Below, piece by piece: positions 1 to 64,000 of a stretch of 64,000 bases of DNA. Position 1 is the first letter of the stretch. Each line of letters opens with the position of its first letter. This DNA is from Isurus oxyrinchus. Taxonomy: Eukaryota. Both the position numbers and the translations under genes were made by a program. Where the stretch lies: NCBI GenBank assembly GCA_026770705.1, contig JANJGN010000546.1, positions 1-64,000 of the forward strand, written 5' to 3'. A model generated the notes under the pieces. It was not told where the DNA came from, did not search any database, and was given only the letters and a program-made list of their open reading frames with translations.

Positions 1-859
1 TATAGTCCAAGTATTCCCATTTTTTTATCTTTGCATCTCCAAAACATTTGATGCATTTCAAGATATAAATCAACAAGAGACGGGGGGTATTGCATCCTCC
101 ACAGGGGGTTTTGAATGGCTGATGATTATCCGCTTGGTGAGCAGTTCCCACTGTTTTGATAGAACTACAGCTGATCAAAGTCCAGCACTTTGCATTTTAA
201 TGCCTTCCTTTTAAGAGTGTTCCTGTTTGAAGTGGACCCTGACACAAGCCAGGCATGAACTTCCATGCAACAGGTCTGCAGTGCAATTCATTTGAACCTT
301 TCCAGAGAAGTGATCAACTTCACAGTATCAGCAATCAGATGACTTGTGTCAGCCATTTTTCATCTGAGTACAATCTTGTATTTCTTTGAAAAACAGGTCA
401 CTTTCAGACAGTTCAAATATATCTTTGGTCTGTTAGTTAAGTTGTAGGAAGCTCTTAATCGCAGTTTGCTGTTGTTGGGATATTGTCTTTGTGTGTGTGT
501 TTGTGCATGTGTGTGTGAGTGTGTGAGTGAATGTGTGTATGTGAGAATGTGAGTGTGTTTGTGTCTGTCTGTAAGTGTTGTGAGCGTTTGTATGTGTGTT
601 TGTGTATGTGTGTGTGCGTGTCTGTATGTGTGTGAGTGTGAGTGTGCGTGTATGTGTGTGTCTGTGTGCCTGTGTGTCTGTGTGGTGTGAGTGAGTGTAT
701 GAGTATGTCTGTGTGTGTCTGTGTGTGTCTGTGTGTGCCTGTGTGTGTCTGTATGTGTGTGTGTCTTTGTGTGTGTTTGTGAGAGAGAGAGTGAGTGATT
801 CACAGAGTGAAACCTCCTTGAGTCTGGCCACTGTGTTTAACATTTAAGGCACACAGACA

Positions 860-1140
860 GGATGTGGTTAAAAGGTGAAACCACAAGGAGTGAGTGACTT
901 TCTCAGTGACTGTCTCTCTGTGGGTTTCCTGTGGGTTTCTGTGAACTGCCTGTGGTTTTAAAAAGAATCTTCCAACCCCACATGCACGGCATCAAATAAG
1001 GAATTGGAAGCTGCAGCTCAGAGAGTAACTAGTCCCCCGAGAATTCACAGCCCCTCAAACACAGATTAACAGCATTAATCCTGACCGTCAGCCCACTCAC
1101 TCATTGCCTCTTGTCTCAGACACTAGAAAGTGGAAGTTAA
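860..1140. promoter_or_regulatory. Candidate haematopoietic enhancer cassette (RUNX sites + IRF-Ets composite), one per array unit
   Basis: TGTGGTT 863-869, AACCACA 879-885, TGTGGTT 951-957, GAAAGTGGAAGT 1126-1137. Motif match only. Confidence 0.35.
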
Positions 1141-1246
1141 GGCCAGATTTTCACTCCCGGGTCGGGGGTCACAGAGACGGCAGAATTCACGGCTCCACCA
1201 ACTCCACCTCTAAACATGTCAGTCCCAGATTCCGATGTGTGGTCCA

Positions 1247-1850
1247 GGGGTCGGGGGGTGTGGGTGGGTTGGTCATGGTGGTGGGGGTGGGGGTGAGGGT
1301 GGTGTTGGTGGTGGTGGTGGTGTTGGGGGTGGTGGGGGTGGTGGTGTTGGGGGTGGGGGGGGTGGAGGTGTTGGGGGTGTTGGGGGTGGGGTGGATGGTG
1401 GTAGGGGTGGGGGTGGGGTTGTTGGTGGGGGTGGGATGGGGTTCGGGGTGGGTGTGGAGGTGGTGGGGGTGGTGGGGGGGTGATGGGGGTGTGGTTGGGG
1501 AAGGGGGTGGGTTGGGGGGAGGGTGTGGTGGTGGTGGGGGTGGGGGAGGGGGGTGGTGGTGTGGGGGGTGGGGGAGGGGGGTGATGGTGGTGTTGGGGGT
1601 GGAGGTGGGGTTGGTGGGGGTGGGGATGGAGGTGGGGTTCGGGGAGGTGGGGTTGGTGGGGGTGGGGATGGTGTTGGGTGTGGGGGGGAGGGTGTGGTGG
1701 TGGGGGTGGGGGAGGTAGGGTTGGTGGGGGTGGGGGAGGGAGTGGGAGTGGTGGTGGTGGTGAGGGTGGGGGAGGGTGTGGGGGTGGGGGTGGGGATGAG
1801 GGTGGGGAGGGGGTGGGGGAGGGGGGGGTGGAGGGTAGGGGTGGTGGGGG
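1247..1850 (+). repeat. G-rich (GGT/GGGGT)n tract (also 12503-12780, 20818-21095, 29126-29712)
   Basis: Dense G4-G7 runs; potential G-quadruplex sequence. Confidence 0.9.
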
Positions 1851-1942
1851 TGCAGGTCAGGTCCCTCGGGGCACCGATAAAAAGCGGGGGCCTTCAGAAA
1901 GGCCCATTTGAGAGGTGGGTGGTCAATGGTGAAGACCCTGTG

Positions 1943-4900
1943 CCTCCTCCCCCTCCTCATCCCTCCTCTTCCCTCATCCCCTCCCCCTCCTCATCCCCAT
2001 CCTCATCCCCTTCCTCTTCCCTCCCCCTCTCCTCCCCTCCTCATCCCCCTCCTCATCCCCGTACTCATCTCCCTCCCTATCTCCCTCCTCATCCCCCTCT
2101 TCATCCCCCTGCTCATTTCCTCCTCATCTCCCTCCTTATCCCCTCCTCATCCCCGTCTTCATCGTCCTCCTCACCCCCCTCCTCATCCCCCCTCCTCATC
2201 TCCCGCCTCATCCCCCACCTCATCCCCTCCTCATTCCCTCCTCATCCCCCTCCTCGATCATCCTCCTGACCCCCCCTCCTCATCCCCTCCTAATCCCCCT
2301 CCTCATCCCCTCCTCATCCCCTCATCCTCATCCCCTCCTCATCCCCACCTCATCCCTTCTCATCCTCCTCCTCATCTCCCTCCTCATCACCTCTTCATCC
2401 CCCTCCTCATCCTCCCTCCTCATCCACTTCTCATCCCCTCCTCATCCCCCTCCTCATCCCCTCCTCATCACCTCTTCATCCCCCTCCTCATCCCCCTCCT
2501 CATCCCCTCGTCATCCCCTCTTCATCCCTCTCCTCATCCCCTCCTCATCCTCCTACTCATCTCCCTCCTCATCCCCCTCCTCATCCCTTCTCCTCCTCCT
2601 CCTCATCTCCCTCCTCATCTCCCTCCTCATCCCCCACCTCATCCCCCTCCTCATTCCTCTCATCCCCTCCTCATCCCCTCCTCATCCCCTCGTCATCCCC
2701 TCCTCATCCTCCCTCTCCTCTCCCTCCTCATCCACCTCCTCATCCCCTCCTCATCCTCCTCCTCATCTCCCTCCTCATCCCCCTCCTCATCGCCCTCCTC
2801 ATCCTCCTCCTCATCTCCCTCCTCATTCCACTCCTCATCCCCTCCTCATCCCCTCCTCATCTCTCTTCTCATCCCGCTCCTCATTCCCTCGTCATCCCTC
2901 CTCATCCCTCTCATCCTCCTCCTCATCTCCCTCCTCATCCCCTCCCATCCCTCCTCATCTCCTCCTCATCGCCCTCCTCATCCCCCTCCCTCATCCCTCT
3001 CCCCTCTCCTCATCTCCCCCTAATCCCCTCCTCATCCCCTCTATCCCCTCCTCATCTCCCTCCTCATCCCCCTCCTCATCCCCCTCCTCATTTCCCTCCT
3101 CATCCCCTCCACTCCCTCCCCTCCTCTCCCTCCTCTCTCCTCCTCATCACCTCTCATCCCCCTCTCCTCCCACTCCTTGTCCCCTCCTCATCTCCTCCTC
3201 ATCTCTCCCCCCTCCTCCTCTTCACCCTCTCATCATCCCCCTCCGCCTCATCTCCCCCTCCTCATCTCCCTCCTCATCCTCCTCCTCCCCTCCTCATCCC
3301 CTCCTCATCTCCCTCCTCATCCTACCTCTTCCCTCATCAACCTCCTCATCCCCCTCCTCATCATCCCCTCCTCCACCTCACTCCTTATCTCCCTACTCAT
3401 CCCCCTCCCTCATCCCCCCTCCTCATCCCCCTCCTTCCCCATCTCATCCCTCACCTCACCCCTCATCCCTCATACCCCTCCACATCCTCTCCCCTCCTCA
3501 TCCCCCTCCTCATCCCCCTCCTCATCCCCTCCTCATCCCCCTCCTCATCCCCTCCTCATCCCCCTCTCATCACAACTCTCCTCATCCCCCACTCCACTCA
3601 TCCCCTCCTCATCCCTCTCCTCATATCCCTCCTCATCCCCCTCCTCATATCCCTCCTCATCCCTATCCTCATCCCCTCATCATCCCCTCCTCATCCCCCT
3701 CCTCATCCCCTTCTCATCCCTCCTCCTCATCTCCCTCCTCATCACCCTCCTCATCCCCTCCTCATCATCCTCCTCATCTCCCTCCTCATCCCCTCCTCAT
3801 CCCCCTCCCTATCCCTCTCCTCATCCCCTCCTCATCCCCTCCTCATCCTCCTCCTCATCTCCCTCCTCATCCCCCTCCTCATCGCCTCCTCATCCTCCTT
3901 CTCATCTCCCTCCTCATCCCCTCCTCATCCCCTCCTCATCTCCCTTCTCATCCCGCTCCTCATTCCCTCGTCATCCCCTCCTCATCCCCTCCTCATCCTC
4001 CTCCTCATCTCCCTCCTCATCCCCTCCTCATCCCCTCCTCATACTCCTCCTCATCGCCCTCCTCATCCCCCTCCTCATCCCCTCCTCATCCTCCTCCTCA
4101 TCTCCCTCCTAATCCCCCTCCTCATCCCCTCCACATCCTCCTCCTCATCTCCCTCCTCATCCCCTCCTCATCCCCCTCCTCATTTCCCTCCTCATCCCCC
4201 CTCCCCCTCCCACTCCTTGTCCCCCTCCTCATCTCCCTCCTCATTCCCCCCCTCATTCCCCTCCTCATCCTCCTCTTCATCCCCTCGTCATCCACTCCTC
4301 ATCTACCTCCTCATCTCCCTCCTCTTCCCTCCTCATCCCCTCCTCATTCCCCTCCTCATCCTCCTCTTCATCCCCTCCTCATCTACCTCCTCATCTCCCT
4401 CCTCTTCCTCCTCCTCTTCCCCCTCGCATCATCTCCCTCCTCATCTCCCTCCTCATCCCCTCCTCATCCCCCTCTCATTCCCTCCTCATCCTCCTCATCT
4501 CCCTCCTCATCCCCCTCCTCATCCCCTCCTCATCTCCTCATCACTCTCCTCATCCCCCTCCGCATCATCTCCCTCCTCATCTCCCTCCTCAGTCCCCCTC
4601 CTCATCCCCTCCTCATCCCCCTCCTCATCTCCCTCCTCATCTACTCCTCATCAACCTCCTCATCCCCTCCTCATCCCCTCCTCACCTCACTCCTTATCTC
4701 CCTCCTCATCCCCCTCCTCATCCCCTCCTCATCCCCCTCCTCATCCCCTTCTCATCCTCTCCTCATCCCCCTCCCTATCCCTCTCCTCATCCCCCTCCTC
4801 ATCTCCCTCCTCATCCCCTCCTCATCCCCCCTCCTCATCCCCTCCTCATCCTCCTCCTCATCTCCCTCCTCATCCCCCTCCTCATCCCCTCCTCATCTCC

Positions 4901-6490
4901 TCATCACTCTCCTCATCCCTTCCTCATCCCCTCCTCATCCTCCTCCTCATATCCCTCCTCATCCCCCTCCTCATATCCCTCCTCATCCCTATCCTCATCC
5001 CCTCATCATCCCCTCCTCATCCACCTCCTCATCCCCTTCTCATCCTCCTCCTCAACTCCCTCCTCATCACCCTCCTCATCCCCTCCTCATCATCCTCCTC
5101 ATCTCCCTCCTCATCCCCTCCTCATCCTCCTCCTCATCTCCCTCCTCATCCCCCCTCCTCATCCGCTCCTCATCCTCCTCCTCATCTCCCTCCTCATCCC
5201 CCTCCTCATCTCCTCCTCATCCTCCTCCTCATCTCCCTCCTATCCCCTCCTCTTCCCCTTCCTCATTTCCCTCCTCATCCCCCTCCAACTCCCCCTCTCC
5301 CTCCTCTTCCCCTCCTCATCTCCCTCCTCATCACCTCCTCATCCCCCTCCCCCTCCCACTCCTTGTCCCCCTCTTCATCTCCCTCCTCATTTCCCCCCCT
5401 CATTCCCCTCCTCATCCTCCTCTTCATCCCCTCGTATCCACTCCACTACCTCCTCATCTCCCTCCTCATCTCCCTCCTCATCCCCCTCCTCATCCCCTCC
5501 TCATCCTCCTCTTCATCCCCCTCCCCTCATCTACCTCCTCATCTCCCTCCTCTTCCTCCTCCTCTTCCCCCTCCGCATCATCCCTCCTCATCTCCCTCAT
5601 CATCCCCCTCCTCATTCCCCTCCTCATCCCCTCCTCATCTCCCTCCTCATCTACCTCCTCATCACCTCCTCATCCCCCTCCTCATCCCCATCCTCACCTC
5701 ACTCCTTATCTCCCTCCTCATCCCCTCCTCATCCCCTCCTCATCCCCCTCCTCATCCCCTTCTCATCCTCTCCTCATCCCCCTCCCTATCCCTCTCCTCA
5801 TCCCCCTCCTCATCTCCCTCCTCCTCCCCTCCTCATCCCCCTCCTCAACCCCTCCTCATCCTCCTCCTCATCTCCCTCCTCATCCCCCTCCTCATCCCCT
5901 CCTCATCCTCCTCCTCATATCCCTCCTCATCCCCCTCCTCATATCCCTCCTCATCCCTATCCTCATCCCCTCATCATCCCCTCCTCATCCCCTCCTCATC
6001 CCCTTCTCATCCTCCTCCTCACTCTCCCTCCTCATCACCCTCCTCATCCCCTCCTCATCCTCCTCCTCATCTCCCTCCTCTCTCCTCCTCATCCTCCTCC
6101 TCATCTCCCTCCTCATTCCCCTTCTCATCCCCTCCTCATCCTCCTCCTCATCTCCCTCCTCATCCCCCTCCTCATCTCCTCCTCATCCTCCCTCATCTCC
6201 CTCCTCATCCCCTCCTCTTCCCCTTCCTCATTCCCCTCCTCATCCCCCTTCACCTCCCCCCCCCTCCTCGTCCCCCTCCTCATCTCGCTCCTCAATCCCC
6301 CTCCTCATTCCCCTCCTCTCATCCTCCTCTTCATCCCCTCATCATCCCCTCCGCTTCCCCCCCTCATCTCCCCTCCTCTTCCCCCTCCTCATCCCCCTCC
6401 TCATTCCCCTCCTCATTCTCCTCCTCATCCCCACTCATCTACCTCCTCATCTCCTTCCTCTTCCTCCTCCTCATCCCCCTCCTCATCCCC
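1943..6490 (+). repeat. C-rich (CCCCTCCTCAT)-type 11-12 bp satellite, unit 1 (~4.5 kb)
   Basis: Degenerate tcctcatcccc repeats with almost no G on the plus strand. Confidence 0.95.
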
Positions 6491-7410
6491 TTCTCTCTCA
6501 CAAACACAATCTCTCTCTATCGCACTCTTCTGCTCTCTCTCTCTCTCTCTCACACACACATATTCTCTCTCTTACACTCACAATCTCTCTCTATCACACT
6601 CTTCTGCTCTATCTCTCTCTCTCTCACACACACATATTCTCTCTCTAACACTCACAATCTCTCTCTATCACACTCTTCTGCTCTCTCTCTCTCTCTCTCA
6701 CACACACATATTCTCTCTCTAACACTCACAATCTCTCTCTATCACACTCTTCTGCTCTATCTCTCTCTCTCACACACACATATTCTCTCTCTAACACTCA
6801 CAATCTCTCTCTATCACACTCTTCTGCTCTCTCTCTCTCTCTCACACACCCACCTTCTCTCTCTAACAAACACAATCTCTCTCTATCACACTCCTCTGCT
6901 CTATCTCTCTCTCTCACACACCCACCTTCTCTCTCTAACAATCACAATCTCTCTCTATCACACTCTTCTGCTCTCTCTCTCTCTCTCTCACACACACATT
7001 CTCTCTCTAACAAACACAATCTCTCTCTATCACACTCTTCTGCTCTCTCTCTCTCTCTCACACACACATTCTCTCTCTAACACTCACAATCTCTCTCTAT
7101 CGCACTCTTCTGCTCTCTCTCTCTCACACACCCACCTTCTCTCTCTAACAATCACAATCTCTCTCTATCAGACTCTTCTGCTCTATCTCTCTCTCTCACA
7201 CACACATTCTCTCTCTAACACTCACAATCTCTCTCTATCGCACTCTTCTGCTCTATCTCTCTCTCTCTCACACACACACATTCTCTCTCTGACACTCACA
7301 ATCTCTCTCTATCGCACTCTTCTGCTCTCTCTCTCTCACACACACCTTCTCTCTCTAACACTCACAATCTCTCTCTATCGCACTCTTCTGCACTATCTCT
7401 CTCTCTCTCA
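6490..7410 (+). repeat. ~60-bp CT/CA minisatellite (also ~13880-14300, ~22155-22580)
   Basis: Repeated cacaatctctctctatcacactcttctgctct...cacacattctctctctaa. Confidence 0.9.
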
Positions 7411-7799
7411 GACACAAACACTCTCTCACACACTCACACACTTTCCCTAAAACTAACACAATCTCCCTTTCTGTCAAGCACACACTCTCTCACACACACA
7501 CACACTCTCTCTCTCAGACACACACATTCTCTCTCTCTCAAACATTTAACATTTCTCTTCATCTCGATCTTCTGCTGTCTCTCTCTTTCTCTCCCTCGCA
7601 CACACACACACTCTCTGTCACAAACACACGCTCTCTCCCACACACTCTCTCTCACACACTCTCACATGCACACTCTCTCCCTCATATACAAACACTCTCC
7701 CTCACACATGCACACACTCTCTCTATCTCTTTTTCTCTCTCACACAGTCTCTCTGTCTCTCTCTGTCTCTCAGACACTCTCTCTCTCTCTCTCTGATAC

Positions 7800-8640
7800 A
7801 GAATGTTTTAAGACCTGCTCATGATTTCAGCTCAAAACCCAGGTAGATTCTCCCCAGTGAGGGAGTGGTGAGGGAGTGCTGCACTGTCAGAGGATCAGTA
7901 CTGAGGGCGTGCTGCACTGTCAGAGGGTAAGTACTGAGGGAGTACTGCACTGTCGGAGGATCAGTACTGAACACAATGTCCATTCAGAACAGCTCGGTCC
8001 CCGATCAGAGAAACAGCCTCAGACAGAACCAACTGACGCTGGAATCCATACAATTCATCAACGTGTTGGGAGTTAGTTTGATGTCGGAGATGGAGTGTTA
8101 CTGGGAAGGATGGAACCCGTCAGGATGAACAGCTCGATGTATGACAAGGAAAGGATGAGCTAAGAGGGGTTGGTCACAGACAGACGGAGCGTGTGAAGAC
8201 TCAACAAGCTAATGGCAGGTGAAGAGCTGGAAAGGTGTCTTTTCAACACAAGGTTTAGACACAGAACTCGATGTTTGATCGGGTATTTCAAACCAGAGAA
8301 ACTCTTTACAGGGTGAATGGACCTTGTCAATAAACCATCTAGCCAACCTCGCCTGGAGATTAGTCCAATATTAGACACTAAATCGAGTCCCCCGTCTGCC
8401 CTCTCGGGCGGGTGTGAAAGATCCAACAGCCACTATTTGGAGGAAGAGCAGGGGGGAGATCTCCCCGGTGTCCTGGGACCAGTATTTATCCCTCAACCAA
8501 CATCACCAAAAACAGGTGATCACATTGCTGTTTGTGGGAGCTTGCTGTGCGCTAATTGGCTGCTGCGTTTCCTACATTACAACAGTAACCACACTTCGAA
8601 AAAAGGGTGAACTCAACTGTAATGTGTTCTGGGACATCCA
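7800..8640 (+). mobile_element. Deu-domain SINE pieces (SacSINE1-like): head 7800-7970, body 8370-8640; repeated in units 2 and 3
   Basis: gagggagtgctgcactgtc and gaagagcag...tatttatccctcaaccaacatcac...cacattgctgtttgtgggagcttgctgtgcgc, recognised from memory as the shark Deu-SINE. Confidence 0.75.
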
Positions 8641-9000
8641 GAGACCATTCTGTACAGAAGAGATTTGACAGGAGCAGCAAGTGTTTTACTTACAGGAGAA
8701 TGAGTTCCCAGGGTTGTAGAGTCAATCCTGTCAGATGAATGACTAACTGGAGACACTTCAGGGAGCTGATCTAATTCTGGAAATGTTCAGTTTACCAGGA
8801 TCGGAGGAGAGATGATCTTCCTCTCCTGACTGCATCGGACACGAGGTGAACTGGCTCTGGGAGGAGGGTCAGTGTTAACCCAGTTTTTCTGTGTTTGAGG
8901 GAGATGTGAAACTGGGGAAGTCACGTGGTTTTTTGGTGTGGTCACTCCATGACTTTATTTGGTGCAGCACTCATTTAGTTCATGTCATTGTTTCAATGCT
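7990..9000 (+). mobile_element. Highly decayed Tx1/L1-clade LINE ORF2 fragment (tentative)
   Basis: Broken translation gives INVLGVS...RMS*EG...ELERCLF...FKPEKLFTG*MDLVN and ET..SHVVFWC, resembling post-RT and Cys-rich motifs of Tx1-like ORF2. Confidence 0.35.
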
Positions 9001-9849
9001 ACAAAACCACAGTGCATTCTGGACTATTTCTGCCTGACCTGCTGTCAGATACACACAGTCTGACAGAGAGGCGGAAAAGTGGTCCCTAGCAACGTGTGTA
9101 ACTGTGAACTCGGCTCAGTCAGAATGCACACACACACACACACACACACGTACACACACACACACACACACATACACACACACACACATTCACACCTACC
9201 CTCGCACACACTCTCGAACGCACTCACACACACACATACAGGCACACATACACGCACGCACTCAGATACACACATACACACACACAGCCAAACACGCACA
9301 CACACACATACAAACTCTCTCTCTCACATAAACGTTCTCTCTCACTCCCTCTCTCAAATGCACAATCTTCTTCTCTCTCAAACATGCACACCACCTCTCT
9401 CTCGCACACTCCCTCTCTCAAACGCACACACACACACGATCTCACACACACACTCTCACATACACAAACTCTCTCACAGACACACTCTCTCTTTCGCACA
9501 CAGACTATCTCACACACACATTCTCTCTCTACCTTTCTCTCTCACACATAAACTCTCTCTCACTCTCACACAGACGTTCTCTTTCTCTCACACACACTCT
9601 CTCTCACACACACACAAGCTACCTCCCTCTCTCATGCACACACACTCTACCTCTCTCATGCTCTCTCACACACACTCTCTCTCTCACACACACAAGCTAC
9701 CTCCCTCTCTCATGCACACACACTCTACCTCTCTCATGCTCTCTCACACACATTTTCTCTTTCTCTTTATCCTTCTCTCTCTCTCAAACATACACACTCT
9801 CACTCTCTCACACTCACATTGTCTCTCTCTCTCACACACTCACTCTTTC

Positions 9850-10330
9850 TTTCTGTCTCCGAGACGGAAGTTTGGGGTTTTGAGGCCATCTCAAGGTTTC
9901 AGCTCAAAACGCAGATGGACACTCACCAGTGAGGGAGTGCTGAGGGAGTGCTGCACTGTTGGAGGGTCTGCACTGAGGGAGTGCTGCACTGTTGGAGGGT
10001 CTGCACTGAGGGAGTGCTGCACTCCCATACAGTCAGTACTGAGGGAGTGCTGCACTGTTGGAGGGTCTGCACTGAGGGAGTGCTGCACTCCCAGAGGGTT
10101 AGTACTGAGGGAGTGCTGCACTGTCAGAGGGTCAGTACTGAGGGAGCGCTGCACTGTCAGAGGGTCAGTACTGAGGGAGTGCTGCACTGTCAGAGGGTCA
10201 GTACTGAGGGAGTGCTGCACTGTCAGAGGCTCAGTGCTGAGTGAGTGCTGCACTGTCAGAGGATGAGCGCTAAGGAATGCTGCTCCGTCGGAACTGCCAT
10301 ATTTCAGATGATGTTTGAAATTAACAACAT
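9850..10330 (+). mobile_element. Deu-SINE head with expanded 30-bp minisatellite (also ~16810-17280, ~25030-25500)
   Basis: About 11 copies of gagggagtgctgcactgtcagagggtcagtact. Confidence 0.8.
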
Positions 10331-10339
10331 GCCTCATGT

Positions 10340-11740
10340 ATAATTATATATCATCAGCTCAAAATAAATAGATTATTCCTGTACGTTTCAATTTACTGTA
10401 AATTGTTGGCAGTTTCATTTCCTTAGAAACCAGGCTTGTGTGATCACCACTTTTAAATAACGTTAATAATAAAGATGCAACAATACACACACACAGAGGT
10501 ACACACACACAGATGCACATACACACACACACACACACACACACTCATGCACACTGGCACACATGCATACACAGTCAAACGCACACACGCACACACACAC
10601 TCACACACACACACACACACACACAGACAGGTACACAGACACGCATAGTCATACACAAATGCACACACACAGAGACACACAGACAGGCTCACACACACAC
10701 AGACAAACGTATGCACACACACACAAACTGACACAGACAAGTACAAAGACACACTACGCATACACACAGACAGGCACAGACACACACACACACACGCTCA
10801 CACAGGAAGGCACACATACACACACACATACACAAACACACACACACTCACAAACACACACAGATATCAGAGGTCATATAATTATAGAGTGCAATAAAAA
10901 TTTAAAAGAGGATATGATTAAATTGTTTGCTTGTCTTTGAGGTGTAGGTTGTGAATGTTGAAGCTGTTTTAAATTAGTTGGTTAGCTCTAGAATCCTGTA
11001 GTTCATCTAGCTCAGACTTGGACGTGTTTGAAGACATTCTGTTAGCTTCAGACAGAGAGAGAGAGAAAGCGAAAGAGGGACAGAGAGAGAGAGAGAGAGA
11101 AGGAAAAATCATTTCTGTTCTTTTCTAGCAGGGTTTTTAGATGACTGCCATATTTCTTTTTCCCCTCCTTTTTCTTATAACTGCTTGGCAGAACCATTTG
11201 TTAAACTTCTGTCTGTATATTCCTGAGAGGGAATTCGATCAACATGTTTTACATTCATTGTTATAGTCCAAGTATTCCCATTTTTTATCTTTGCATCTCC
11301 AAAACATTTGATGCATTTCAAGATATAAATCAACAAGAGACGGGGGTATTGCATCCTCCACAGGGGGTTTTGAATGGCTGATGATTATCCGCTTGGTGAG
11401 CAGTTCCCACTGTTTTGATAGAACTACAGCTGATCAAAGTCCAGCACTTTGCATTTTAATGCCTTCCTTTTAAGAGTGTTCCTGTTTGAAGTGGACCCTG
11501 ACACAAGCCAGGCATGAACTTCCATGCAACAGGTCTGCAGTGCAATTCATTTGAACCTTTCCAGAGAAGTGATCAACTTCACAGTATCAGCAATCAGATG
11601 ACTTGTGTCAGCCATTTTTCATCTGAGTACAATCTTGTATTTCTTTGAAAAACAGGTCACTTTCAGACAGTTCAATATATCTTTGGTCTGTTAGTTAAGT
11701 TGTAGGAAGCTCTTAATCGCAGTTTGCTATTGTTGGGATA
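10340..11740. other. Unclassified LTR-like block with internal (CA)n; a second diverged copy is present in units 2 and 3 (17810-18420, 26030-26637)
   Basis: Non-coding, AT-richer and repeated. Termini not resolved. Confidence 0.35.
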
Positions 11741-12867
11741 TTGTCTTTGTGTGTGTGTTTGTGCATGTGTGTGTGAGTGTGTGAGTGAATGTGTGTATGT
11801 GAGAATGTGAGTGTGTTTGTGTCTGTCTGTAAGTGTGTGAGCGTTTGTATGTGTGTTTGTGTATGTGTGTGTGCGTGTCTGTATGTGTGTGAGTGTGAGT
11901 GTGCGTGTATGTGTGTGTCTGTGTGCCTGTGTGTCTGTGTGTGTGAGTGAGTGTATGAGTATGTCTGTGTGTGTCTGTGTGTGTCTGTGTGTGCCTGTGT
12001 GTGTCTGTATGTGTGTGTGTCTTTGTGTGTGTTTGTGAGAGAGAGAGTGAGTGATTCACAGAGTGAAACCTCCCTGAGTGTGGCCGGTGTGTTTAACATT
12101 TAAGGCACACAGACAGGATGTGGTTAAAAGGTGAAACCACAAGGAGTGAGTGACTTTCTCAGTGACTGTCTCTCTGTGGGTTTCCTGTGGGTTTCTGTGA
12201 ACTGCCTGTGGTTTTAAAAAGAATCTTCCAACCCCACATGCACGGCATCAAATAAGGAATTGGAAGCTGCTGCTCAGAGAGTAACTAGTCCCCCGAGAAT
12301 TCACAGCCCCTCAAACACAGATTAACAGCATTAATCCTGACCGTCAGCCCACTCACTCATTGCCTCTTGTCTCAGACACTAGAAAGTGGAAGTTAAGGCC
12401 GGATTTTCACTCCCGGGTCGGGGGTCACAGAGACGGCAGAATTCACGGCTCCACCAACTCCACCTCTAAACATGTCAGTCCCAGATTCCGATGTGTGGTC
12501 CAGGGGTCGGGGGGTGTGGGTGGGTTGGTCATGGTGGTGGGGGTGGGGGTGAGGGTGGGGGTGGTGGTGGTGGTGGTGTTGGGGGTGGTGGGGGTGGGGA
12601 TGGTGTTGGGTGTGGGGGAGGGTGTGGTGGTGGGGGTGGGGGAGGTAGGGTTGGTGGGGGTGGGGGAGGGAGTGGGAGTGGTGGTGGTGGTGAGGGTGGG
12701 GGAGAGTGTGGGGGTGGGGGTGGGGATGAGGGTGGGGAGGGGGTGGGGGAGGGGGGGTGGAGGTAGGGGTGGTGGGGGTGCAGGTCAGGTCCCTTGGGCA
12801 CCGATAAAAAGCGGGGCCTTCAGAAAGGCCCATTTGAGAGGTGGGTGGTCAATGGTGAAGACCCTGT

Positions 12868-13875
12868 GCCTCCTCCCCCTCCTCATCCCCTTCCTCATCC
12901 CCTCCCCCTCCTCATCCCCCTCCTCATCCCCTTCCTCATCCCCTCCCCCTCCTCCTCCCCTCCTCATCCCCCTCCTCATCCCCGTACTCATCTCCCTCCC
13001 TATCTCCCTCCTCATCCCCCTCTTCATCCCCCTGCTCATTTCCTCCTCATCTCCCTCCTTATCCCCTCCTCATCCCCCTCTTCATCGTCCTCCTCACCCC
13101 CCTCCTCAACCCCCTCCTCATCTCCCTCCTCATCCCCCACCTCATCCCCTCCTCATTCCCTCCTCATCCCCCTCCTCATCATCCTCCTGACCCCCCTCCT
13201 CATCCCCTCCTAATCCCCCTCCTCATCCCCTCCTCATCCCCCTCCTCATCCTCATCCCCTCCTCATCCCCACCTCATCCCTTCCTCATCCTCCTCCTCAT
13301 CTCCCTCCTCATCACCTCTTCATCCCCCTCCTCATCCCCCTCCTCATCCACTTCTCATCCCCTCCTCATCCCCCTCTTCATCTCCCTCCTCATCACCTCT
13401 TCATCCCCCTCCTCATCCCCTCCTCATCCTCCTACTCATCCCCTTCTCATCCTCCTCCTCATCTCCCTCCTCATCACCCTCCTCATCCCCTCCTCATCCT
13501 CCTCCTCATCTCCCTCCTCATCCCCTCCTCATCTCCCTCCTCATCTCCCTCCTCATCCCCCTTCTCATCCCCTCCTCATCCTCCTCCTCATCTCCCTCCT
13601 CATCCCCCTCCTCATCTCCTCCACATCCTCCTCATCTCCCTCCTCATCCCCTCCTCTTCCCCTTCCTCATTCCCCTCCTCATCCTCCTCTTCATCCCCTC
13701 ATCATCCCCTCCGCTTCCCCCTTTCATCTCCCTCCTCTTCCCCCTCCTCATCCCCCTCCTCATTCCCCTCCTCATTCTCCTCCTCATCCCCACTCATCTA
13801 CCTCCTCATCTCCTTCCTCTTCCTCCTCCTCTTCCCCCTCCTCACCCCCCTCCTCATCCCCCTCCTCATCCCCTT
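12868..13875 (+). repeat. C-rich CCTCAT satellite, unit 2 (~1 kb)
   Basis: Same motif. Confidence 0.95.
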
Positions 13876-16800
13876 CTCTCTCACAAACACAATCTCTCTC
13901 TATCGCACTCTTCTGCTCTATCTCTCTCTCACACACACACACATTCTCTCTCTAACACTCACAATCTCTCTCTATCACACTCTTCTGCTCTATCTCTCTC
14001 TCTCTCACACACACATTCTCTCTCTAACCCTCACAATCTCTCTCTATCACACTCTTCTGCTCTATCTCTCTCTCTCACACACACATTCTCTCTCTAACAC
14101 TCACAATCTCTCTCTATCGCACTCTTCTGCTCTATCTCTCTCTCTCTCACACACACACATTCTCTCTCTGACACTCACAATCTCTCTCTATCACACTCTT
14201 CTGCTCTCTCTCTCTCACACACACATTCTCTCTCTAACACTCACAATCTCTCTCTATCACACGCTTCTGCTCTATCTCTCTCTCTCTCACACACACATTC
14301 TCTCTGTCTCCCTCCCTCAAATACATTCTCTCTCTCTCTCTCAGACACAAACACTCTCTCACACACTCACACACTTTCCCTAAAACTAACACAATCTCCC
14401 TTTCTGTCAAGCACACACTCTCTCACACACACACACACTCTCTCTCTCAGACACACACATTCTCTCTCTCTCAAACATTTAACATTTCTCTTCATCTCGA
14501 TCTTCTGCTGTCTCCCTCTTTCTCTCCCTCGCACACACACACACTCTCTGTCACAAACACACGCTCTCTCCCACACACTCTCTCTCACACACACACACTC
14601 TCTGTCACAAACACACTCTCTCTCCCACACACTCTCTCTCACACATTCTCACATGCACACTCTCTCCCTCATATACAAACACTCTCCCTCACACATGCAC
14701 ACACTCTCTCTATCTCTTTTTCTCTCTCACACAGTCTCTCTGTCTTTCTCTGTCTCTCAGACACTCTCTCTCTCTCTCTGATACAGAATGTTTTAAGACC
14801 TGCTCATGATTTCAGCTCAAAACCCAGGTAGATTCTCCCCAGTGAGGGAGTGGTGAGGGAGTGCTGCACTGTCAGAGGATCAGTACTGAGGGCGTGCTGC
14901 ACTGTCAGAGGGTAAGTACTGAGGGAGTACTGCACTGTCGGAGGATCAGTACTGAACACAATGTCCATTCAGAACAGCTCGGTCCCCGATCAGAGAAACA
15001 GCCTCAGACAGAACCAACTGACGCTGGAATCCATACAATTCATCAACGTGTTGGGAGTTAGTTTGATGTCGGAGATGGAGTGTTACTGGGAAGGATGGAA
15101 CCCGTCAGGATGAACAGCTCGATGTATGACAAGGAAAGGATGAGCTAAGAGGGGTTGGTCACAGACAGACGGAGCGTGTGAAGACTCAACAAGCTAATGG
15201 CAGGTGAAGAGCTGGAAAGGTGTCTTTTCAACACAAGGTTTAGACACACAACTCGATGTTTGATCGGGTATTTCAAACCAGAGAAACTCTTTACAGGGTG
15301 AATGGACCTTGTCAATAAACCATCTAGCCAACCTCGCCTGGAGATTAGTCCAATATTAGACACTAAACCGAGTCCCCCGTCTGCCCTCTCGGGCGGGTGT
15401 GAAAGATCCCACAGCCACTATTTGGAGGAAGAGCAGGGGGGAGATCTCCCCGGTGTCCTGGGACCAGTATTTATCCCTCAACCAACATCACCAAAAACAG
15501 GTGATCACATTGCTGTTTGTGGGAGCTTGCTGTGCGCTAATTGGCTGCTGCGTTTCCTACATTACAACAGTAACCACACTTCGAAAAAAGGGTGTACTCA
15601 ACTGTAAAGTGTTCTGGGACATCCAGAGACCATGCTGTACAGAAGAGATTTGACAGGAGCAGCAAGTGTTTTACTTACAGGAGAATGAGTCCCCAGGGTT
15701 GTAGAGTCAATCCTGTCAGATGAATGTCTAACTGGAGACACTTCAGGGAGCTGATCTCATTCTGGAAATGTTCAGTTTAGCAGGATCGGAGGAGAGATGA
15801 TCTTCCTCTCCTGACTGCATCGGACACGAGGTGAACTGGCTCTGGGAGGAGGGTCAGTGTTAACCCAGTTTTTCTGTGTTTGAGGGAGATGTGAAACTGG
15901 GGAAGTCACGTGGTTTTTTGGTGTGGTCACTCCATGTCTTTATTTGGTGCAGCACTCATTTAGTTCATGTCGTTGTTTCAATGCTACAAAACCACAACGC
16001 ATTCTGGACTATTTCTGCCTGACCTGCTGTCAGATACACACAGTCTGACAGAGAGGCGGAAAAGTGATCCCTAGCAACGTGTGAAACTGTGAACTCGACT
16101 CAGTCAGAATGCACACACACACATACACACACACACACACATTCACACCTACCCTCGCACACACTCTCGAACGCACTCACACACACACATACAGGCACAC
16201 ATACACGCACGCACTCAGATACACACATACACACACACAGCCAAACACGCACACACACACATACAAACTCTCTCTCTCACATAAACGTTCTCTCTCACTC
16301 CCTCTCTCAAATGCACAATCTTCTTCTCTCTCAAACATGCACACCACCTCTCTCTCGCACACTCCCTCTCTCAAACACACACACACACACGATCTCACAC
16401 ACACACTCTCACATACACAAACTCTCTCACAGACACACTCTCTCTTTCGCACACAGACTATCTCACACACACATTCTCTCTCTACCTTTCTCTCTCACAC
16501 ATAAACTCTCTCTCACTCTCACACAGACGTTCTCTTTCTCTCACACACACTCTCTCTCACACACACACAAGCTACCTCCCTCTCTCATGCACACACACTC
16601 TACCTCTCTCATGCTCTCTCACACACACTCTCTCTCTCACACACACAAGCTACCTCCCTCTCTCATGCACACACACTCTACCTCTCTCATGCTCTCTCAC
16701 ACACATTTTCTCTTTCTCTTTATCCTTCTCTCTCTCTCAAACATACACACTCTCACTCTCTCACACTCACATTGTCTCTCTCCCTCACACACTCACTCTT

Positions 16801-19800
16801 TCTTTCTGTCTCCGAGACGGAAGTTTGGGGTTTTGAGGCCATCTCAAGGTTTCAGCTCAAAACGCAGATGGACACTCACCAGTGAGGGAGTGCTGAGGGA
16901 GTGCTGCACTGTTGGAGGGTCTGCACTGAGGGAGTGCTGCACTGTTGGAGGGTCTGCACTGAGGGAGTGCTGCACTCCCATACAGTCAGTACTGAGGGAG
17001 TGCTGCACTGTTGGAGGGTCTGCACTGAGGGAGTGCTGCACTCCCAGAGGGTTAGTACTGAGGGAGTGCTGCACTGTCAGAGGGTCAGTAGTGAGGGAGC
17101 GCTGCACTGTCAGAGGGTCAGTACTGAGGGAGTGCTGCACTGTCAGAGGGTCAGTACTGAGGGAGTGCTGCACTGTCAGAGGCTCAGTGCTGAGTGAGTG
17201 CTGCACTGTCAGAGGATGAGCACTAAGGAATGCTGCTCCGTCGGAACTGCCATATTTCAGATGATGTTTGAAATTAACAACATGCCTCATGTATAATTAT
17301 ATATCATCAGCTCAAAATAAATAGATTATTCCTGTACGTTTCACTTTACTGTAAATTGTTGGCAGTTTCATTTCCTTAGAAACCAGGCTTGTGTGATCAC
17401 CACTTTTAAATAACGTTAATAATAAAGATGCAACAATACANNNNNNNNNNNNNNNNNNNNNNNNNNNNNNNNNNNNNNNNNNNNNNNNNNNNNNNNNNNN
17501 NNNNNNNNNNNNNNNNNNNNNNNNNNNNNNNNNNNNNNNNNNNNNNNNNNNNNNNNNNNNNNNNNNNNNNNNNNNNNNNNNNNNNNNNNNNNNNNNNNNN
17601 NNNNNNNNNNNNNNNNNNNNCAGACACACAAAAACACTCACACACGTTCACACTGACACACGCTTCCACAGGCAGACACACCCACACACTGACACAGACA
17701 GACATACACACATACACTCACATAAATTCGCACAGACAGGCACGCAGACAGACACACACACACACACACATAGGCAGACACACACACACACATGCCCAGA
17801 CACACGACAGAATTAAAAAGTTAGAGTCCAATATAAATTTAAAAGAATATATGATTAATACCTTTGCTTGTCTTTGAGAAATAAATTGTTGAAGGTTGCA
17901 GCTGTTCAAGGTTAATTGGTTTCCTGTGGCATCCTGGTGGTGATTTGATTCAGATTTGCACTTTGTTAAAGACGCTCTGTTAGCTTCAGAAAGAGAGAGA
18001 GAGAATTTCTGCTCTTTTCCAGCAATGTGTTTGGGTGACTGCCATCTTTCTTTTTCCTCGTACTTTCTCTTATATCTGCTTGACGGAACCTGTTGTTAAA
18101 CTCCTGTCTGTATATTCCCAAAAGGGAATTCGATCAGCATGTCTTGCATTCATTTTTACAGACCAAGTAATCCCATTTTTTGATGTTTGCATCTCTGAAA
18201 AATTTGATGCATTTCAAGATACAAATCAACAGGAGATGGAGGCATTTCATCCTCCACAAGGGGTGTTGAATGTTTGATGAATATCTGCATGGTGAGCAGA
18301 TCCCATTACCCTGATAGACCTACAGTGATCAGAGTCCAGCGCTTTGCATTTTTAAGAGAGCCCCTGTTTCAAGCGGACACTGACACACCTCAGTGAGAAC
18401 TTTCATGCAACATGTCTGAANNNNNNNNNNNNNNNNNNNNNNNNNNNNNNNNNNNNNNNNNNNNNNNNNNNNNNNNNNNNNNNNNNNNNNNNNNNNNNNN
18501 NNNNNNNNNNNNNNNNNNNNNNNNNNNNNNNNNNNNNNNNNNNNNNNNNNNNNNNNNNNNNNNNNNNNNNNNNNNNNTGGTTGACGGGGAGTGAACTGGC
18601 TCCCTTTCTATTCAAACCCCCTGGTTGGTCACAAAAAAGGGTTTAAAATATATTTTCCCCCAAATGCAATTTCCAAAACAATTAAACCACGTTTGGTTGA
18701 GTCAAAGAAAGAGTAATTTTACTAGTTACCTAACTGGAGAAAAAGTAATAAAACTGTGACAAAACACACACAAACGTACACACGCTCACACACACAGGCA
18801 CACACACATACCCATACACACACTCACACACCCATATACACACACACACACACACACACACTCATGCACACTGGCACACATGCATACACAGTCAAACGCA
18901 CACACGCACACACACACTCACACACACACACACACACACACAGACAGGTACACAGACACGCATAGTCATACACAAATGCACACACACAGAGACACACAGA
19001 CAGGCTCACACACACACAGACAAACGCATGCACACACACACAAACTCACACAGACAAGTACAAAGACACACTACGCATACACACAGACAGGCACAGACAC
19101 ACACACACACGCTCACACAGGAAGGCACACATACACACACACATACACAAACACACACACACTCACAAACACACACAGATATCAGAGGTCATATAATTAT
19201 AGAGTGCAATAAAAATTTAAAAGAGGATATGATTAAATTGTTTGCTTGTCTTTGAGGTGTAGGTTGTGAATGTTGAAGCTGTTTTAAATTAGTTGGTTAG
19301 CTCTAGAATCCTGTAGTTCATCTAGCTCAGACTTGGACGTGTTTGAAGACATTCTGTTAGCTTCAGACAGAGAGAGAGAGAAAGCGAAAGAGGGACAGAG
19401 AGAGAGAGAGAGAGAAGGAAAAATCATTTCTGTTCTTTTCTAGCAGGGTTTTTAGATGACTGCCATATTTCTTTTTCCCCTCCTTTTTCTTATAACTGCT
19501 TGGCAGAACCATTTGTTAAACTTCTGTCTGTATATTCCTGAGAGGGAATTCGATCAACATGTTTTACATTCATTGTTATAGTCCAAGTATTCCCATTTTT
19601 TATCTTTGCATCTCCAAAACATTTGATGCATTTCAAGATATAAATCAACAAGAGACGGGGGTATTGCATCCTCCACAGGGGGTTTTGAATGGCTGATGAT
19701 TATCCACTTGGTGAGCAGTTCCCACTGTTTTGATAGAACTACAGCTGATCAAAGTCCAGCACTTTGCATTTTAATGCCTTCCTTTTAAGAGTGTTCCTGT

Positions 19801-21184
19801 TTGAAGTGGACCCTGACACAAGCCAGGCATGAACTTCCATGCAACAGGTCTGCAGTGCAATTCATTTGAACCTTTCCAGAGAAGTGATCAACTTCACAGT
19901 ATCAGCAATCAGATGACTTGTGTCAGCCATTTTTCATCTGAGTACAATCTTGTATTTCTTTGAAAAACAGGTCACTTTCAGACAGTTCAATATATCTTTG
20001 GTCTGTTAGTTAAGTTGTAGGAAGCTCTTAATCGCAGTTTGCTGTTGTTGGGATATTGTCTTTGTGTGTGTGTTTGTGCATGTGTGTGTGAGTGTGTGAG
20101 TGAATGTGTGTATGTGAGAATGTGAGTGTGTTTGTGTCTGTCTGTAAGTGTGTGAGCGTTTGTATGTGTGTTTGTGTATGTGTGTGTGCGTGTCTGTATG
20201 TGTGTGAGTGTGAGTGTGCGTGTATGTGTGTGTCTGTGTGCCTGTGTGTCTGTGTGTGTGAGTGAGTGTATGAGTATGTCTGTGTGTGTCTGTGTGTGTC
20301 TGTGTGTGCCTGTGTGTGTCTGTATGTGTGTGTGTCTTTGTGTGTGTTTGTGAGAGAGAGAGTGAGTGATTCACAGAGTGAAACCTCCCTGAGTGTGGCC
20401 GGTGTGTTTAACATTTAAGGCACACAGACAGGATGTGGTTAAAAGGTGAAACCACAAGGAGTGAGTGACTTTCTCAGTGATTGTCTCTCTGTGGGTTTCC
20501 TGTGGGTTTCTGTGAACTGCCTGTGGTTTTAAAAAGAATCTTCCAACCCCACATGCACGGCATCAAATAAGGAATTGGAAGCTGCTGCTCAGAGAGTAAC
20601 TAGTCCCCCGAGAATTCACAGCCCCTCAAACACAGATTAACAGCATTAATCCTGACCGTCAGCCCACTCACTCATTGCCTCTTGTCTCAGACACTAGAAA
20701 GTGGAAGTTAAGGCCGGATTTTCACTCCCGGGTCGGGGGTCACAGAGACGGCAGAATTCACGGCTCCACCAACTCCACCTCTAAACATGTCAGTCCCAGA
20801 TTCCGATGTGTGGTCCAGGGGTCGGGGGGTGTGGGTGGGTTGGTCATGGTGGTGGGGGTGGGGGTGAGGGTGGGGGTGGTGGTGGTGGTGGTGTTGGGGG
20901 TGGTGGGGGTGGGGATGGTGTTGGGTGTGGGGGAGGGTGTGGTGGTGGGGGTGGGGGAGGTAGGGTTGGTGGGGGTGGGGGAGGGAGTGGGAGTGGTGGT
21001 GGTGGTGAGGGTGGGGGAGGGTGTGGGGGTGGGGGTGGGGATGAGGGTGGGGAGGGGGGTGGGGGAGGGGGGGTGGAGGTAGGGGTGGTGGGGGTGCAGG
21101 TCAGGTCCCTTGGGCACCGATAAAAAGCGGGGCCTTCAGAAAGGCCCATTTGAGAGGTGGGTGGTCAATGGTGAAGACCCTGTG

Positions 21185-22150
21185 CCTCCTCCCCCTCCTC
21201 ATCCCCTTCCTCATCCCCTCCCCCTCCTCCTCCCCTCCTCATCCCCCTCCTCATCCCCGTACTCATCTCCCTCCCTATCTCCCTCCTCATCCCCCTCTTC
21301 ATCCCCCTGCTCATTTCCTCCTCATCTCCCTCCTTATCCCCTCCTCATCCCCCTCTTCATCGTCCTCCTCACCCCCCTCCTCAACCCCCTCCTCATCTCC
21401 CTCCTCATCCCCCACCTCATCCCCTCCTCATTCCCTCCTCATCCCCCTCCTCATCATCCTCCTGACCCCCCTCCTCATCCCCTCCTAATCCCCCTCCTCA
21501 TCCCCTCCTCATCCCCCTCCTCATCCTCATCCCCTCCTCATCCCCACCTCATCCCTTCCTCATCCTCCTCCTCATCTCCCTCCTCATCACCTCTTCATCC
21601 CCCTCCTCATCCCCCTCCTCATCCACTTCTCATCCCCTCCTCATCCCCCTCCTCATCTCCCTCCTCATCACCTCTTCATCCCCCTCCTCATCCCCTCCTC
21701 ATCCTCCTACTCATCCCCTTCTCATCCTCCTCCTCATCTCCCTCCTCATCACCCTCCTCATCCCCTCCTCATCCTCCTCCTCATCTCCCTCCTCATCCCC
21801 TCCTCATCTCCCTCCTCATCTCCCTCCTCATCCCCCTTCTCATCCCCTCCTCATCCTCCTCCTCATCTCCCTCCTCATCCCCCTCCTCATCTCCTCCTCA
21901 TCCTCCTCATCTCCCTCCTCATCCCCTCCTCTTCCCCTTCCTCATTCCCCTCCTCATCCTCCTCTTCATCCCCTCATCATCCCCTCCGCTTCCCCCTTTC
22001 ATCTCCCTCCTCTTCCCCCTCCTCATCCCCCTCCTCATTCCCCTCCTCATTCTCCTCCTCATCCCCACTCATCTACCTCCTCATCTCCTTCCTCTTCCTC
22101 CTCCTCTTCCCCCTCCTCACCCCCCTCCTCATCCCCCTCCTCATCCCCTT
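21185..22150 (+). repeat. C-rich CCTCAT satellite, unit 3 (~1 kb)
   Basis: Same motif, nearly identical to unit 2. Confidence 0.95.
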
Positions 22151-25100
22151 CTCTCTCACAAACACAATCTCTCTCTATCGCACTCTTCTGCTCTATCTCT
22201 CTCTCACACACACACACATTCTCTCTCTAACACTCACAATCTCTCTCTATCACACTCTTCTGCTCTATCTCTCTCTCTCTCACACACACATTCTCTCTCT
22301 AACCCTCACAATCTCTCTCTATCACACTCTTCTGCTCTATCTCTCTCTCTCACACACACATTCTCTCTCTAACACTCACAATCTCTCTCTATCGCACTCT
22401 TCTGCTCTATCTCTCTCTCTCTCACACACACACATTCTCTCTCTGACACTCACAATCTCTCTCTATCACACTCTTCTGCTCTCTCTCTCTCACACACACA
22501 TTCTCTCTCTAACACTCACAATCTCTCTCTATCACACGCTTCTGCTCTATCTCTCTCTCTCTCACACACACATTCTCTCTGTCTCCCTCCCTCAAATACA
22601 TTCTCTCTCTCTCTCTCAGACACAAACACTCTCTCACACACTCACACACTTTCCCTAAAACTAACACAATCTCCCTTTCTGTCAAGCACACACTCTCTCA
22701 CACACACACACACTCTCTCTCTCAGACACACACATTCTCTCTCTCTCAAACATTTAACATTTCTCTTCATCTCGATCTTCTGCTGTCTCCCTCTTTCTCT
22801 CCCTCGCACACATACACACTCTCTGTCACAAACACACTCTCTCTCCCACACACTCTCTCTCACACACTCTCACATGCACACTCTCTCCCTCATATACAAA
22901 CACTCTCCCTCACACATGCACACACTCTCTCTATCTCTTTTTCTCTCTCACACAGTCTCTCTGTCTTTCTCTGTCTCTCAGACACTCTCTCTCTCTCTCT
23001 GATACAGAATGTTTTAAGACCTGCTCATGATTTCAGCTCAAAACCCAGGTAGATTCTCCCCAGTGAGGGAGTGGTGAGGGAGTGCTGCACTGTCAGAGGA
23101 TCAGTACTGAGGGCGTGCTGCACTGTCAGAGGGTAAGTACTGAGGGAGTACTGCACTGTCGGAGGATCAGTACTGAACACAATGTCCATTCAGAACAGCT
23201 CGGTCCCCGATCAGAGAAACAGCCTCAGACAGAACCAACTGACGCTGGAATCCATACAATTCATCAACGTGTTGGGAGTTAGTTTGATGTCGGAGATGGA
23301 GTGTTACTGGGAAGGATGGAACCCGTCAGGATGAACAGCTCGATGTATGACAAGGAAAGGATGAGCTAAGAGGGGTTGGTCACAGACAGACGGAGCGTGT
23401 GAAGACTCAACAAGCTAATGGCAGGTGAAGAGCTGGAAAGGTGTCTTTTCAACACAAGGTTTAGACACACAACTCGATGTTTGATCGGGTATTTCAAACC
23501 AGAGAAACTCTTTACAGGGTGAATGGACCTTGTCAATAAACCATCTAGCCAACCTCGCCTGGAGATTAGTCCAATATTAGACACTAAACCGAGTCCCCCG
23601 TCTGCCCTCTCGGGCGGGTGTGAAAGATCCCACAGCCACTATTTGGAGGAAGAGCAGGGGGGAGATCTCCCCGGTGTCCTGGGACCAGTATTTATCCCTC
23701 AACCAACATCACCAAAAACAGGTGATCACATTGCTGTTTGTGGGAGCTTGCTGTGCGCTAATTGGCTGCTGCGTTTCCTACATTACAACAGTAACCACAC
23801 TTCGAAAAAAGGGTGTACTCAACTGTAAAGTGTTCTGGGACATCCAGAGACCATGCTGTACAGAAGAGATTTGACAGGAGCAGCAAGTGTTTTACTTACA
23901 GGAGAATGAGTCCCCAGGGTTGTAGAGTCAATCCTGTCAGATGAATGTCTAACTGGAGACACTTCAGGGAGCTGATCTCATTCTGGAAATGTTCAGTTTA
24001 GCAGGATCGGAGGAGAGATGATCTTCCTCTCCTGACTGCATCGGACACGAGGTGAACTGGCTCTGGGAGGAGGGTCAGTGTTAACCCAGTTTTTCTGTGT
24101 TTGAGGGAGATGTGAAACTGGGGAAGTCACGTGGTTTTTTGGTGTGGTCACTCCATGTCTTTATTTGGTGCAGCACTCATTTAGTTCATGTCGTTGTTTC
24201 AATGCTACAAAACCACAACGCATTCTGGACTATTTCTGCCTGACCTGCTGTCAGATACACACAGTCTGACAGAGAGGCGGAAAAGTGATCCCTAGCAACG
24301 TGTGAAACTGTGAACTCGACTCAGTCAGAATGCACACACACACATACACACACACACACATTCACACCTACCCTCGCACACACTCTCGAACGCACTCACA
24401 CACACACATACAGGCACACATACACGCACGCACTCAGATACACACATACACACACACAGCCAAACACGCACACACACACATACAAACTCTCTCTCTCACA
24501 TAAACGTTCTCTCTCACTCCCTCTCTCAAATGCACAATCTTCTTCTCTCTCAAACATGCACACCACCTCTCTCTCGCACACTCCCTCTCTCAAACGCACA
24601 CACACACACGATCTCACACACACACTCTCACATACACAAACTCTCTCACAGACACACTCTCTCTTTCGCACACAGACTATCTCACACACACATTCTCTCT
24701 CTACCTTTCTCTCTCACACATAAACTCTCTCTCACTCTCACACAGACGTTCTCTTTCTCTCACACACACTCTCTCTCACACACACACAAGCTACCTCCCT
24801 CTCTCATGCACACACACTCTACCTCTCTCATGCTCTCTCACACACACTCTCTCTCTCACACACACAAGCTACCTCCCTCTCTCATGCACACACACTCTAC
24901 CTCTCTCATGCTCTCTCACACACATTTTCTCTTTCTCTTTATCCTTCTCTCTCTCTCAAACATACACACTCTCACTCTCTCACACTCACATTGTCTCTCT
25001 CTCTCACACACTCACTCTTTCTTTCTGTCTCCGAGACGGAAGTTTGGGGTTTTGAGGCCATCTCAAGGTTTCAGCTCAAAACGCAGATGGACACTCACCA

Positions 25101-27048
25101 GTGAGGGAGTGCTGAGGGAGTGCTGCACTGTTGGAGGGTCTGCACTGAGGGAGTGCTGCACTGTTGGAGGGTCTGCACTGAGGGAGTGCTGCACTCCCAT
25201 ACAGTCAGTACTGAGGGAGTGCTGCACTGTTGGAGGGTCTGCACTGAGGGAGTGCTGCACTCCCAGAGGGTTAGTACTGAGGGAGTGCTGCACTGTCAGA
25301 GGGTCAGTAGTGAGGGAGCGCTGCACTGTCAGAGGGTCAGTACTGAGGGAGTGCTGCACTGTCAGAGGGTCAGTACTGAGGGAGTGCTGCACTGTCAGAG
25401 GCTCAGTGCTGAGTGAGTGCTGCACTGTCAGAGGATGAGCACTAAGGAATGCTGCTCCGTCGGAACTGCCATATTTCAGATGATGTTTGAAATTAACAAC
25501 ATGCCTCATGTATAATTATATATCATCAGCTCAAAATAAATAGATTATTCCTGTACGTTTCACTTTACTGTAAATTGTTGGCAGTTTCATTTCCTTAGAA
25601 ACCAGGCTTGTGTGATCACCACTTTTAAATAACGTTAATAATAAAGATGCAACAATACANNNNNNNNNNNNNNNNNNNNNNNNNNNNNNNNNNNNNNNNN
25701 NNNNNNNNNNNNNNNNNNNNNNNNNNNNNNNNNNNNNNNNNNNNNNNNNNNNNNNNNNNNNNNNNNNNNNNNNNNNNNNNNNNNNNNNNNNNNNNNNNNN
25801 NNNNNNNNNNNNNNNNNNNNNNNNNNNNNNNNNNNCACGCAGACACACAAAAACACTCACACACGTTCACACTGACACACGCTTCCACAGGCAGACACAC
25901 CCACACACTGACACAGACAGACATACACACATACACTCACATAAATTCGCACAGACAGGCACGCAGACAGACACACACACACACACACATAGGCAGACAC
26001 ACACACACACATGCCCAGACACACGACAGAATTAAAAAGTTAGAGTCCAATATAAATTTAAAAGAATATATGATTAATACCTTTGCTTGTCTTTGAGAAA
26101 TAAATTGTTGAAGGTTGCAGCTGTTCAAGGTTAATTGGTTTCCTGTGGCATCCTGGTGGTGATTTGATTCAGATTTGCACTTTGTTAAAGACGCTCTGTT
26201 AGCTTCAGAAAGAGAGAGAGAGAATTTCTGCTCTTTTCCAGCAATGTGTTTGGTGACTGCCATCTTTCTTTTTCCTCCTACTTTCTCTTATATCTGCTTG
26301 ACGGAACCTATTGTTAAATTCCTGTCTGTATATTCCCAAAAGGGAATTCGATCAGCATGTCTTGCATTCATTTTTACAGACCAAGTAATCCCATTTTTTG
26401 ATGTTTGCATCTCTGAAACATTTGATGCATTTCAAGATACAAATCAACAGGAGATGGAGGCATTTCATCCTCCACAAGGGGTGTTGAATGTTTGATGAAT
26501 ATCTGCATGGTGAGCAGATCCCATTACCTTGATAGACCTACAGTGATCAGAGTCCAGCGCTTTGCATTTTTAAGAGAGCCCCTGTTTCAAGCGGACACTG
26601 ACACACCTCAGTGAGAACTTTCATGCAACATGTCTGAANNNNNNNNNNNNNNNNNNNNNNNNNNNNNNNNNNNNNNNNNNNNNNNNNNNNNNNNNNNNNN
26701 NNNNNNNNNNNNNNNNNNNNNNNNNNNNNNNNNNNNNNNNNNNNNNNNNNNNNNNNNNNNNNNNNNNNNNNNNNNNNNNNNNNNNNNNNNNNNTGGTTGA
26801 CGGGGAGTGAACTGGCTCCCTTTCTATTCAAACCCCCTGGTTGGTCACAAAAAAGGGTTTAAAATATATTTTCCCCCAAATGCAATTTCCAAAACAATTA
26901 AACCACGTTTGGTTGAGTCAAAGAAAGAGTAATTTTACTAGTTACCTAACTGGAGAAAAAGTAATAAAACTGTGACAAAACACACACAAACGTACACACG
27001 CTCACACACACAGGCACACACACACACCCATACACACACTCACACACC

Positions 27049-27081
<33 letters not shown>

Positions 27082-27121
27082 TCATGCACACTGGCACACA
27101 TGCATACACAATCAAACGCAC

Positions 27122-27164
<43 letters not shown>

Positions 27165-29802
27165 GGTACACAGACACGCATAGTCATACACAAATGCACA
27201 CACACAGAGACACACAGACAGGCTCACACACACACAGACAAACGCATGCACACACTCACAAGCTCACTCAGACAAGTACAAAGACACACTACGCATACAC
27301 ACAGACAGGCACAGACACACACACACACACGCTCACACAGGAAGGCACACATACACACACACATACACAAACACACACACACTCACAAACACACACAGAT
27401 ATCAGAGGTCATATAATTATAGAGTGCAATAAAAATTTAAAAGAGGATATGATTAAATTGTTTGCTTGTCTTTGAGGTGTAGGTTGTGAATGTTGAAGCT
27501 GTTTTAAATTAGTTGGTTAGCTCTAGAATCCTGTAGTTCATCTAGCTCAGACTTGGACGTGTTTGAAGACATTCTGTTAGCTTCAAACAGAGAGAGAGAG
27601 AAAGCGAAAGAGGGACAGAGAGAGAGAGAGAGAGAAGGAAAAATCATTTCTGTTCTTTTCTAGCAGGGTTTTTAGATGACTGCCATATTTCTTTTTCCCC
27701 TCCTTTTTCTTATAACTGCTTGGCAGAACCATTTGTTAAACTTCTGTCTGTATATTCCTGAGAGGGAATTCGATCAACATGTTTTACATTCATTGTTATA
27801 GTCCAAGTATTCCCATTTTTTATCTTTGCATCTCCAAAACATTTGATGCATTTCAAGATATAAATCAACAAGAGACGGGGGTATTGCATCCTCCACAGGG
27901 GGTTTTGAATGGCTGATGATTATCCGCTTGGTGAGCAGTTCCCACTGTTTTGATAGAACTACAGCTGATCAAAGTCCAGCACTTTGCATTTTAATGCCTT
28001 CCTTTTAAGAGTGTTCCTGTTTGAAGTGGACCCTGACACAAGCCAGGCATGAACTTCCATGCAACAGGTCTGCAGTGCAATTCATTTGAACCTTTCCAGA
28101 GAAGTGATCAACTGCACAGTATCAGCAATCAGATGACTTGTGTCAGCCATTTTTCATCTGAGTACAATCTTGTATTTCTTTGAAAAACAGGTCACTTTCA
28201 GACAGTTCAATATATCTTTGGTCTGTTAGTTAAGTTGTAGGAAGCTCTTAGTCGCAGTTTGCTGTTGTTGGGATATTGTCTTTGTGTGTGTGTTTGTGCA
28301 TGTGTGTGTGAGTGTGTGAGTGAATGTGTGTATGTGAGAATGTGAGTGTGTTTGTGTCTGTCTGTAAGTGTGTGAGCGTTTGTATGTGTGTTTGTGTATG
28401 TGTGTGTGCGTGTCTGTATGTGTGTGAGTGTGAGTGTGCGTGTATGTGTGTGTCTGTGTGCCTGTGTGTCTGTGTGTGTGAGTGAGTGTATGAGTATGTC
28501 TGTGTGTGTCTGTGTGTGTCTGTGTGTGCCTGTGTGTGTCTGTATGTGTGTGTGTCTTTGTGTGTGTTTGTGAGAGAGAGAGTGAGTGATTCACAGAGTG
28601 AAACCTCCCTGAGTGTGGCCGGTGTGTTTAACATTTAAGGCACACAGACAGGATGTGGTTAAAAGGTGAAACCACAAGAAGTGAGTGTGTTTCTCCCTGA
28701 GTGTGGCCGGTGTGTTTAACATTTAAGGCACACAGACAGGATGTGGTTAAAAGGTGAAACCACAAGAAGTGAGTGTGTTTCTCAGTGACTGTCTCTCTGT
28801 GGGTTTCCTGTGGGTTTCTGTGAACTGCCTGTGGTTTTAAAAAGAATCTTCCAACCCCACATGCACGGCATCAAATAAGGAATTGGAAGCTGCAGCTCAG
28901 AGAGTAACTAGTCCCCCGAGAATTCACAGCCCCTCAAACACAGATTAACAGCATTAATCCTGACCGTCAGCCCACTCACTCATTGCCTCTTGTCTCAGAC
29001 ACTAGAAAGTGGAAGTTAAGGCCAGATTTTCACTCCCGGGTCGGGGGTCACAGAGACGGCAAAATTCACGGCTCCGCCAACTCCACCTCTAAACATGTCA
29101 GTCCCAGATTCCGATGTGTGGTCCAGGGGTCGGGGGGTGTGGGTGGGTCGGTCATGGTGGTGGGGGTGGGGGTGAGGGTGGGGGTGGTGGTGGTGGTGGT
29201 GTTGGGGGTGGTGGGGGGTGGTGGTGTTGGGGGTGGTGGGGGTAGTGGTGTTGGGGGGTGGGGGGGGTGGAGGTGTTGGGGGTGTTGGGGGTGTGGTGGA
29301 TGGTGGTAGGGGTGGGGGTGGGGTTGTTGGTGGGGGGTGGGATGGGGTTCGGGGTGGGTGTGGAGGTGGTGGGGGTGGTGGGGGGGTGATGGGGGTGTGG
29401 TTGGGGAAGGGGGTGGGTTGGGGGAGGGTGTGGTGGTGGTGGGGGTGGGGGGAGGGGGGTGGTGGTGTGGGGGTGGGGGAGGGGGGTGATGGTGGTGTTG
29501 GGGGTGGAGGTGGGGTTGGTGGGGGTGGGGATGGTGTTGGGTGTGGGGGAGGGTGTGGTGGTGGGGGTGGGGGAGGTAGGGTTGGTGGGGGTGGGGGGAG
29601 GGAGTGGGAGTGGTGGTGGTGGTGAGGGTGGGGGGAGGGTGTGGGGGTGGGGGTGTGGATGAGGGTGGGGAGGGGGTGGGGGGAGGGGGGGTGGAGGTAC
29701 GGGTGGTGGGGGTGCAGGTCAGGTCCCTCGGGCACCGATAAAAAGCGGGGCCTTCAGAAAGGCCCATTTGAGAGGTGGGTGGTCAATGGTGAAGACCCTG
29801 TG

Positions 29803-32800
29803 CCTCCTCCCCCTCCTCATCCCCTTCCTCATCCCCTCCCCCTCCTCATCCCCCTCCTCATCCCCTTCCTCATCCCCCTCCCCCTTCTCCTCCCCTCCTC
29901 ATCCCCCTCCTCATCCCCGTACTCATCTCCCTCCCTATCTCCCTCCTCATCCCCCTCTTCATCCCCCTGCTCATTTCCTCCTCATCTCCCTCCTTATCCC
30001 CTCCTCATCCCCCTCTTCATCGTCCTCCTCACCCCCCTCCTCATCCCCCTCCTCATCTCCCTCCTCATCCCCCACCTCATCCCCTCCTCATTCCCTCCTC
30101 ATCCCCCTCCTCATCATCCTCCTGACCCCCCTCCTCATCCCCTCCTAATCCCCCTCCTCATCCCCTCCTCATCCCCCCTCCTCATCCTCATTCCCTCCTC
30201 ATCCCCACCTCATCCCCTCCTCATCCTCCTCCTCATCTCCCTCCTCATCACCTCTTCATCTCCCTCCTCATCCCCCCTCCTGATCCACTTCTCATCCCCT
30301 CCTCATCCCCCTCCTCATCTCCCTCCTCATCACCTCTTCATCCCCCTCCTCATCCCCCTCCTCATCCCCTCGTCATCCCCTCTTCATCCCCCTCCTCATC
30401 CCCTCCTCATCCTACTACTCATCTCCCTCCTCATCCCCCTCCTCATCCCCTTCCTCCTCCTCCTCCTCATCTCCCTCCTCATCTCCCTCCTCATCCCCCA
30501 CCTCATCCCCTCCTCATTCCCTCCTCATCCACTCCTCATCCCCCTCCTCATCCCCTCATCATCCCCCTCCTCATCCCCCTCCCTATTCCTCTCCTCATCC
30601 CCCTCCTCATCCCCTCCTCATCCTCCTCCTCATCTCCCTCCTCATCCCCCTCCTCATCGCCTCCTCATCCTCCTCCTCATTTCCCTCCTCATTCCACTCC
30701 TCATCCCCTCCTCATCCCCTCCTCATCTCCCTTCTCATCCCCCTCCTCATTCCCTCGTCATCCCCTCCTCATCCCCTCCTCATCCTCCTCCTCATCTCCC
30801 TCCTCATCCCCCTCCTCATCCCCTCCTCATCCTCCTCCTCATCGCCCCTTCTCATCCCCCTCCTCATCCCCCTCCTCATCCTCCTCCTCATCTCCCTCCT
30901 AATCCCCCTCCTCATCCCCTCCTCATCCTCCTCCTCATCTCCCTCCTCATCCCCTCCTCATCCCCCTCCTCATTTCCCTCCTCATCCCCCTCCACCTCCC
31001 CCTCCCCCTCCTCTTCCCCTCCTCATCTCCCTCCTCATCACCTCCTCATCCCCCTCCCCCCTCCCACTCCTTGTCCCCCTCCTCATCTCCCTCCTCATTC
31101 CCCCCCTCATTCCCCTCCTCATCCTCCTCTTCATCCCCTCGTCATCCACTCCTCATCTACCTCCTCATCTCCCTCCTCTTCCCCTCCTCATCCCCCTCCT
31201 CATTCCCCTCCTCATCCTCCTCTTCATCCCCTCCTCATCTACCTCCTCATCTCCCTCCTCTTCCACCTCCTCTTCCCCCTCCGCATCATCTCCCTCCTCA
31301 TCTCCCTCCTCATCCCCCTCCTCATCCCCCTCCTCATCCCCTCCTCATCTCCCTCCTCATCTACCTCCTCATCAACCTCCTCATCCCCCTCCTCATCCCC
31401 CTCCTCACCTCACTCCTTATCTCCCTCCTCATCTCCCTCCTCATCCCCTCCACATCCCCCTCCTCATACCACTCCTCATCCTCCTCCTCATCTCCCTCCT
31501 CATCCCCTCCTCATCCCCTCCTCATCTCCTCATCACTCTCCTCATCCCCCTCATCATCCCCTCCTCATCCTCCTCCTCATATCCCTCCTCATCCCCCTCC
31601 TCATATCCCTCCTCATCCCTATCCTCATCCCCTCATCATCCCCTCCTCATCCCCCTCCTCAACCCCTTCTCATCCTCCTCCTCATCTCCCTCCTCATCCC
31701 CTCCTCATCCTCCTCCTCATCTCCCTCCTCATCCCCCTCCTCATCCCCTCCTCATCCTCCTCCTCATCTCCCTCCTCATCCCCTCCTCTTCCCCCTCCTC
31801 ATTTCCCTCCTCATCCCCCTCCACCTCCCCCTCCCCCTCCTCTTCCCCTCCTCATCTCCCTCCTCATCACCTCCTCATCCCCCTCCCCCTCCCACTCCTT
31901 GTCCCCCTCCTCATCTCCCTCCTCATTCCCCCCTCATTCCCCTCCTCATCCTCCTCTGTCATCCCCTCGTCATCCACTCCTCATCTACCTCCTCATCTCC
32001 CTCCTCTTCCCCTCCTCATCCCCCTCCTCATTCCCTCCTCATCCTCCTCTTCATCCCCTCCTCATCTACCTCCTCATCTCCCTCCTCTTCCTCCTCCTCT
32101 TCCCCCTCCGCAATCATCTCCCTCCTCATCTCCCTCCTCATCCCCCTCTTCATCCCCCTCCTCATCCCCTCCTCATCTCCCTCCTCATCTACCTTCTCAT
32201 CCCCCTCCTCACCCCACTCCTTATCTCCCTCCTCATCTCCCTCCTCATCCCCTCCTCATCCCCCTCCCCATCCCCTTCTCATCCTCTCCTCATCCCCCTC
32301 CCTATCCCTCTCCTCATCCCCGTCCTCATCTCCCTCCTCATCCCCTCCTCATCCCCCTCCTCATCCCCTCCTCATCCTCCTCCTCATCTCCTCCTCATCC
32401 CCCTCCTCATCCCCTCCTCATCTCCTCATCACTCTCCTCATCCCCCTCCTCATCCCCTCCTCATCATCCTCCTCATATCCTTCCTCATCCCCCCTCCTCA
32501 TATCCCTCCTCATTCCTATCCTCATCCCCTCATCATCCCCTCCTCATCCCCCTCCTCATCCCCTTCTCATCCTCCTCCTCATCTCCCTCCTCATCACCCT
32601 CCTCATCCCCTCCTCATCCTCCTCCTCATCTCCCTCCTCATCCCCTCCTCATCCTCCTCCTCATCTCCCTCCTCATCCCCCTCCTCATCCCCTCCTCATC
32701 CTCCTCCTCATCTCCCTCCTCATCCCCCTCCTCATCTCCTCCTCATCCTCCTCATCTCCCTCCTCATCCCCTCCTCTTCCCCTTCCTCATTCCCCTCCTC

Positions 32801-35800
32801 ATCCCCCTTCACCTCCCCCCCTCCTCGTCCCCCTCCTCATCTCGCTCCTCATCCCCCTCCTCATTCCCCTCCTCATCCTCCTCTTCATCCCCTCATCATC
32901 CCCTCCGCTTCCCCCTCTCATCTCCCTCCTCTTCCCCCTCCTCATCCCCCTCCTCATTCACCCTCCTCATTCTCCTCCTCATCCCCACTCATCTACCTCC
33001 TCATCTCCTTCCTCTTCCTCCTCCTCTTTCCCCCTCCCTCATCCCCCTCCTCATCCCCCTCCTCATGCTCATCCCCTCCTCATCTCCCTCCTCATCCCCC
33101 TCCTCTTCCACTCGTCATCCCCTTTTCATCCCCCTCCTCATCCACTTCTCATCCTCCTCCTCATCTCCCTCCTCATCCCCCTCCTCATCCCCTCCTCATC
33201 CTCTTCCTCATCTTCCTCCTCATCCCCCTCCTCATGCCCTCCTCATTCTTCTCTTCATCTCCCTCCTCATCCCCCTCCTCATCCCCCTCCTCATCCCCTC
33301 CTCATCCCCCTCCTCATCCACCTCCTCATCCCGTCCTCAACTCCCTCCTGATCCCCCTCCTCATCCCCTCCTCATCCTCCTCCTCATCTCCCTCCTCATC
33401 CCCTCCTCATCCCCCTCCCTATCCCTCTCCTCATCCCCCTCCTCATCTCCCTCCTCATCCCCTCCTCATCCCCCTCCTTATCCCCTTCTCATCCTCCTCC
33501 TCATCTCCCTCCTCATCCCCCTCCTCATCCCCTCCTCATCCCCTCCTCATCTCCCTCCTCATCCCCCTCCTCATCCCCCTCCTCATCCCCTCCTCATCCC
33601 CTCCTCATCTCCCTCCTCATCCCCTCCTCATCCCCTCATCATCCCCTCCTCATCCCCCTCCTCATCCCCTCCTCATCTCCTCCTCATGCCCCTGCTCATC
33701 CTCTCCTCATCCCCCTCCTCATCCTCTCCTCATCCTCCTCCTCATCTCCCTCCTCATCCCCCTCCTCATCCCCTCCTCATCCTCCTCCTCATCACCCTCC
33801 TCATCCCTCTCCTCATCCCATCCTCATCCTCCTCCTCATCTCCCTCCTCATCCTCCTCCTCATCTCCCTCCTCATCCCCCTCCTCATCCCCTCATCATCC
33901 CCTCCTCATTCCCCTCCTCATCCACTCCTCATCCTCCTCCTCATCTCCCTCCTCATCCCCTCCTCATCCTCCACCCCATCTCCCTCCTCATCCCCCTCCT
34001 CATCCCCTCCTCATCCTCCTCCTCATCTCCCTCCTCATCCCCTCCTCATCCTCCTCCTCATCTCCCTCCTCATCCCCTCCTCCTCATCTCCCTCCTCATC
34101 CCCTCCTCATCCCCCTCCTCATTCCCCCTCCTCATCCCCCCTCCACCTCCCCCTCCCCCTCCTCGTCCCCTCCTCATCTCGCTCCTCATCCCCCTCCTCA
34201 TTCCCCTCCTCATCCTCCTCTTCATCCCCTCATCATCCCCTCCGCTTCCCCCTCCTCATCTACCTCCTCATCTCCCTCCTCTTCCCCCCTCCTCATCCCC
34301 CTCCTCATTCCCCTCCTCATCCTCCTCCTCATCCCACCCATCTACCTCCTCATCTCCCTCCTCTTCCTCCTCCTCTTCCCCCTCCTCATCCCCCTCCTCA
34401 TCCCCCTCCTCATGCTCATCCCCTCCTCATCCCCTCCTCATCGCCCTCCTCATCCCGTCCTCAACTCGCTCCTCATCCCCCTCCTCATCCCCTCATCCTC
34501 CTCCTCATCTCCCTCCTCATACCCTCAACTCCCTCCTCATCCCCCTCCTCATCCCCTTCTCATCGCCCTCCTCATCCCGTCCTCAACTCGCTCCTCATCC
34601 CCCTCCTCATCCCCTCATCCCCCTCCTCATCCCCTTCTCATCCCCTCCTCATCCCCCTCCCTATCCCACTCCTCATCCCCCTCCTCATCTCCCTCCACAT
34701 CCCCTCCTCATCCCCCTCCTTATCCCCTCCTCATTCTCCTCCTCATCTCCCTCCTCATCCCCCTCCTCATCCCCTCCTCATCCTCCTCCTCATCTTCTTC
34801 CTCATCCCCTCTTCATCCCCCTCCTCATTCCCTCCTCCTCTCCCTCCTCATCTCCCTCCTCATCCCCTCCTCATCCCCTCATCATCCCCTCCTCATCACC
34901 CTCCTCATCCCACCTCATCCTCCTCCTCATCTCCCTCCTCATCCCCCTCCTCATCCCCTCCTCATCCCCTCCTCATCCTCCTCCTCATCCCCCTCCTCAT
35001 CCCCTCCTCATCCTCCTCCTCATCACCCTCCTCATCCCCCTCCTCATCCCCCTCCTCATCCCCCTCCTCATCCCCTTCCTCATCCCCTCCCCCTCCTCAT
35101 CCCCCTCCTCATCCCCTTCCTCATCCTCTCACCCTCCTCCTCCCCTCCTCATCCCCCTCCTCATCCCCGTACTCATCTCCCTCCCTATCTCCCTCCTCAT
35201 CACCCCTCTTCATCCCCCTGCTCATTTCCTCCTCATCTCCCTCCTTATCCCCTCCTCATCCCCCTCTTCATCGTCCTCCTCACCCCGCTCCTCATCCGTC
35301 TCCTCATCTCCCTCCTCATCCCCCACCTCATCCCCTCCTCATTCCCTCCTCATCTCCCTCCTCATCATCCTCCTGACCCCCCTCCTCATCCCCTCCTAAA
35401 CCCCCTCCTCATCCCCTCCTCATCCCCCTCCTCATCCTCATCCCCTCCTCATCCCCACCTCATCCCCTCCTCATCCTCCTCCTCATCTCCCTCCTCATCA
35501 CCTCTTCATCACCCTCCTCATCCCCCTCCTCATCCACTTCTCATCCCCTCCTCATCCCCCTCCTCATCTCCCTCCTCATCACCTCTTCATCCCCCTCCTC
35601 ATCGCCCTCCTCTTCCCCTCATCATCCCCTCTTCATCCCCCTCCTCATCCTCTCCTCATCCTCCTCCTTATCTCCCTCCTCATCCCCCTCCTCATCCCCC
35701 CTCATCCTCCTCCTCATCTCCCTCCTCATCCCCCTCCTCATCCCCTCCTCATCTCCCTCCTCACCTCCCTCCTCATCCCCCTCCTCATCCCCCCCTCATC

Positions 35801-36733
35801 GCCCTCCTCATCCCGTCCTCAACTCGCTCCTCATCCCCCTCCTCATCCCCTCCTCATCCTCCTCCTCATCTCCCTCCTCATCCCCTCAACTCCTCCTCAT
35901 CCCCCTCCTCATCCCCTTCTCATCCCCTCCTCATCCCCCTCCCTATCCCACTCCGCATCCCCCTCCTCATCTCCCTCCACATCCCCTCCTCATCCCCCTC
36001 CTTATCCCCTCCTCATCCTCCTCCTCATCTCCCTCCTCATCCCCCTCCTCATCCCCTCCTCATCCTCCTCCTCATCTCCTTCCTCATCCCCCTCTTCATC
36101 CCCCTCCTCATCCCCTCCTCCTCTCCCTCCTCATCTCCCTCCTCATCCCCTCCTCATCCCCTCATCATCCCCTCCTCATCCCCCTCCTCATCCCCCCTCA
36201 TCCTCCTCCTCATCTCCCTCCTCATCCCCCTCCTCATCCCCTCCTCATCCCCTCCTCATCTCCTTCCTCATCCCCCTCCTCATCCCCTCCTCATCCTCCT
36301 CCTCATCTCCCTCCTCATCCCCTCAACTCCCTCCTCATCCCCCTCCTCATCCCCTTCTCATCCCCTCTTCATCCCCCTCCCTATCCCACTCCTCATCCTC
36401 CTCCTCATCTCCCTCCTCATCCCCCTCCTCATCCCCTCCTCATCCTCCGCCTCATCACCCTCCTCATCCCTCTCCTCATCCCATCCTCATCCTCCCCCTC
36501 CTCTCCCTCCTCATCCCCCTCCTCATCTCCCTCCTCATCCCCCTCCTCATCCCCTCCTCATCCTCCGCCTCATCACCCTCCTCATCCCTCTCCTCATCCC
36601 ATCCTCATCCTCCCCCTCCTCTCCCTCCTCATCCCCCTCCTCATCTCCCTCCTCATCCCCCTCCTCATCCCCTCCTCATCTCCCTCCTCATCCCCCTCCT
36701 CATCCCCCTCCTCATCCCTTTCCTCATCCCCCT
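29803..36733 (+). repeat. C-rich CCTCAT satellite, unit 4 (~6.9 kb)
   Basis: Same motif. The tract-start variant catccccgtactcatc reappears at ~35162. Confidence 0.95.
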
Positions 36734-37190
36734 TTGTGTGAAGAAGTGCTTCCTGACACCCCCTGAACGGCCTGGCTCCAATTTTAATGTTCTGCCCCCT
36801 TGTTCTGGACCCCCCCACCCCTACACCCCCACCCCCTACCCCCACCCCCACCCTCACCCCCTCACCTCACCCCCACCCCCACCCCCCACCCCCACCCCCT
36901 CACCTCACCCCCACCACCAGGGGAAATAGTTTCTCTCTATCGACCCCATCGAATCCTTTAATCATCTTAAACCCCTCGATTAGATCACCCCTTAATCTTC
37001 GAGACTCGAGGGAACACAAGCCTGGTCTGTGCAACCTGTCCTCGGGATTTAACCCTTTCAGCCCCGGGATCGTTCTGGTGACTCTGGGCTGCAGCCCCTC
37101 CGAGGACAATATCCCCTCCCTGAGGTGCGGGGTCCAGGACTGACCCCAGTGACTACAGGTGGGGTCTGAGAGGGGCTTTAGAAAACTGTG
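36734..37190 (-). mobile_element. CR1 LINE 3' fragment with internal C-rich expansion
   Basis: Minus-strand translation GLCSLESRRLRGDLIEGFKMIKGFDGVDREKLFPLV, the CR1 ORF2 C-terminus. Confidence 0.85.
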
Positions 37191-37244
37191 CCGGACACTT
37201 CAAAAACTTCTTAAATTCAACCCTGTATCGAGTGCCTTAGAATA

Positions 37245-37640
37245 CTGGGGCCAATATTTACCCCCAACTAACACCCTAAAAAACAGATGGTCTGGCTCAT
37301 TCTCACATTGCTGTTTGTGGGAGCTTGCTGTGCGCAAATTGACTGTGGTGTTTCCTACGTTACAACGGGGATCCGCACTTCAAAGATAGTCCTTCATTCC
37401 CTGAGAAATGTTTTTGAACAGTGGATGCTGTGGAACAGTAGGAAACATGGCAGACAATTTCTGCACAGCAGGATCCCACAAACAGCAGTGAGATACAGAC
37501 CCAGAACATCTGTTTTTTTTTAATGATGTTGGTTTAGGGATAAATATTGGTCCCAGGACCCTGGGGATAACTGCCCCACCCGACTCCATACCCACCCCCT
37601 ACACTTCACCCAAAAAGTGTCCATGGGGTTTTTGACATCC
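37245..37640. mobile_element. Two Deu-SINE fragments in inverted (tail-to-tail) orientation
   Basis: cacattgctgtttgtgggagc on + (~37305) and its reverse complement cccacaaacagca (~37476). Confidence 0.7.
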
Positions 37641-38224
37641 ATCCGAGGTGTCCACTCTGTGCCTGTTCCAGGATCTTGAGGCTCAAGACCCAACATTGGG
37701 TTCACTTTGAGCCTATCCAATCGGGCACAGGGTCTGTTCCCACGAACTGCCAGGCCCTGACTTAAGGCTATTGTTCCCTTCGCGGCATGAGAGGGATGAT
37801 GGGTTGAAGGACATCTTTCACCCGAATCCTGTCTTAACAACATTGGAAACGCAGTAGGAAAAATCCCACTGGCCCCTTGTATCTTAACAACATCGTAAAC
37901 ATGACCTAAAGAATCCCCTGGTCACCCCTGAGTGTTTCTAATATTGTAAACACAGTGGATATATTTCCTCCATCTTCTGAGAGGTAAAACTATGACACTA
38001 GAGCACCGCCACTGGCAGGAGGGTGTAACTACAGTGTGACATGTTTACATGGGAATGTTACATTACAAACGAAGGTATATGATTGTAAATAATGAAAAGG
38101 GCACGTGATAACAGGAAATGGTGCCTTGAGAATGGAATTATTCACCAGATAATGGTATTCACATTTGAAAAACAATGTACACAAATGTCTGAGCATTTTA
38201 ATTGCTTGTTTCTTATATTCATTT

Positions 38225-40315
38225 ATGGGATGTGGGTGGCGCTGTCTAGGCCAGAATTATTGCCCATCCCTAATTGCTCTTGAGAATGTGGTAGTGAGCT
38301 GCTGTCTTGAACTGTTGCAGTCCATGTGGGGTAGGTACACCCGCAGTGCTGTTAGGGAGGGAATTGCAGGATTTGGACCCAGTGACAGTGCAGGAACGGC
38401 CGTATATTTCCAAGTCAGGATGGGGGTGAGTGACTTTGAGGGTAACTTCCAGGTGGTGCTGTTACCATGTATCTGCTGCCCTGTAATTCGAGATGGTAGT
38501 GGTTGTGTGTTTGAAGGTGCTGCCTAAGGAGTCTTGGTGAGTTCCTGCAGTGCACCGTGTAGATGGTACACACTGCTGCTACTGTGTGTCGGTTGTGCAG
38601 AGAGTGGATCTAGCGGGGCTGCTTTGTCCTGAGTGGTGTTGAGTTTACTGAATCTTGTTGGAGCTGCACTCATCCAGGCAAGTGGAGAGTCTTCCATCAC
38701 ACTCCTGACCTGTGCCTTGAAGGTGGTGGACAGGCTTTGGGGAGTCTGGAGTGAGTTACTCACTGCATGATTCCCAGCCTCTGACCTGCTCTTGTAGCCA
38801 CAGTGTTTATATGGCTAGTCCAGTTCAGTTTCAGGTCAATGGTAATCCCCAGGATGTTGATAGTGGGGGATTCAGCAATGGTAATGCCATTGAACATCAA
38901 AGGGCGATGGTTAGATTCTCTCTTATTGGAGATGGTCATTGCCTGACACTTGTCAGCGCAAGCCTGAATATGGTTCAGGTCTTGCTGCATTTGGACAAGG
39001 ACTGCTTCAGTATCTGAGGAGCCGTGAATGGTGCTGAACATTGTGCAATCATCAGTGAACATCCACACTTCTGTCCTTATGATGGAAGGAAGGTCATTGA
39101 TGAAGCAGCTGAAGATGGTTGGGCCGAGGACACTACCCTGAGTAACTCCTGCAGTGATGTCCTGGAACTGAGATGATTGACCTCCAACAACCACAACTAT
39201 CTTCCTTTGTGCTGGGTATGGCTCCAACCAGTGGAGAGTTTTCCCTTTGTTATGATGTGGTAGATGATGTGTGCCAGGGGGACCAAATCCACAAGGGAAA
39301 CTTGGTCACACTCTCACAACGGTTTTGCAATTTGTATTTATTATGAGATGTGTGCACTGAATTCAGGAGTAATGTTTCAACCAAGACATTTAGAGATCTT
39401 AAAAATTAAATTTCAATATTTATTAACAAAATACAAGATTTCAAGCACACACATAAGGATACGGTTACTACTATAACAAATCCTAAACTTCCTAATTAAC
39501 CTTAAAGATGGTGGACAGGCATTGGGGAGCCCAGAGATGAGTAGTACAACCCCATTTAAGGCAACAGTCCAAAATAGATTTTAGATTTAAAAACAGAACC
39601 AGCAAGTTAACACAGTACACACTTGAGAGTGGAATTCCAAATGGCTTTCTCAATCTATAGTCACTGAACATAACAGACCTATGGACAAATGCCTGGAGGC
39701 TTCTTCAAGGCTGATTCACACACTCTTGTTAGATTTTACATGGTCCCCAAAATAGCCTTTCATTCTCCTTTGTTTATGTTCCTCTCTCTTTGATATGTAA
39801 ATTTCATTGTTCCATATGTCTTTGGAATTATACATTTCCTATAATATAAAATCTTTCATGTTGCCAATGTTGTCAATAACCTTTGGGGAAAAATAAACAC
39901 ACTCCTTTGCCTTGCATATCGGCCTCGTTGTAAACAGACCAACAGCCCTTTGAAATCCAAACAATCCCGTCACTTATCTAAAAATGCAAATTCCCCTCAC
40001 ACCTTACATGCTAAGGCAGCCTCCATGTGTTCTCATTAGCATTTCAAGTACATTTTCTACATCTAGCTTCTTTTGATAATCTCAAACTTGCAGTCTACCT
40101 GACTCCAGGTGGGTGTAATTAAGCCACACAGACAGACCCATCTACACTCACACCCATAAACCTAGTTTACAACAAACCAGGAAAATATTAAGCAAATTAT
40201 TATACTTTCGTACCACCCCTGATTCCCATTGATTCCAGTTTTGCTCGGGCTCCTAGATGCCACACTCGGTCAAATGCAGCCTTGATGTCAAAGGCAGTCA
40301 CTCTCACCTCACCTT
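38225..40315 (-). mobile_element. CR1-group LINE (RT to 3' end), interrupted by a solo LTR
   Basis: ORF 38760-39227 reads AGVTQGSVLGPTIFSCFINDL...MFTDD (RT core). The LINE sequence resumes at 40216. Confidence 0.85.
39248..40215. mobile_element. Solo LTR (~970 bp)
   Basis: TGTTATGA...TCGTACCA termini with near-perfect 5-bp TSD ccctt/cccct, splitting the LINE. Confidence 0.7.
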
Positions 40316-40505
40316 GTATTAACAGATGTAACATTATACATAATTCATAAGCTTCTCACAATCTTTTACAGCATGGAAAAAGGTGCAGCATTCAGAAAGC
40401 TCACTCAGAAACAATAAAAAAAGTTGAGCAACATCATATTTCTGTTCATTACTATTTGACCATGTTGGCTGCACACACCCCACAGCCCCGCTCCCTGTTT
40501 CACAC

Positions 40506-40753
40506 TCAGTTTTTCTGGAACCTGATCTGTGCGTATTCCGTTTCCTCGCTCCTGTGCACAGTCCTGTCACCGCCGGGCAGCTTTGAAAAGTTGATGTTGG
40601 CGTAGAAAAGCTCGTCTGGTTTGTCGGGGTTCCCATGTCCAACATCGCCTCCCACTGGACCTTCAGAGAGACCCCGGGAGCTGGGGTCTCCCCCTCGCTA
40701 GTTGTGTCTCTGGTTGTGTTCCGGGCCTCAGTAATCAGCACGTTCTGTTTACC
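40506..40753 (-). pseudogene. Terminal cytoplasmic exon, tail module B, 1-bp frameshift (ancestral frame ITIM LFYANI + ITSM TEYAQI)
   Basis: Paralog of 43481-43729, 248 vs 249 nt. The plus-strand run ccccgggg has lost one G (40676-40678). Corrected frame reads ...DKPDELFYANINFSKLPGGDRTVHRSEETEYAQIRFQKN-stop. Confidence 0.75.
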
Positions 40754-40872
40754 CTACAGAGAAATTAAAACAGAAGACATCCTCACATCATTTACTGGTA
40801 CTGATAGGGTTAAATTATTGTGCAGACTTGTTTAATTCTCTCTCTCCTATCGGAAAAAAGACACCACCTATG

Positions 40873-41056
40873 GCAGTGCAGCACTCCCTCAGTACTGATC
40901 TTCCAACAGTGCAGCACTCCCTCAGTGCTGACCCTCCGACAATACAGCGCTCCCTCAGTACTGACCCTCTGTCAGTGCAGCACTCCCTCAGTACTGACCC
41001 TCCAACAGTGCAGCACTCCTTCAGTACTGACCCGCTGTCAGTCCCGCACTCCCTCG
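40873..41056 (-). repeat. SINE-derived 30-bp minisatellite (paralog 43874-44122)
   Basis: cagtgcagcactccctcagtactgaccctc repeats. Confidence 0.85.
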
Positions 41057-41181
41057 GTAATGGCTCTGGTGAGTGACGGCTTGGATTCTGCGCTCAGGTG
41101 CCTGGTGTGAGGCTCAATAACATGAACCTTGTAATCAGAGAGAGGATGAGAGAGAGGGATAGAGGAGGGATAGAGACAGAG

Positions 41182-42114
41182 TGTTATTAATCTATTAATG
41201 TTTGTATTGCAATTGCAAACTGTCTATTTAAACAGAGGTTTAGTCTGTGTGTGTGTCTGTGTGTATTTTAATTGGATTAAAGCCAGCCAGTCTGTGTGCT
41301 TTGATGTATAGTAGTTTTGAGATGTAAACAAAGAGGTAAAGTGGTAATTTGCATTTTTAAATAAAACATTCAAAGTCTGAGAGTGAAATGTTAAACCAAT
41401 CAACGTTTATATTACTAATAAAATTGATACGATGAAAGAGGATTTATTATTGGAAGAGATGGAGTTCAAAGGTCCTGATGATACATTGCGAATTTACCTT
41501 CAAACAGAAGCCATAAGACCATAAGACATAGGAGGAGAAATTAGACCATTCGGTCCATCGAGTCTGCTCCACCATTCATACATGGCTGATATGTTTCACA
41601 AACCCCATTCTCCCACCTTCTCTCCTAACCATTGATCCCCTGACCAATCAAGAGCCCATCAATCTCCATCTTCTTCACACTCAAGAGCTGGGTATAACTT
41701 GAGCAGTTTTGTGTGTGCAGAGCAGAGGCTTGTAACATCAAAGCAGCTGTAAGCCTACACCTGTCTGCAAAGGAACCAAAGTGAAAGGAACCTCATTTGG
41801 AATTTGTGAGGTGAAAATGCTTTGCCTGGTGTCTGCTTAAAGTCTATGGGTTGTCTTGGAGGAGATTAGTTTGAGAATTTGTTATAAAGTTATGATAATA
41901 CTAGTTTGTAGCCATGTGCATATGTTTAACTTGTGAAAATTAATAAATGTCTCATTTAGATTGATATAAAATCATCTTGAGAACTGGTGGTCTTATTCCT
42001 GAATTTAGAGATGCATCTCAAACATTCCACTGCGAAATATAGGTTACGACAGCTGTTTAAAGTTTCCCTCTGGGATTTTAAGCAACAGCCTTTACCAGTT
42101 GCTGTGTCATAACA
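41182..42114 (+). mobile_element. Solo LTR with inserted CR1 3' tail (~41510-41680); truncated paralog at ~44270-44580
   Basis: TGTTATTA...TCATAACA termini, flanks cagag/gagag. Confidence 0.65.
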
Positions 42115-42249
42115 GAGAGACAGCATGATACTGAACCATTGCTGACTCCACAGGTACAAATCAGTGGGTAACTGGGCTGGGAATCTGGGACATATGTTGT
42201 CTACACACTGAGATTGAAGCTTTGGAGTGAGTGTAAACAGCTCCTGTAC

Positions 42250-42331
42250 CTGGTGATTCACAGAGAGTGGACTGGGGGTCAATGCAATGTCACTGGTCCC
42301 TGAAACTCTCTCCTCCATCGCTGTCTTTCTC
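42250..42331 (-). CDS. Cytoplasmic exon 1, tail module B (82 nt, phase 2-0)
   Basis: Paralog of 44716-44797 with intact splice sites. RKTAMEERVSGTSDIALTPSPLSVNHQ. Confidence 0.65.
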
Positions 42332-42464
42332 CTGCAATAACAAAATATCACACTGTGGTTATCATATAGCAGAGAGTCAGTGCAGCACAGACACAGAGCC
42401 CACTGTAACCTTACACCAATGACTGGACTCTCTCTTTAAATCACCTCTGCACAAAGCACAGAAT

Positions 42465-42930
42465 CAAGACGCTCGACACCATCCAGGACAAAGCAGCCCG
42501 ATTGATCCATACCACATCCACCACATTAAACATTCACTCCCTCCACCATGAACACACAGTGGCAGCAGTGTGTGTACCATCTACAAGATGCACTGCAGCA
42601 ACTCAGCAAGGCTCCTTCAACAGCACCTTCCAAATACGCGACCTCTACCATCTAGAAGGACAAGGACAGCAGACACATGGGAACACCACCACCTGGAAGT
42701 TCCCCTCCAAGTCACTCACCATCCTGACTTGGAAATATATCACCATTCCTTCACTGTCGCTGGGTTAACATCCTGGAATTCCCTCTCTAACAGCACTGTG
42801 GGTGTACCTACACCACATGCACTGCAGCGGGTGAAGAAGGTAGCTCACCACCACCTTCTCAAGGGCAGTTAGAGATTGGCATCAATGCGGACATCACCAG
42901 TGACAGCCACATTCGATGTAAGAATTAAAA
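42465..42930 (+). mobile_element. CR1-group LINE 3' fragment (paralog 44930-45400)
   Basis: Reverse complement of the family at 38225-38660 (caggacaaagcagccc...). Confidence 0.75.
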
Positions 42931-42948
42931 ATCTCACAGCTCAATGTA

Positions 42949-42954
42949 TTTATT
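42949..42954 (-). promoter_or_regulatory. Candidate polyadenylation signal for tail A
   Basis: AATAAA on the minus strand ~530 nt after the tail-A stop, just before the junction into tail module B. Confidence 0.4.
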
Positions 42955-43480
42955 GTGACCCTGCTGCACACACGCCCTGTCGAAGGAACCTCTGTGGTTC
43001 CATTGTTAATCGAAGCAGATCAGAGTTACTGCAACAACTTGCATTTATATAGCACCTTCAATGTAGCAAAATGTCCCAAGGCTCATCCGGGGATTGTTAG
43101 TCACATTTCACCTGACTCTGAGGCACATGAGGAGATATTAGGGACAGGAGACCAACAGCTGAGTCAACAAAGTCAGTCATTAAGGGTCATCTTAAAGGAG
43201 GAGCAAGAGATAGAGAATGAGAGACTGACACAGAAAGAAAGAGAGAGACAGAGAGGAAGAGAGAGAGAGAGAGAGAGAGACAGTGAATCTCACTCCTCAA
43301 TGGCTCAGCATCCAGTCCTCTCTGGAGAAGCATTTCATTCCAAACCACACCAACCGCAGCCCAATTCCATCCCTTCCTCCCTCTCTCCCCCTCTCCCCCA
43401 GTGGGTTGTTTCCTGTTCCCAGGGATCTCAATCCCTACCCGCACACCCACATCTCCTCACTCCCACTCCCCATTTCTCAT

Positions 43481-43729
43481 TCAGTTATGCTCAAACCTGA
43501 TCTGTGCGTATTCCGTCTCCTCTTCCCTGTGGACAGACCCATCATCACTGGACACCCTCAAAACTTGGGGATTGGCGTAGAGAAACTCTTCAGGTTTGCC
43601 GGGGTTCCCAAGTCCAGCATCGCCTCCCACTGCATCTTCAGAGAGACCCCGGGGAGCTGGGGTCTCCCCCTCACTAGTTGTGTCTCTGGTTGTGTTCCGG
43701 GGCTCAGTAATCAGCACGTTCTGTTTACC
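43481..43729 (-). CDS. Terminal cytoplasmic exon, tail module A (degenerate ITIM FLYANP + ITSM TEYAQI)
   Basis: Acceptor ttctctgtag. GKQNVLITEPRN...EEFLYANPQV...EEETEYAQIRFEHN-stop. Siglec-type two-tyrosine tail. Confidence 0.85.
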   Translation of the reverse strand, partial: GKQNVLITEPRNTTRDTTSEGETPAPRGLSEDAVGGDAGLGNPGKPEEFLYANPQVLRVSSDDGSVHREEETEYAQIRFEHN

Positions 43730-44715
43730 CTACAGAGAAATGGAAACAGAAGACATCCTCACATTATTTACTGGCACTGATAGGGTTAAATTATTGTGCA
43801 GCTTCGTTAATGTCAGTCGTGTCTCAGTGGGTTTAACTCTCTCTCCCATGTCTTATGAAAGAAACCACCTATGGCAGTGCAGTGCTCCCTCAGGACTGAC
43901 CCTCCAACAGTGCAGCACATCCTCAATAGTGACCCTCTGTCAGTCTCGCACTCCCTCAGTACTGACCCTCTGTCAGTCTCGCACTCCCTCAGTACTGACC
44001 CTCCGACAGCGCAGCAAAAACCTCAGTACTGACCCTCTGACAGTGCAGCGCTCCCTCAGTACTGACCCTCCGATGGTGCAGCGCTCCCTCAGTACTGACC
44101 CTCTGTCAGTCTCGCACTCAATCGGTAATGGCTCTGGTGAGTGACGGCTTGGATTCTGCACACAGGTGCCTGACGTGAGGCTCAATAACATGAACCTTGT
44201 AATCAGAGAGAGGATGAGAGAGAGAGAAAGAGAGAGAAAGAAAGGGAGGTTGAGATAGAGAGAGAAACTGGAATTTGTGAGGTGAAAATGCCTGGAATCT
44301 GCTTAAAGACTATGGGTTGTCTTAGAGGAGATTAGTTTGAGAATTTGTTAAAAAGTTATGATAATACTAGTTTGTAACCATGTGCATATGTTTAACTTGT
44401 GTAAATTAATATATGTCTCATTTAGTTTGATATAAACCCATCTCGAGAACTGGTGGTCTTATTCCTGAATTTAGAGATGCATCTCAAACATTCCACTGGG
44501 AAATATAGGTTATGACAGTTGTTTAAAGTTTCCCTCTGGGTTTTTAAACAACAGCCTTTACCAGTTGCTGTGTCATAACAGAGAGACAGCATGATACTGA
44601 ACCATTGCTGACTCCACAGGTACAAATCAGTGGGTAACTGGGCTGGGAATCTGGGACATGTGTTGTCTACACACTGAGATTGAAGCTTTGGAGTGAGTGT
44701 AAACAGCTCCTGTAC

Positions 44716-44797
44716 CTGGTGCTTCACAGAGAGTGGACTGGGGGTCAATGCAATGTCACTGGTCCCTGAAACTCTCTCCTCCATCGCTGTCTTCCTC
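44716..44797 (-). CDS. Cytoplasmic exon 1, tail module A (82 nt, phase 2-0)
   Basis: Acceptor ttattgcag, donor gtacag. RKTAMEERVSGTSDIALTPSPLSVKHQ; phase matches both the TM exon and the next exon. Confidence 0.8.
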
Positions 44798-45520
44798 CTG
44801 CAATAACACAATATCACACTGTGGTTATCACATAGCAGAGAGTCAGTGCAGCACAGACACAGTGCCCACTGTAACCTTACACCAACGACTGGACTGTCTC
44901 TTTAAATCACTTCTGCACAAAGCACAGAATTAAGAAGCTCGACACCATCCAGGACAAAGCAGCCCGATTGATCTACACCCCATCCACCACATTAAACATT
45001 CACTCCCTCCACCATGAACACACAGTGGCAGCAGTGTGTGTAACATATACAAGATGCACTGCAGCAACTCAGCAAGGCTCCTTCAACAGCACCTTCCAAA
45101 CCCACGACCTCTACCATCTAGAAGGACAAGGGCAGCAGACACATGGGAACACCACCACCTGGAAGTTCCCCTCTAAGTCACTCACCATCCTGACTTGGAA
45201 ATATATCACCGTTCCTTCACTGTCGCTGGGTCAAAATCCTGGAGCTCCCTCTCTAACAGCACTGTGGGTGTACCTACACCACATGGACTGCAGTGGGTCA
45301 AGAAGGCAGCTCACCACCTCATTCTCAAGGGGCATTTAGGGAATGGGCAATTAGTATTGGCCACGCCAGTGACAGTCACATTCGATGTAAGAATTTAAAA
45401 TCTCACAGCTCAGGAGGGAGCCACTCAGCCCATCGTGCCTGTGCTGGCCCTTTGTAAAAACTGTCCAATTAATCCTAAACAAATGTTTATATTAAAATCA
45501 AGTTAAATCTTCAGACTTAC

Positions 45521-45617
45521 TTTCTCACACAGATGAAGATGAAGATTCCAGCCAGGAAAACACTCAACATGATCCCAGCCGTGAACAATCCTACTGTCCA
45601 TTTACTGGAGTCTCTAC
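45521..45617 (-). CDS. Siglec-like gene, transmembrane exon (97 nt, phase 1-2)
   Basis: Acceptor ttttacag, donor gtaagt. GRDSSKWTVGLFTAGIMLSVFLAGIFIFICVRK is hydrophobic with no intramembrane charged residue. Not in the ORF track. Confidence 0.88.
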
Positions 45618-46044
45618 CTGTAAAAACAGTCATTAATTACTGCACTACAGGTTTACAATGATGCTCCGATGTATCTCGAGAAGCGATACACTCACTCAGT
45701 GTTTAAATACTCATTCTCGGGCAATGCTGACATTTATTGTCCATCCCTAGTTTCCCCTTGAGAAGGTGGTGGGGGGTCTTCCTCCTGAACCACTGGTTTG
45801 TCCCAAACTGGGAGACCAGTTCAGAGGGCAGGTAAGAGTTAACCATGTTGGTGTTTGAGACTGGAGTCACATACACACCCAGACCTGTTAAAATGGACAG
45901 GTTTCCCTCACTAAATGTGTAATTATATCTTTAATTTCTATATATATGTATCAACTAACATCACTAAAATAATCATTTATCACCTCATCTTCACACTGTT
46001 GTTTGTGGGATCTTGCTCTGCACAAATCAGCTGTTGCGTTTCTC

Positions 46045-46195
46045 AACGTAATCTATGTAACATTTATATATAATATTTATCAATGTAATCTATGTAACAT
46101 TTATATATAATATTTATCAATGTAATCTATGTAACATTTATATATAATATTTATCAATGTAATCTACGTAATGTTTATATATAATATTTTATCGT
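46045..46195. repeat. AT-rich 37-bp tandem repeat, ~4 copies
   Basis: atctatgtaacatttatatataatatttatcaatgta. Confidence 0.9.
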
Positions 46196-46538
46196 TTGGG
46201 AGGAGAACCTGAGTATTGCTGAGAAAGGACATTTTGTCAAAGCTTTCTGTCTTGCACCCAATGAAGCAGCTTATCTGGTGGAGAGGGTTCCAGATTTCCA
46301 CTCCCCTTTGTGTGAAGAAGTGCTTCCTGACATCACCCCCTGAACGGCCTGGCTCCAATTTGACCAAGTGTTGCCATTGTCACATGAGGTCAGACGATTC
46401 AAAGCTTGGTCAAAGGGGTCAGTTGTAAAGAGCATCTTAGAGGAGGTAGAGAGAGAGGTGGAGAGGTTGAGGGAGCGAATTCTCGAGTTTAGGGATCAAT
46501 CCAGCTGAGTGGAGATCGATCCTGAGCGAGTCTTTCAC

Positions 46539-46832
46539 CTTTGACCCACAGATACATCTTGAACATGGCTTCCCCGTGTGGGTTTTGAACCGAGCAGGAT
46601 GCAATCACTCCCCCCTCATCCTGGGGTCTCATCAGGGTGAGGGAACCAGTCACCAGATGCCCATCTCTGACCTGCCACGACACAAAACCTCCGTGTGTTT
46701 GGTTACCACTGATGTTGGCACTGGGCAGGTGCCAGGTGAGGTCTCCGGGTGGGTTGGAGTTGGCCACACAGATGCAGGTGACCCCCTCTGACCTCCGAGT
46801 GCACTCTGACTGCTGGGAAATCTCCGGCTTAT
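46539..46832 (-). CDS. Siglec-like gene, membrane-proximal Ig exon (MAG domain-5 type; 294 nt)
   Basis: Acceptor ctcctcag, donor gtgaaa. KPEISQQSECTRRSEGVTCICVANSNPPGDLTWHLPSANIS...CSVQNPHGEAMFKMYLWVK. The C...CxCVxxSNP motif matches the last Ig domain of MAG and related Siglecs. Confidence 0.85.
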
Positions 46833-46919
46833 CTGAGGAGGGAAGGACAACAATGAGACAACTTCATAGCAAAGTTAGAGCGTAAGATAGAATCTTCACA
46901 CTGAAACACTCATTCCTGC

Positions 46920-47660
46920 CTTTGTTACCTCCGTACTCGACTATCGCAACACTCTCCTGCCCGACCTCTCATCTTCCACTCTCCGGAAACATCAGCTCAT
47001 CCCAAACTCTGCTGTCCCCATGTCCTAACTCACACCGAGTCCCGTTCAGACATCACTCCCTGTTGGTCACTGAGCTACACTGGCTCCCGGTCCGACAATG
47101 CCACAATTTTAAAATTATCATCGTTTCAAATCCCTCCTTACTCCCTCCCTATCTCTGTAACCTCCTCAAGCCCCTACAACCCTCCCTATCTCTGTAACCT
47201 CCTCCAGACCCTACAACCCTCCCTATCTCTGTAACCTCCTCCAGACCCCACAACCCTCCCTATCTCTGTTACCTCCTCCAGCATCTACAACCCTCCCTAT
47301 CTCTGTTACCTCCTCCAGCCCCTATAACCCTCCCTATCTCTGTTACCTCCTCCAGCCATCACAACCCTCCCTATCTCTGTAACCTCCTCCAGACCCCACA
47401 ACCCTCCCTATCTCTGTAACCTCCTCCAGCATCTACATCCCTCCGAGGTCTCTGCGTTCCTCCAATTCCGGCCTCTTGACCATCCCCCGATTCCTACCGC
47501 TCCACCATTGGCGGCCGTGCCTTCAGCTGCCTGGGCCCCGAGCTCTGGAATTACCTCCGTAAACCTCTCCATTTCTATCTCTCTCCTCATTTCAGACACT
47601 CCTTAAAATCCGGCCTCTTTCTCTGAGCTTTCAGTCCCTGTTCTAATATCTCCTTATGTA
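46920..47660 (+). mobile_element. L2-type LINE 3' fragment with 32-bp minisatellite (47140-47440)
   Basis: ELHWLPV...FKI motif; ctccctatctctgtaacctcctccagcccctacaac repeats. Confidence 0.75.
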
Positions 47661-47788
47661 TCTCGGAGAGGCGCAGGGTGAAAAAAGCAGGGAGGTGATG
47701 CTAGTTATGCTAAACCACAGCAAGGAAGCTGCCCTCAGACAGAAAGTGTTTGAGTTTTAAGCAGAGACAGGGGGAGTAAAATGCTTAC

Positions 47789-48064
47789 ATTGTACGTTCA
47801 GGTGGGTGATGTTGGAGGTGCTGTTACCCACTGGGTTCCTCGCTGTGCAGTAGAAACCTGCATCATTCTCCCGTGTTACAGGAGTGAAGGAGAGAGTGCG
47901 GCTACTTGTGTTTAACTGGGTGCTGGTGTTCCCCTCGATCCTGAACCAGGTGTAATGAGATATCGGTGGGACACTTTCACTGGAGCAGGTTAATGTGATA
48001 TTGCTTCCCTCTCTTATCCCACCTGAGGATCTGCTGATGGACACCATCGTCTCCTGTGGGGAAT
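47789..48064 (-). CDS. Siglec-like gene, C2-set exon (276 nt, phase 1-1)
   Basis: Acceptor gttccag, donor gtaagc. SPQETMVSIS...GSNITLTCSSESVPPISHYTWF...DAGFYCTARNPVGNSTSNITHLNVQ, a CD22/Siglec-type C2 domain. Confidence 0.88.
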
Positions 48065-48384
48065 CTGGAACAAAGACAGAGAACAATCAGCAGGTAATCC
48101 CCACACCCCACAGCTCTCCGAAATCTCTGCGCTCCTCCAATTCCGACCCCTTGCACATTCTCCCATTCCCATCTCTCCACCATTGGCGGCCGTGCCTTCA
48201 GCTGCCTGGACCCTAACCTCTGGAATTCCCTCCATCATTTCTCACCTCCTTCGGACAAAATCTGACCCCGAGTCACATTAGGAGATATTAGGAGAGGTGA
48301 GCAAAAGCTCGCTGAAAGCAGGAGGTTTTAATGGTGTGTCTTAATGGTTTTAAGGAGCATCTTAATGGTTGAGAAAGAGTTGGA

Positions 48385-49605
48385 GATTGTGTATCTCCCG
48401 CGCATCCCCCCTTGCAAATTCCTCTCCCTCCCAGAGCAATGTAAGGGTCCCTCCTGTCTTCACTTTTCACCCCACCAGCCTCCTCATTCAAAGGATCATT
48501 CTCCGCCATTTCCGCCAACTCCAGCATGATGCCACCACCAAACACATCTTCCCTTCACCACATCCGCCCCCCCCACCCCCCCCCACGTTGGCATTCCACA
48601 GGGATCATTCCCTCCAGGACACCCTGGTCCACTCCTCCATCACCCCTAGCATCTCAACCCTCTCCGATGACATCTTCCCATGCATTTGCAGAAGGTGCAA
48701 CACCTGCCCCTTTACTTCCTCCCCCCTCACTGTCCAATGACCCAAACACTCCTTCCAGGTGAAGCAGCGCTTCATGCAGACTTCCTTCAATATAATCTAC
48801 TGCATTCACTGCTCCCAATGTGGTCTCCTCTACATTGGAGACACCAAACACAGACTGGGTGATCGCTCTGATGAACACCTTCGGTCTGTCCACAAGCATG
48901 ACCCAGACCTCCCTGTCGCTTGCCATTTTAACACCCCACCCTGCTCTCATGCCCACATGTCCGTCCTTGGCCTGCTGCATTGTTCCAGTGAAGCCCAACA
49001 CAAACTGGAGGAACAGCACCTCATCTTCCGACCTGGCACTTTACAGCCTTCCGGACTGAATATTGAGTTCAACAATTTCAGATCATGAACTCTCTCCTCG
49101 ATCTTCACTGCTTTTTGAACCCTTTTTTTATGTATTCATTTTAATTGTTTTATTTGTTGACTGTTTTCCACTTATTTTTATTATTATTATTTGAAATTCA
49201 TTTCCATTTTTATTGATTGTTTTATCCACAGATTTTAGTCTATTTTCGATCTTTATTCCCTCCACCGTCCCCTCCCCCTGCCACACCCCCACAAGGGCCA
49301 TCTGTCTCTTTCCAGAGTGCTTACCCTGGTCCCCCATTATCACACTCTGCTTAATGTCACCATTAGCACCTCCTTTATCCAATACCACCACTGTTAACAA
49401 CCCTTTGACCTTTTGTTTATGACATCTTCCACAATCTCTCCATTGCCTCCACCTATCGCTGGTTTTCTATCCAGCTCCACCTGTCCCATCGCCCCCCCTT
49501 AGACAGGATATATTTCACCACATGTCTACTTCCCTTTAGCTCTGAAGAGGAGTCTTACGGACTCCAAACGCTAACCCTGTCTTTCTCTCCACAGATGCTG
49601 CCAGA
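48385..49605 (+). mobile_element. Penelope-like element 3' part (GIY-YIG endonuclease) with terminal repeat remnant
   Basis: NIIYCIHCSQCGLLYIGDTKHRLGDRSDEHLRSV...VACHFN...GTLQPSGLN. Confidence 0.85.
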
Positions 49606-49915
49606 TGCTCAGAATCAGCTGGATGGACAGAAAGACCAATGAGTGGCTTAGATCAAGAGGAGATGTTCAGCAATTAAAAGGGTTGTTCAGGACAGTTAGA
49701 GAGAGAAAGGTCGTCAAGTACGGAGATTGGAAACGAAGACCTGACAGCCTTGTCCTGACAACCATTGAAGGAGAAACTGAGAGCAAAAACAGAAAGAGAG
49801 AGGAAAAATTGGGTGTGTGGATAACGTGGACTGAGCGAGGATTGAAGAAAACTGGATTAAAAACAACACGATCCCAATGGCTCCACGGAGACCACGGAGA
49901 CAACAAACAAACAAA
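49605..49915 (+). mobile_element. RTE-clade LINE 3' fragment
   Basis: MLRISWMDRKTNE...RKVVKYG...IEG; ends in (CAAA)n. Confidence 0.65.
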
Positions 49916-49932
49916 TGTATCTCCACACTCAC

Positions 49933-50214
49933 ATTCCACAGTGATGGTTATGAATCCCTCCACTGCTCCATGTTCATTCTCTGCCACACACTGATAGTCT
50001 CCAGTGTCCCTGGATGTAACGTGAGGAATCACCAACCACAGCTCATTGTTGGAACTTGTTCTGTTCATTGGGACATTAAGATGTCGCCACGTCAGGTTAG
50101 AAGCTGGGAAGCTCTCGACAGAGCAGATTATCACTGCAGAATTCCGCTCAATTATGTTGATCGATGAAGCGTTAATCATATCAAGAGAAGTAATTGATGG
50201 GTTCCGTGGTGCAT
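49933..50214 (-). CDS. Siglec-like gene, C2-set exon (282 nt, phase 1-1)
   Basis: Acceptor tatttag, donor gtgagt. APRNPSITS...ICSVESFPASNLTW...DTGDYQCVAENEHGAVEGFITITVE. Confidence 0.88.
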
Positions 50215-50404
50215 CTAAATACAAATAAAGGTTTCATTGTGAGCAAACACAGTGCACAGCAAGACTCCAGGTATCATCTCTCTCCATCTGGTGTCTGTGT
50301 GCATGTCAAGGCTTCTTTCCCCATTATGATTTTCTATGTCACCATTTGTAACAGACACTGCCAGTGTGTTCCTTTTTGCATATTCATGGGAAGTGGATGT
50401 ATCT

Positions 50405-50720
50405 ATCTAGACCAGCATTTATTACCCATCCCTAATTGCCCTTGAGGAGGTGGTGGTGAGTTTTTCACCTCCAGAGGATTCCCAGCCTCTGACCGGCTCC
50501 TGTAGCCACAGTATTTATGGCCGGTCCAGTTCGGTGTTTGGTTAACATCCCCCAGGATGTGGATTGTGGGGGATTCAGCGATGTGAAAGTGATTGAATAT
50601 CAAGGGGAGATGGTTAGATTCTCTCTTGTTGGAGATGATCACTGCCTGGTGCTTGTGTGGTGTGAACATTACTTGTCATTTCTCAGCCCAAGCTGAGTGT
50701 TGTTCAGCTCTTGCTGCGTG
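50405..50720 (-). mobile_element. CR1-group LINE fragment
   Basis: ISNKRESNHLPLIFN...ESPTIHILG, the same family as 38760-39227. Confidence 0.75.
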
Positions 50721-51040
50721 TGGATATGTAAACTGTCACGCTGTAATTACAGCCTTCCACCAGAGGAGACACTGTCAGGCTAGAAGAAAAGAAAGTGTCT
50801 TTCACATGATCAGGATGTTCACGGAGATTTCACCATGGAGGAATTGCTTTGGAATAATGGGGTATTGGGTGATAAACCTACAATTCACTGTTCAGGAGGT
50901 TGCTCCATCCAATTCAGTGTCTTGATGATCTGGAGTTTACCTTCCTTCAACACAGAATCAGAGCTGCTACCGAGACTCAAGTGCAGCACTGAGACAGGAG
51001 AGGGAGCTGACACGTGTGTGTGTATGTGTGTTTGTGTGTG

Positions 51041-51104
<64 letters not shown>

Positions 51105-51126
51105 GTTGAAGTTTGCAGTAACTCAC

Positions 51127-51408
51127 GTTCCACAGTGATGGTTATGAACCCCTCCACTGCTCCATGTTCATTCTCTGCCACACACAGATAGTCTCCAGTG
51201 TCCCTGGATGTAACGTGAGGAATCACCAACCACAGCTCATTGTTGGAACTTGTTCTGTTCATTGGGACATTAAGATGTCACCACGTCAGGTTAGAAGCTG
51301 GGAAGCTCTCGACAGAGCAGATTATCACTGCAGAATTCCCCTCAATTATATTGACCGATGAAGCGTTAATCATATCAAGAGAAGTAAATGAGAGATTCTG
51401 TGGAGCAT
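51127..51408 (-). pseudogene. Duplicated C2-set exon with in-frame TGA (282 nt, phase 1-1)
   Basis: Intact ttcttag acceptor and gtgagt donor. Near-identical to exon 49933-50214, but TGG-CGA-CAT has become TGG-TGA-CAT (stop at 51278-51280). Confidence 0.85.
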
Positions 51409-52345
51409 CTAAGAACAAATCAAGTATTTAATGTGAGCAAGCACTGTGCACAGCAAGACTCCATGCATCATGTCTCTGTATCTGATGCCTGTGTGCATTT
51501 CTAGGCACCTTCCCTCAAGATAAGTTCCTATGTCACATTTACAATGGGCACTGCCTATGTAAACTGACACACTGCAGGAGCATTCTCCCACCAGAGACCC
51601 TGCCCATCCGGATTTAAAGAAACTCCCTTTCACATCCTCAGGATGTCCCCAAGGGCTTGACAGGCAATGAATTATATTTAATCGATGGAGCACTGAGGGG
51701 TAAATCTACAATTCTCTGTTAAGGATTTTGCTCATCCAATTCAGGGTCTTGTTGATCTGGAGTTTACCTTCCTTCAACACAGAATCAGAGCTGACACCGA
51801 GACTCCAGTGCAGCACTGANNNNNNNNNNNNNNNNNNNNNNNNNNNNNNNNNNNNNNNNNNNNNNNNNNNNNNNNNNNNNNNNNNNNNNNNNNNNNNNNN
51901 NNNNNNNNNNNNNNNNNNNNNNNNNNNNNNNNNNNNNNNNNNNNNNNNNNNNNNNNNNNNNNNNNNNNNNNNNNNNNNNNNNNNNNNNNNNNNNNNNNNN
52001 NNNNNNNNNNNNNNNNNNNNNNNNNNNNNNNNNNNNNNNNNNNNNNNNNNNNNNNNNNNNNNNNNNNNNNNNNNNNNNNNNNNNNNNNNNNNNNNNNNNN
52101 NNNNNTGTGCATGTGNNNNNNNNNNNNNNNNNNNNNNNNNNNNNNNNNNNNNNNNNNNNNNNNNNNNNNNNNNNNNNNNNNNNNNNNNNNNNNNNNNNNN
52201 NNNNNNNNNNNNNNNNNNNNNNNNNNNNNNNNNNNNNNNNNNNNNNNNNNNNNNNNNNNNNNNNNNNNNNNNNNNNNNNNNNNNNNNNNNNNNNGTGTGT
52301 GTCTGTTGGTGCGTGTGTGGTCTGTGTAACCTGTAAACCTAACCC

Positions 52346-52379
52346 TTCCACACTGATGGTCACGAACACCCCCCACTGC
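52346..52379 (-). pseudogene. Remnant 3' end of a third copy of the duplicated C2 exon
   Basis: ttccacactgatggtcacgaac...cactgc aligns to ttccacagtgatggttatgaac...cactgc (FVTISVE vs FITITVE). Flank 51700-51820 repeats 50870-50993. Confidence 0.55.
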
Positions 52380-52399
52380 CAACAAATTTATCTCAGTAA

Positions 52400-53400
52400 G
52401 GAACATGGCACTGCCAACCCCGTCAATACCATCTTCTAAACGGGGGATTGGGTAGGAATCTGGTTTTATTGCTGCATTAACCTTTCTGTAATGTATGCAG
52501 AATCTGGTTGGAAATGAAATACCTGCTCCTTTTTACCTCCCTCCCTACGATGGTATCGTTTTAACATATTGATGTGTCACAGCCGATTCTTTATTCTACA
52601 ATCTGGGGTGTGTATCAAATAATTTACTTGACCAACCCTCCTAATTACCTTGTGGGGACCACTGAACCGCGCTTTCAGAGGCTCCCCCTGCCAAGGCAAT
52701 GATACTAACACGTCATCCCCCTGGTTGAGATGTTCGGGTCACAGCTTGCCTGTCTACCCCATTCCTTCATCTCTGTTTGAGAAACTATAAGATGTTCTTG
52801 TGCCACTTTGGAGGCTCCCATGAGCCGTTCCTGAAACATGGACACATCATCTGAAATAGAGGATTCATCCCTCTGTCCGGAATATCTTTCTTTGATGAAT
52901 TTCAGACAGCCTCTTATCTCGTGTCCATAAGTTATTCCAAAAAGACTAAAACCTGCCGATTCAGTTGGTGAATCTCGTGTGGGAAATGCAAGAAAATCCA
53001 GTCCTTTGTCCCAGTCATGGGGAGTTCATGACAATAGCTTCAATCATTGTTTTGAGGGTTTGTTGGTCCCTCTCTAAAGATCCCCGTGTCTATGGATGAT
53101 ATGCTGTGGACTTTAACTGTTTTATACCCAAATTACTCATTATGTTCGGAAAATTTTAAGACATAGAGATGGAACCTTGATCTGACTGGATCTCCAGCGG
53201 TAATCCATAATGGGTAAAAAATTGGGTTAACTTCCCTATTACTACTTTAGCTGTAATTGTTCCTAAAGGGATGGTCTCTGGAAATTGAGTTGTCATATCC
53301 ATCATAGTGAGGCCATACTGGAGTCCGGCTTTCATTTTCGATAATGGTCTAACACAGTCCACTAATGCTCGTATCCAATGGTAACGGACAATTAGCTCAC
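52400..53400 (-). mobile_element. Gypsy-type LTR retrotransposon integrase fragment (decayed)
   Basis: LTMMDMTTQFPETIPL...FFTHYGLPLEIQSDQGS, an rve core motif. Confidence 0.75.
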
Positions 53401-53569
53401 TGGAGGAGGGGAATCCACAAATATCCCCATCCTCAATGATGGGGGAGCCCAGCACATCAGGGCAAAAGATAAGGCTGAAGCATTTGCTACAACAATTATC
53501 CATTTCTGTCTGGCGTAAAAATAAGTCAGGAAATGGTGCTCAACCAGGGCTTACAAAAGAAATTAGGGA

Positions 53570-55570
53570 TAGTATTAGATCCAGAGAGGAGACATAAAAT
53601 TGCCAGGGGAAGCAGCAATGCTGAGGATTGGGAGCAGTTTAGAATTCAGCAAAAGTGGACAAAAAGATTGATCAAGAAGGGGAAAATGGAACATGGGAGT
53701 AAACTTGCAGGGAACGTAAAAACCGACTGTAAAAGCTTCTATAAATATGTGAAGAGAGAAAGATTAGCAGTGACCGATGTAGGTTCCTCGCAGTCAGAAA
53801 TGGGGGAAATTCTAATGAGAAACAAAGAAATGGCAGAAGACCTGAACATATATTTTGGTTCTGTCTTCACAAAAGAGGACACAAATAATTTCCCAGGAAT
53901 GTTAGGGAACCAAGTGTCTAGTGAGAGGGAGGAATTGAAGATAATCAGGATTAGTTTTAAAAAATGGAGCTGGAGAAATTAATGGGTTAAAGGTTGAACA
54001 GTCCCCAGGGCCTGAAAATCTACATCCCAGAGACTAACGGAAGTGACCCTGGAAATATTGGAAGCACTGGTGGTCATCCTCCAAAATTCTATAGGCTCTG
54101 GAGCAGTTCCTATAGATTGGAGGGTGGCAATTGTAACCCCACTATTTAAAATAGAAGGGAGAGAAAAAAACTGGGAATTACAGATCAGTTAGTCTAACAT
54201 GGGGAAAACGCTAGAGCCTATTATATAAGGTGTGCTAACGGAACGCTTGGAAAGCTTTAATGGGATTAGACAAAGTCAGCATGGGTTAATGAAAGGAAAA
54301 TCATGCTTAACTAATCTACTGGAGATTTTGAGGATGTAACTTGTGGAATAGATAAGGGATAACCAGTGGATGTGGTGTTTTTAGATTTCAAGAAGGCTTT
54401 TGATAAGGTCCCACATAAGAGGCTAGTGGGCAACATTAAAGCCCATGGGATTGGGGGTAATTTACTGGCATGGATTGAGAATTGGTCAACAGACAGGAAA
54501 CAGAGGGTCAGAATAAATTAGTCTTTATCTGAGTGGCAGGCGGTGACTAGTGGTGTACCACAGCGATCCGTGCTTGGGACCTAACTATTCACGATATATT
54601 TAAATGACTTGGGTGAAGGAGCCAAGTGCAATATTTCCAGGTTTTCTGATGACACAACGCTGGGTAAGGGTGTGAGCTGTGAGAAGGATGCAAAGAGGCT
54701 TCAAGGCGATTTAGACAAGTTGTGTGTGTGGGCAAACACATGGCAGATGATGTGGATGAATGTGACATTGTAGGCTTTGGTGTGAAAAACAGAAAGGCAG
54801 AGTATTATTTAAATGGTGATATAATGGGAAATGTGGATGTATAAAGGGATCTGGGTGTCCTTGTGCACTAGCCAATGAAAGTAAACAGGCAGGTGCAGCA
54901 AGTAATTCGGAAGGCAAATGGTATGTTGGCCTTCATTGCAAGAGGATTTGTGTTCAGGAGTAGGGATGTCTTACTGCAGTTATACAAGGTCTTGGTGAGA
55001 CTGCACATGGGATACTACGTGCCGTTTTGCTCTCCCTCCCTAAAAAAGGATAGACTTGCCGTCGAGAGAGCGCAGAGAAGGTTCTCTAGGCTGATACCAG
55101 GGGCGGCAGGACTGTCGTATGAGGAGAATTGGTACGACTGGGTCTGTATTCACTAGAGTTTAGAAGAATGAGAGGAGACCTGAATAAACGTAAGAAATTC
55201 TAACAGAGATAGACAGACTGGATGGAGGGAGGATGCATCCCTTGGTTGGGGAGTCTAAAACCAAGGGCGACAATCTCAGGATACAGGGCAGGCCATTTTG
55301 GACTGAGATAGGGAAACATTTCTTCACTCAGAGGGTGGTCAATCTGTGGAATTCTCCATCACAGAGGCTGTGGAGGCCGGGTCACTGAGTGTATTCAAGA
55401 AAGAAACTGATAAATATTTTGATATTAGGGGCATCAAAGGGTACGGAGAGAAAGCGGGAATAAGGCTTTGAGATAGAGGGTCAGCCTTGATCATATTGAA
55501 TGGCGGAGAAGGCTTGAAGGGCTGAATGTCCTAATCCTGCTCCTAGTTTCTATGTACCTAGGTATCTATA
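53570..55570 (+). mobile_element. 5'-truncated CR1 LINE (~2 kb, multiple stops and frameshifts)
   Basis: KTDCKSFYKYVK, gatttcaagaaggcttttgataaggtccc (DFxKAFDKVP), KANGMLAFIARG; tail tttctatgt. Confidence 0.9.
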
Positions 55571-55927
55571 GAACTATCTCTCTCCGTGTTCTATTCTCAT
55601 GTGACCTTGAGTAACTGATGATAAATACTATCTATTTACATTGTTAATATTAAACTTTTATACTACATCTCCCCCAAAATCTTTGACATCAATGAAGACA
55701 ATATTTATATTATCCTATATTGTCTTTTAAGTTCAACCTTGGCCCCCTCTGCCCTATCAGGTAGGCATAAACAATCCCAAGGCTCAATACAGGAAGAGCT
55801 CTCCCTGGTCAATATCACTAATAAAAAAGGACCTGTTTTGTCTTCAACCCAGTGATGTTTGTGGGATCTTGCTCTGCACATTGTATCCTATTACAGCTAA
55901 TATAGAATGAAGGGAATCCATACTTAC

Positions 55928-56224
55928 ATTTTACAGTTAGCATAAGGGTCTGCTCCGATGAAACAGATGGATATCTCACTCTGCAGCTGAGAGTGTGTCC
56001 GTGGTGTTTGAGTGATGGGGTCAGGGTCAGAACAGAAGTATAGGTCAGAGTGACACCATGCTGAGTTACAGTGTTTGAGACTGATCCAGGTACGTCAGTG
56101 AGAGTGTCCCAGGTTAAGACAGGTGCTGCTGTTCCATTGCACGTTGTGTTGAAGGTGCAGCTTACATCCACACGCTTTCCTGCAATAATTTCAGCAGGGA
56201 ATATCATGGGTTTATCTGTGAAAT
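55928..56224 (-). CDS. Siglec-like gene, first C2-set exon (domain 2; 297 nt, phase 1-1)
   Basis: Acceptor gtgttag, donor gtaagt. DFTDKPMIFPAEIIAGKRVDVSCTFNTTCNGTAAPVLTW...HHGHTLSCRVRYP. The CxxxxxC...P.LTW pattern with the extra Cys is typical of Siglec domain 2. Confidence 0.88.
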
Positions 56225-56569
56225 CTAACACACAGAGAATGGATCCTTTTAGAGAAATATAACGTGAAGCATCAGTTCAAATAGAAATCACAGTCCCACA
56301 AGAGAAAGCACTTTTACAAGGATGATATCAGAACTGAGAGATTACAATGATCAGGAGAGAATTTCCTATTTTCAGACTTAGTGGAGTTTCTGTCACTCAG
56401 ATGAATTCACTTCCACTTTGAGACAATTGAATTGACAATCCCGGGTGAGGGTGGGGGAGCAGCTCACAGTTCCTGACACACTGGCTTGTTACTTTCTCCG
56501 AAATCTGCCAGATTTAAATTCTATCCAGTTCCCAGCAGGAGAGAATCCATTTGAACCAATCACTGAACC

Positions 56570-56760
56570 GGCATTTAAAGCAGACGATCAGGTTATTGAT
56601 CACATTGCTGTTTCTGGGAGCTTCCTGTGCACAAATTGGCTGCTGTGTTTCCCAGATTACAACAAGGGCTACATTTCAAGAATTATTTCAATGGTTGTGA
56701 ATCCATTTGCGACGTCCAGAGGTGGTGAAAGGTGCTATAGAAATGCAAATCTTTCTTTTG
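56570..56760 (+). mobile_element. Deu-SINE 3' fragment
   Basis: atcacattgctgtttctgggagc...aaaggtgctatagaaatgcaa. Confidence 0.7.
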
Positions 56761-57036
56761 TTGATATGTAAAAGTTTTAAACAGGATTAGGGAGATTGAT
56801 GTAAGTGGATAACCTGATAACATTGATGGACACAGTCAATACATTTAATCATTGATATTAAAGTGGTATTAGAGGTTGTTTTAGGACTGAACTGGAAGCT
56901 ATCACCAGGTTATTGAGAATCAGACAGTGTGTTATAATAAGCTGTGTTTTGTGTTAATATGTAAACGTCACAGTTTGTGTTATTTCCCATTGAGTGTTGA
57001 ATGTGAATTGTTGAGTAATTATAACACAGCACTTAC

Positions 57037-57405
57037 CAGAAACGTGAAGCTGGGTTACAGGGTAATAGTTATAGCTCGGACCATTGTCAAATTCTATTCT
57101 GAAAAAATAAGGTCCTGCATCTTCCCGTCTGATGTTGTTTATAATCAGGGAACAGTCGCCATCTTTCAGGTCTCCAGACAGCCGGGTCCGATGGTGGAAC
57201 CGTGGTAACTCGTGACTGTGATCCTTGGAGTGAAAGGCAATGGGAGCCCAGGGAATCTCTTTCTCGTTATTAAACCAGACTCCACCTCGCGGTTGGTTTT
57301 CCGGACACGATGGATAACTGTAATGACATGGAATCTGTACACACGAACCTTCCTGCGCTGTCACCTCTCGTGGACTGTCACCTTTCCACTCTTGTGAGGG
57401 TTTAT
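57037..57405 (-). CDS. Siglec-like gene, V-set Ig exon copy B (proximal; 369 nt, phase 1-1)
   Basis: Same splice sites as copy A and an open frame. By my count 9 nt differences from copy A (7 non-synonymous). YFFRIE retained. Confidence 0.9.
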
Positions 57406-57439
57406 CTGGGGAGAGAAATCTCAATATTTAACTCTGGAT

Positions 57440-58110
57440 GGTTTGTGGATCCACTAGACTCAAAATTTACAGATGAGGCTGAATTGGGGGGATGGTCAAT
57501 ACTGAGGAGAATGGCAACAAATTATTTTGGCAGGAAGAATAGAAAAACAGGATATTATTTAAATGGAGACAGGCTGCAGAATGCAGTACAGAGGGATCTG
57601 GGTGTCCTTGTACATGAATCACAGAAAGTCAGCATTCAGGATCACCACGGAATGAGGAAGGCAAGTGGAATGTTGGCCTTTATTGCAAAGGGATGGAGTC
57701 TAAAAGGAGGGAGTTTAGAAGAATGAGGGGTGACCTTATTGAAACATATCCGATTCCGAGGGGGCTTGACAGGGTGGATGCTGGGAGGATGTTTCCCCCT
57801 CGTGGGGGAATCTAGAACCAGGGAGCACAGTTTCGGAATGAGGGCTCTCCCATTTAAGACTGAGATGAGGAGGAATTTCCTCTCTCAGAGGGGCGCTAGC
57901 CTGTGGAATTCTCTTCCCCAGAGAGCAGTGGAGGCTGGGCCATTGAATAGACTCAAGGCTGAGTGAGGCAGGTTTTTGATCGACAAGGGAGTCAAGGGTT
58001 TGGGGGACAGGCAGGAAAATGGAGTTAAGGCCACAACCAGATCAGTGAGAGCAGGCTCGAGGGGCCGAATGGCCTGCTCCTGTCCCTATTTCTTATGTTC
58101 CTACATTCTT
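57440..58110 (+). mobile_element. CR1 3' fragment (paralog ~60800-61650)
   Basis: QRDLGVLVHESQK...KASGMLAFIAKG, FKTEMRRNF; tail ttcttatgttcc. Confidence 0.85.
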
Positions 58111-58174
58111 ACCTTCTTAAAATATTAAAGCTGCAGAATAAACATGCAAGTGACTGACCCGCTCGACCCACCTT

Positions 58175-60160
58175 CCATCAGGGGCTGGAGGAGCTTACAC
58201 AGATAGGGAGGTTTGTGGGGGCTGGAGGAGGTAACAGAGATAGGGAGGGCTGTAGATGCTGGAGGAGGTTACGCAGATAGGGAGGGTGGTAGGACCTGGA
58301 GGAGGTTGCAGAGATAGGGAGGGCTGTAGGGACTTGAGGAGTTTATGGAGATGGGGAGCGTGTAGGGACTGGAGGAGGCTGCAAGGGCAGAGAGGGTTTT
58401 AGGGGCAGGAGGAGTTTACAGGGATAGGAAGAGTTGTAGGGGCTGGACGGATTGCAGAGGTAGGGAGGGTTGGAAAGGCTGGTGGAGGTTTCAGAGGTAG
58501 GGAAGGTTGCAGGGACTGGAGGATTTACAGAGATGGGGGAGTTTTTGGGGCAGGATGGGGTTACAGAGATAGGGAGGGTTGTAAGGGCAGGACGAGGTTA
58601 CATAGATATGGAGTGTGGCTGGGGCTGAGGGAGGCTACAGAGATAGGGAGGGTTATAATGGCTGGAGGAGGTTACAGAGATAAAGGAAACTCTTAGGGAC
58701 TGGAGGAGGTTACAGAGATAGGGAGGGTTGTAGTGGGCTGGAGGAGGTTACAGAAATATGAAGGGTTGTAAGAGATGGACCAGCTTACAGAGATAGGGAG
58801 AGGTATTCGGTCTGGAGGAGGTTGCAGAGATAGGGGAGGTTGTTAGGACTGGAGGAGGCTACATATATCGCGAGGGTTATCGGGGCTTGAGGAGGTTAAA
58901 GAGATAGGGAGGGGTGTTGGGTCCGGAGGAGTTTGCAGTGATAGGAATGGTTTTCGGGATTGGAAGAGAGTACTGAGATAGGAGGGTTGTAGGGACTGGA
59001 GGAGTCTCCTGAGATAGGGAGGGTTGTAGGGACTGGAGGAGGCTCCTGAGATAGGGAGGGTTGTAGGGACTGGAGGAGGCTCCTGAGATAGAGAGGGTTG
59101 TAGGGACTGGAGGAGGCTCCTGAGATAGGGAATGTTGCCGTGGATGAAGATAAAGGAGGAGATTACTGTAATAGGGAGGAAAAATATTCAAAAATTTGGA
59201 CATTGAGACTTTGCTTGACCAGGAGCCAGTCTCGGTCATCGAGCAGAGCGGGTGATAAGGGAACGGGACTTGGTGTGAGTAAGGACGTGGTCAGCAGTTT
59301 TGGATGGCCTCAAGTTTATGGAGTGTAGAGCATGTGAAGGTAATGAAGGCGTGGATGAGGGTTTCAGCAGCAGATGAGCTGAGACAGGGTGAAGTCGTAC
59401 GACGTTATGGAGGTGGAAATAGACGGTGTTAGTGAGGGCGCAGATATGAGGCCGGAAGCTCATCTCAGGATCAAAGGGGACAACAAAGCTGTGAACAGAT
59501 TGGCTTCAATCTCAGAGAGCTGCCAGGGAGAGGAATGGAGTTGGTAGTGAGGGAACAGAGTTTGGAGCGGGGAATGAAGACAATGGCTTCAGTCTTTCCA
59601 ATATTTAATTGGAGGGAATTTCTGCCCATCCAGTACTGGATGTCGGATAAGCAGCCTGATAATTTAGCAGCAGTGGAGGAGTCGAGAGAGGTGGTGGTGA
59701 GGTAGAGCTGGGGATCCTCAGTGGACAGGTGAAAACTAACACTGTTCAGATGATGCTGCAAAGCCATTGCAAGTGATTCTCTGGCTACGATGAGATGGAT
59801 AAGAATGGAGCCAGGGGAGAGCAGTCCCACCCAGCTGGACGACAGTGGACAGGTGTTGGAGGAGGATGGTGTGGTCGAGCGTGTCAAAGGCTGCAGACAG
59901 ATCGAGAAGGACGAGGAGGGAAAGTTGACCTTTGTCACAGTCACACAGGATGCCATTTGTGACCTTGATAAGAGCTGTTTCAGCACAGTGGCTGGGGTGG
60001 GAACCTGATTGGAGGGATTCAAACATGGAGTTCCGGGAAAGATGGAACCGGATTCGGGAGATGGAAACACGTTCAAGGACTTTGGAGGGGAAAGAGAGGC
60101 TGGAGATGGGACGGGGGTTTACACGGACAGTGTGAGGGGTGGAAGGTGTAGTGGGGAGGA
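58175..60160 (-). mobile_element. L2-type LINE fragment with expanded 32-bp minisatellite (58175-59130); paralog ~61720-63880
   Basis: RPISSLSFPSKVLER...ETALIKVTN...LLVLLDLSAAFDTLDHTILL (L2 RT). Confidence 0.85.
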
Positions 60161-60390
60161 GACACTTCACTCAGGGGGGAGGTGTCATCACCCCTCAGCT
60201 CGGTTTACGTTACAGCTATGATGTGGATTCAATCACACACAATAAGCTCATGGATCTGGGAGCAGAAATAGACAAATCATTAAAAATAGTGACGCTGGTT
60301 AACATGGCCAAAAAACAAGCAAATCAAACACTATTATTTCCCATTGAGTGTTGGATGTGAATTGTTGAGTAATTATAACACAGCACTTAC

Positions 60391-60759
60391 CAGAAACGTG
60401 AAGCTGGGTTACAGGGTAATAGTTATGGCTCGGACCATTGTCAAATTCTATCCTGAAAAAATAAGGTCCTGCATCTTCCCGTCTGATGTTGTTTATAATC
60501 AGGGAACAGTCGCCATCTTTCAGGTCTCCAGACAGCCGGGTCCGATGGTGGAACCGTGGTAACTCGTGACTGTGATCCTTGGAGTGAAAGGCAATGGGAG
60601 CCCAGGGAATCTCTTTCTCATTATTAAACCAGACTCCACGTCGCGTTTGGTTTTCCAGACACGATGGATAACTGTAATGACATGGAATCTGTACACACGA
60701 ACCTTCCTGCGCTGTCACCTCTCGTGGAGTGTCACCTTTCCACTCTTGTGAGGGTTCAG
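60391..60759 (-). CDS. Siglec-like gene, V-set Ig exon copy A (distal; 369 nt, phase 1-1)
   Basis: Acceptor tctctccccag, donor gtaagt. Translates EPSQEWKGDTPREVTAQEGSCVQIPCHYSYP...GDCSLIINNIRREDAGPYFFRIEFDNGPSHNYYPVTQLHVS. Siglec V-set hallmarks: N-terminal Trp, GSCVxIPC, E-strand DCSL, and YFFR with the sialic-acid-binding Arg. Confidence 0.9.
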
Positions 60760-63700
60760 CTGGGGAGAGAAATATCAATATTTAACTCTGGATGGTTTGT
60801 GGATCCACTAGACTCAAAATTTACTGATGAGGCTGAATTGGGGGGATGGTCAATACTGAGGAGAATGGCAACAAATTATTTTGGCAGGAAGAATAGAAAA
60901 ACAGGATATTATTTAAATGGAGACATGATGCAGAATGCAGTACAGAGGGATCTGGGTGTCCTTGTACATGAATCACAGAAAGTCAGCATTCAGGAACACC
61001 ACGGAATGAGGAAGGCAAGTGGAATGTTGGCCTTTATTGCAAAGGGATGGAGTATAAAAGGAGGGAAGTCTTGCAACAGCTGCACAGGGTGAGATTGTAT
61101 CAGGAGCAGTGTGTACAGTTCTGGTCTCCTTACTTATGGAGGGATAGAGTTGCATTGAACGCAGTCCAGAGGAGGTTCACTGGGCTGATTCCTGGGATTA
61201 AAGGGTTTGTCCTGTGAGGAAATGTTGAGCAGGTTGGGCCTGTATCCATTGGAGTTTAGAAGAATGAGGGGTGACCTTATTGAAACATATCCGATTCCGA
61301 GGGGGCTTGACAGGGTGGATACTGGGAGGATGTTTCCCCCTCGTGGGGGAATCTAGAACCAGGGAGCACAGTTTCGGAATGAGGGCTCTCCCATTTAAGA
61401 CTGAGATGAGGAGGAATTTCCTCTCTCAGAGGGGCGCTAGCCTGTGGAATTCTCTTCCCCAGAGAGCAGTGGAGGCTGGGCCATTGAATAGACTCAAGGC
61501 TGAGTGAGGCAGGTTTTTGATCGACAAGGGAGTCAAGGGTTTGGGGGACAGGCAGGAAAATGGAGTTAAGGCCACAACCAGATCAGTGAGAGCAGGCTCG
61601 AGGGGCCGAATGGCCTGCTCCTGTCCCTATTTCTTATGTTCCTACATTCTTACCATCTTAAAATATTAAAGCTGCAGAATAAACATGCAAGTGACTGACC
61701 CGCTCGACCCACCTTCCATCAGGGGCTGGAGGAGGTTACACAGATAGGGAGGTTTGTGGGGGCTGGAGGAGGTAACAGAGATAGGGAGGGCTGTAGATGC
61801 TGGAGGAGGTTACGCAGATAGGGAGGGTGGTAGGACCTGGAGGAGGTTGCAGAGATAGGGAGGGCTGTAGGGACTTGAGGAGTTTATGGAGATGGGGAGC
61901 GTGTAGGGACTGGAGGAGGCTGCAAGAGCAGAGAGGGTTTTAGGGGCAGGAGGAGTTTACAGGGATAGGAAGAGTTGTAGGGCCTGGACGGATTGCAGAG
62001 GTAGGGAGGGTTGGAAAGGCTGGTGGAGGTTTCAGAGGTAGGGAAGGTTGCAGGGACTGGAGGGGTTTACAGAGATGGGGGAGTTTTTGGGGCAGGATGG
62101 GGTTACAGAGATAGGAAGGGTTGTAGGGGCAGGACGAGGTTACATAGATATGGAGTGTGGCTGGGGCTCAGGGAGGCTACAGATAGGGAGGGTTATAATG
62201 GCTGGAGGAGGTTACAGAGATAATGGAAGCTTTTAAGGACTGGAGGAGGTTACAGAGATAGGGAGGGTTGTAGTGGGCTGGATGAGGTTACAGAAATATG
62301 AAGGGTTGTAAGAGATGGAGCAGCTTACAGAGATAGGGAGAGGTATTCGGTCTGGAGGAGGTTGCAGAGATAGGGGAGGTTGTTAGGACTGAAGGAGGCT
62401 ACAAATATCGCGAGGGTTATCGGGGCTTGAGGAGGTTAAAGAGATAGGGAGGGGTGTTGGGTCCGGAGGAGTTTGCAGTGATAGGAATGGTTTTCAGGAT
62501 TGGAAGAAGGTACTGAGATAGGAGGGTTGTAGAGACTGGAGGAGTCTCCTGAGATAGGGAGGGTTGTAGGGACTGGAGGAGGCTCCTGAGATAGGGAGGG
62601 TTGTAGGGACTGGAGGAGGCTCCTGAGATAGGGAGGGTTGTAGGGACTGGAAGAGGCTCCTGAGATAGGGAGGGTTGTAGGGACTGGAGGAGGCTCCTGA
62701 AATAGGGAGGGTTGTAGGGACTGGAGGAGGCTCCTGAGATAGGGAGGGTTGTCGGGACTGGAGGAGGCTCCTGAAATAGGGAGGGTTGTAGGGACTGGAG
62801 GAGGCTCCTGAGATAGGGAGGGTTGTAGGGACAGGAGGAGACTCCTGAGATAGGGAATGTTGCCGTGGATGAAGGAAGAGGAGGAGATTACTGTAATAGG
62901 GAGGAAAAATATTCAAAAATTTGGACATTGAGACTTTGCTTGACCAGGAACCAGTCTCGGGACTTGGTGTGAGTAAGGATGTGGTCAGCAGTTTTGGATG
63001 GCCTCAAGTTTATGGAGTGTAGAGCGTGTGTTGGAACAGTCGAGTCTGGAGGTAATGAAGGCGTGGATGAGGGTTTCAGCAGCAGATGAGCTGAGACAGG
63101 GTGACGTCGTACAATGTTACGGAGGTGGAAATAGACGGTGTTAGTGAGGGCGCAGATATGAGGCCGGAAGCTCATCTCAGGATCAAATGGGACAACAAAG
63201 CTGTGAACAGATTGGCTTCAATCTCAGAGAGCTGCCAGGGAGAGGAATGGAGTTGGTAGCGAGGGAACAGAGTTTGGAGCGGGGAATGAAGACAATGGCT
63301 TCAGTCTTTCCAATATTTAATTGGAGGGAATTTCTGCCCATCCAGTACTGGATGTCGGATAAGCAGCCTGATAATTTAGCAGCAGTGGCGGAGTCGAGAG
63401 AGGTGGTGGTGAGGTAGAGCTGGGGATCCTCAGTGGACAGGTGAAAACTAAAACTGTTCAGATGATGCTGCAAAGCCATTGCAAGTGATTCTCTGGCTAC
63501 GATGAGATGGATAAGAATGGAGCCAGGGGAGAGCAGTCCCACCCAGCTGGACGACAGTGGACAGGTGTTTGAGGAGGATGGTGTGGTCGAGCGTGTCAAA
63601 GGCTGCAGACAGATCGAGAAGGACGAGGAGGGAAAGTTGACCTTTGTCACAGTCACACAGGATTCCATTTCTGACCTTGATAAGAGCTGTTTCAGCACAG

Positions 63701-64000
63701 TGGCTGGGGTGGGAACCTGATTGGAGGGATTCAAACATGGAGATCCGGGAAAGATGGGAACGGATTCGGGAGATGGAAACACGTTCAAGGACTTTGGAGG
63801 GGAAAGAGAGGCTGGAGATGGGACGGGGGTTTACACGGACAGTGTGAGGGGTGGAAGGTGTAGTGGGGAGGAGATACTTCACTCAGGGGGGAGGTGTCAT
63901 CACCCCTCAGCTCGGTTTACATTACAGCTATGATGTGGATTCAATCACACACAATAAGCTCATGGATCTGGGAGCAGAAATAGACAAATCATTAAAAATA

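Follow-up and report, generated by a model that had tools for sequence, protein, structure and literature searches.

A Siglec-type locus of Isurus oxyrinchus with duplicated V-set, C2 and tail exons belongs to an elasmobranch family of variable exon number

Can one Siglec-like locus of a cartilaginous fish, with spare exons for binding, stalk and signalling, assemble its receptors combinatorially? An initial annotation of a 64,000-nucleotide stretch of Isurus oxyrinchus DNA (hereafter the window; contig JANJGN010000546.1) had proposed such a scheme, in which a single gene would offer either or both of two V-set exons, membrane or truncated secreted forms, and alternative tails. We analysed the exons of this locus and compared them with related gene models and with contigs from sequencing runs.

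Results

Exon set and identity of the locus

Twelve exons were fixed on the minus strand, all with an AG acceptor and the internal ones with a GT donor. They comprise the two V-set exons, the two C2 copies (accompanied by a partial third) and the two tail modules described previously. All Ig exons (VB, VA, C1, C2X, C2Y, C3 and C4) are of phase 1-1, and both tails accept the TM exon (45521-45617, minus strand, phase 1-2, no charged residue in the span), since A1 and B1 are of phase 2-0. The splice compatibility claimed for the duplicates is thus real, as an automatic consequence of the tandem duplication of phase-symmetric exons. No leader exon was found within the window, where the only matches were of low complexity, 8-13 residues long and none suitably placed; the possibility that VA has its own leader was rejected, as no leader match within the window fitted. 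Neither a search of the 1-40 kb region with eight full-length relatives as queries nor a check of its long open frames revealed further Ig exons. The leader lies beyond the window, which would hold the 3' portion of a single gene.

Both V exons scored above the Pfam cut-offs for V-set and Ig_CD22, and their top PDB hits were all Siglecs, the best V-domain hits being Siglec-5, -7, -8 and CD33. Their YFFR motif aligns with YFFR of Siglec-5 and -7. The Arg of this motif, which we take to be the essential sialic-acid-binding Arg on the F strand, is present at the site in 149 of 169 V domains of the family, and sialic-acid binding is predicted from its conservation. The cysteines of V and of the single-copy second Ig domain C1 (C2-set_2, 55928-56224, minus strand), that is the B-E intrasheet and the interdomain pairs, line up with their counterparts in MAG and Siglec-5/7; a TM exon is present in the window and the relatives have a signal peptide. 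The Siglec-like assignment and that to a cartilaginous fish both stand, and white and basking shark models are the closest relatives.

Close relatives are colinear with MAG over five domains (E about 1e-58), with a V-C2x4 architecture and a fifth domain of MAG type. The family is nevertheless multi-copy, which a MAG orthologue should not be, and in a tree drawn without mammalian CD33-related rows it forms its own starred clade of 10 rows, separate from the 7 MAG rows. A sister relation to MAG was not rejected, with a p-AU of 0.099, or 0.046 when a second shark subfamily was added (quick tree), and identity to chondrostean MAG is about 31%, against 43-72% to the same MAG for most bony-vertebrate MAGs. 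Judged by its sequence, the locus encodes a MAG-shaped Siglec with five domains and belongs to a family that has expanded in elasmobranchs.

The V-set duplication

VB (60391-60759, minus strand) and VA (57037-57405, minus strand) are both intact, VB keeping the Arg motif and the Siglec cysteines. They are identical at 360 of 369 nucleotides (97.6%), with 6 non-synonymous and 2 synonymous codon differences, and belong to a tandem duplication (56980..64000) whose unit (56980-60333) is followed from 60334 by a copy continuing past the window end. Divergence over 3.3 kb of this unit is 1.9% substitutions; at 2.4% against 1.9% in the flanks, the exon is no better conserved than its surroundings. 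In a V tree of 50 rows, 28 of 47 inner branches were open and both copies fell in an open 22-row group without being placed as sisters, so that their recent origin rests on the DNA divergence. If VB precedes VA, the interdomain cysteine of VB would be left without its C2 partner. A protein search for transcript-derived V-V junctions gave 9 hits from 10 candidates, all NCBI/UniRef models; 0 of these 9 spans the junction, the best covering at most 56% of the junction region.

Such similarity would also be expected if VA and VB were two haplotypes assembled in tandem, the real gene having one V of this kind. However, the copies differ by several indels of up to about 170-190 bp, the junction between them is clean and carries a short motif that they share, and other assemblies (P0012, P0001) likewise contain V-V pairs of one class.

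The stalk copies

C2X (51127-51408) and C2Y (49933-50214), both on the minus strand, are identical at 269 of 282 nucleotides and are thus more alike than their flanks, which are about 12% diverged. C2Y is intact. C2X has intact splice sites and an in-frame TGA at codon 43, a site occupied by Arg in 112 of 128 family domains; the change is a CpG-type substitution and not an indel, which argues against an assembly error here. A third copy is represented by a 34-nt remnant (52346-52379, minus strand), which retains the 3' end only, has lost its donor and adjoins a Gypsy-like retroelement piece; its score of 41 was reached in 0 of 200 shuffles (shuffle maximum 29). Close by, 465 bases within 51820-52294 are N in the assembly.

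C3 (47789-48064, minus strand) and C4 (46539-46832, minus strand, MAG domain 5-like) were both matched with 0 differences, C3 over 269 nt, by contigs of the likely-RNA run X4, which may stem from another allele or from a near-identical paralog. The C3-C4 splice joint is present in a contig of run X19. A joint deleting both C3 and C4 was seen in DNA run X1, indicating that these modules are also lost at the DNA level in paralogs.

The stop in C2X bears directly on what the gene can make. The secreted isoform of the initial annotation depends on this premature stop, which lies far upstream of the last junction and would probably trigger decay. It is also conceivable that the locus represents a null allele or a paralog in decay. 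C2X would then be spliced in by default, translation would stop two and a half Ig domains into the protein and the transcript would be degraded, the frameshift in tail B (see below) being a second lesion under relaxed selection. Two lesions and a truncated exon in a single copy fit this reading, as do the normal splice sites of C2X, the presence of tandem C2 exons in the models of 33 of 116 relatives, the near-neutral differences between VA and VB, and the common stop and frameshift null alleles of human SIGLEC12 described in an excerpt of PMC6288428. Since the remaining exons are all intact and the X4 contigs match C3 and C4 exactly, with the provenance given above, we consider it unlikely.

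The tails and their splicing

Tail A consists of A1 (44716-44797, phase 2-0) and A2 (43481-43729), tail B of B1 (42250-42331, phase 2-0) and B2 (40506-40753), all on the minus strand. A1 and B1 are identical at 80 of 82 nucleotides and are more alike than their flanks, A2 and B2 at 211 of 249, and the tail introns are 5.6% diverged. Tyrosine motifs were called with the ITIM consensus pattern. The membrane-proximal motif of A2 is YANP, not an ITIM, while the distal TEYAQI is kept; in B2, the loss of one nucleotide near 40677, within a short run of C/G, puts the ancestral-type ITIM LFYANI as well as TEYAQI out of frame. This deletion and the TGA in C2X are the lesions already reported for two of the duplicates. 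A2 further contains an internal phase-2 donor after base 43497, just past TEYAQI, which had been overlooked.

Among the five tail isoforms built from the window, the ITIM-like/ITSM motif TEYAQI is in frame in three and a membrane-proximal ITIM in none. The YANP of tail A and the frameshift of tail B thus leave no isoform built from the window with a canonical ITIM. Rescue of the tail B ITIM through annotated donors failed in all five combinations. YANP tails were counted in white and basking shark only, and YANI-type tails in six other species; by this comparison, the ITIM-less tail A is of a lamniform type.

A homopolymer error at the B2 deletion would, alone or with the haplotype arrangement considered above, leave the real gene with an intact tail B. 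The C/G run agrees with this, and a B2-type contig of run X18, from another organism, is one letter longer than the window over 40416-40752. Against assembly error, the duplicated tails and C2 exons have diverged too far and are also found in other species, and we regard even a partial assembly error as very unlikely.

A GT-AG joint from 43497 to 42331, which places tail A and tail B in series, was found in contigs of runs X4 and X18, from two studies, hence in two of the three likely-RNA runs. The joint from TM to the first tail exon occurs in X4 and X19, and that from A1 to A2 in X4; none of these was among the joints listed from about half of DNA run X1. As the runs were compared as contigs of guessed RNA status and the paralogs are 90-99% alike, these joints belong to the family and are not assigned to the locus. 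The in-series junction was also recognized by its pattern in 14 of 445 proteins, and in P0126, all from white or basking shark, and RefSeq isoforms of a white-shark paralog are listed with tail B alone, A1 joined to B2, or both tails. Likely-RNA data therefore show that doubled tails are joined end to end by splicing in the family. Of the alternative tail use proposed earlier, the existence of several tail forms is upheld in the family; the option observed is for the most part tail A followed in series by tail B, which the initial annotation had not considered, and at this locus tail B is frameshifted.

Exon copy number in the family

Comparison across related species, as the initial annotation had suggested, revealed variable V, C2 and tail numbers. 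Adjacent V domains occur in 29 of 116 relatives (under 11 of the 21 taxon labels, with as many as 7 V) and adjacent C2Y-type copies in 33 of 116 (under 15 of the 21, with as many as 10 C2), counts that overstate independent genes because these architectures are automatic gene models that include isoforms of one locus and some fused neighbours (P0001, P0015, P0019, P0034). Doubled tails recur in both lamniform species among the relatives. The locus had been contrasted with a Siglec norm of one V-set domain and one tail; in elasmobranchs this norm does not apply, and on sequence comparison a locus with spare V, C2 and tail exons is not special within its family. The picture is one of a family-wide domain accordion, with tail splicing shown at family level; the full combinatorial scheme is not established at the locus.

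In a Dscam-type cassette, a regulated, mutually exclusive choice is made among duplicated exons; the tail joints offered for such a comparison were seen at family level, in contigs of guessed RNA status. Could selection still be maintaining the locus as a combinatorial cassette under regulation, which offers VA, VB or the two together, a membrane or a secreted form, and tail A, tail B or the pair? Its splice sites are all intact, the C2X/C2Y and A1/B1 exons have stayed closer than their flanks, the in-series and TM-to-tail joints appear in likely-RNA contigs, and RefSeq sets of white-shark paralogs vary in tails (isoforms X1-X6) and in V number (two in P0013, one in P0131). However, isoform models among exons that are 95-98% identical can reflect mis-mapped short reads, and a joint from TM to B1 may be of the paralogs' TM-to-A1 type, as 2 of 82 bases distinguish A1 from B1. 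Moreover, VA and VB are nearly one and the same domain, tail B has no in-frame tyrosine motif at the locus, the secreted form depends on the C2X stop, and an excerpt of PMC13187141 reports single-domain splice forms as marginal in a different receptor family whose binding domains are duplicated. Such a selected cassette therefore appears to us quite improbable.

Discussion

We moderately favour the interpretation that the window holds the 3' part of one gene of a MAG-shaped shark-and-ray Siglec family in which copies of the V, C2 and tail exons have come and gone repeatedly, and whose doubled tails are spliced in series in likely-RNA data. The three duplications, with 1.9% divergence for the V unit, 5.6% for the tail introns and about 12% for the C2 flanks, differ in age, which indicates separate events and not one cassette design; exons were probably gained and lost by unequal crossing-over. 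The tail pair (an ITIM-less YANP tail, then an ITIM-bearing YANI tail) is common to the locus and the white-shark paralogs, in which the internal donor just past TEYAQI joins tail A to tail B in frame. Given the C2X stop and the tail B frameshift, the working product would be (V)n-C1-C2Y-C3-C4-TM-tail A, made only if C2X is skipped, C2X-containing transcripts probably being degraded. Such a receptor, with one distal tyrosine motif, might signal inhibition more weakly or in an altered way. With two spares broken, the locus probably yields only a few of the conceivable isoforms. Two observations run against the favoured interpretation: gene models of the family usually incorporate every tandem C2 exon, in which case the copy would be null, and no protein hit spans the V-V junction.

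Among known systems, the nearest are elasmobranch RefSeq models named, automatically, 'Siglec-12/13/10-like', 'CD33-like' or 'MAG-like' (Carcharodon XP_041037215-221 and XP_041037155; Cetorhinus LOC144671591). They have the same domains at 82-100% identity and, like the locus, variable V and C2 numbers and the YANP-then-YANI tail pair; in the locus, by contrast, both V exons are of one class and very recent, and C2X and B2 are broken. MAG (Siglec-4) shares the colinear V and four C2 domains with the unusual fifth domain. Excerpts of the literature ascribe to it alternative cytoplasmic tails, L- and S-MAG (PMC7072810), and, in fish, an ITIM (PMC7226832). MAG tails, however, differ by a short alternative end and those of the shark family by duplicated modules, and the shark family varies in domain number. 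CD33-related Siglecs have a proximal ITIM and a distal motif, as does the shark family, and for Siglec-12 and the Siglec-5/14 and 11/16 pairs, cluster expansion, gene conversion, null alleles and a two-V member are described in parts of PMC6288428, PMC6829431 and PMC13358205; the shark models differ by up to seven V domains, doubled tails and a MAG-like C3-C4 stalk. The TGF-beta receptors described in the excerpt of PMC13187141 have a binding-domain exon duplicated within the gene and optionally skipped, as considered for the locus, but are single-copy genes of unrelated fold in which skipping is marginal.

Our literature search found no study of shark Siglec structure, although comparative Siglec papers of 2009 and 2018 may cover sharks. 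In an excerpt of PMC7226832, which leaves sharks unmentioned, four conserved Siglecs are ascribed to fish, which are said to lack inhibitory CD33-related ones. We tentatively raise a wider possibility, which we hold with less confidence than the interpretation of the locus. MAG-shaped Siglecs may have undergone a large expansion specific to sharks and rays, in which diversity arises through an exon accordion and not through gene number alone. In mackerel sharks, an ITIM-less tail with an internal donor of its own may have been acquired, and a single gene could then switch between ITIM-bearing, ITIM-less and double tails by splicing, beside paralogs with an Arg in the membrane span that would be activating. 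The single locus, one partly broken example, matters mainly as a pointer to this family. If true, the arrangement would be a splice-encoded counterpart of paired receptors, and concatenating tails, together with gene models that reach seven V domains, would offer a testable tuning of inhibition. A multi-copy, fast-shuffling elasmobranch Siglec family would extend the lineage-specific arms races of Siglecs back as far as cartilaginous fish.

Exon layout and Siglec identity

Positions 39000-64000 were read and exon boundaries were set by script, which gave 12 exons on the minus strand. Two V-set exons, VB (60391-60759) and VA (57037-57405), precede the C2-type exons C1 (55928-56224), C2X (51127-51408), C2Y (49933-50214), C3 (47789-48064) and C4 (46539-46832), and all these Ig exons are in phase 1-1. 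The membrane exon TM (45521-45617) ends in phase 2 and is followed by tail A, made of exons A1 (44716-44797, phase 2-0) and A2 (43481-43729), and by tail B, made of B1 (42250-42331, phase 2-0) and B2 (40506-40753). The initial annotation had described duplicated V-set, C2 and tail exons, Ig exons in phase 1-1 and two lesions, and this was confirmed. A third C2 copy is reduced to 34 nt (52346-52379), with a score reached by none of 200 shuffles; what we take to be a Gypsy-like reverse-transcriptase piece adjoins it. No leader exon was found within the window and the V repeat extends past the window end, so that the 5' portion of the gene, which may include further V exons, lies out of view. N bases total 1133 in six runs (17441-17620, 18421-18577, 25660-25835, 26639-26793, 51820-52105 and 52116-52294), several of which adjoin TG/CA repeats; 465 of them fall within 51820-52294.

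Broken retroelement pieces lie in introns (52380-55550, 57500-60170, 48445-49085 and 38763-39305); from their translations, they are presumably Gypsy-like, CR1/LINE-like and GIY-YIG (Penelope-like). Positions 1-36900, in which no Ig exons were found, hold an 8.2-8.3 kb unit in three to four copies that share 92-99% identity; it is made up of micro- and minisatellites, including a 12-mer array of up to 6.9 kb.

VA and VB match Pfam V-set and Ig_CD22 and, among solved structures, Siglec-5, -7, -8, CD33, Siglec-10, MAG and sialoadhesin; the arginine of YFFR lines up. C4 matches MAG domain 5, and close full-length relatives align to all five MAG domains. Searching VA among longer proteins gave 116 matches from 133 candidates, 115 of them named shark or ray. 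White and basking shark gave the best identities (91-96%), which identifies the window as lamniform shark DNA. A quick V+C1 tree with 30 rows puts it inside a starred clade formed by 10 elasmobranch rows; seven bony-vertebrate MAGs form a separate starred clade, and deeper branches are open. Constraining the family and MAG together was not rejected (p-AU 0.099), and was borderline rejected once a second shark subfamily was added (p-AU 0.046). Among the best 120 of 128 matches to paddlefish MAG, named elasmobranch proteins appeared only at 33% and 27%. These matches, the tree placement and the paddlefish search indicate that the window gene is, by sequence, a Siglec, a MAG-shaped, CD33-like receptor and no plain MAG orthologue.

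The same word-limited paddlefish search showed no conserved one-to-one cartilaginous-fish MAG among those best 120 of 128 matches. Sharks and rays also carry a second MAG-shaped subfamily (P0177, P0192, P0197, P0238), about 38-42% identical to the first.

Module duplication and loss across the family

The window exons were mapped onto the 116 relatives to count modules. Adjacent V domains were found in 29 relatives, adjacent C2Y-type domains in 33, both in four and two tail modules in three. V-V pairs occurred in 11 of 21 taxon labels and C2-C2 pairs in 15, with maxima of 7 V and 10 C2; as the relatives are automatic models, some being isoforms of one locus and some fused neighbours, these counts are upper bounds on genes. 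The locus had been presented as a departure from the Siglec norm: its duplicated modules are real, but duplication is a family trait and the locus is not unusual. Nor does the compatible phase call for an explanation, since exons in phase 1-1 and tails starting in phase 2 keep their phase when copied with their flanks.

Judged from divergence, the window's duplications differ in age (1.9% substitutions in the V unit, 5.6% in the tail introns, about 12% in the C2 unit). A2 and B2 are 95% alike over their first 100 nt and 73% over the last 89, which fits conversion or chimeric origin. Modules are also lost: a joint from 46084 to 49660, present in the public DNA run X1 (with 8 extra letters between) and in X4, a likely-RNA run, removes C3 and C4, and its presence in DNA indicates that paralogs have lost both exons.

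Lesions and predicted product

Codon 43 of C2X is TGA, where 112 of 128 family domains have arginine. If C2X is included, translation would stop within the stalk, a long way upstream of the last junction, and decay would be expected by established rules. A base is missing from B2, and LFYANI and TEYAQI fall out of frame as a result. Independently of the V pair, this deletion could stem from a homopolymer error; among the indels listed, a B2-type contig of run X18 is one letter longer, but it belongs to a different organism. Five tail combinations were assembled from the window sequence: none has the ITIM in frame, and three keep TEYAQI, the distal tyrosine motif. Given the truncation by C2X and the lack of an in-frame ITIM, the working product would be (V)n-C1-C2Y-C3-C4-TM-tail A, a predicted sialic-acid-binding receptor with a single distal tyrosine motif. 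Should C2X not be skipped, the copy would be null, a less probable though appreciable outcome.

Tail types and in-series splicing

In most sharks the tail has the ITIM YANI or YASI; tail A has YANP at that place and is ITIM-less. All 23 counted cases of YANP come from white and basking shark; the I/V-type motif was counted in these two and in six other species. In three white-shark models from three contigs (P0047, P0119, P0121) a YANP tail precedes a YANI tail, so the pair is older than this copy, and the junction between the two tails lies immediately behind TEYAQIR of the first. By pattern, such a junction occurs in 14 of 445 proteins, plus P0126. A matching internal donor, in phase 2, follows base 43497 in A2 of the window.

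Contigs of four public runs (X1, X4, X18, X19) were placed on 40400-50990; that the last three are RNA is a guess, backed by the joints. Contigs of X4 and X18, from two studies and two organisms, skip the intron 42332-43496, which has GT-AG ends (29 letters on the shorter side). X4 and X19 have contigs that splice TM onto a first tail exon; A1 is joined to A2 in X4, and C3 to C4 in an X19 contig. None of these joints was among those listed for the half or so of DNA run X1 that was read. They prove the tail-splicing topology for the family and not for this locus, because paralogs share 90-99% identity and no more than 2 of 82 bases distinguish A1 from B1; an apparent TM-to-B1 joint may thus link TM to the first tail exon in any of the paralogs. 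Contigs of X4 show zero differences from C3 (269 nt) and C4 (202 nt); the X4 organism is thus probably the window's species, and such exons are probably transcribed. RefSeq isoforms numbered X1-X6 of one white-shark locus, a set open to inflation by mis-mapping, include both tails joined in series, tail B by itself, A1 spliced to B2, and an out-of-frame joint of A2 to B2.

Alternative tail use, as initially proposed, is thus seen for the family, in the in-series joints and the white-shark isoforms. A regulated, fully combinatorial V-by-stalk-by-tail scheme at this locus is unlikely. Between VA and VB there are 6 non-synonymous and 2 synonymous codon differences, which show no sign of selection. 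A protein search found no short transcript-derived proteins over a V-V junction. Assembly error in the V pair is improbable.

Discussion

Siglec-12 also has two V domains and is called an exception in that respect (PMC6829431, PMC6288428), and MAG has two spliced tails (PMC7072810). In TGF-beta receptors, duplicated binding domains undergo marginal skipping, according to PMC13187141. Human Siglecs are known to have null alleles caused by stops and frameshifts, and to undergo gene conversion (PMC6288428, PMC13358205). According to PMC7226832, which leaves sharks unmentioned, fish are without CD33-related Siglecs, and PMC8455134 names Siglecs once. No study of this elasmobranch family was found in the literature searched, which was thin in subscription journals. 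Comparative Siglec papers may also treat sharks.

Six white-shark paralogs (P0021, P0026, P0127, P0146, P0148, P0152) have a near-identical V-V-C1 ectodomain. Their membrane exon is of another kind, whose hydrophobic span holds an arginine, and their short tail has no tyrosine. Such an arginine with a short tyrosine-less tail is a trait of activating partners in paired receptors. The P0146 exon has no match in the window. P0244, a basking-shark CD22-like model, and a family locus (P0001) are on contigs of equal length (13,667,426) and have neighbouring accession numbers, which hints at a CD22-linked cluster.

The earlier interpretation stands in part, as to the Siglec-like receptor, the cartilaginous fish and alternative tail use. 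The locus itself is a partly broken member of its family, where duplicated modules are frequent and can already be seen in automatic annotation. The family is worth following for its variable V number, its lamniform ITIM-less tail, the read-supported joining of tails in series and the paralogs whose membrane span holds an arginine.

Follow-up and report, generated by a model that had tools for sequence, protein, structure and literature searches.

Two intact Siglec-type V-set exons lie in tandem near one end of a 64,000-nucleotide stretch of Isurus oxyrinchus DNA (contig JANJGN010000546.1, positions 1 to 64,000; the window), and this arrangement raises the question of whether the exons are used one at a time or together in a single chain. 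Both are on the reverse strand, 369 nt long, open and flanked by AG and GT: V-A at 57037-57405, with a DKPS start and AGA at the essential Arg, and V-B at 60391-60759, with an AEPS start and AGG, each carrying an extra Cys in the BC loop. Their existence, their 3354-bp spacing and their shared YFFR motif had been reported in a sequence-only reading of the window, and we confirmed them. A recount of the nine nucleotide differences returned the same seven non-synonymous (D/A, K/E, S/T, P/L, P/T, G/R and Y/H) and two synonymous changes (AAC/AAT, and AGA/AGG at the Arg), and we agree that these counts are too few to be informative on selection. The YFFR of V-A aligns with Siglec-5 and Siglec-7, Pfam V-set and Ig_CD22 score above cut-off, and the best solved-structure matches of V-A are a mixture of Siglec-5, -7, -8, CD33 and MAG (E 5e-16 to 3e-12). 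The Cys positions of the B-E pair and the V-to-C2 pair align with those of CD33, the bonds themselves being predicted from the sequence.

Each exon belongs to a repeat unit. Unit A (56980-60333) comprises the V exon and an intron that contains remnants resembling retroelements as well as a 37-bp minisatellite (58180-59131), and unit B (60334-64000 in the window, continuing to 64045 in the contig) has a 37-bp minisatellite at 61721-62856. Over 3276 aligned bases the two units show 62 differences (1.9%), along with four indels of 187, 185, 31 and 18 nt. The next junction, at 64046, falls 45 bp beyond the end of the window, as anticipated, and we followed the DNA past it, where coordinates above 64000 continue the window numbering along the same contig (C546). 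A third V exon had been forecast near 64103-64471; it is present and starts as predicted, but ends at 64480 and is of a different type. This exon, D1 (64103-64480, reverse strand, 378 nt), has a VGLS start, no BC-loop Cys and Thr at the Arg site (YFFTIKF), thus the outermost V domain lacks the essential Arg, and we therefore class the gene as Siglec-like, in line with the separate treatment of human Siglec-XII. The D1 protein is ~75% identical to V-A, and no additional repeat unit follows. The sole leader exon (68725-68764, reverse strand) lies upstream of all three V exons; no leader match occurs between them, so there is no protocadherin-type leader for each exon. The V exons at 77105, 83738 and 100531 were rejected as an extension of the array, since each has its own C2 exon and therefore belongs to another gene.

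The exon starts and the extra Cys proved to be specific to position. Within 924 kb sampled, all 24 intact leader-preceded first V exons have a GLS start, whereas EPS or KPS begins 17 of 30 internal V exons and none of the 24 first exons. The xxPSQEW start, previously taken to be leader-adjacent, marks internal V exons instead. Among intact exons of leader-preceded arrays, the BC-loop Cys is present in 30/30 internal exons and 0/16 first exons of multi-V genes, although the 30 internal exons are closely related and the counts are not independent; it also occurs in one of eight single-V genes, whose start codon reads ATA. The shark and ray database proteins gave a similar picture, with the Cys in 38 of 49 internal V domains (35 of 43 after removal of P0001, a probably merged model) versus none of 63 leader-adjacent domains, and EPS/KPS starts in 18/49 versus 0/63. 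Three of the 11 internal domains without the Cys come from P0001 and four from ray proteins with a Cys elsewhere, some ray proteins having one in the C-C' region. The multi-V proteins in the databases are automatic models, and P0001 resembles merged genes. The essential Arg is kept in 31/32 Cys-bearing but 14/24 Cys-less V exons, and is absent from 10 of the 24 first-type exons.

The extra Cys lies seven residues past the B-strand Cys. The first C2-set exon (55928-56224, reverse strand) has its equivalent at six residues, aligned with C169 of CD33 in an alignment made with the homologue P0012. In CD33, as described in PMC6669322, C36 bonds to C169 of the C2 domain and C41 to C101, and an unpaired C36 leads to stray dimers. 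The BC-loop Cys is placed like the C2 Cys that bonds C36. Thus, because internal V exons carry it, the following V domain probably supplies a partner for the N-terminal Cys of a V domain, and the earlier argument that the domain-2-bonding Cys favours exclusive use is reversed. A single-sequence AlphaFold2 model of the V-V-C2 homologue P0012 had a mean pLDDT of 37 and was discarded.

We propose, with a probability of roughly 70%, that the gene has three V-set exons behind one leader, with V-B second and V-A third, and that these are spliced serially into one chain in which the V domains are predicted to be disulfide-linked. The chain would run leader, D1, V-B, V-A, C2 domains, membrane anchor and tyrosine-motif tail. 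The conserved N-terminal Cys of each V domain, equivalent to CD33 C36, would pair with the loop Cys of the next domain, giving a repeatable staple from D1 to V-B, from V-B to V-A and from V-A to C2; the inter-V bonds are suggested by Cys placement. D1, Arg-less and variable, may probe from the outside for a ligand that changes, while the inner V domains, conserved and Arg-bearing, would form a stalk with possible residual sialic-acid binding; signalling would pass through phosphatase-binding tyrosine motifs in the tail. Unequal crossing-over would be the most likely origin of the extra unit, within a cluster of several hundred genes that are nearly identical and swap heads and tails.

All V exons are phase-symmetric (phase 1) and join in frame across 3-kb introns. 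Among the joints listed from putative RNA contigs, V-end to V-start joints reach a depth of 169.5 in X7 and 84.3 in X16, and V-to-C2 joints reach 1364 and 620; the V-to-C2 joint 57037 to 56224 is found in family contigs, and run X17, with no V-to-C2 joint, was uninformative. The V-V joints, from one sample presumed to be RNA, carry VGLS or AGLS starts and therefore come from paralogues, none being a transcript of this gene itself, and give support at the family level only; the same joint would also result from back-splicing of an exon into a circular RNA, which may be its source. In the annotated Carcharodon isoform P0135, the leader is joined directly to a Cys-bearing internal-type V, thus first-V skipping exists as annotation, and catshark models of a single locus contain three or four V domains. 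Occasional V-exon skipping is compatible with tandem use.

The remainder of the gene, all on the reverse strand, has exons for C2-type domains, a membrane anchor and a tail, some with lesions. A C2-type exon at 51127-51408 has intact splice sites and an in-frame TGA at 51280, but is otherwise identical to its open counterpart in the closest paralogue. Three more open Ig exons follow within 46539-50214 (49933-50214, 47789-48064 and 46539-46832), then an uncharged transmembrane exon (45521-45617) and cytoplasmic exons 1 and 2 (43481-44797), which end in an intact ITSM-like TEYAQI motif and a stop. In the duplicated cytoplasmic exons (40507-42331), the last has an ITIM-like LFYANI motif frameshifted by a 1-nt deletion near 40678. 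Given the nonsense codon and the frameshift, this gene copy may be decaying. The most serious alternative, which we consider unlikely, keeps the tandem design but treats this copy as a decaying or null allele, the C2 stop leading to mRNA decay or to a secreted, truncated V-V-V-C2 product and the duplicated V reflecting neutral drift of copy number in an unstable cluster. The presence of two lesions in one gene is consistent with this, as are the rarity of stops in full exons of that C2 type (3/43), the frequency of broken paralogues (of 66 V exons whose splice sites could be read, 10 are frameshifted, truncated or stopped) and the occurrence in other genes of identical internal V copies repeated up to three times. 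However, splicing can skip the phase-symmetric stop exon, the shorter tail ending at 43481 is intact, and both lesions, of one base each, may reflect an allele or a sequencing error. The three V exons are all open, and the C2 exons behind a matching head on a second contig (C52, at 745 kb) show no stop.

Mutually exclusive use of V-B and V-A, and of D1, would instead give single-V receptors with differing binding loops. This was the use that the sequence-only reading favoured, and the exons are indeed tandem, near-equal in length and phase-symmetric, with the V-A/V-B differences clustered in one loop, and P0135 and the catshark models also count in its favour. We consider it highly improbable, since xxPS never follows a leader (0/24) and the BC-loop Cys pattern points the same way; both arguments first offered for exclusion thus point in the opposite direction. 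Signal cleavage follows the -3/-1 rule, and with an xxPS start the expected cleavage site would probably hold a Pro as well as a charged residue. Used singly, V-A or V-B would leave its BC-loop Cys free and exposed, and V-V joints are present in the putative RNA. Of the Dscam-type exclusion devices (short intron, frame clash or docking pairing), the 3-kb introns impose no steric bar, the joins are in frame, and a scan of 55900-64000 found only weak docking-type inverted repeats. No heptamer-spacer-nonamer recombination signal matched the consensus with three or fewer mismatches on either strand of 55,001-70,000. Internal V exons are also less, not more, diverse than first exons, with mean pN/pS of 0.036/0.067 against 0.125/0.144 (0.268/0.276 in the loops of first-type exons). 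Positive selection on the V exons is not supported by these values, which come from a crude approach confounded by gene conversion.

Tandem V exons are an ordinary feature of this family. Motif counts across the assembly give at least 556 V, 443 first-C2 and 504 leader motifs, or some 440-500 gene-like units with one to seven V domains. The 36 V arrays in the 924 kb sampled comprise 16 single, 14 double and 3 triple arrays and one each of four, five and seven, with a leader in front of 32 and a C2 exon behind 35. There are at least three tail types; 21 of the 38 membrane exons sampled are of a short-tailed type, 20 of these with a buried Arg. The D1-EPS-KPS head recurs at C52:745-753 kb with a different tail behind it, the position-matched introns of the two heads differing by 0.1-1.3% (tree support 97/90 and 99/98). 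Overall the gene has a mosaic make-up, with a head ~99% like C52:743-756 kb, a tail 99-100% like C52:1-15 kb and upstream neighbours ~99% like C52:313-334 kb. The same three-V head on a second contig is evidence against a simple mis-join, and we consider the V duplication very likely real. An assembly artefact, in which haplotypes or paralogues were mis-joined in a repetitive cluster, is marginally the least probable explanation: hundreds of near-identical copies on many separate contigs and the mosaic relation to three C52 regions would allow it, but the units differ by 1.9% and four indels, each intron of the second three-V array is closest to its positional counterpart, and 20 of the 36 sampled arrays are multi-V. 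Sequence grouping gives only partial support to a simple derivation of the three-V head from two genes with two V exons, R (D1-EPS) and Q (D1-KPS), as the second intron groups with Q (98/97) and the first not firmly with R.

The textbook Siglec has a single V domain, with Siglec-12 as the one exception. The suggestion that two-V Siglecs are rare does not hold for the Siglec-like models in databases, neither among those of sharks and rays, where 31 of 115 homologues have two to seven adjacent V domains, nor among models from frogs, turtles, a gecko, teleosts, lungfish and mammals (lynx, tree shrew), which also have at least two adjacent V-type domains. Unlike the shark proteins, these vertebrate models have no Cys at +6/+7 of the second domain (0/31 adjacent pairs; one arowana model has +4), thus tandem use does not need such a Cys. 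Primate Siglec-12 resembles the shark gene in its tandem V-set domains before C2 and in Arg loss, R122C in the two-V human Siglec-XII (PMC6288428) and Thr in D1. It differs in having two V domains rather than three, or up to seven in paralogues, and in being one gene rather than a design recurring across hundreds; in the monkey model P0224 the second V lacks the BC-loop Cys of the shark internal V. The CD33-related Siglecs (Siglec-5, -7, -8 and CD33) and MAG share the YFFR Arg, both Cys pairs and the tyrosine-motif tail, a likeness by sequence, but have one V domain. Paired Siglecs 5/14 and 11/16, described in PMC13358205, likewise combine near-identical outer domains with different tails, whereas the shark family has hundreds of copies, variable V number and at least three tail types; humans have about 15 Siglecs according to PMC8615218. 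Dscam-type exon arrays and clustered protocadherins also place a row of similar Ig exons before shared downstream exons, but the shark gene has one leader, position-specific exon types, V-V joints and no strong docking element within 55900-64000.

Our literature search found no paper on the shark Siglec-like family. The duplication in the window represents an ordinary family member and not a splice switch, and the proposed staple would be a simple answer to the free-cysteine problem when V domains stack. More tentatively, and with appreciably less than even odds, sharks may possess a germ-line repertoire of several hundred module-shuffled Siglec-like receptors, in which a variable, often Arg-less outer V has moved off sialic acid to other ligands, a disulfide-stapled stalk of zero to six conserved, Arg-bearing V domains sets reach and sialic-acid avidity, and the tail is inhibitory or activating. 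Such modules would be recombined by unequal crossing-over, and perhaps by V-exon skipping, in a large innate system beside antibodies and T-cell receptors. If the staple and this division of labour are true, they would show a route to a longer, multivalent glycan sensor and point towards a large family of uncharacterised innate receptors in cartilaginous fish.

The duplicated V-set exons V-A (57037–57405, minus strand) and V-B (60391–60759, minus strand) are each 369 nt, open and bounded by AG/GT, bearing out the sequence-only reading of two open V exons spaced 3354 bp apart. Re-comparison returned the same 7 non-synonymous and 2 synonymous differences. Over 3276 aligned bases the two repeat units show 62 mismatches, and four indels also distinguish them. 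The best solved-structure matches of the V exon were Siglec-5, -7, -8, CD33, Siglec-10, MAG and sialoadhesin, with YFFR aligning to the essential Arg of these structures. Among database proteins, those of Carcharodon (96%) and Cetorhinus (93%) are nearest, which suggests a shark genome.

The window is the beginning of its contig (C546). The further V exon expected upstream is present at the predicted place (64103–64480) but differs in type: this exon, D1, has a VGLS start, a basic Trp-rich C–C' loop and Thr at the Arg site. The sole leader exon of the gene lies at 68725–68764. Downstream of the V exons the gene continues with five C2-type exons, one membrane exon and four cytoplasmic exons in two pairs. 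The duplication is very likely real and internal to a three-V Siglec-like gene. V exons at 77105, 83738 and 100531 were ruled out as parts of it, each having its own C2 exon. This gene copy is possibly damaged: one C2 exon carries a TGA at 51280, while its counterpart in the closest paralogue is open and otherwise identical, and 1 nt is deleted near 40678 in the last exon. Two N stretches (51820–52294) fall in the interval from the first C2 exon to the exon with the TGA. Positions 1–37000 contain CCT-rich low-complexity satellites and a tandem duplication of about 8.3 kb (10485–17440 vs 18800–25659, 98%), and the long open frames in that region are artefacts of the repeats.

Across the whole assembly, exact matching gave 556 hits to a V motif, 443 to a first-C2-exon motif, 504 to a leader-end motif and 226 to a motif spanning the codon of an extra Cys in the BC loop, as lower bounds on assembly copies that uncollapsed haplotypes may inflate and of which many are broken; reversed control motifs gave none. 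We sampled 860 kb of C546 and a second contig, C52, partly picked for V-exon richness and hence non-random, or 924 kb with the window. The 69 V exons of this sample form 36 arrays, of which 16 have one V, 14 have two, 3 have three, and the remaining arrays have 4, 5 and 7 (one array each). The duplication is ordinary within its family. The seven-V gene (G000:C52:1871385-1887042, stretches L099-L100) has three protein-identical internal exons, spaced by about 2.3 kb, and ends in an Arg-bearing membrane exon.

Counts by position in the sample leave out three V hits whose splice sites could not be read, ten broken exons and two intact ones in a leaderless-looking array. All 24 first V exons start with GLS, while EPS/KPS starts occur solely in internal V exons (17/30); thus the xxPSQEW segment, previously taken as leader-adjacent, is really an internal marker. 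V-A and V-B also share a fourth Cys, seven residues past the B-strand Cys. This BC-loop Cys is present in 30/30 internal exons, 0/16 first exons of multi-V genes and 1/8 single-V genes. Adjacent V domains occur in 31 of 115 shark and ray database proteins. Across the 115, the Cys is found in 38/49 internal domains (35/43 without P0001), 0/63 leader-adjacent domains and 1/45 first domains whose leader is absent or was missed by the search pattern. P0001 and its isoforms (Cetorhinus), a 7-V model alternating first-type with internal-type V and starting with a membrane and tail segment, are probably several genes fused by annotation.

In CD33, V-domain C36 is described as bonded to C2-domain C169, and C36 left alone gives stray dimers (PMC6669322). 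C169 aligns with a shark C2 Cys six residues past that domain's B-strand Cys. On the simplest reading, internal V domains would have copied the C2 acceptor Cys, so that each V would be stapled to the next domain; from sequence, we predict a V-to-next-V disulfide. Four-V ray models (P0011, P0014, P0148) have the BC-loop Cys in V3, and in its place an extra Cys right behind the C-strand Trp in V2 and V4, which may be another way of achieving this pairing.

A wide search yielded 132 new proteins among its best 150 hits, 21 with adjacent V-like domains; the 20 looked up came from frogs, turtles, gecko, teleosts, lungfish and mammals. In these 20 non-shark models, a Cys at +6/+7 of the second domain is absent from all 31 adjacent V pairs. 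In arowana P0199 the second V, and not the first, has an extra Cys four residues past the B-strand Cys, a possible independent case. Siglec-12 is described with two V domains, human Siglec-XII lacking its Arg (PMC6288428). Multi-V architecture is already in automatic NCBI models. A literature search, with subscription Siglec-evolution reviews mostly outside its coverage, turned up no paper that describes shark Siglecs as an expanded family or as one with multi-V members, and the whale shark genome paper, in its accessible text, names Siglecs once, among ancestral families (PMC8455134).

The V exons are most likely used in tandem. Contigs of four putative RNA runs were placed on 55900–57480 at 85% likeness, and three of the four runs contained the V-to-C2 joint. 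Among the joints listed, runs X7 and X16, from the same sample, also contained some that run from a V end into a V start of VGLS/AGLS type, which shows V–V joining at the family level only; a circular exon would give an identical joint. Most annotated isoforms retain every V exon. In one from Carcharodon the leader is joined to a Cys-bearing V, and the V number of the catshark models differs by one, so that cassette skipping is possible.

The essential Arg is kept in 31/32 internal-type and 14/24 first-type exons. pN was 0.036 for internal-type and 0.125 for first-type exons (0.27 in loops), and pN/pS >1 was not seen in either. These sequences suggest a variable outer probe atop a conserved, possibly sialic-acid-binding stalk. 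The sampled tails are of three types, similar to those described for paired Siglecs (PMC13358205): 11 resemble that of this gene, 6 belong to a different type that also bears tyrosines, and 21 are short, with a membrane Arg in 20/21 of the last. A buried membrane Arg is a signature of adaptor-coupled activating receptors. Such a short-tailed membrane exon lies at G000:C546:73762-73899 (stretch L031) and at 20 more sample places, in most cases with a half C2 exon ahead of it. The exon G000:C546:69213-69299 (L031), upstream of the leader, is almost identical in sequence to the first cytoplasmic exon of a third tail type, suggesting that one exon may serve as both 5' untranslated and coding.

The same D1-EPS-KPS head occurs on another tail at C52:745-753 kb. 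Each intron there is closest to its positional counterpart here (0.1–1.3% different), and the two introns of this gene are 1.1–1.8% apart. The tiles form a mosaic: the head is about 99% like the C52:745-753 kb gene, the tail (window 41000–56000) is 99–100% identical to a single-V gene at C52:1-15 kb, and the upstream neighbours are about 99% like C52:313-334 kb. Unequal crossing-over with conversion is the best account of this mosaic. Assembly chimerism or allelic structural variation is a possible source, and this gene may be allelic to the single-V gene at C52:1-15 kb, the two alleles differing in V number. The size of the family and the predicted V–V staple are what make it worth studying.
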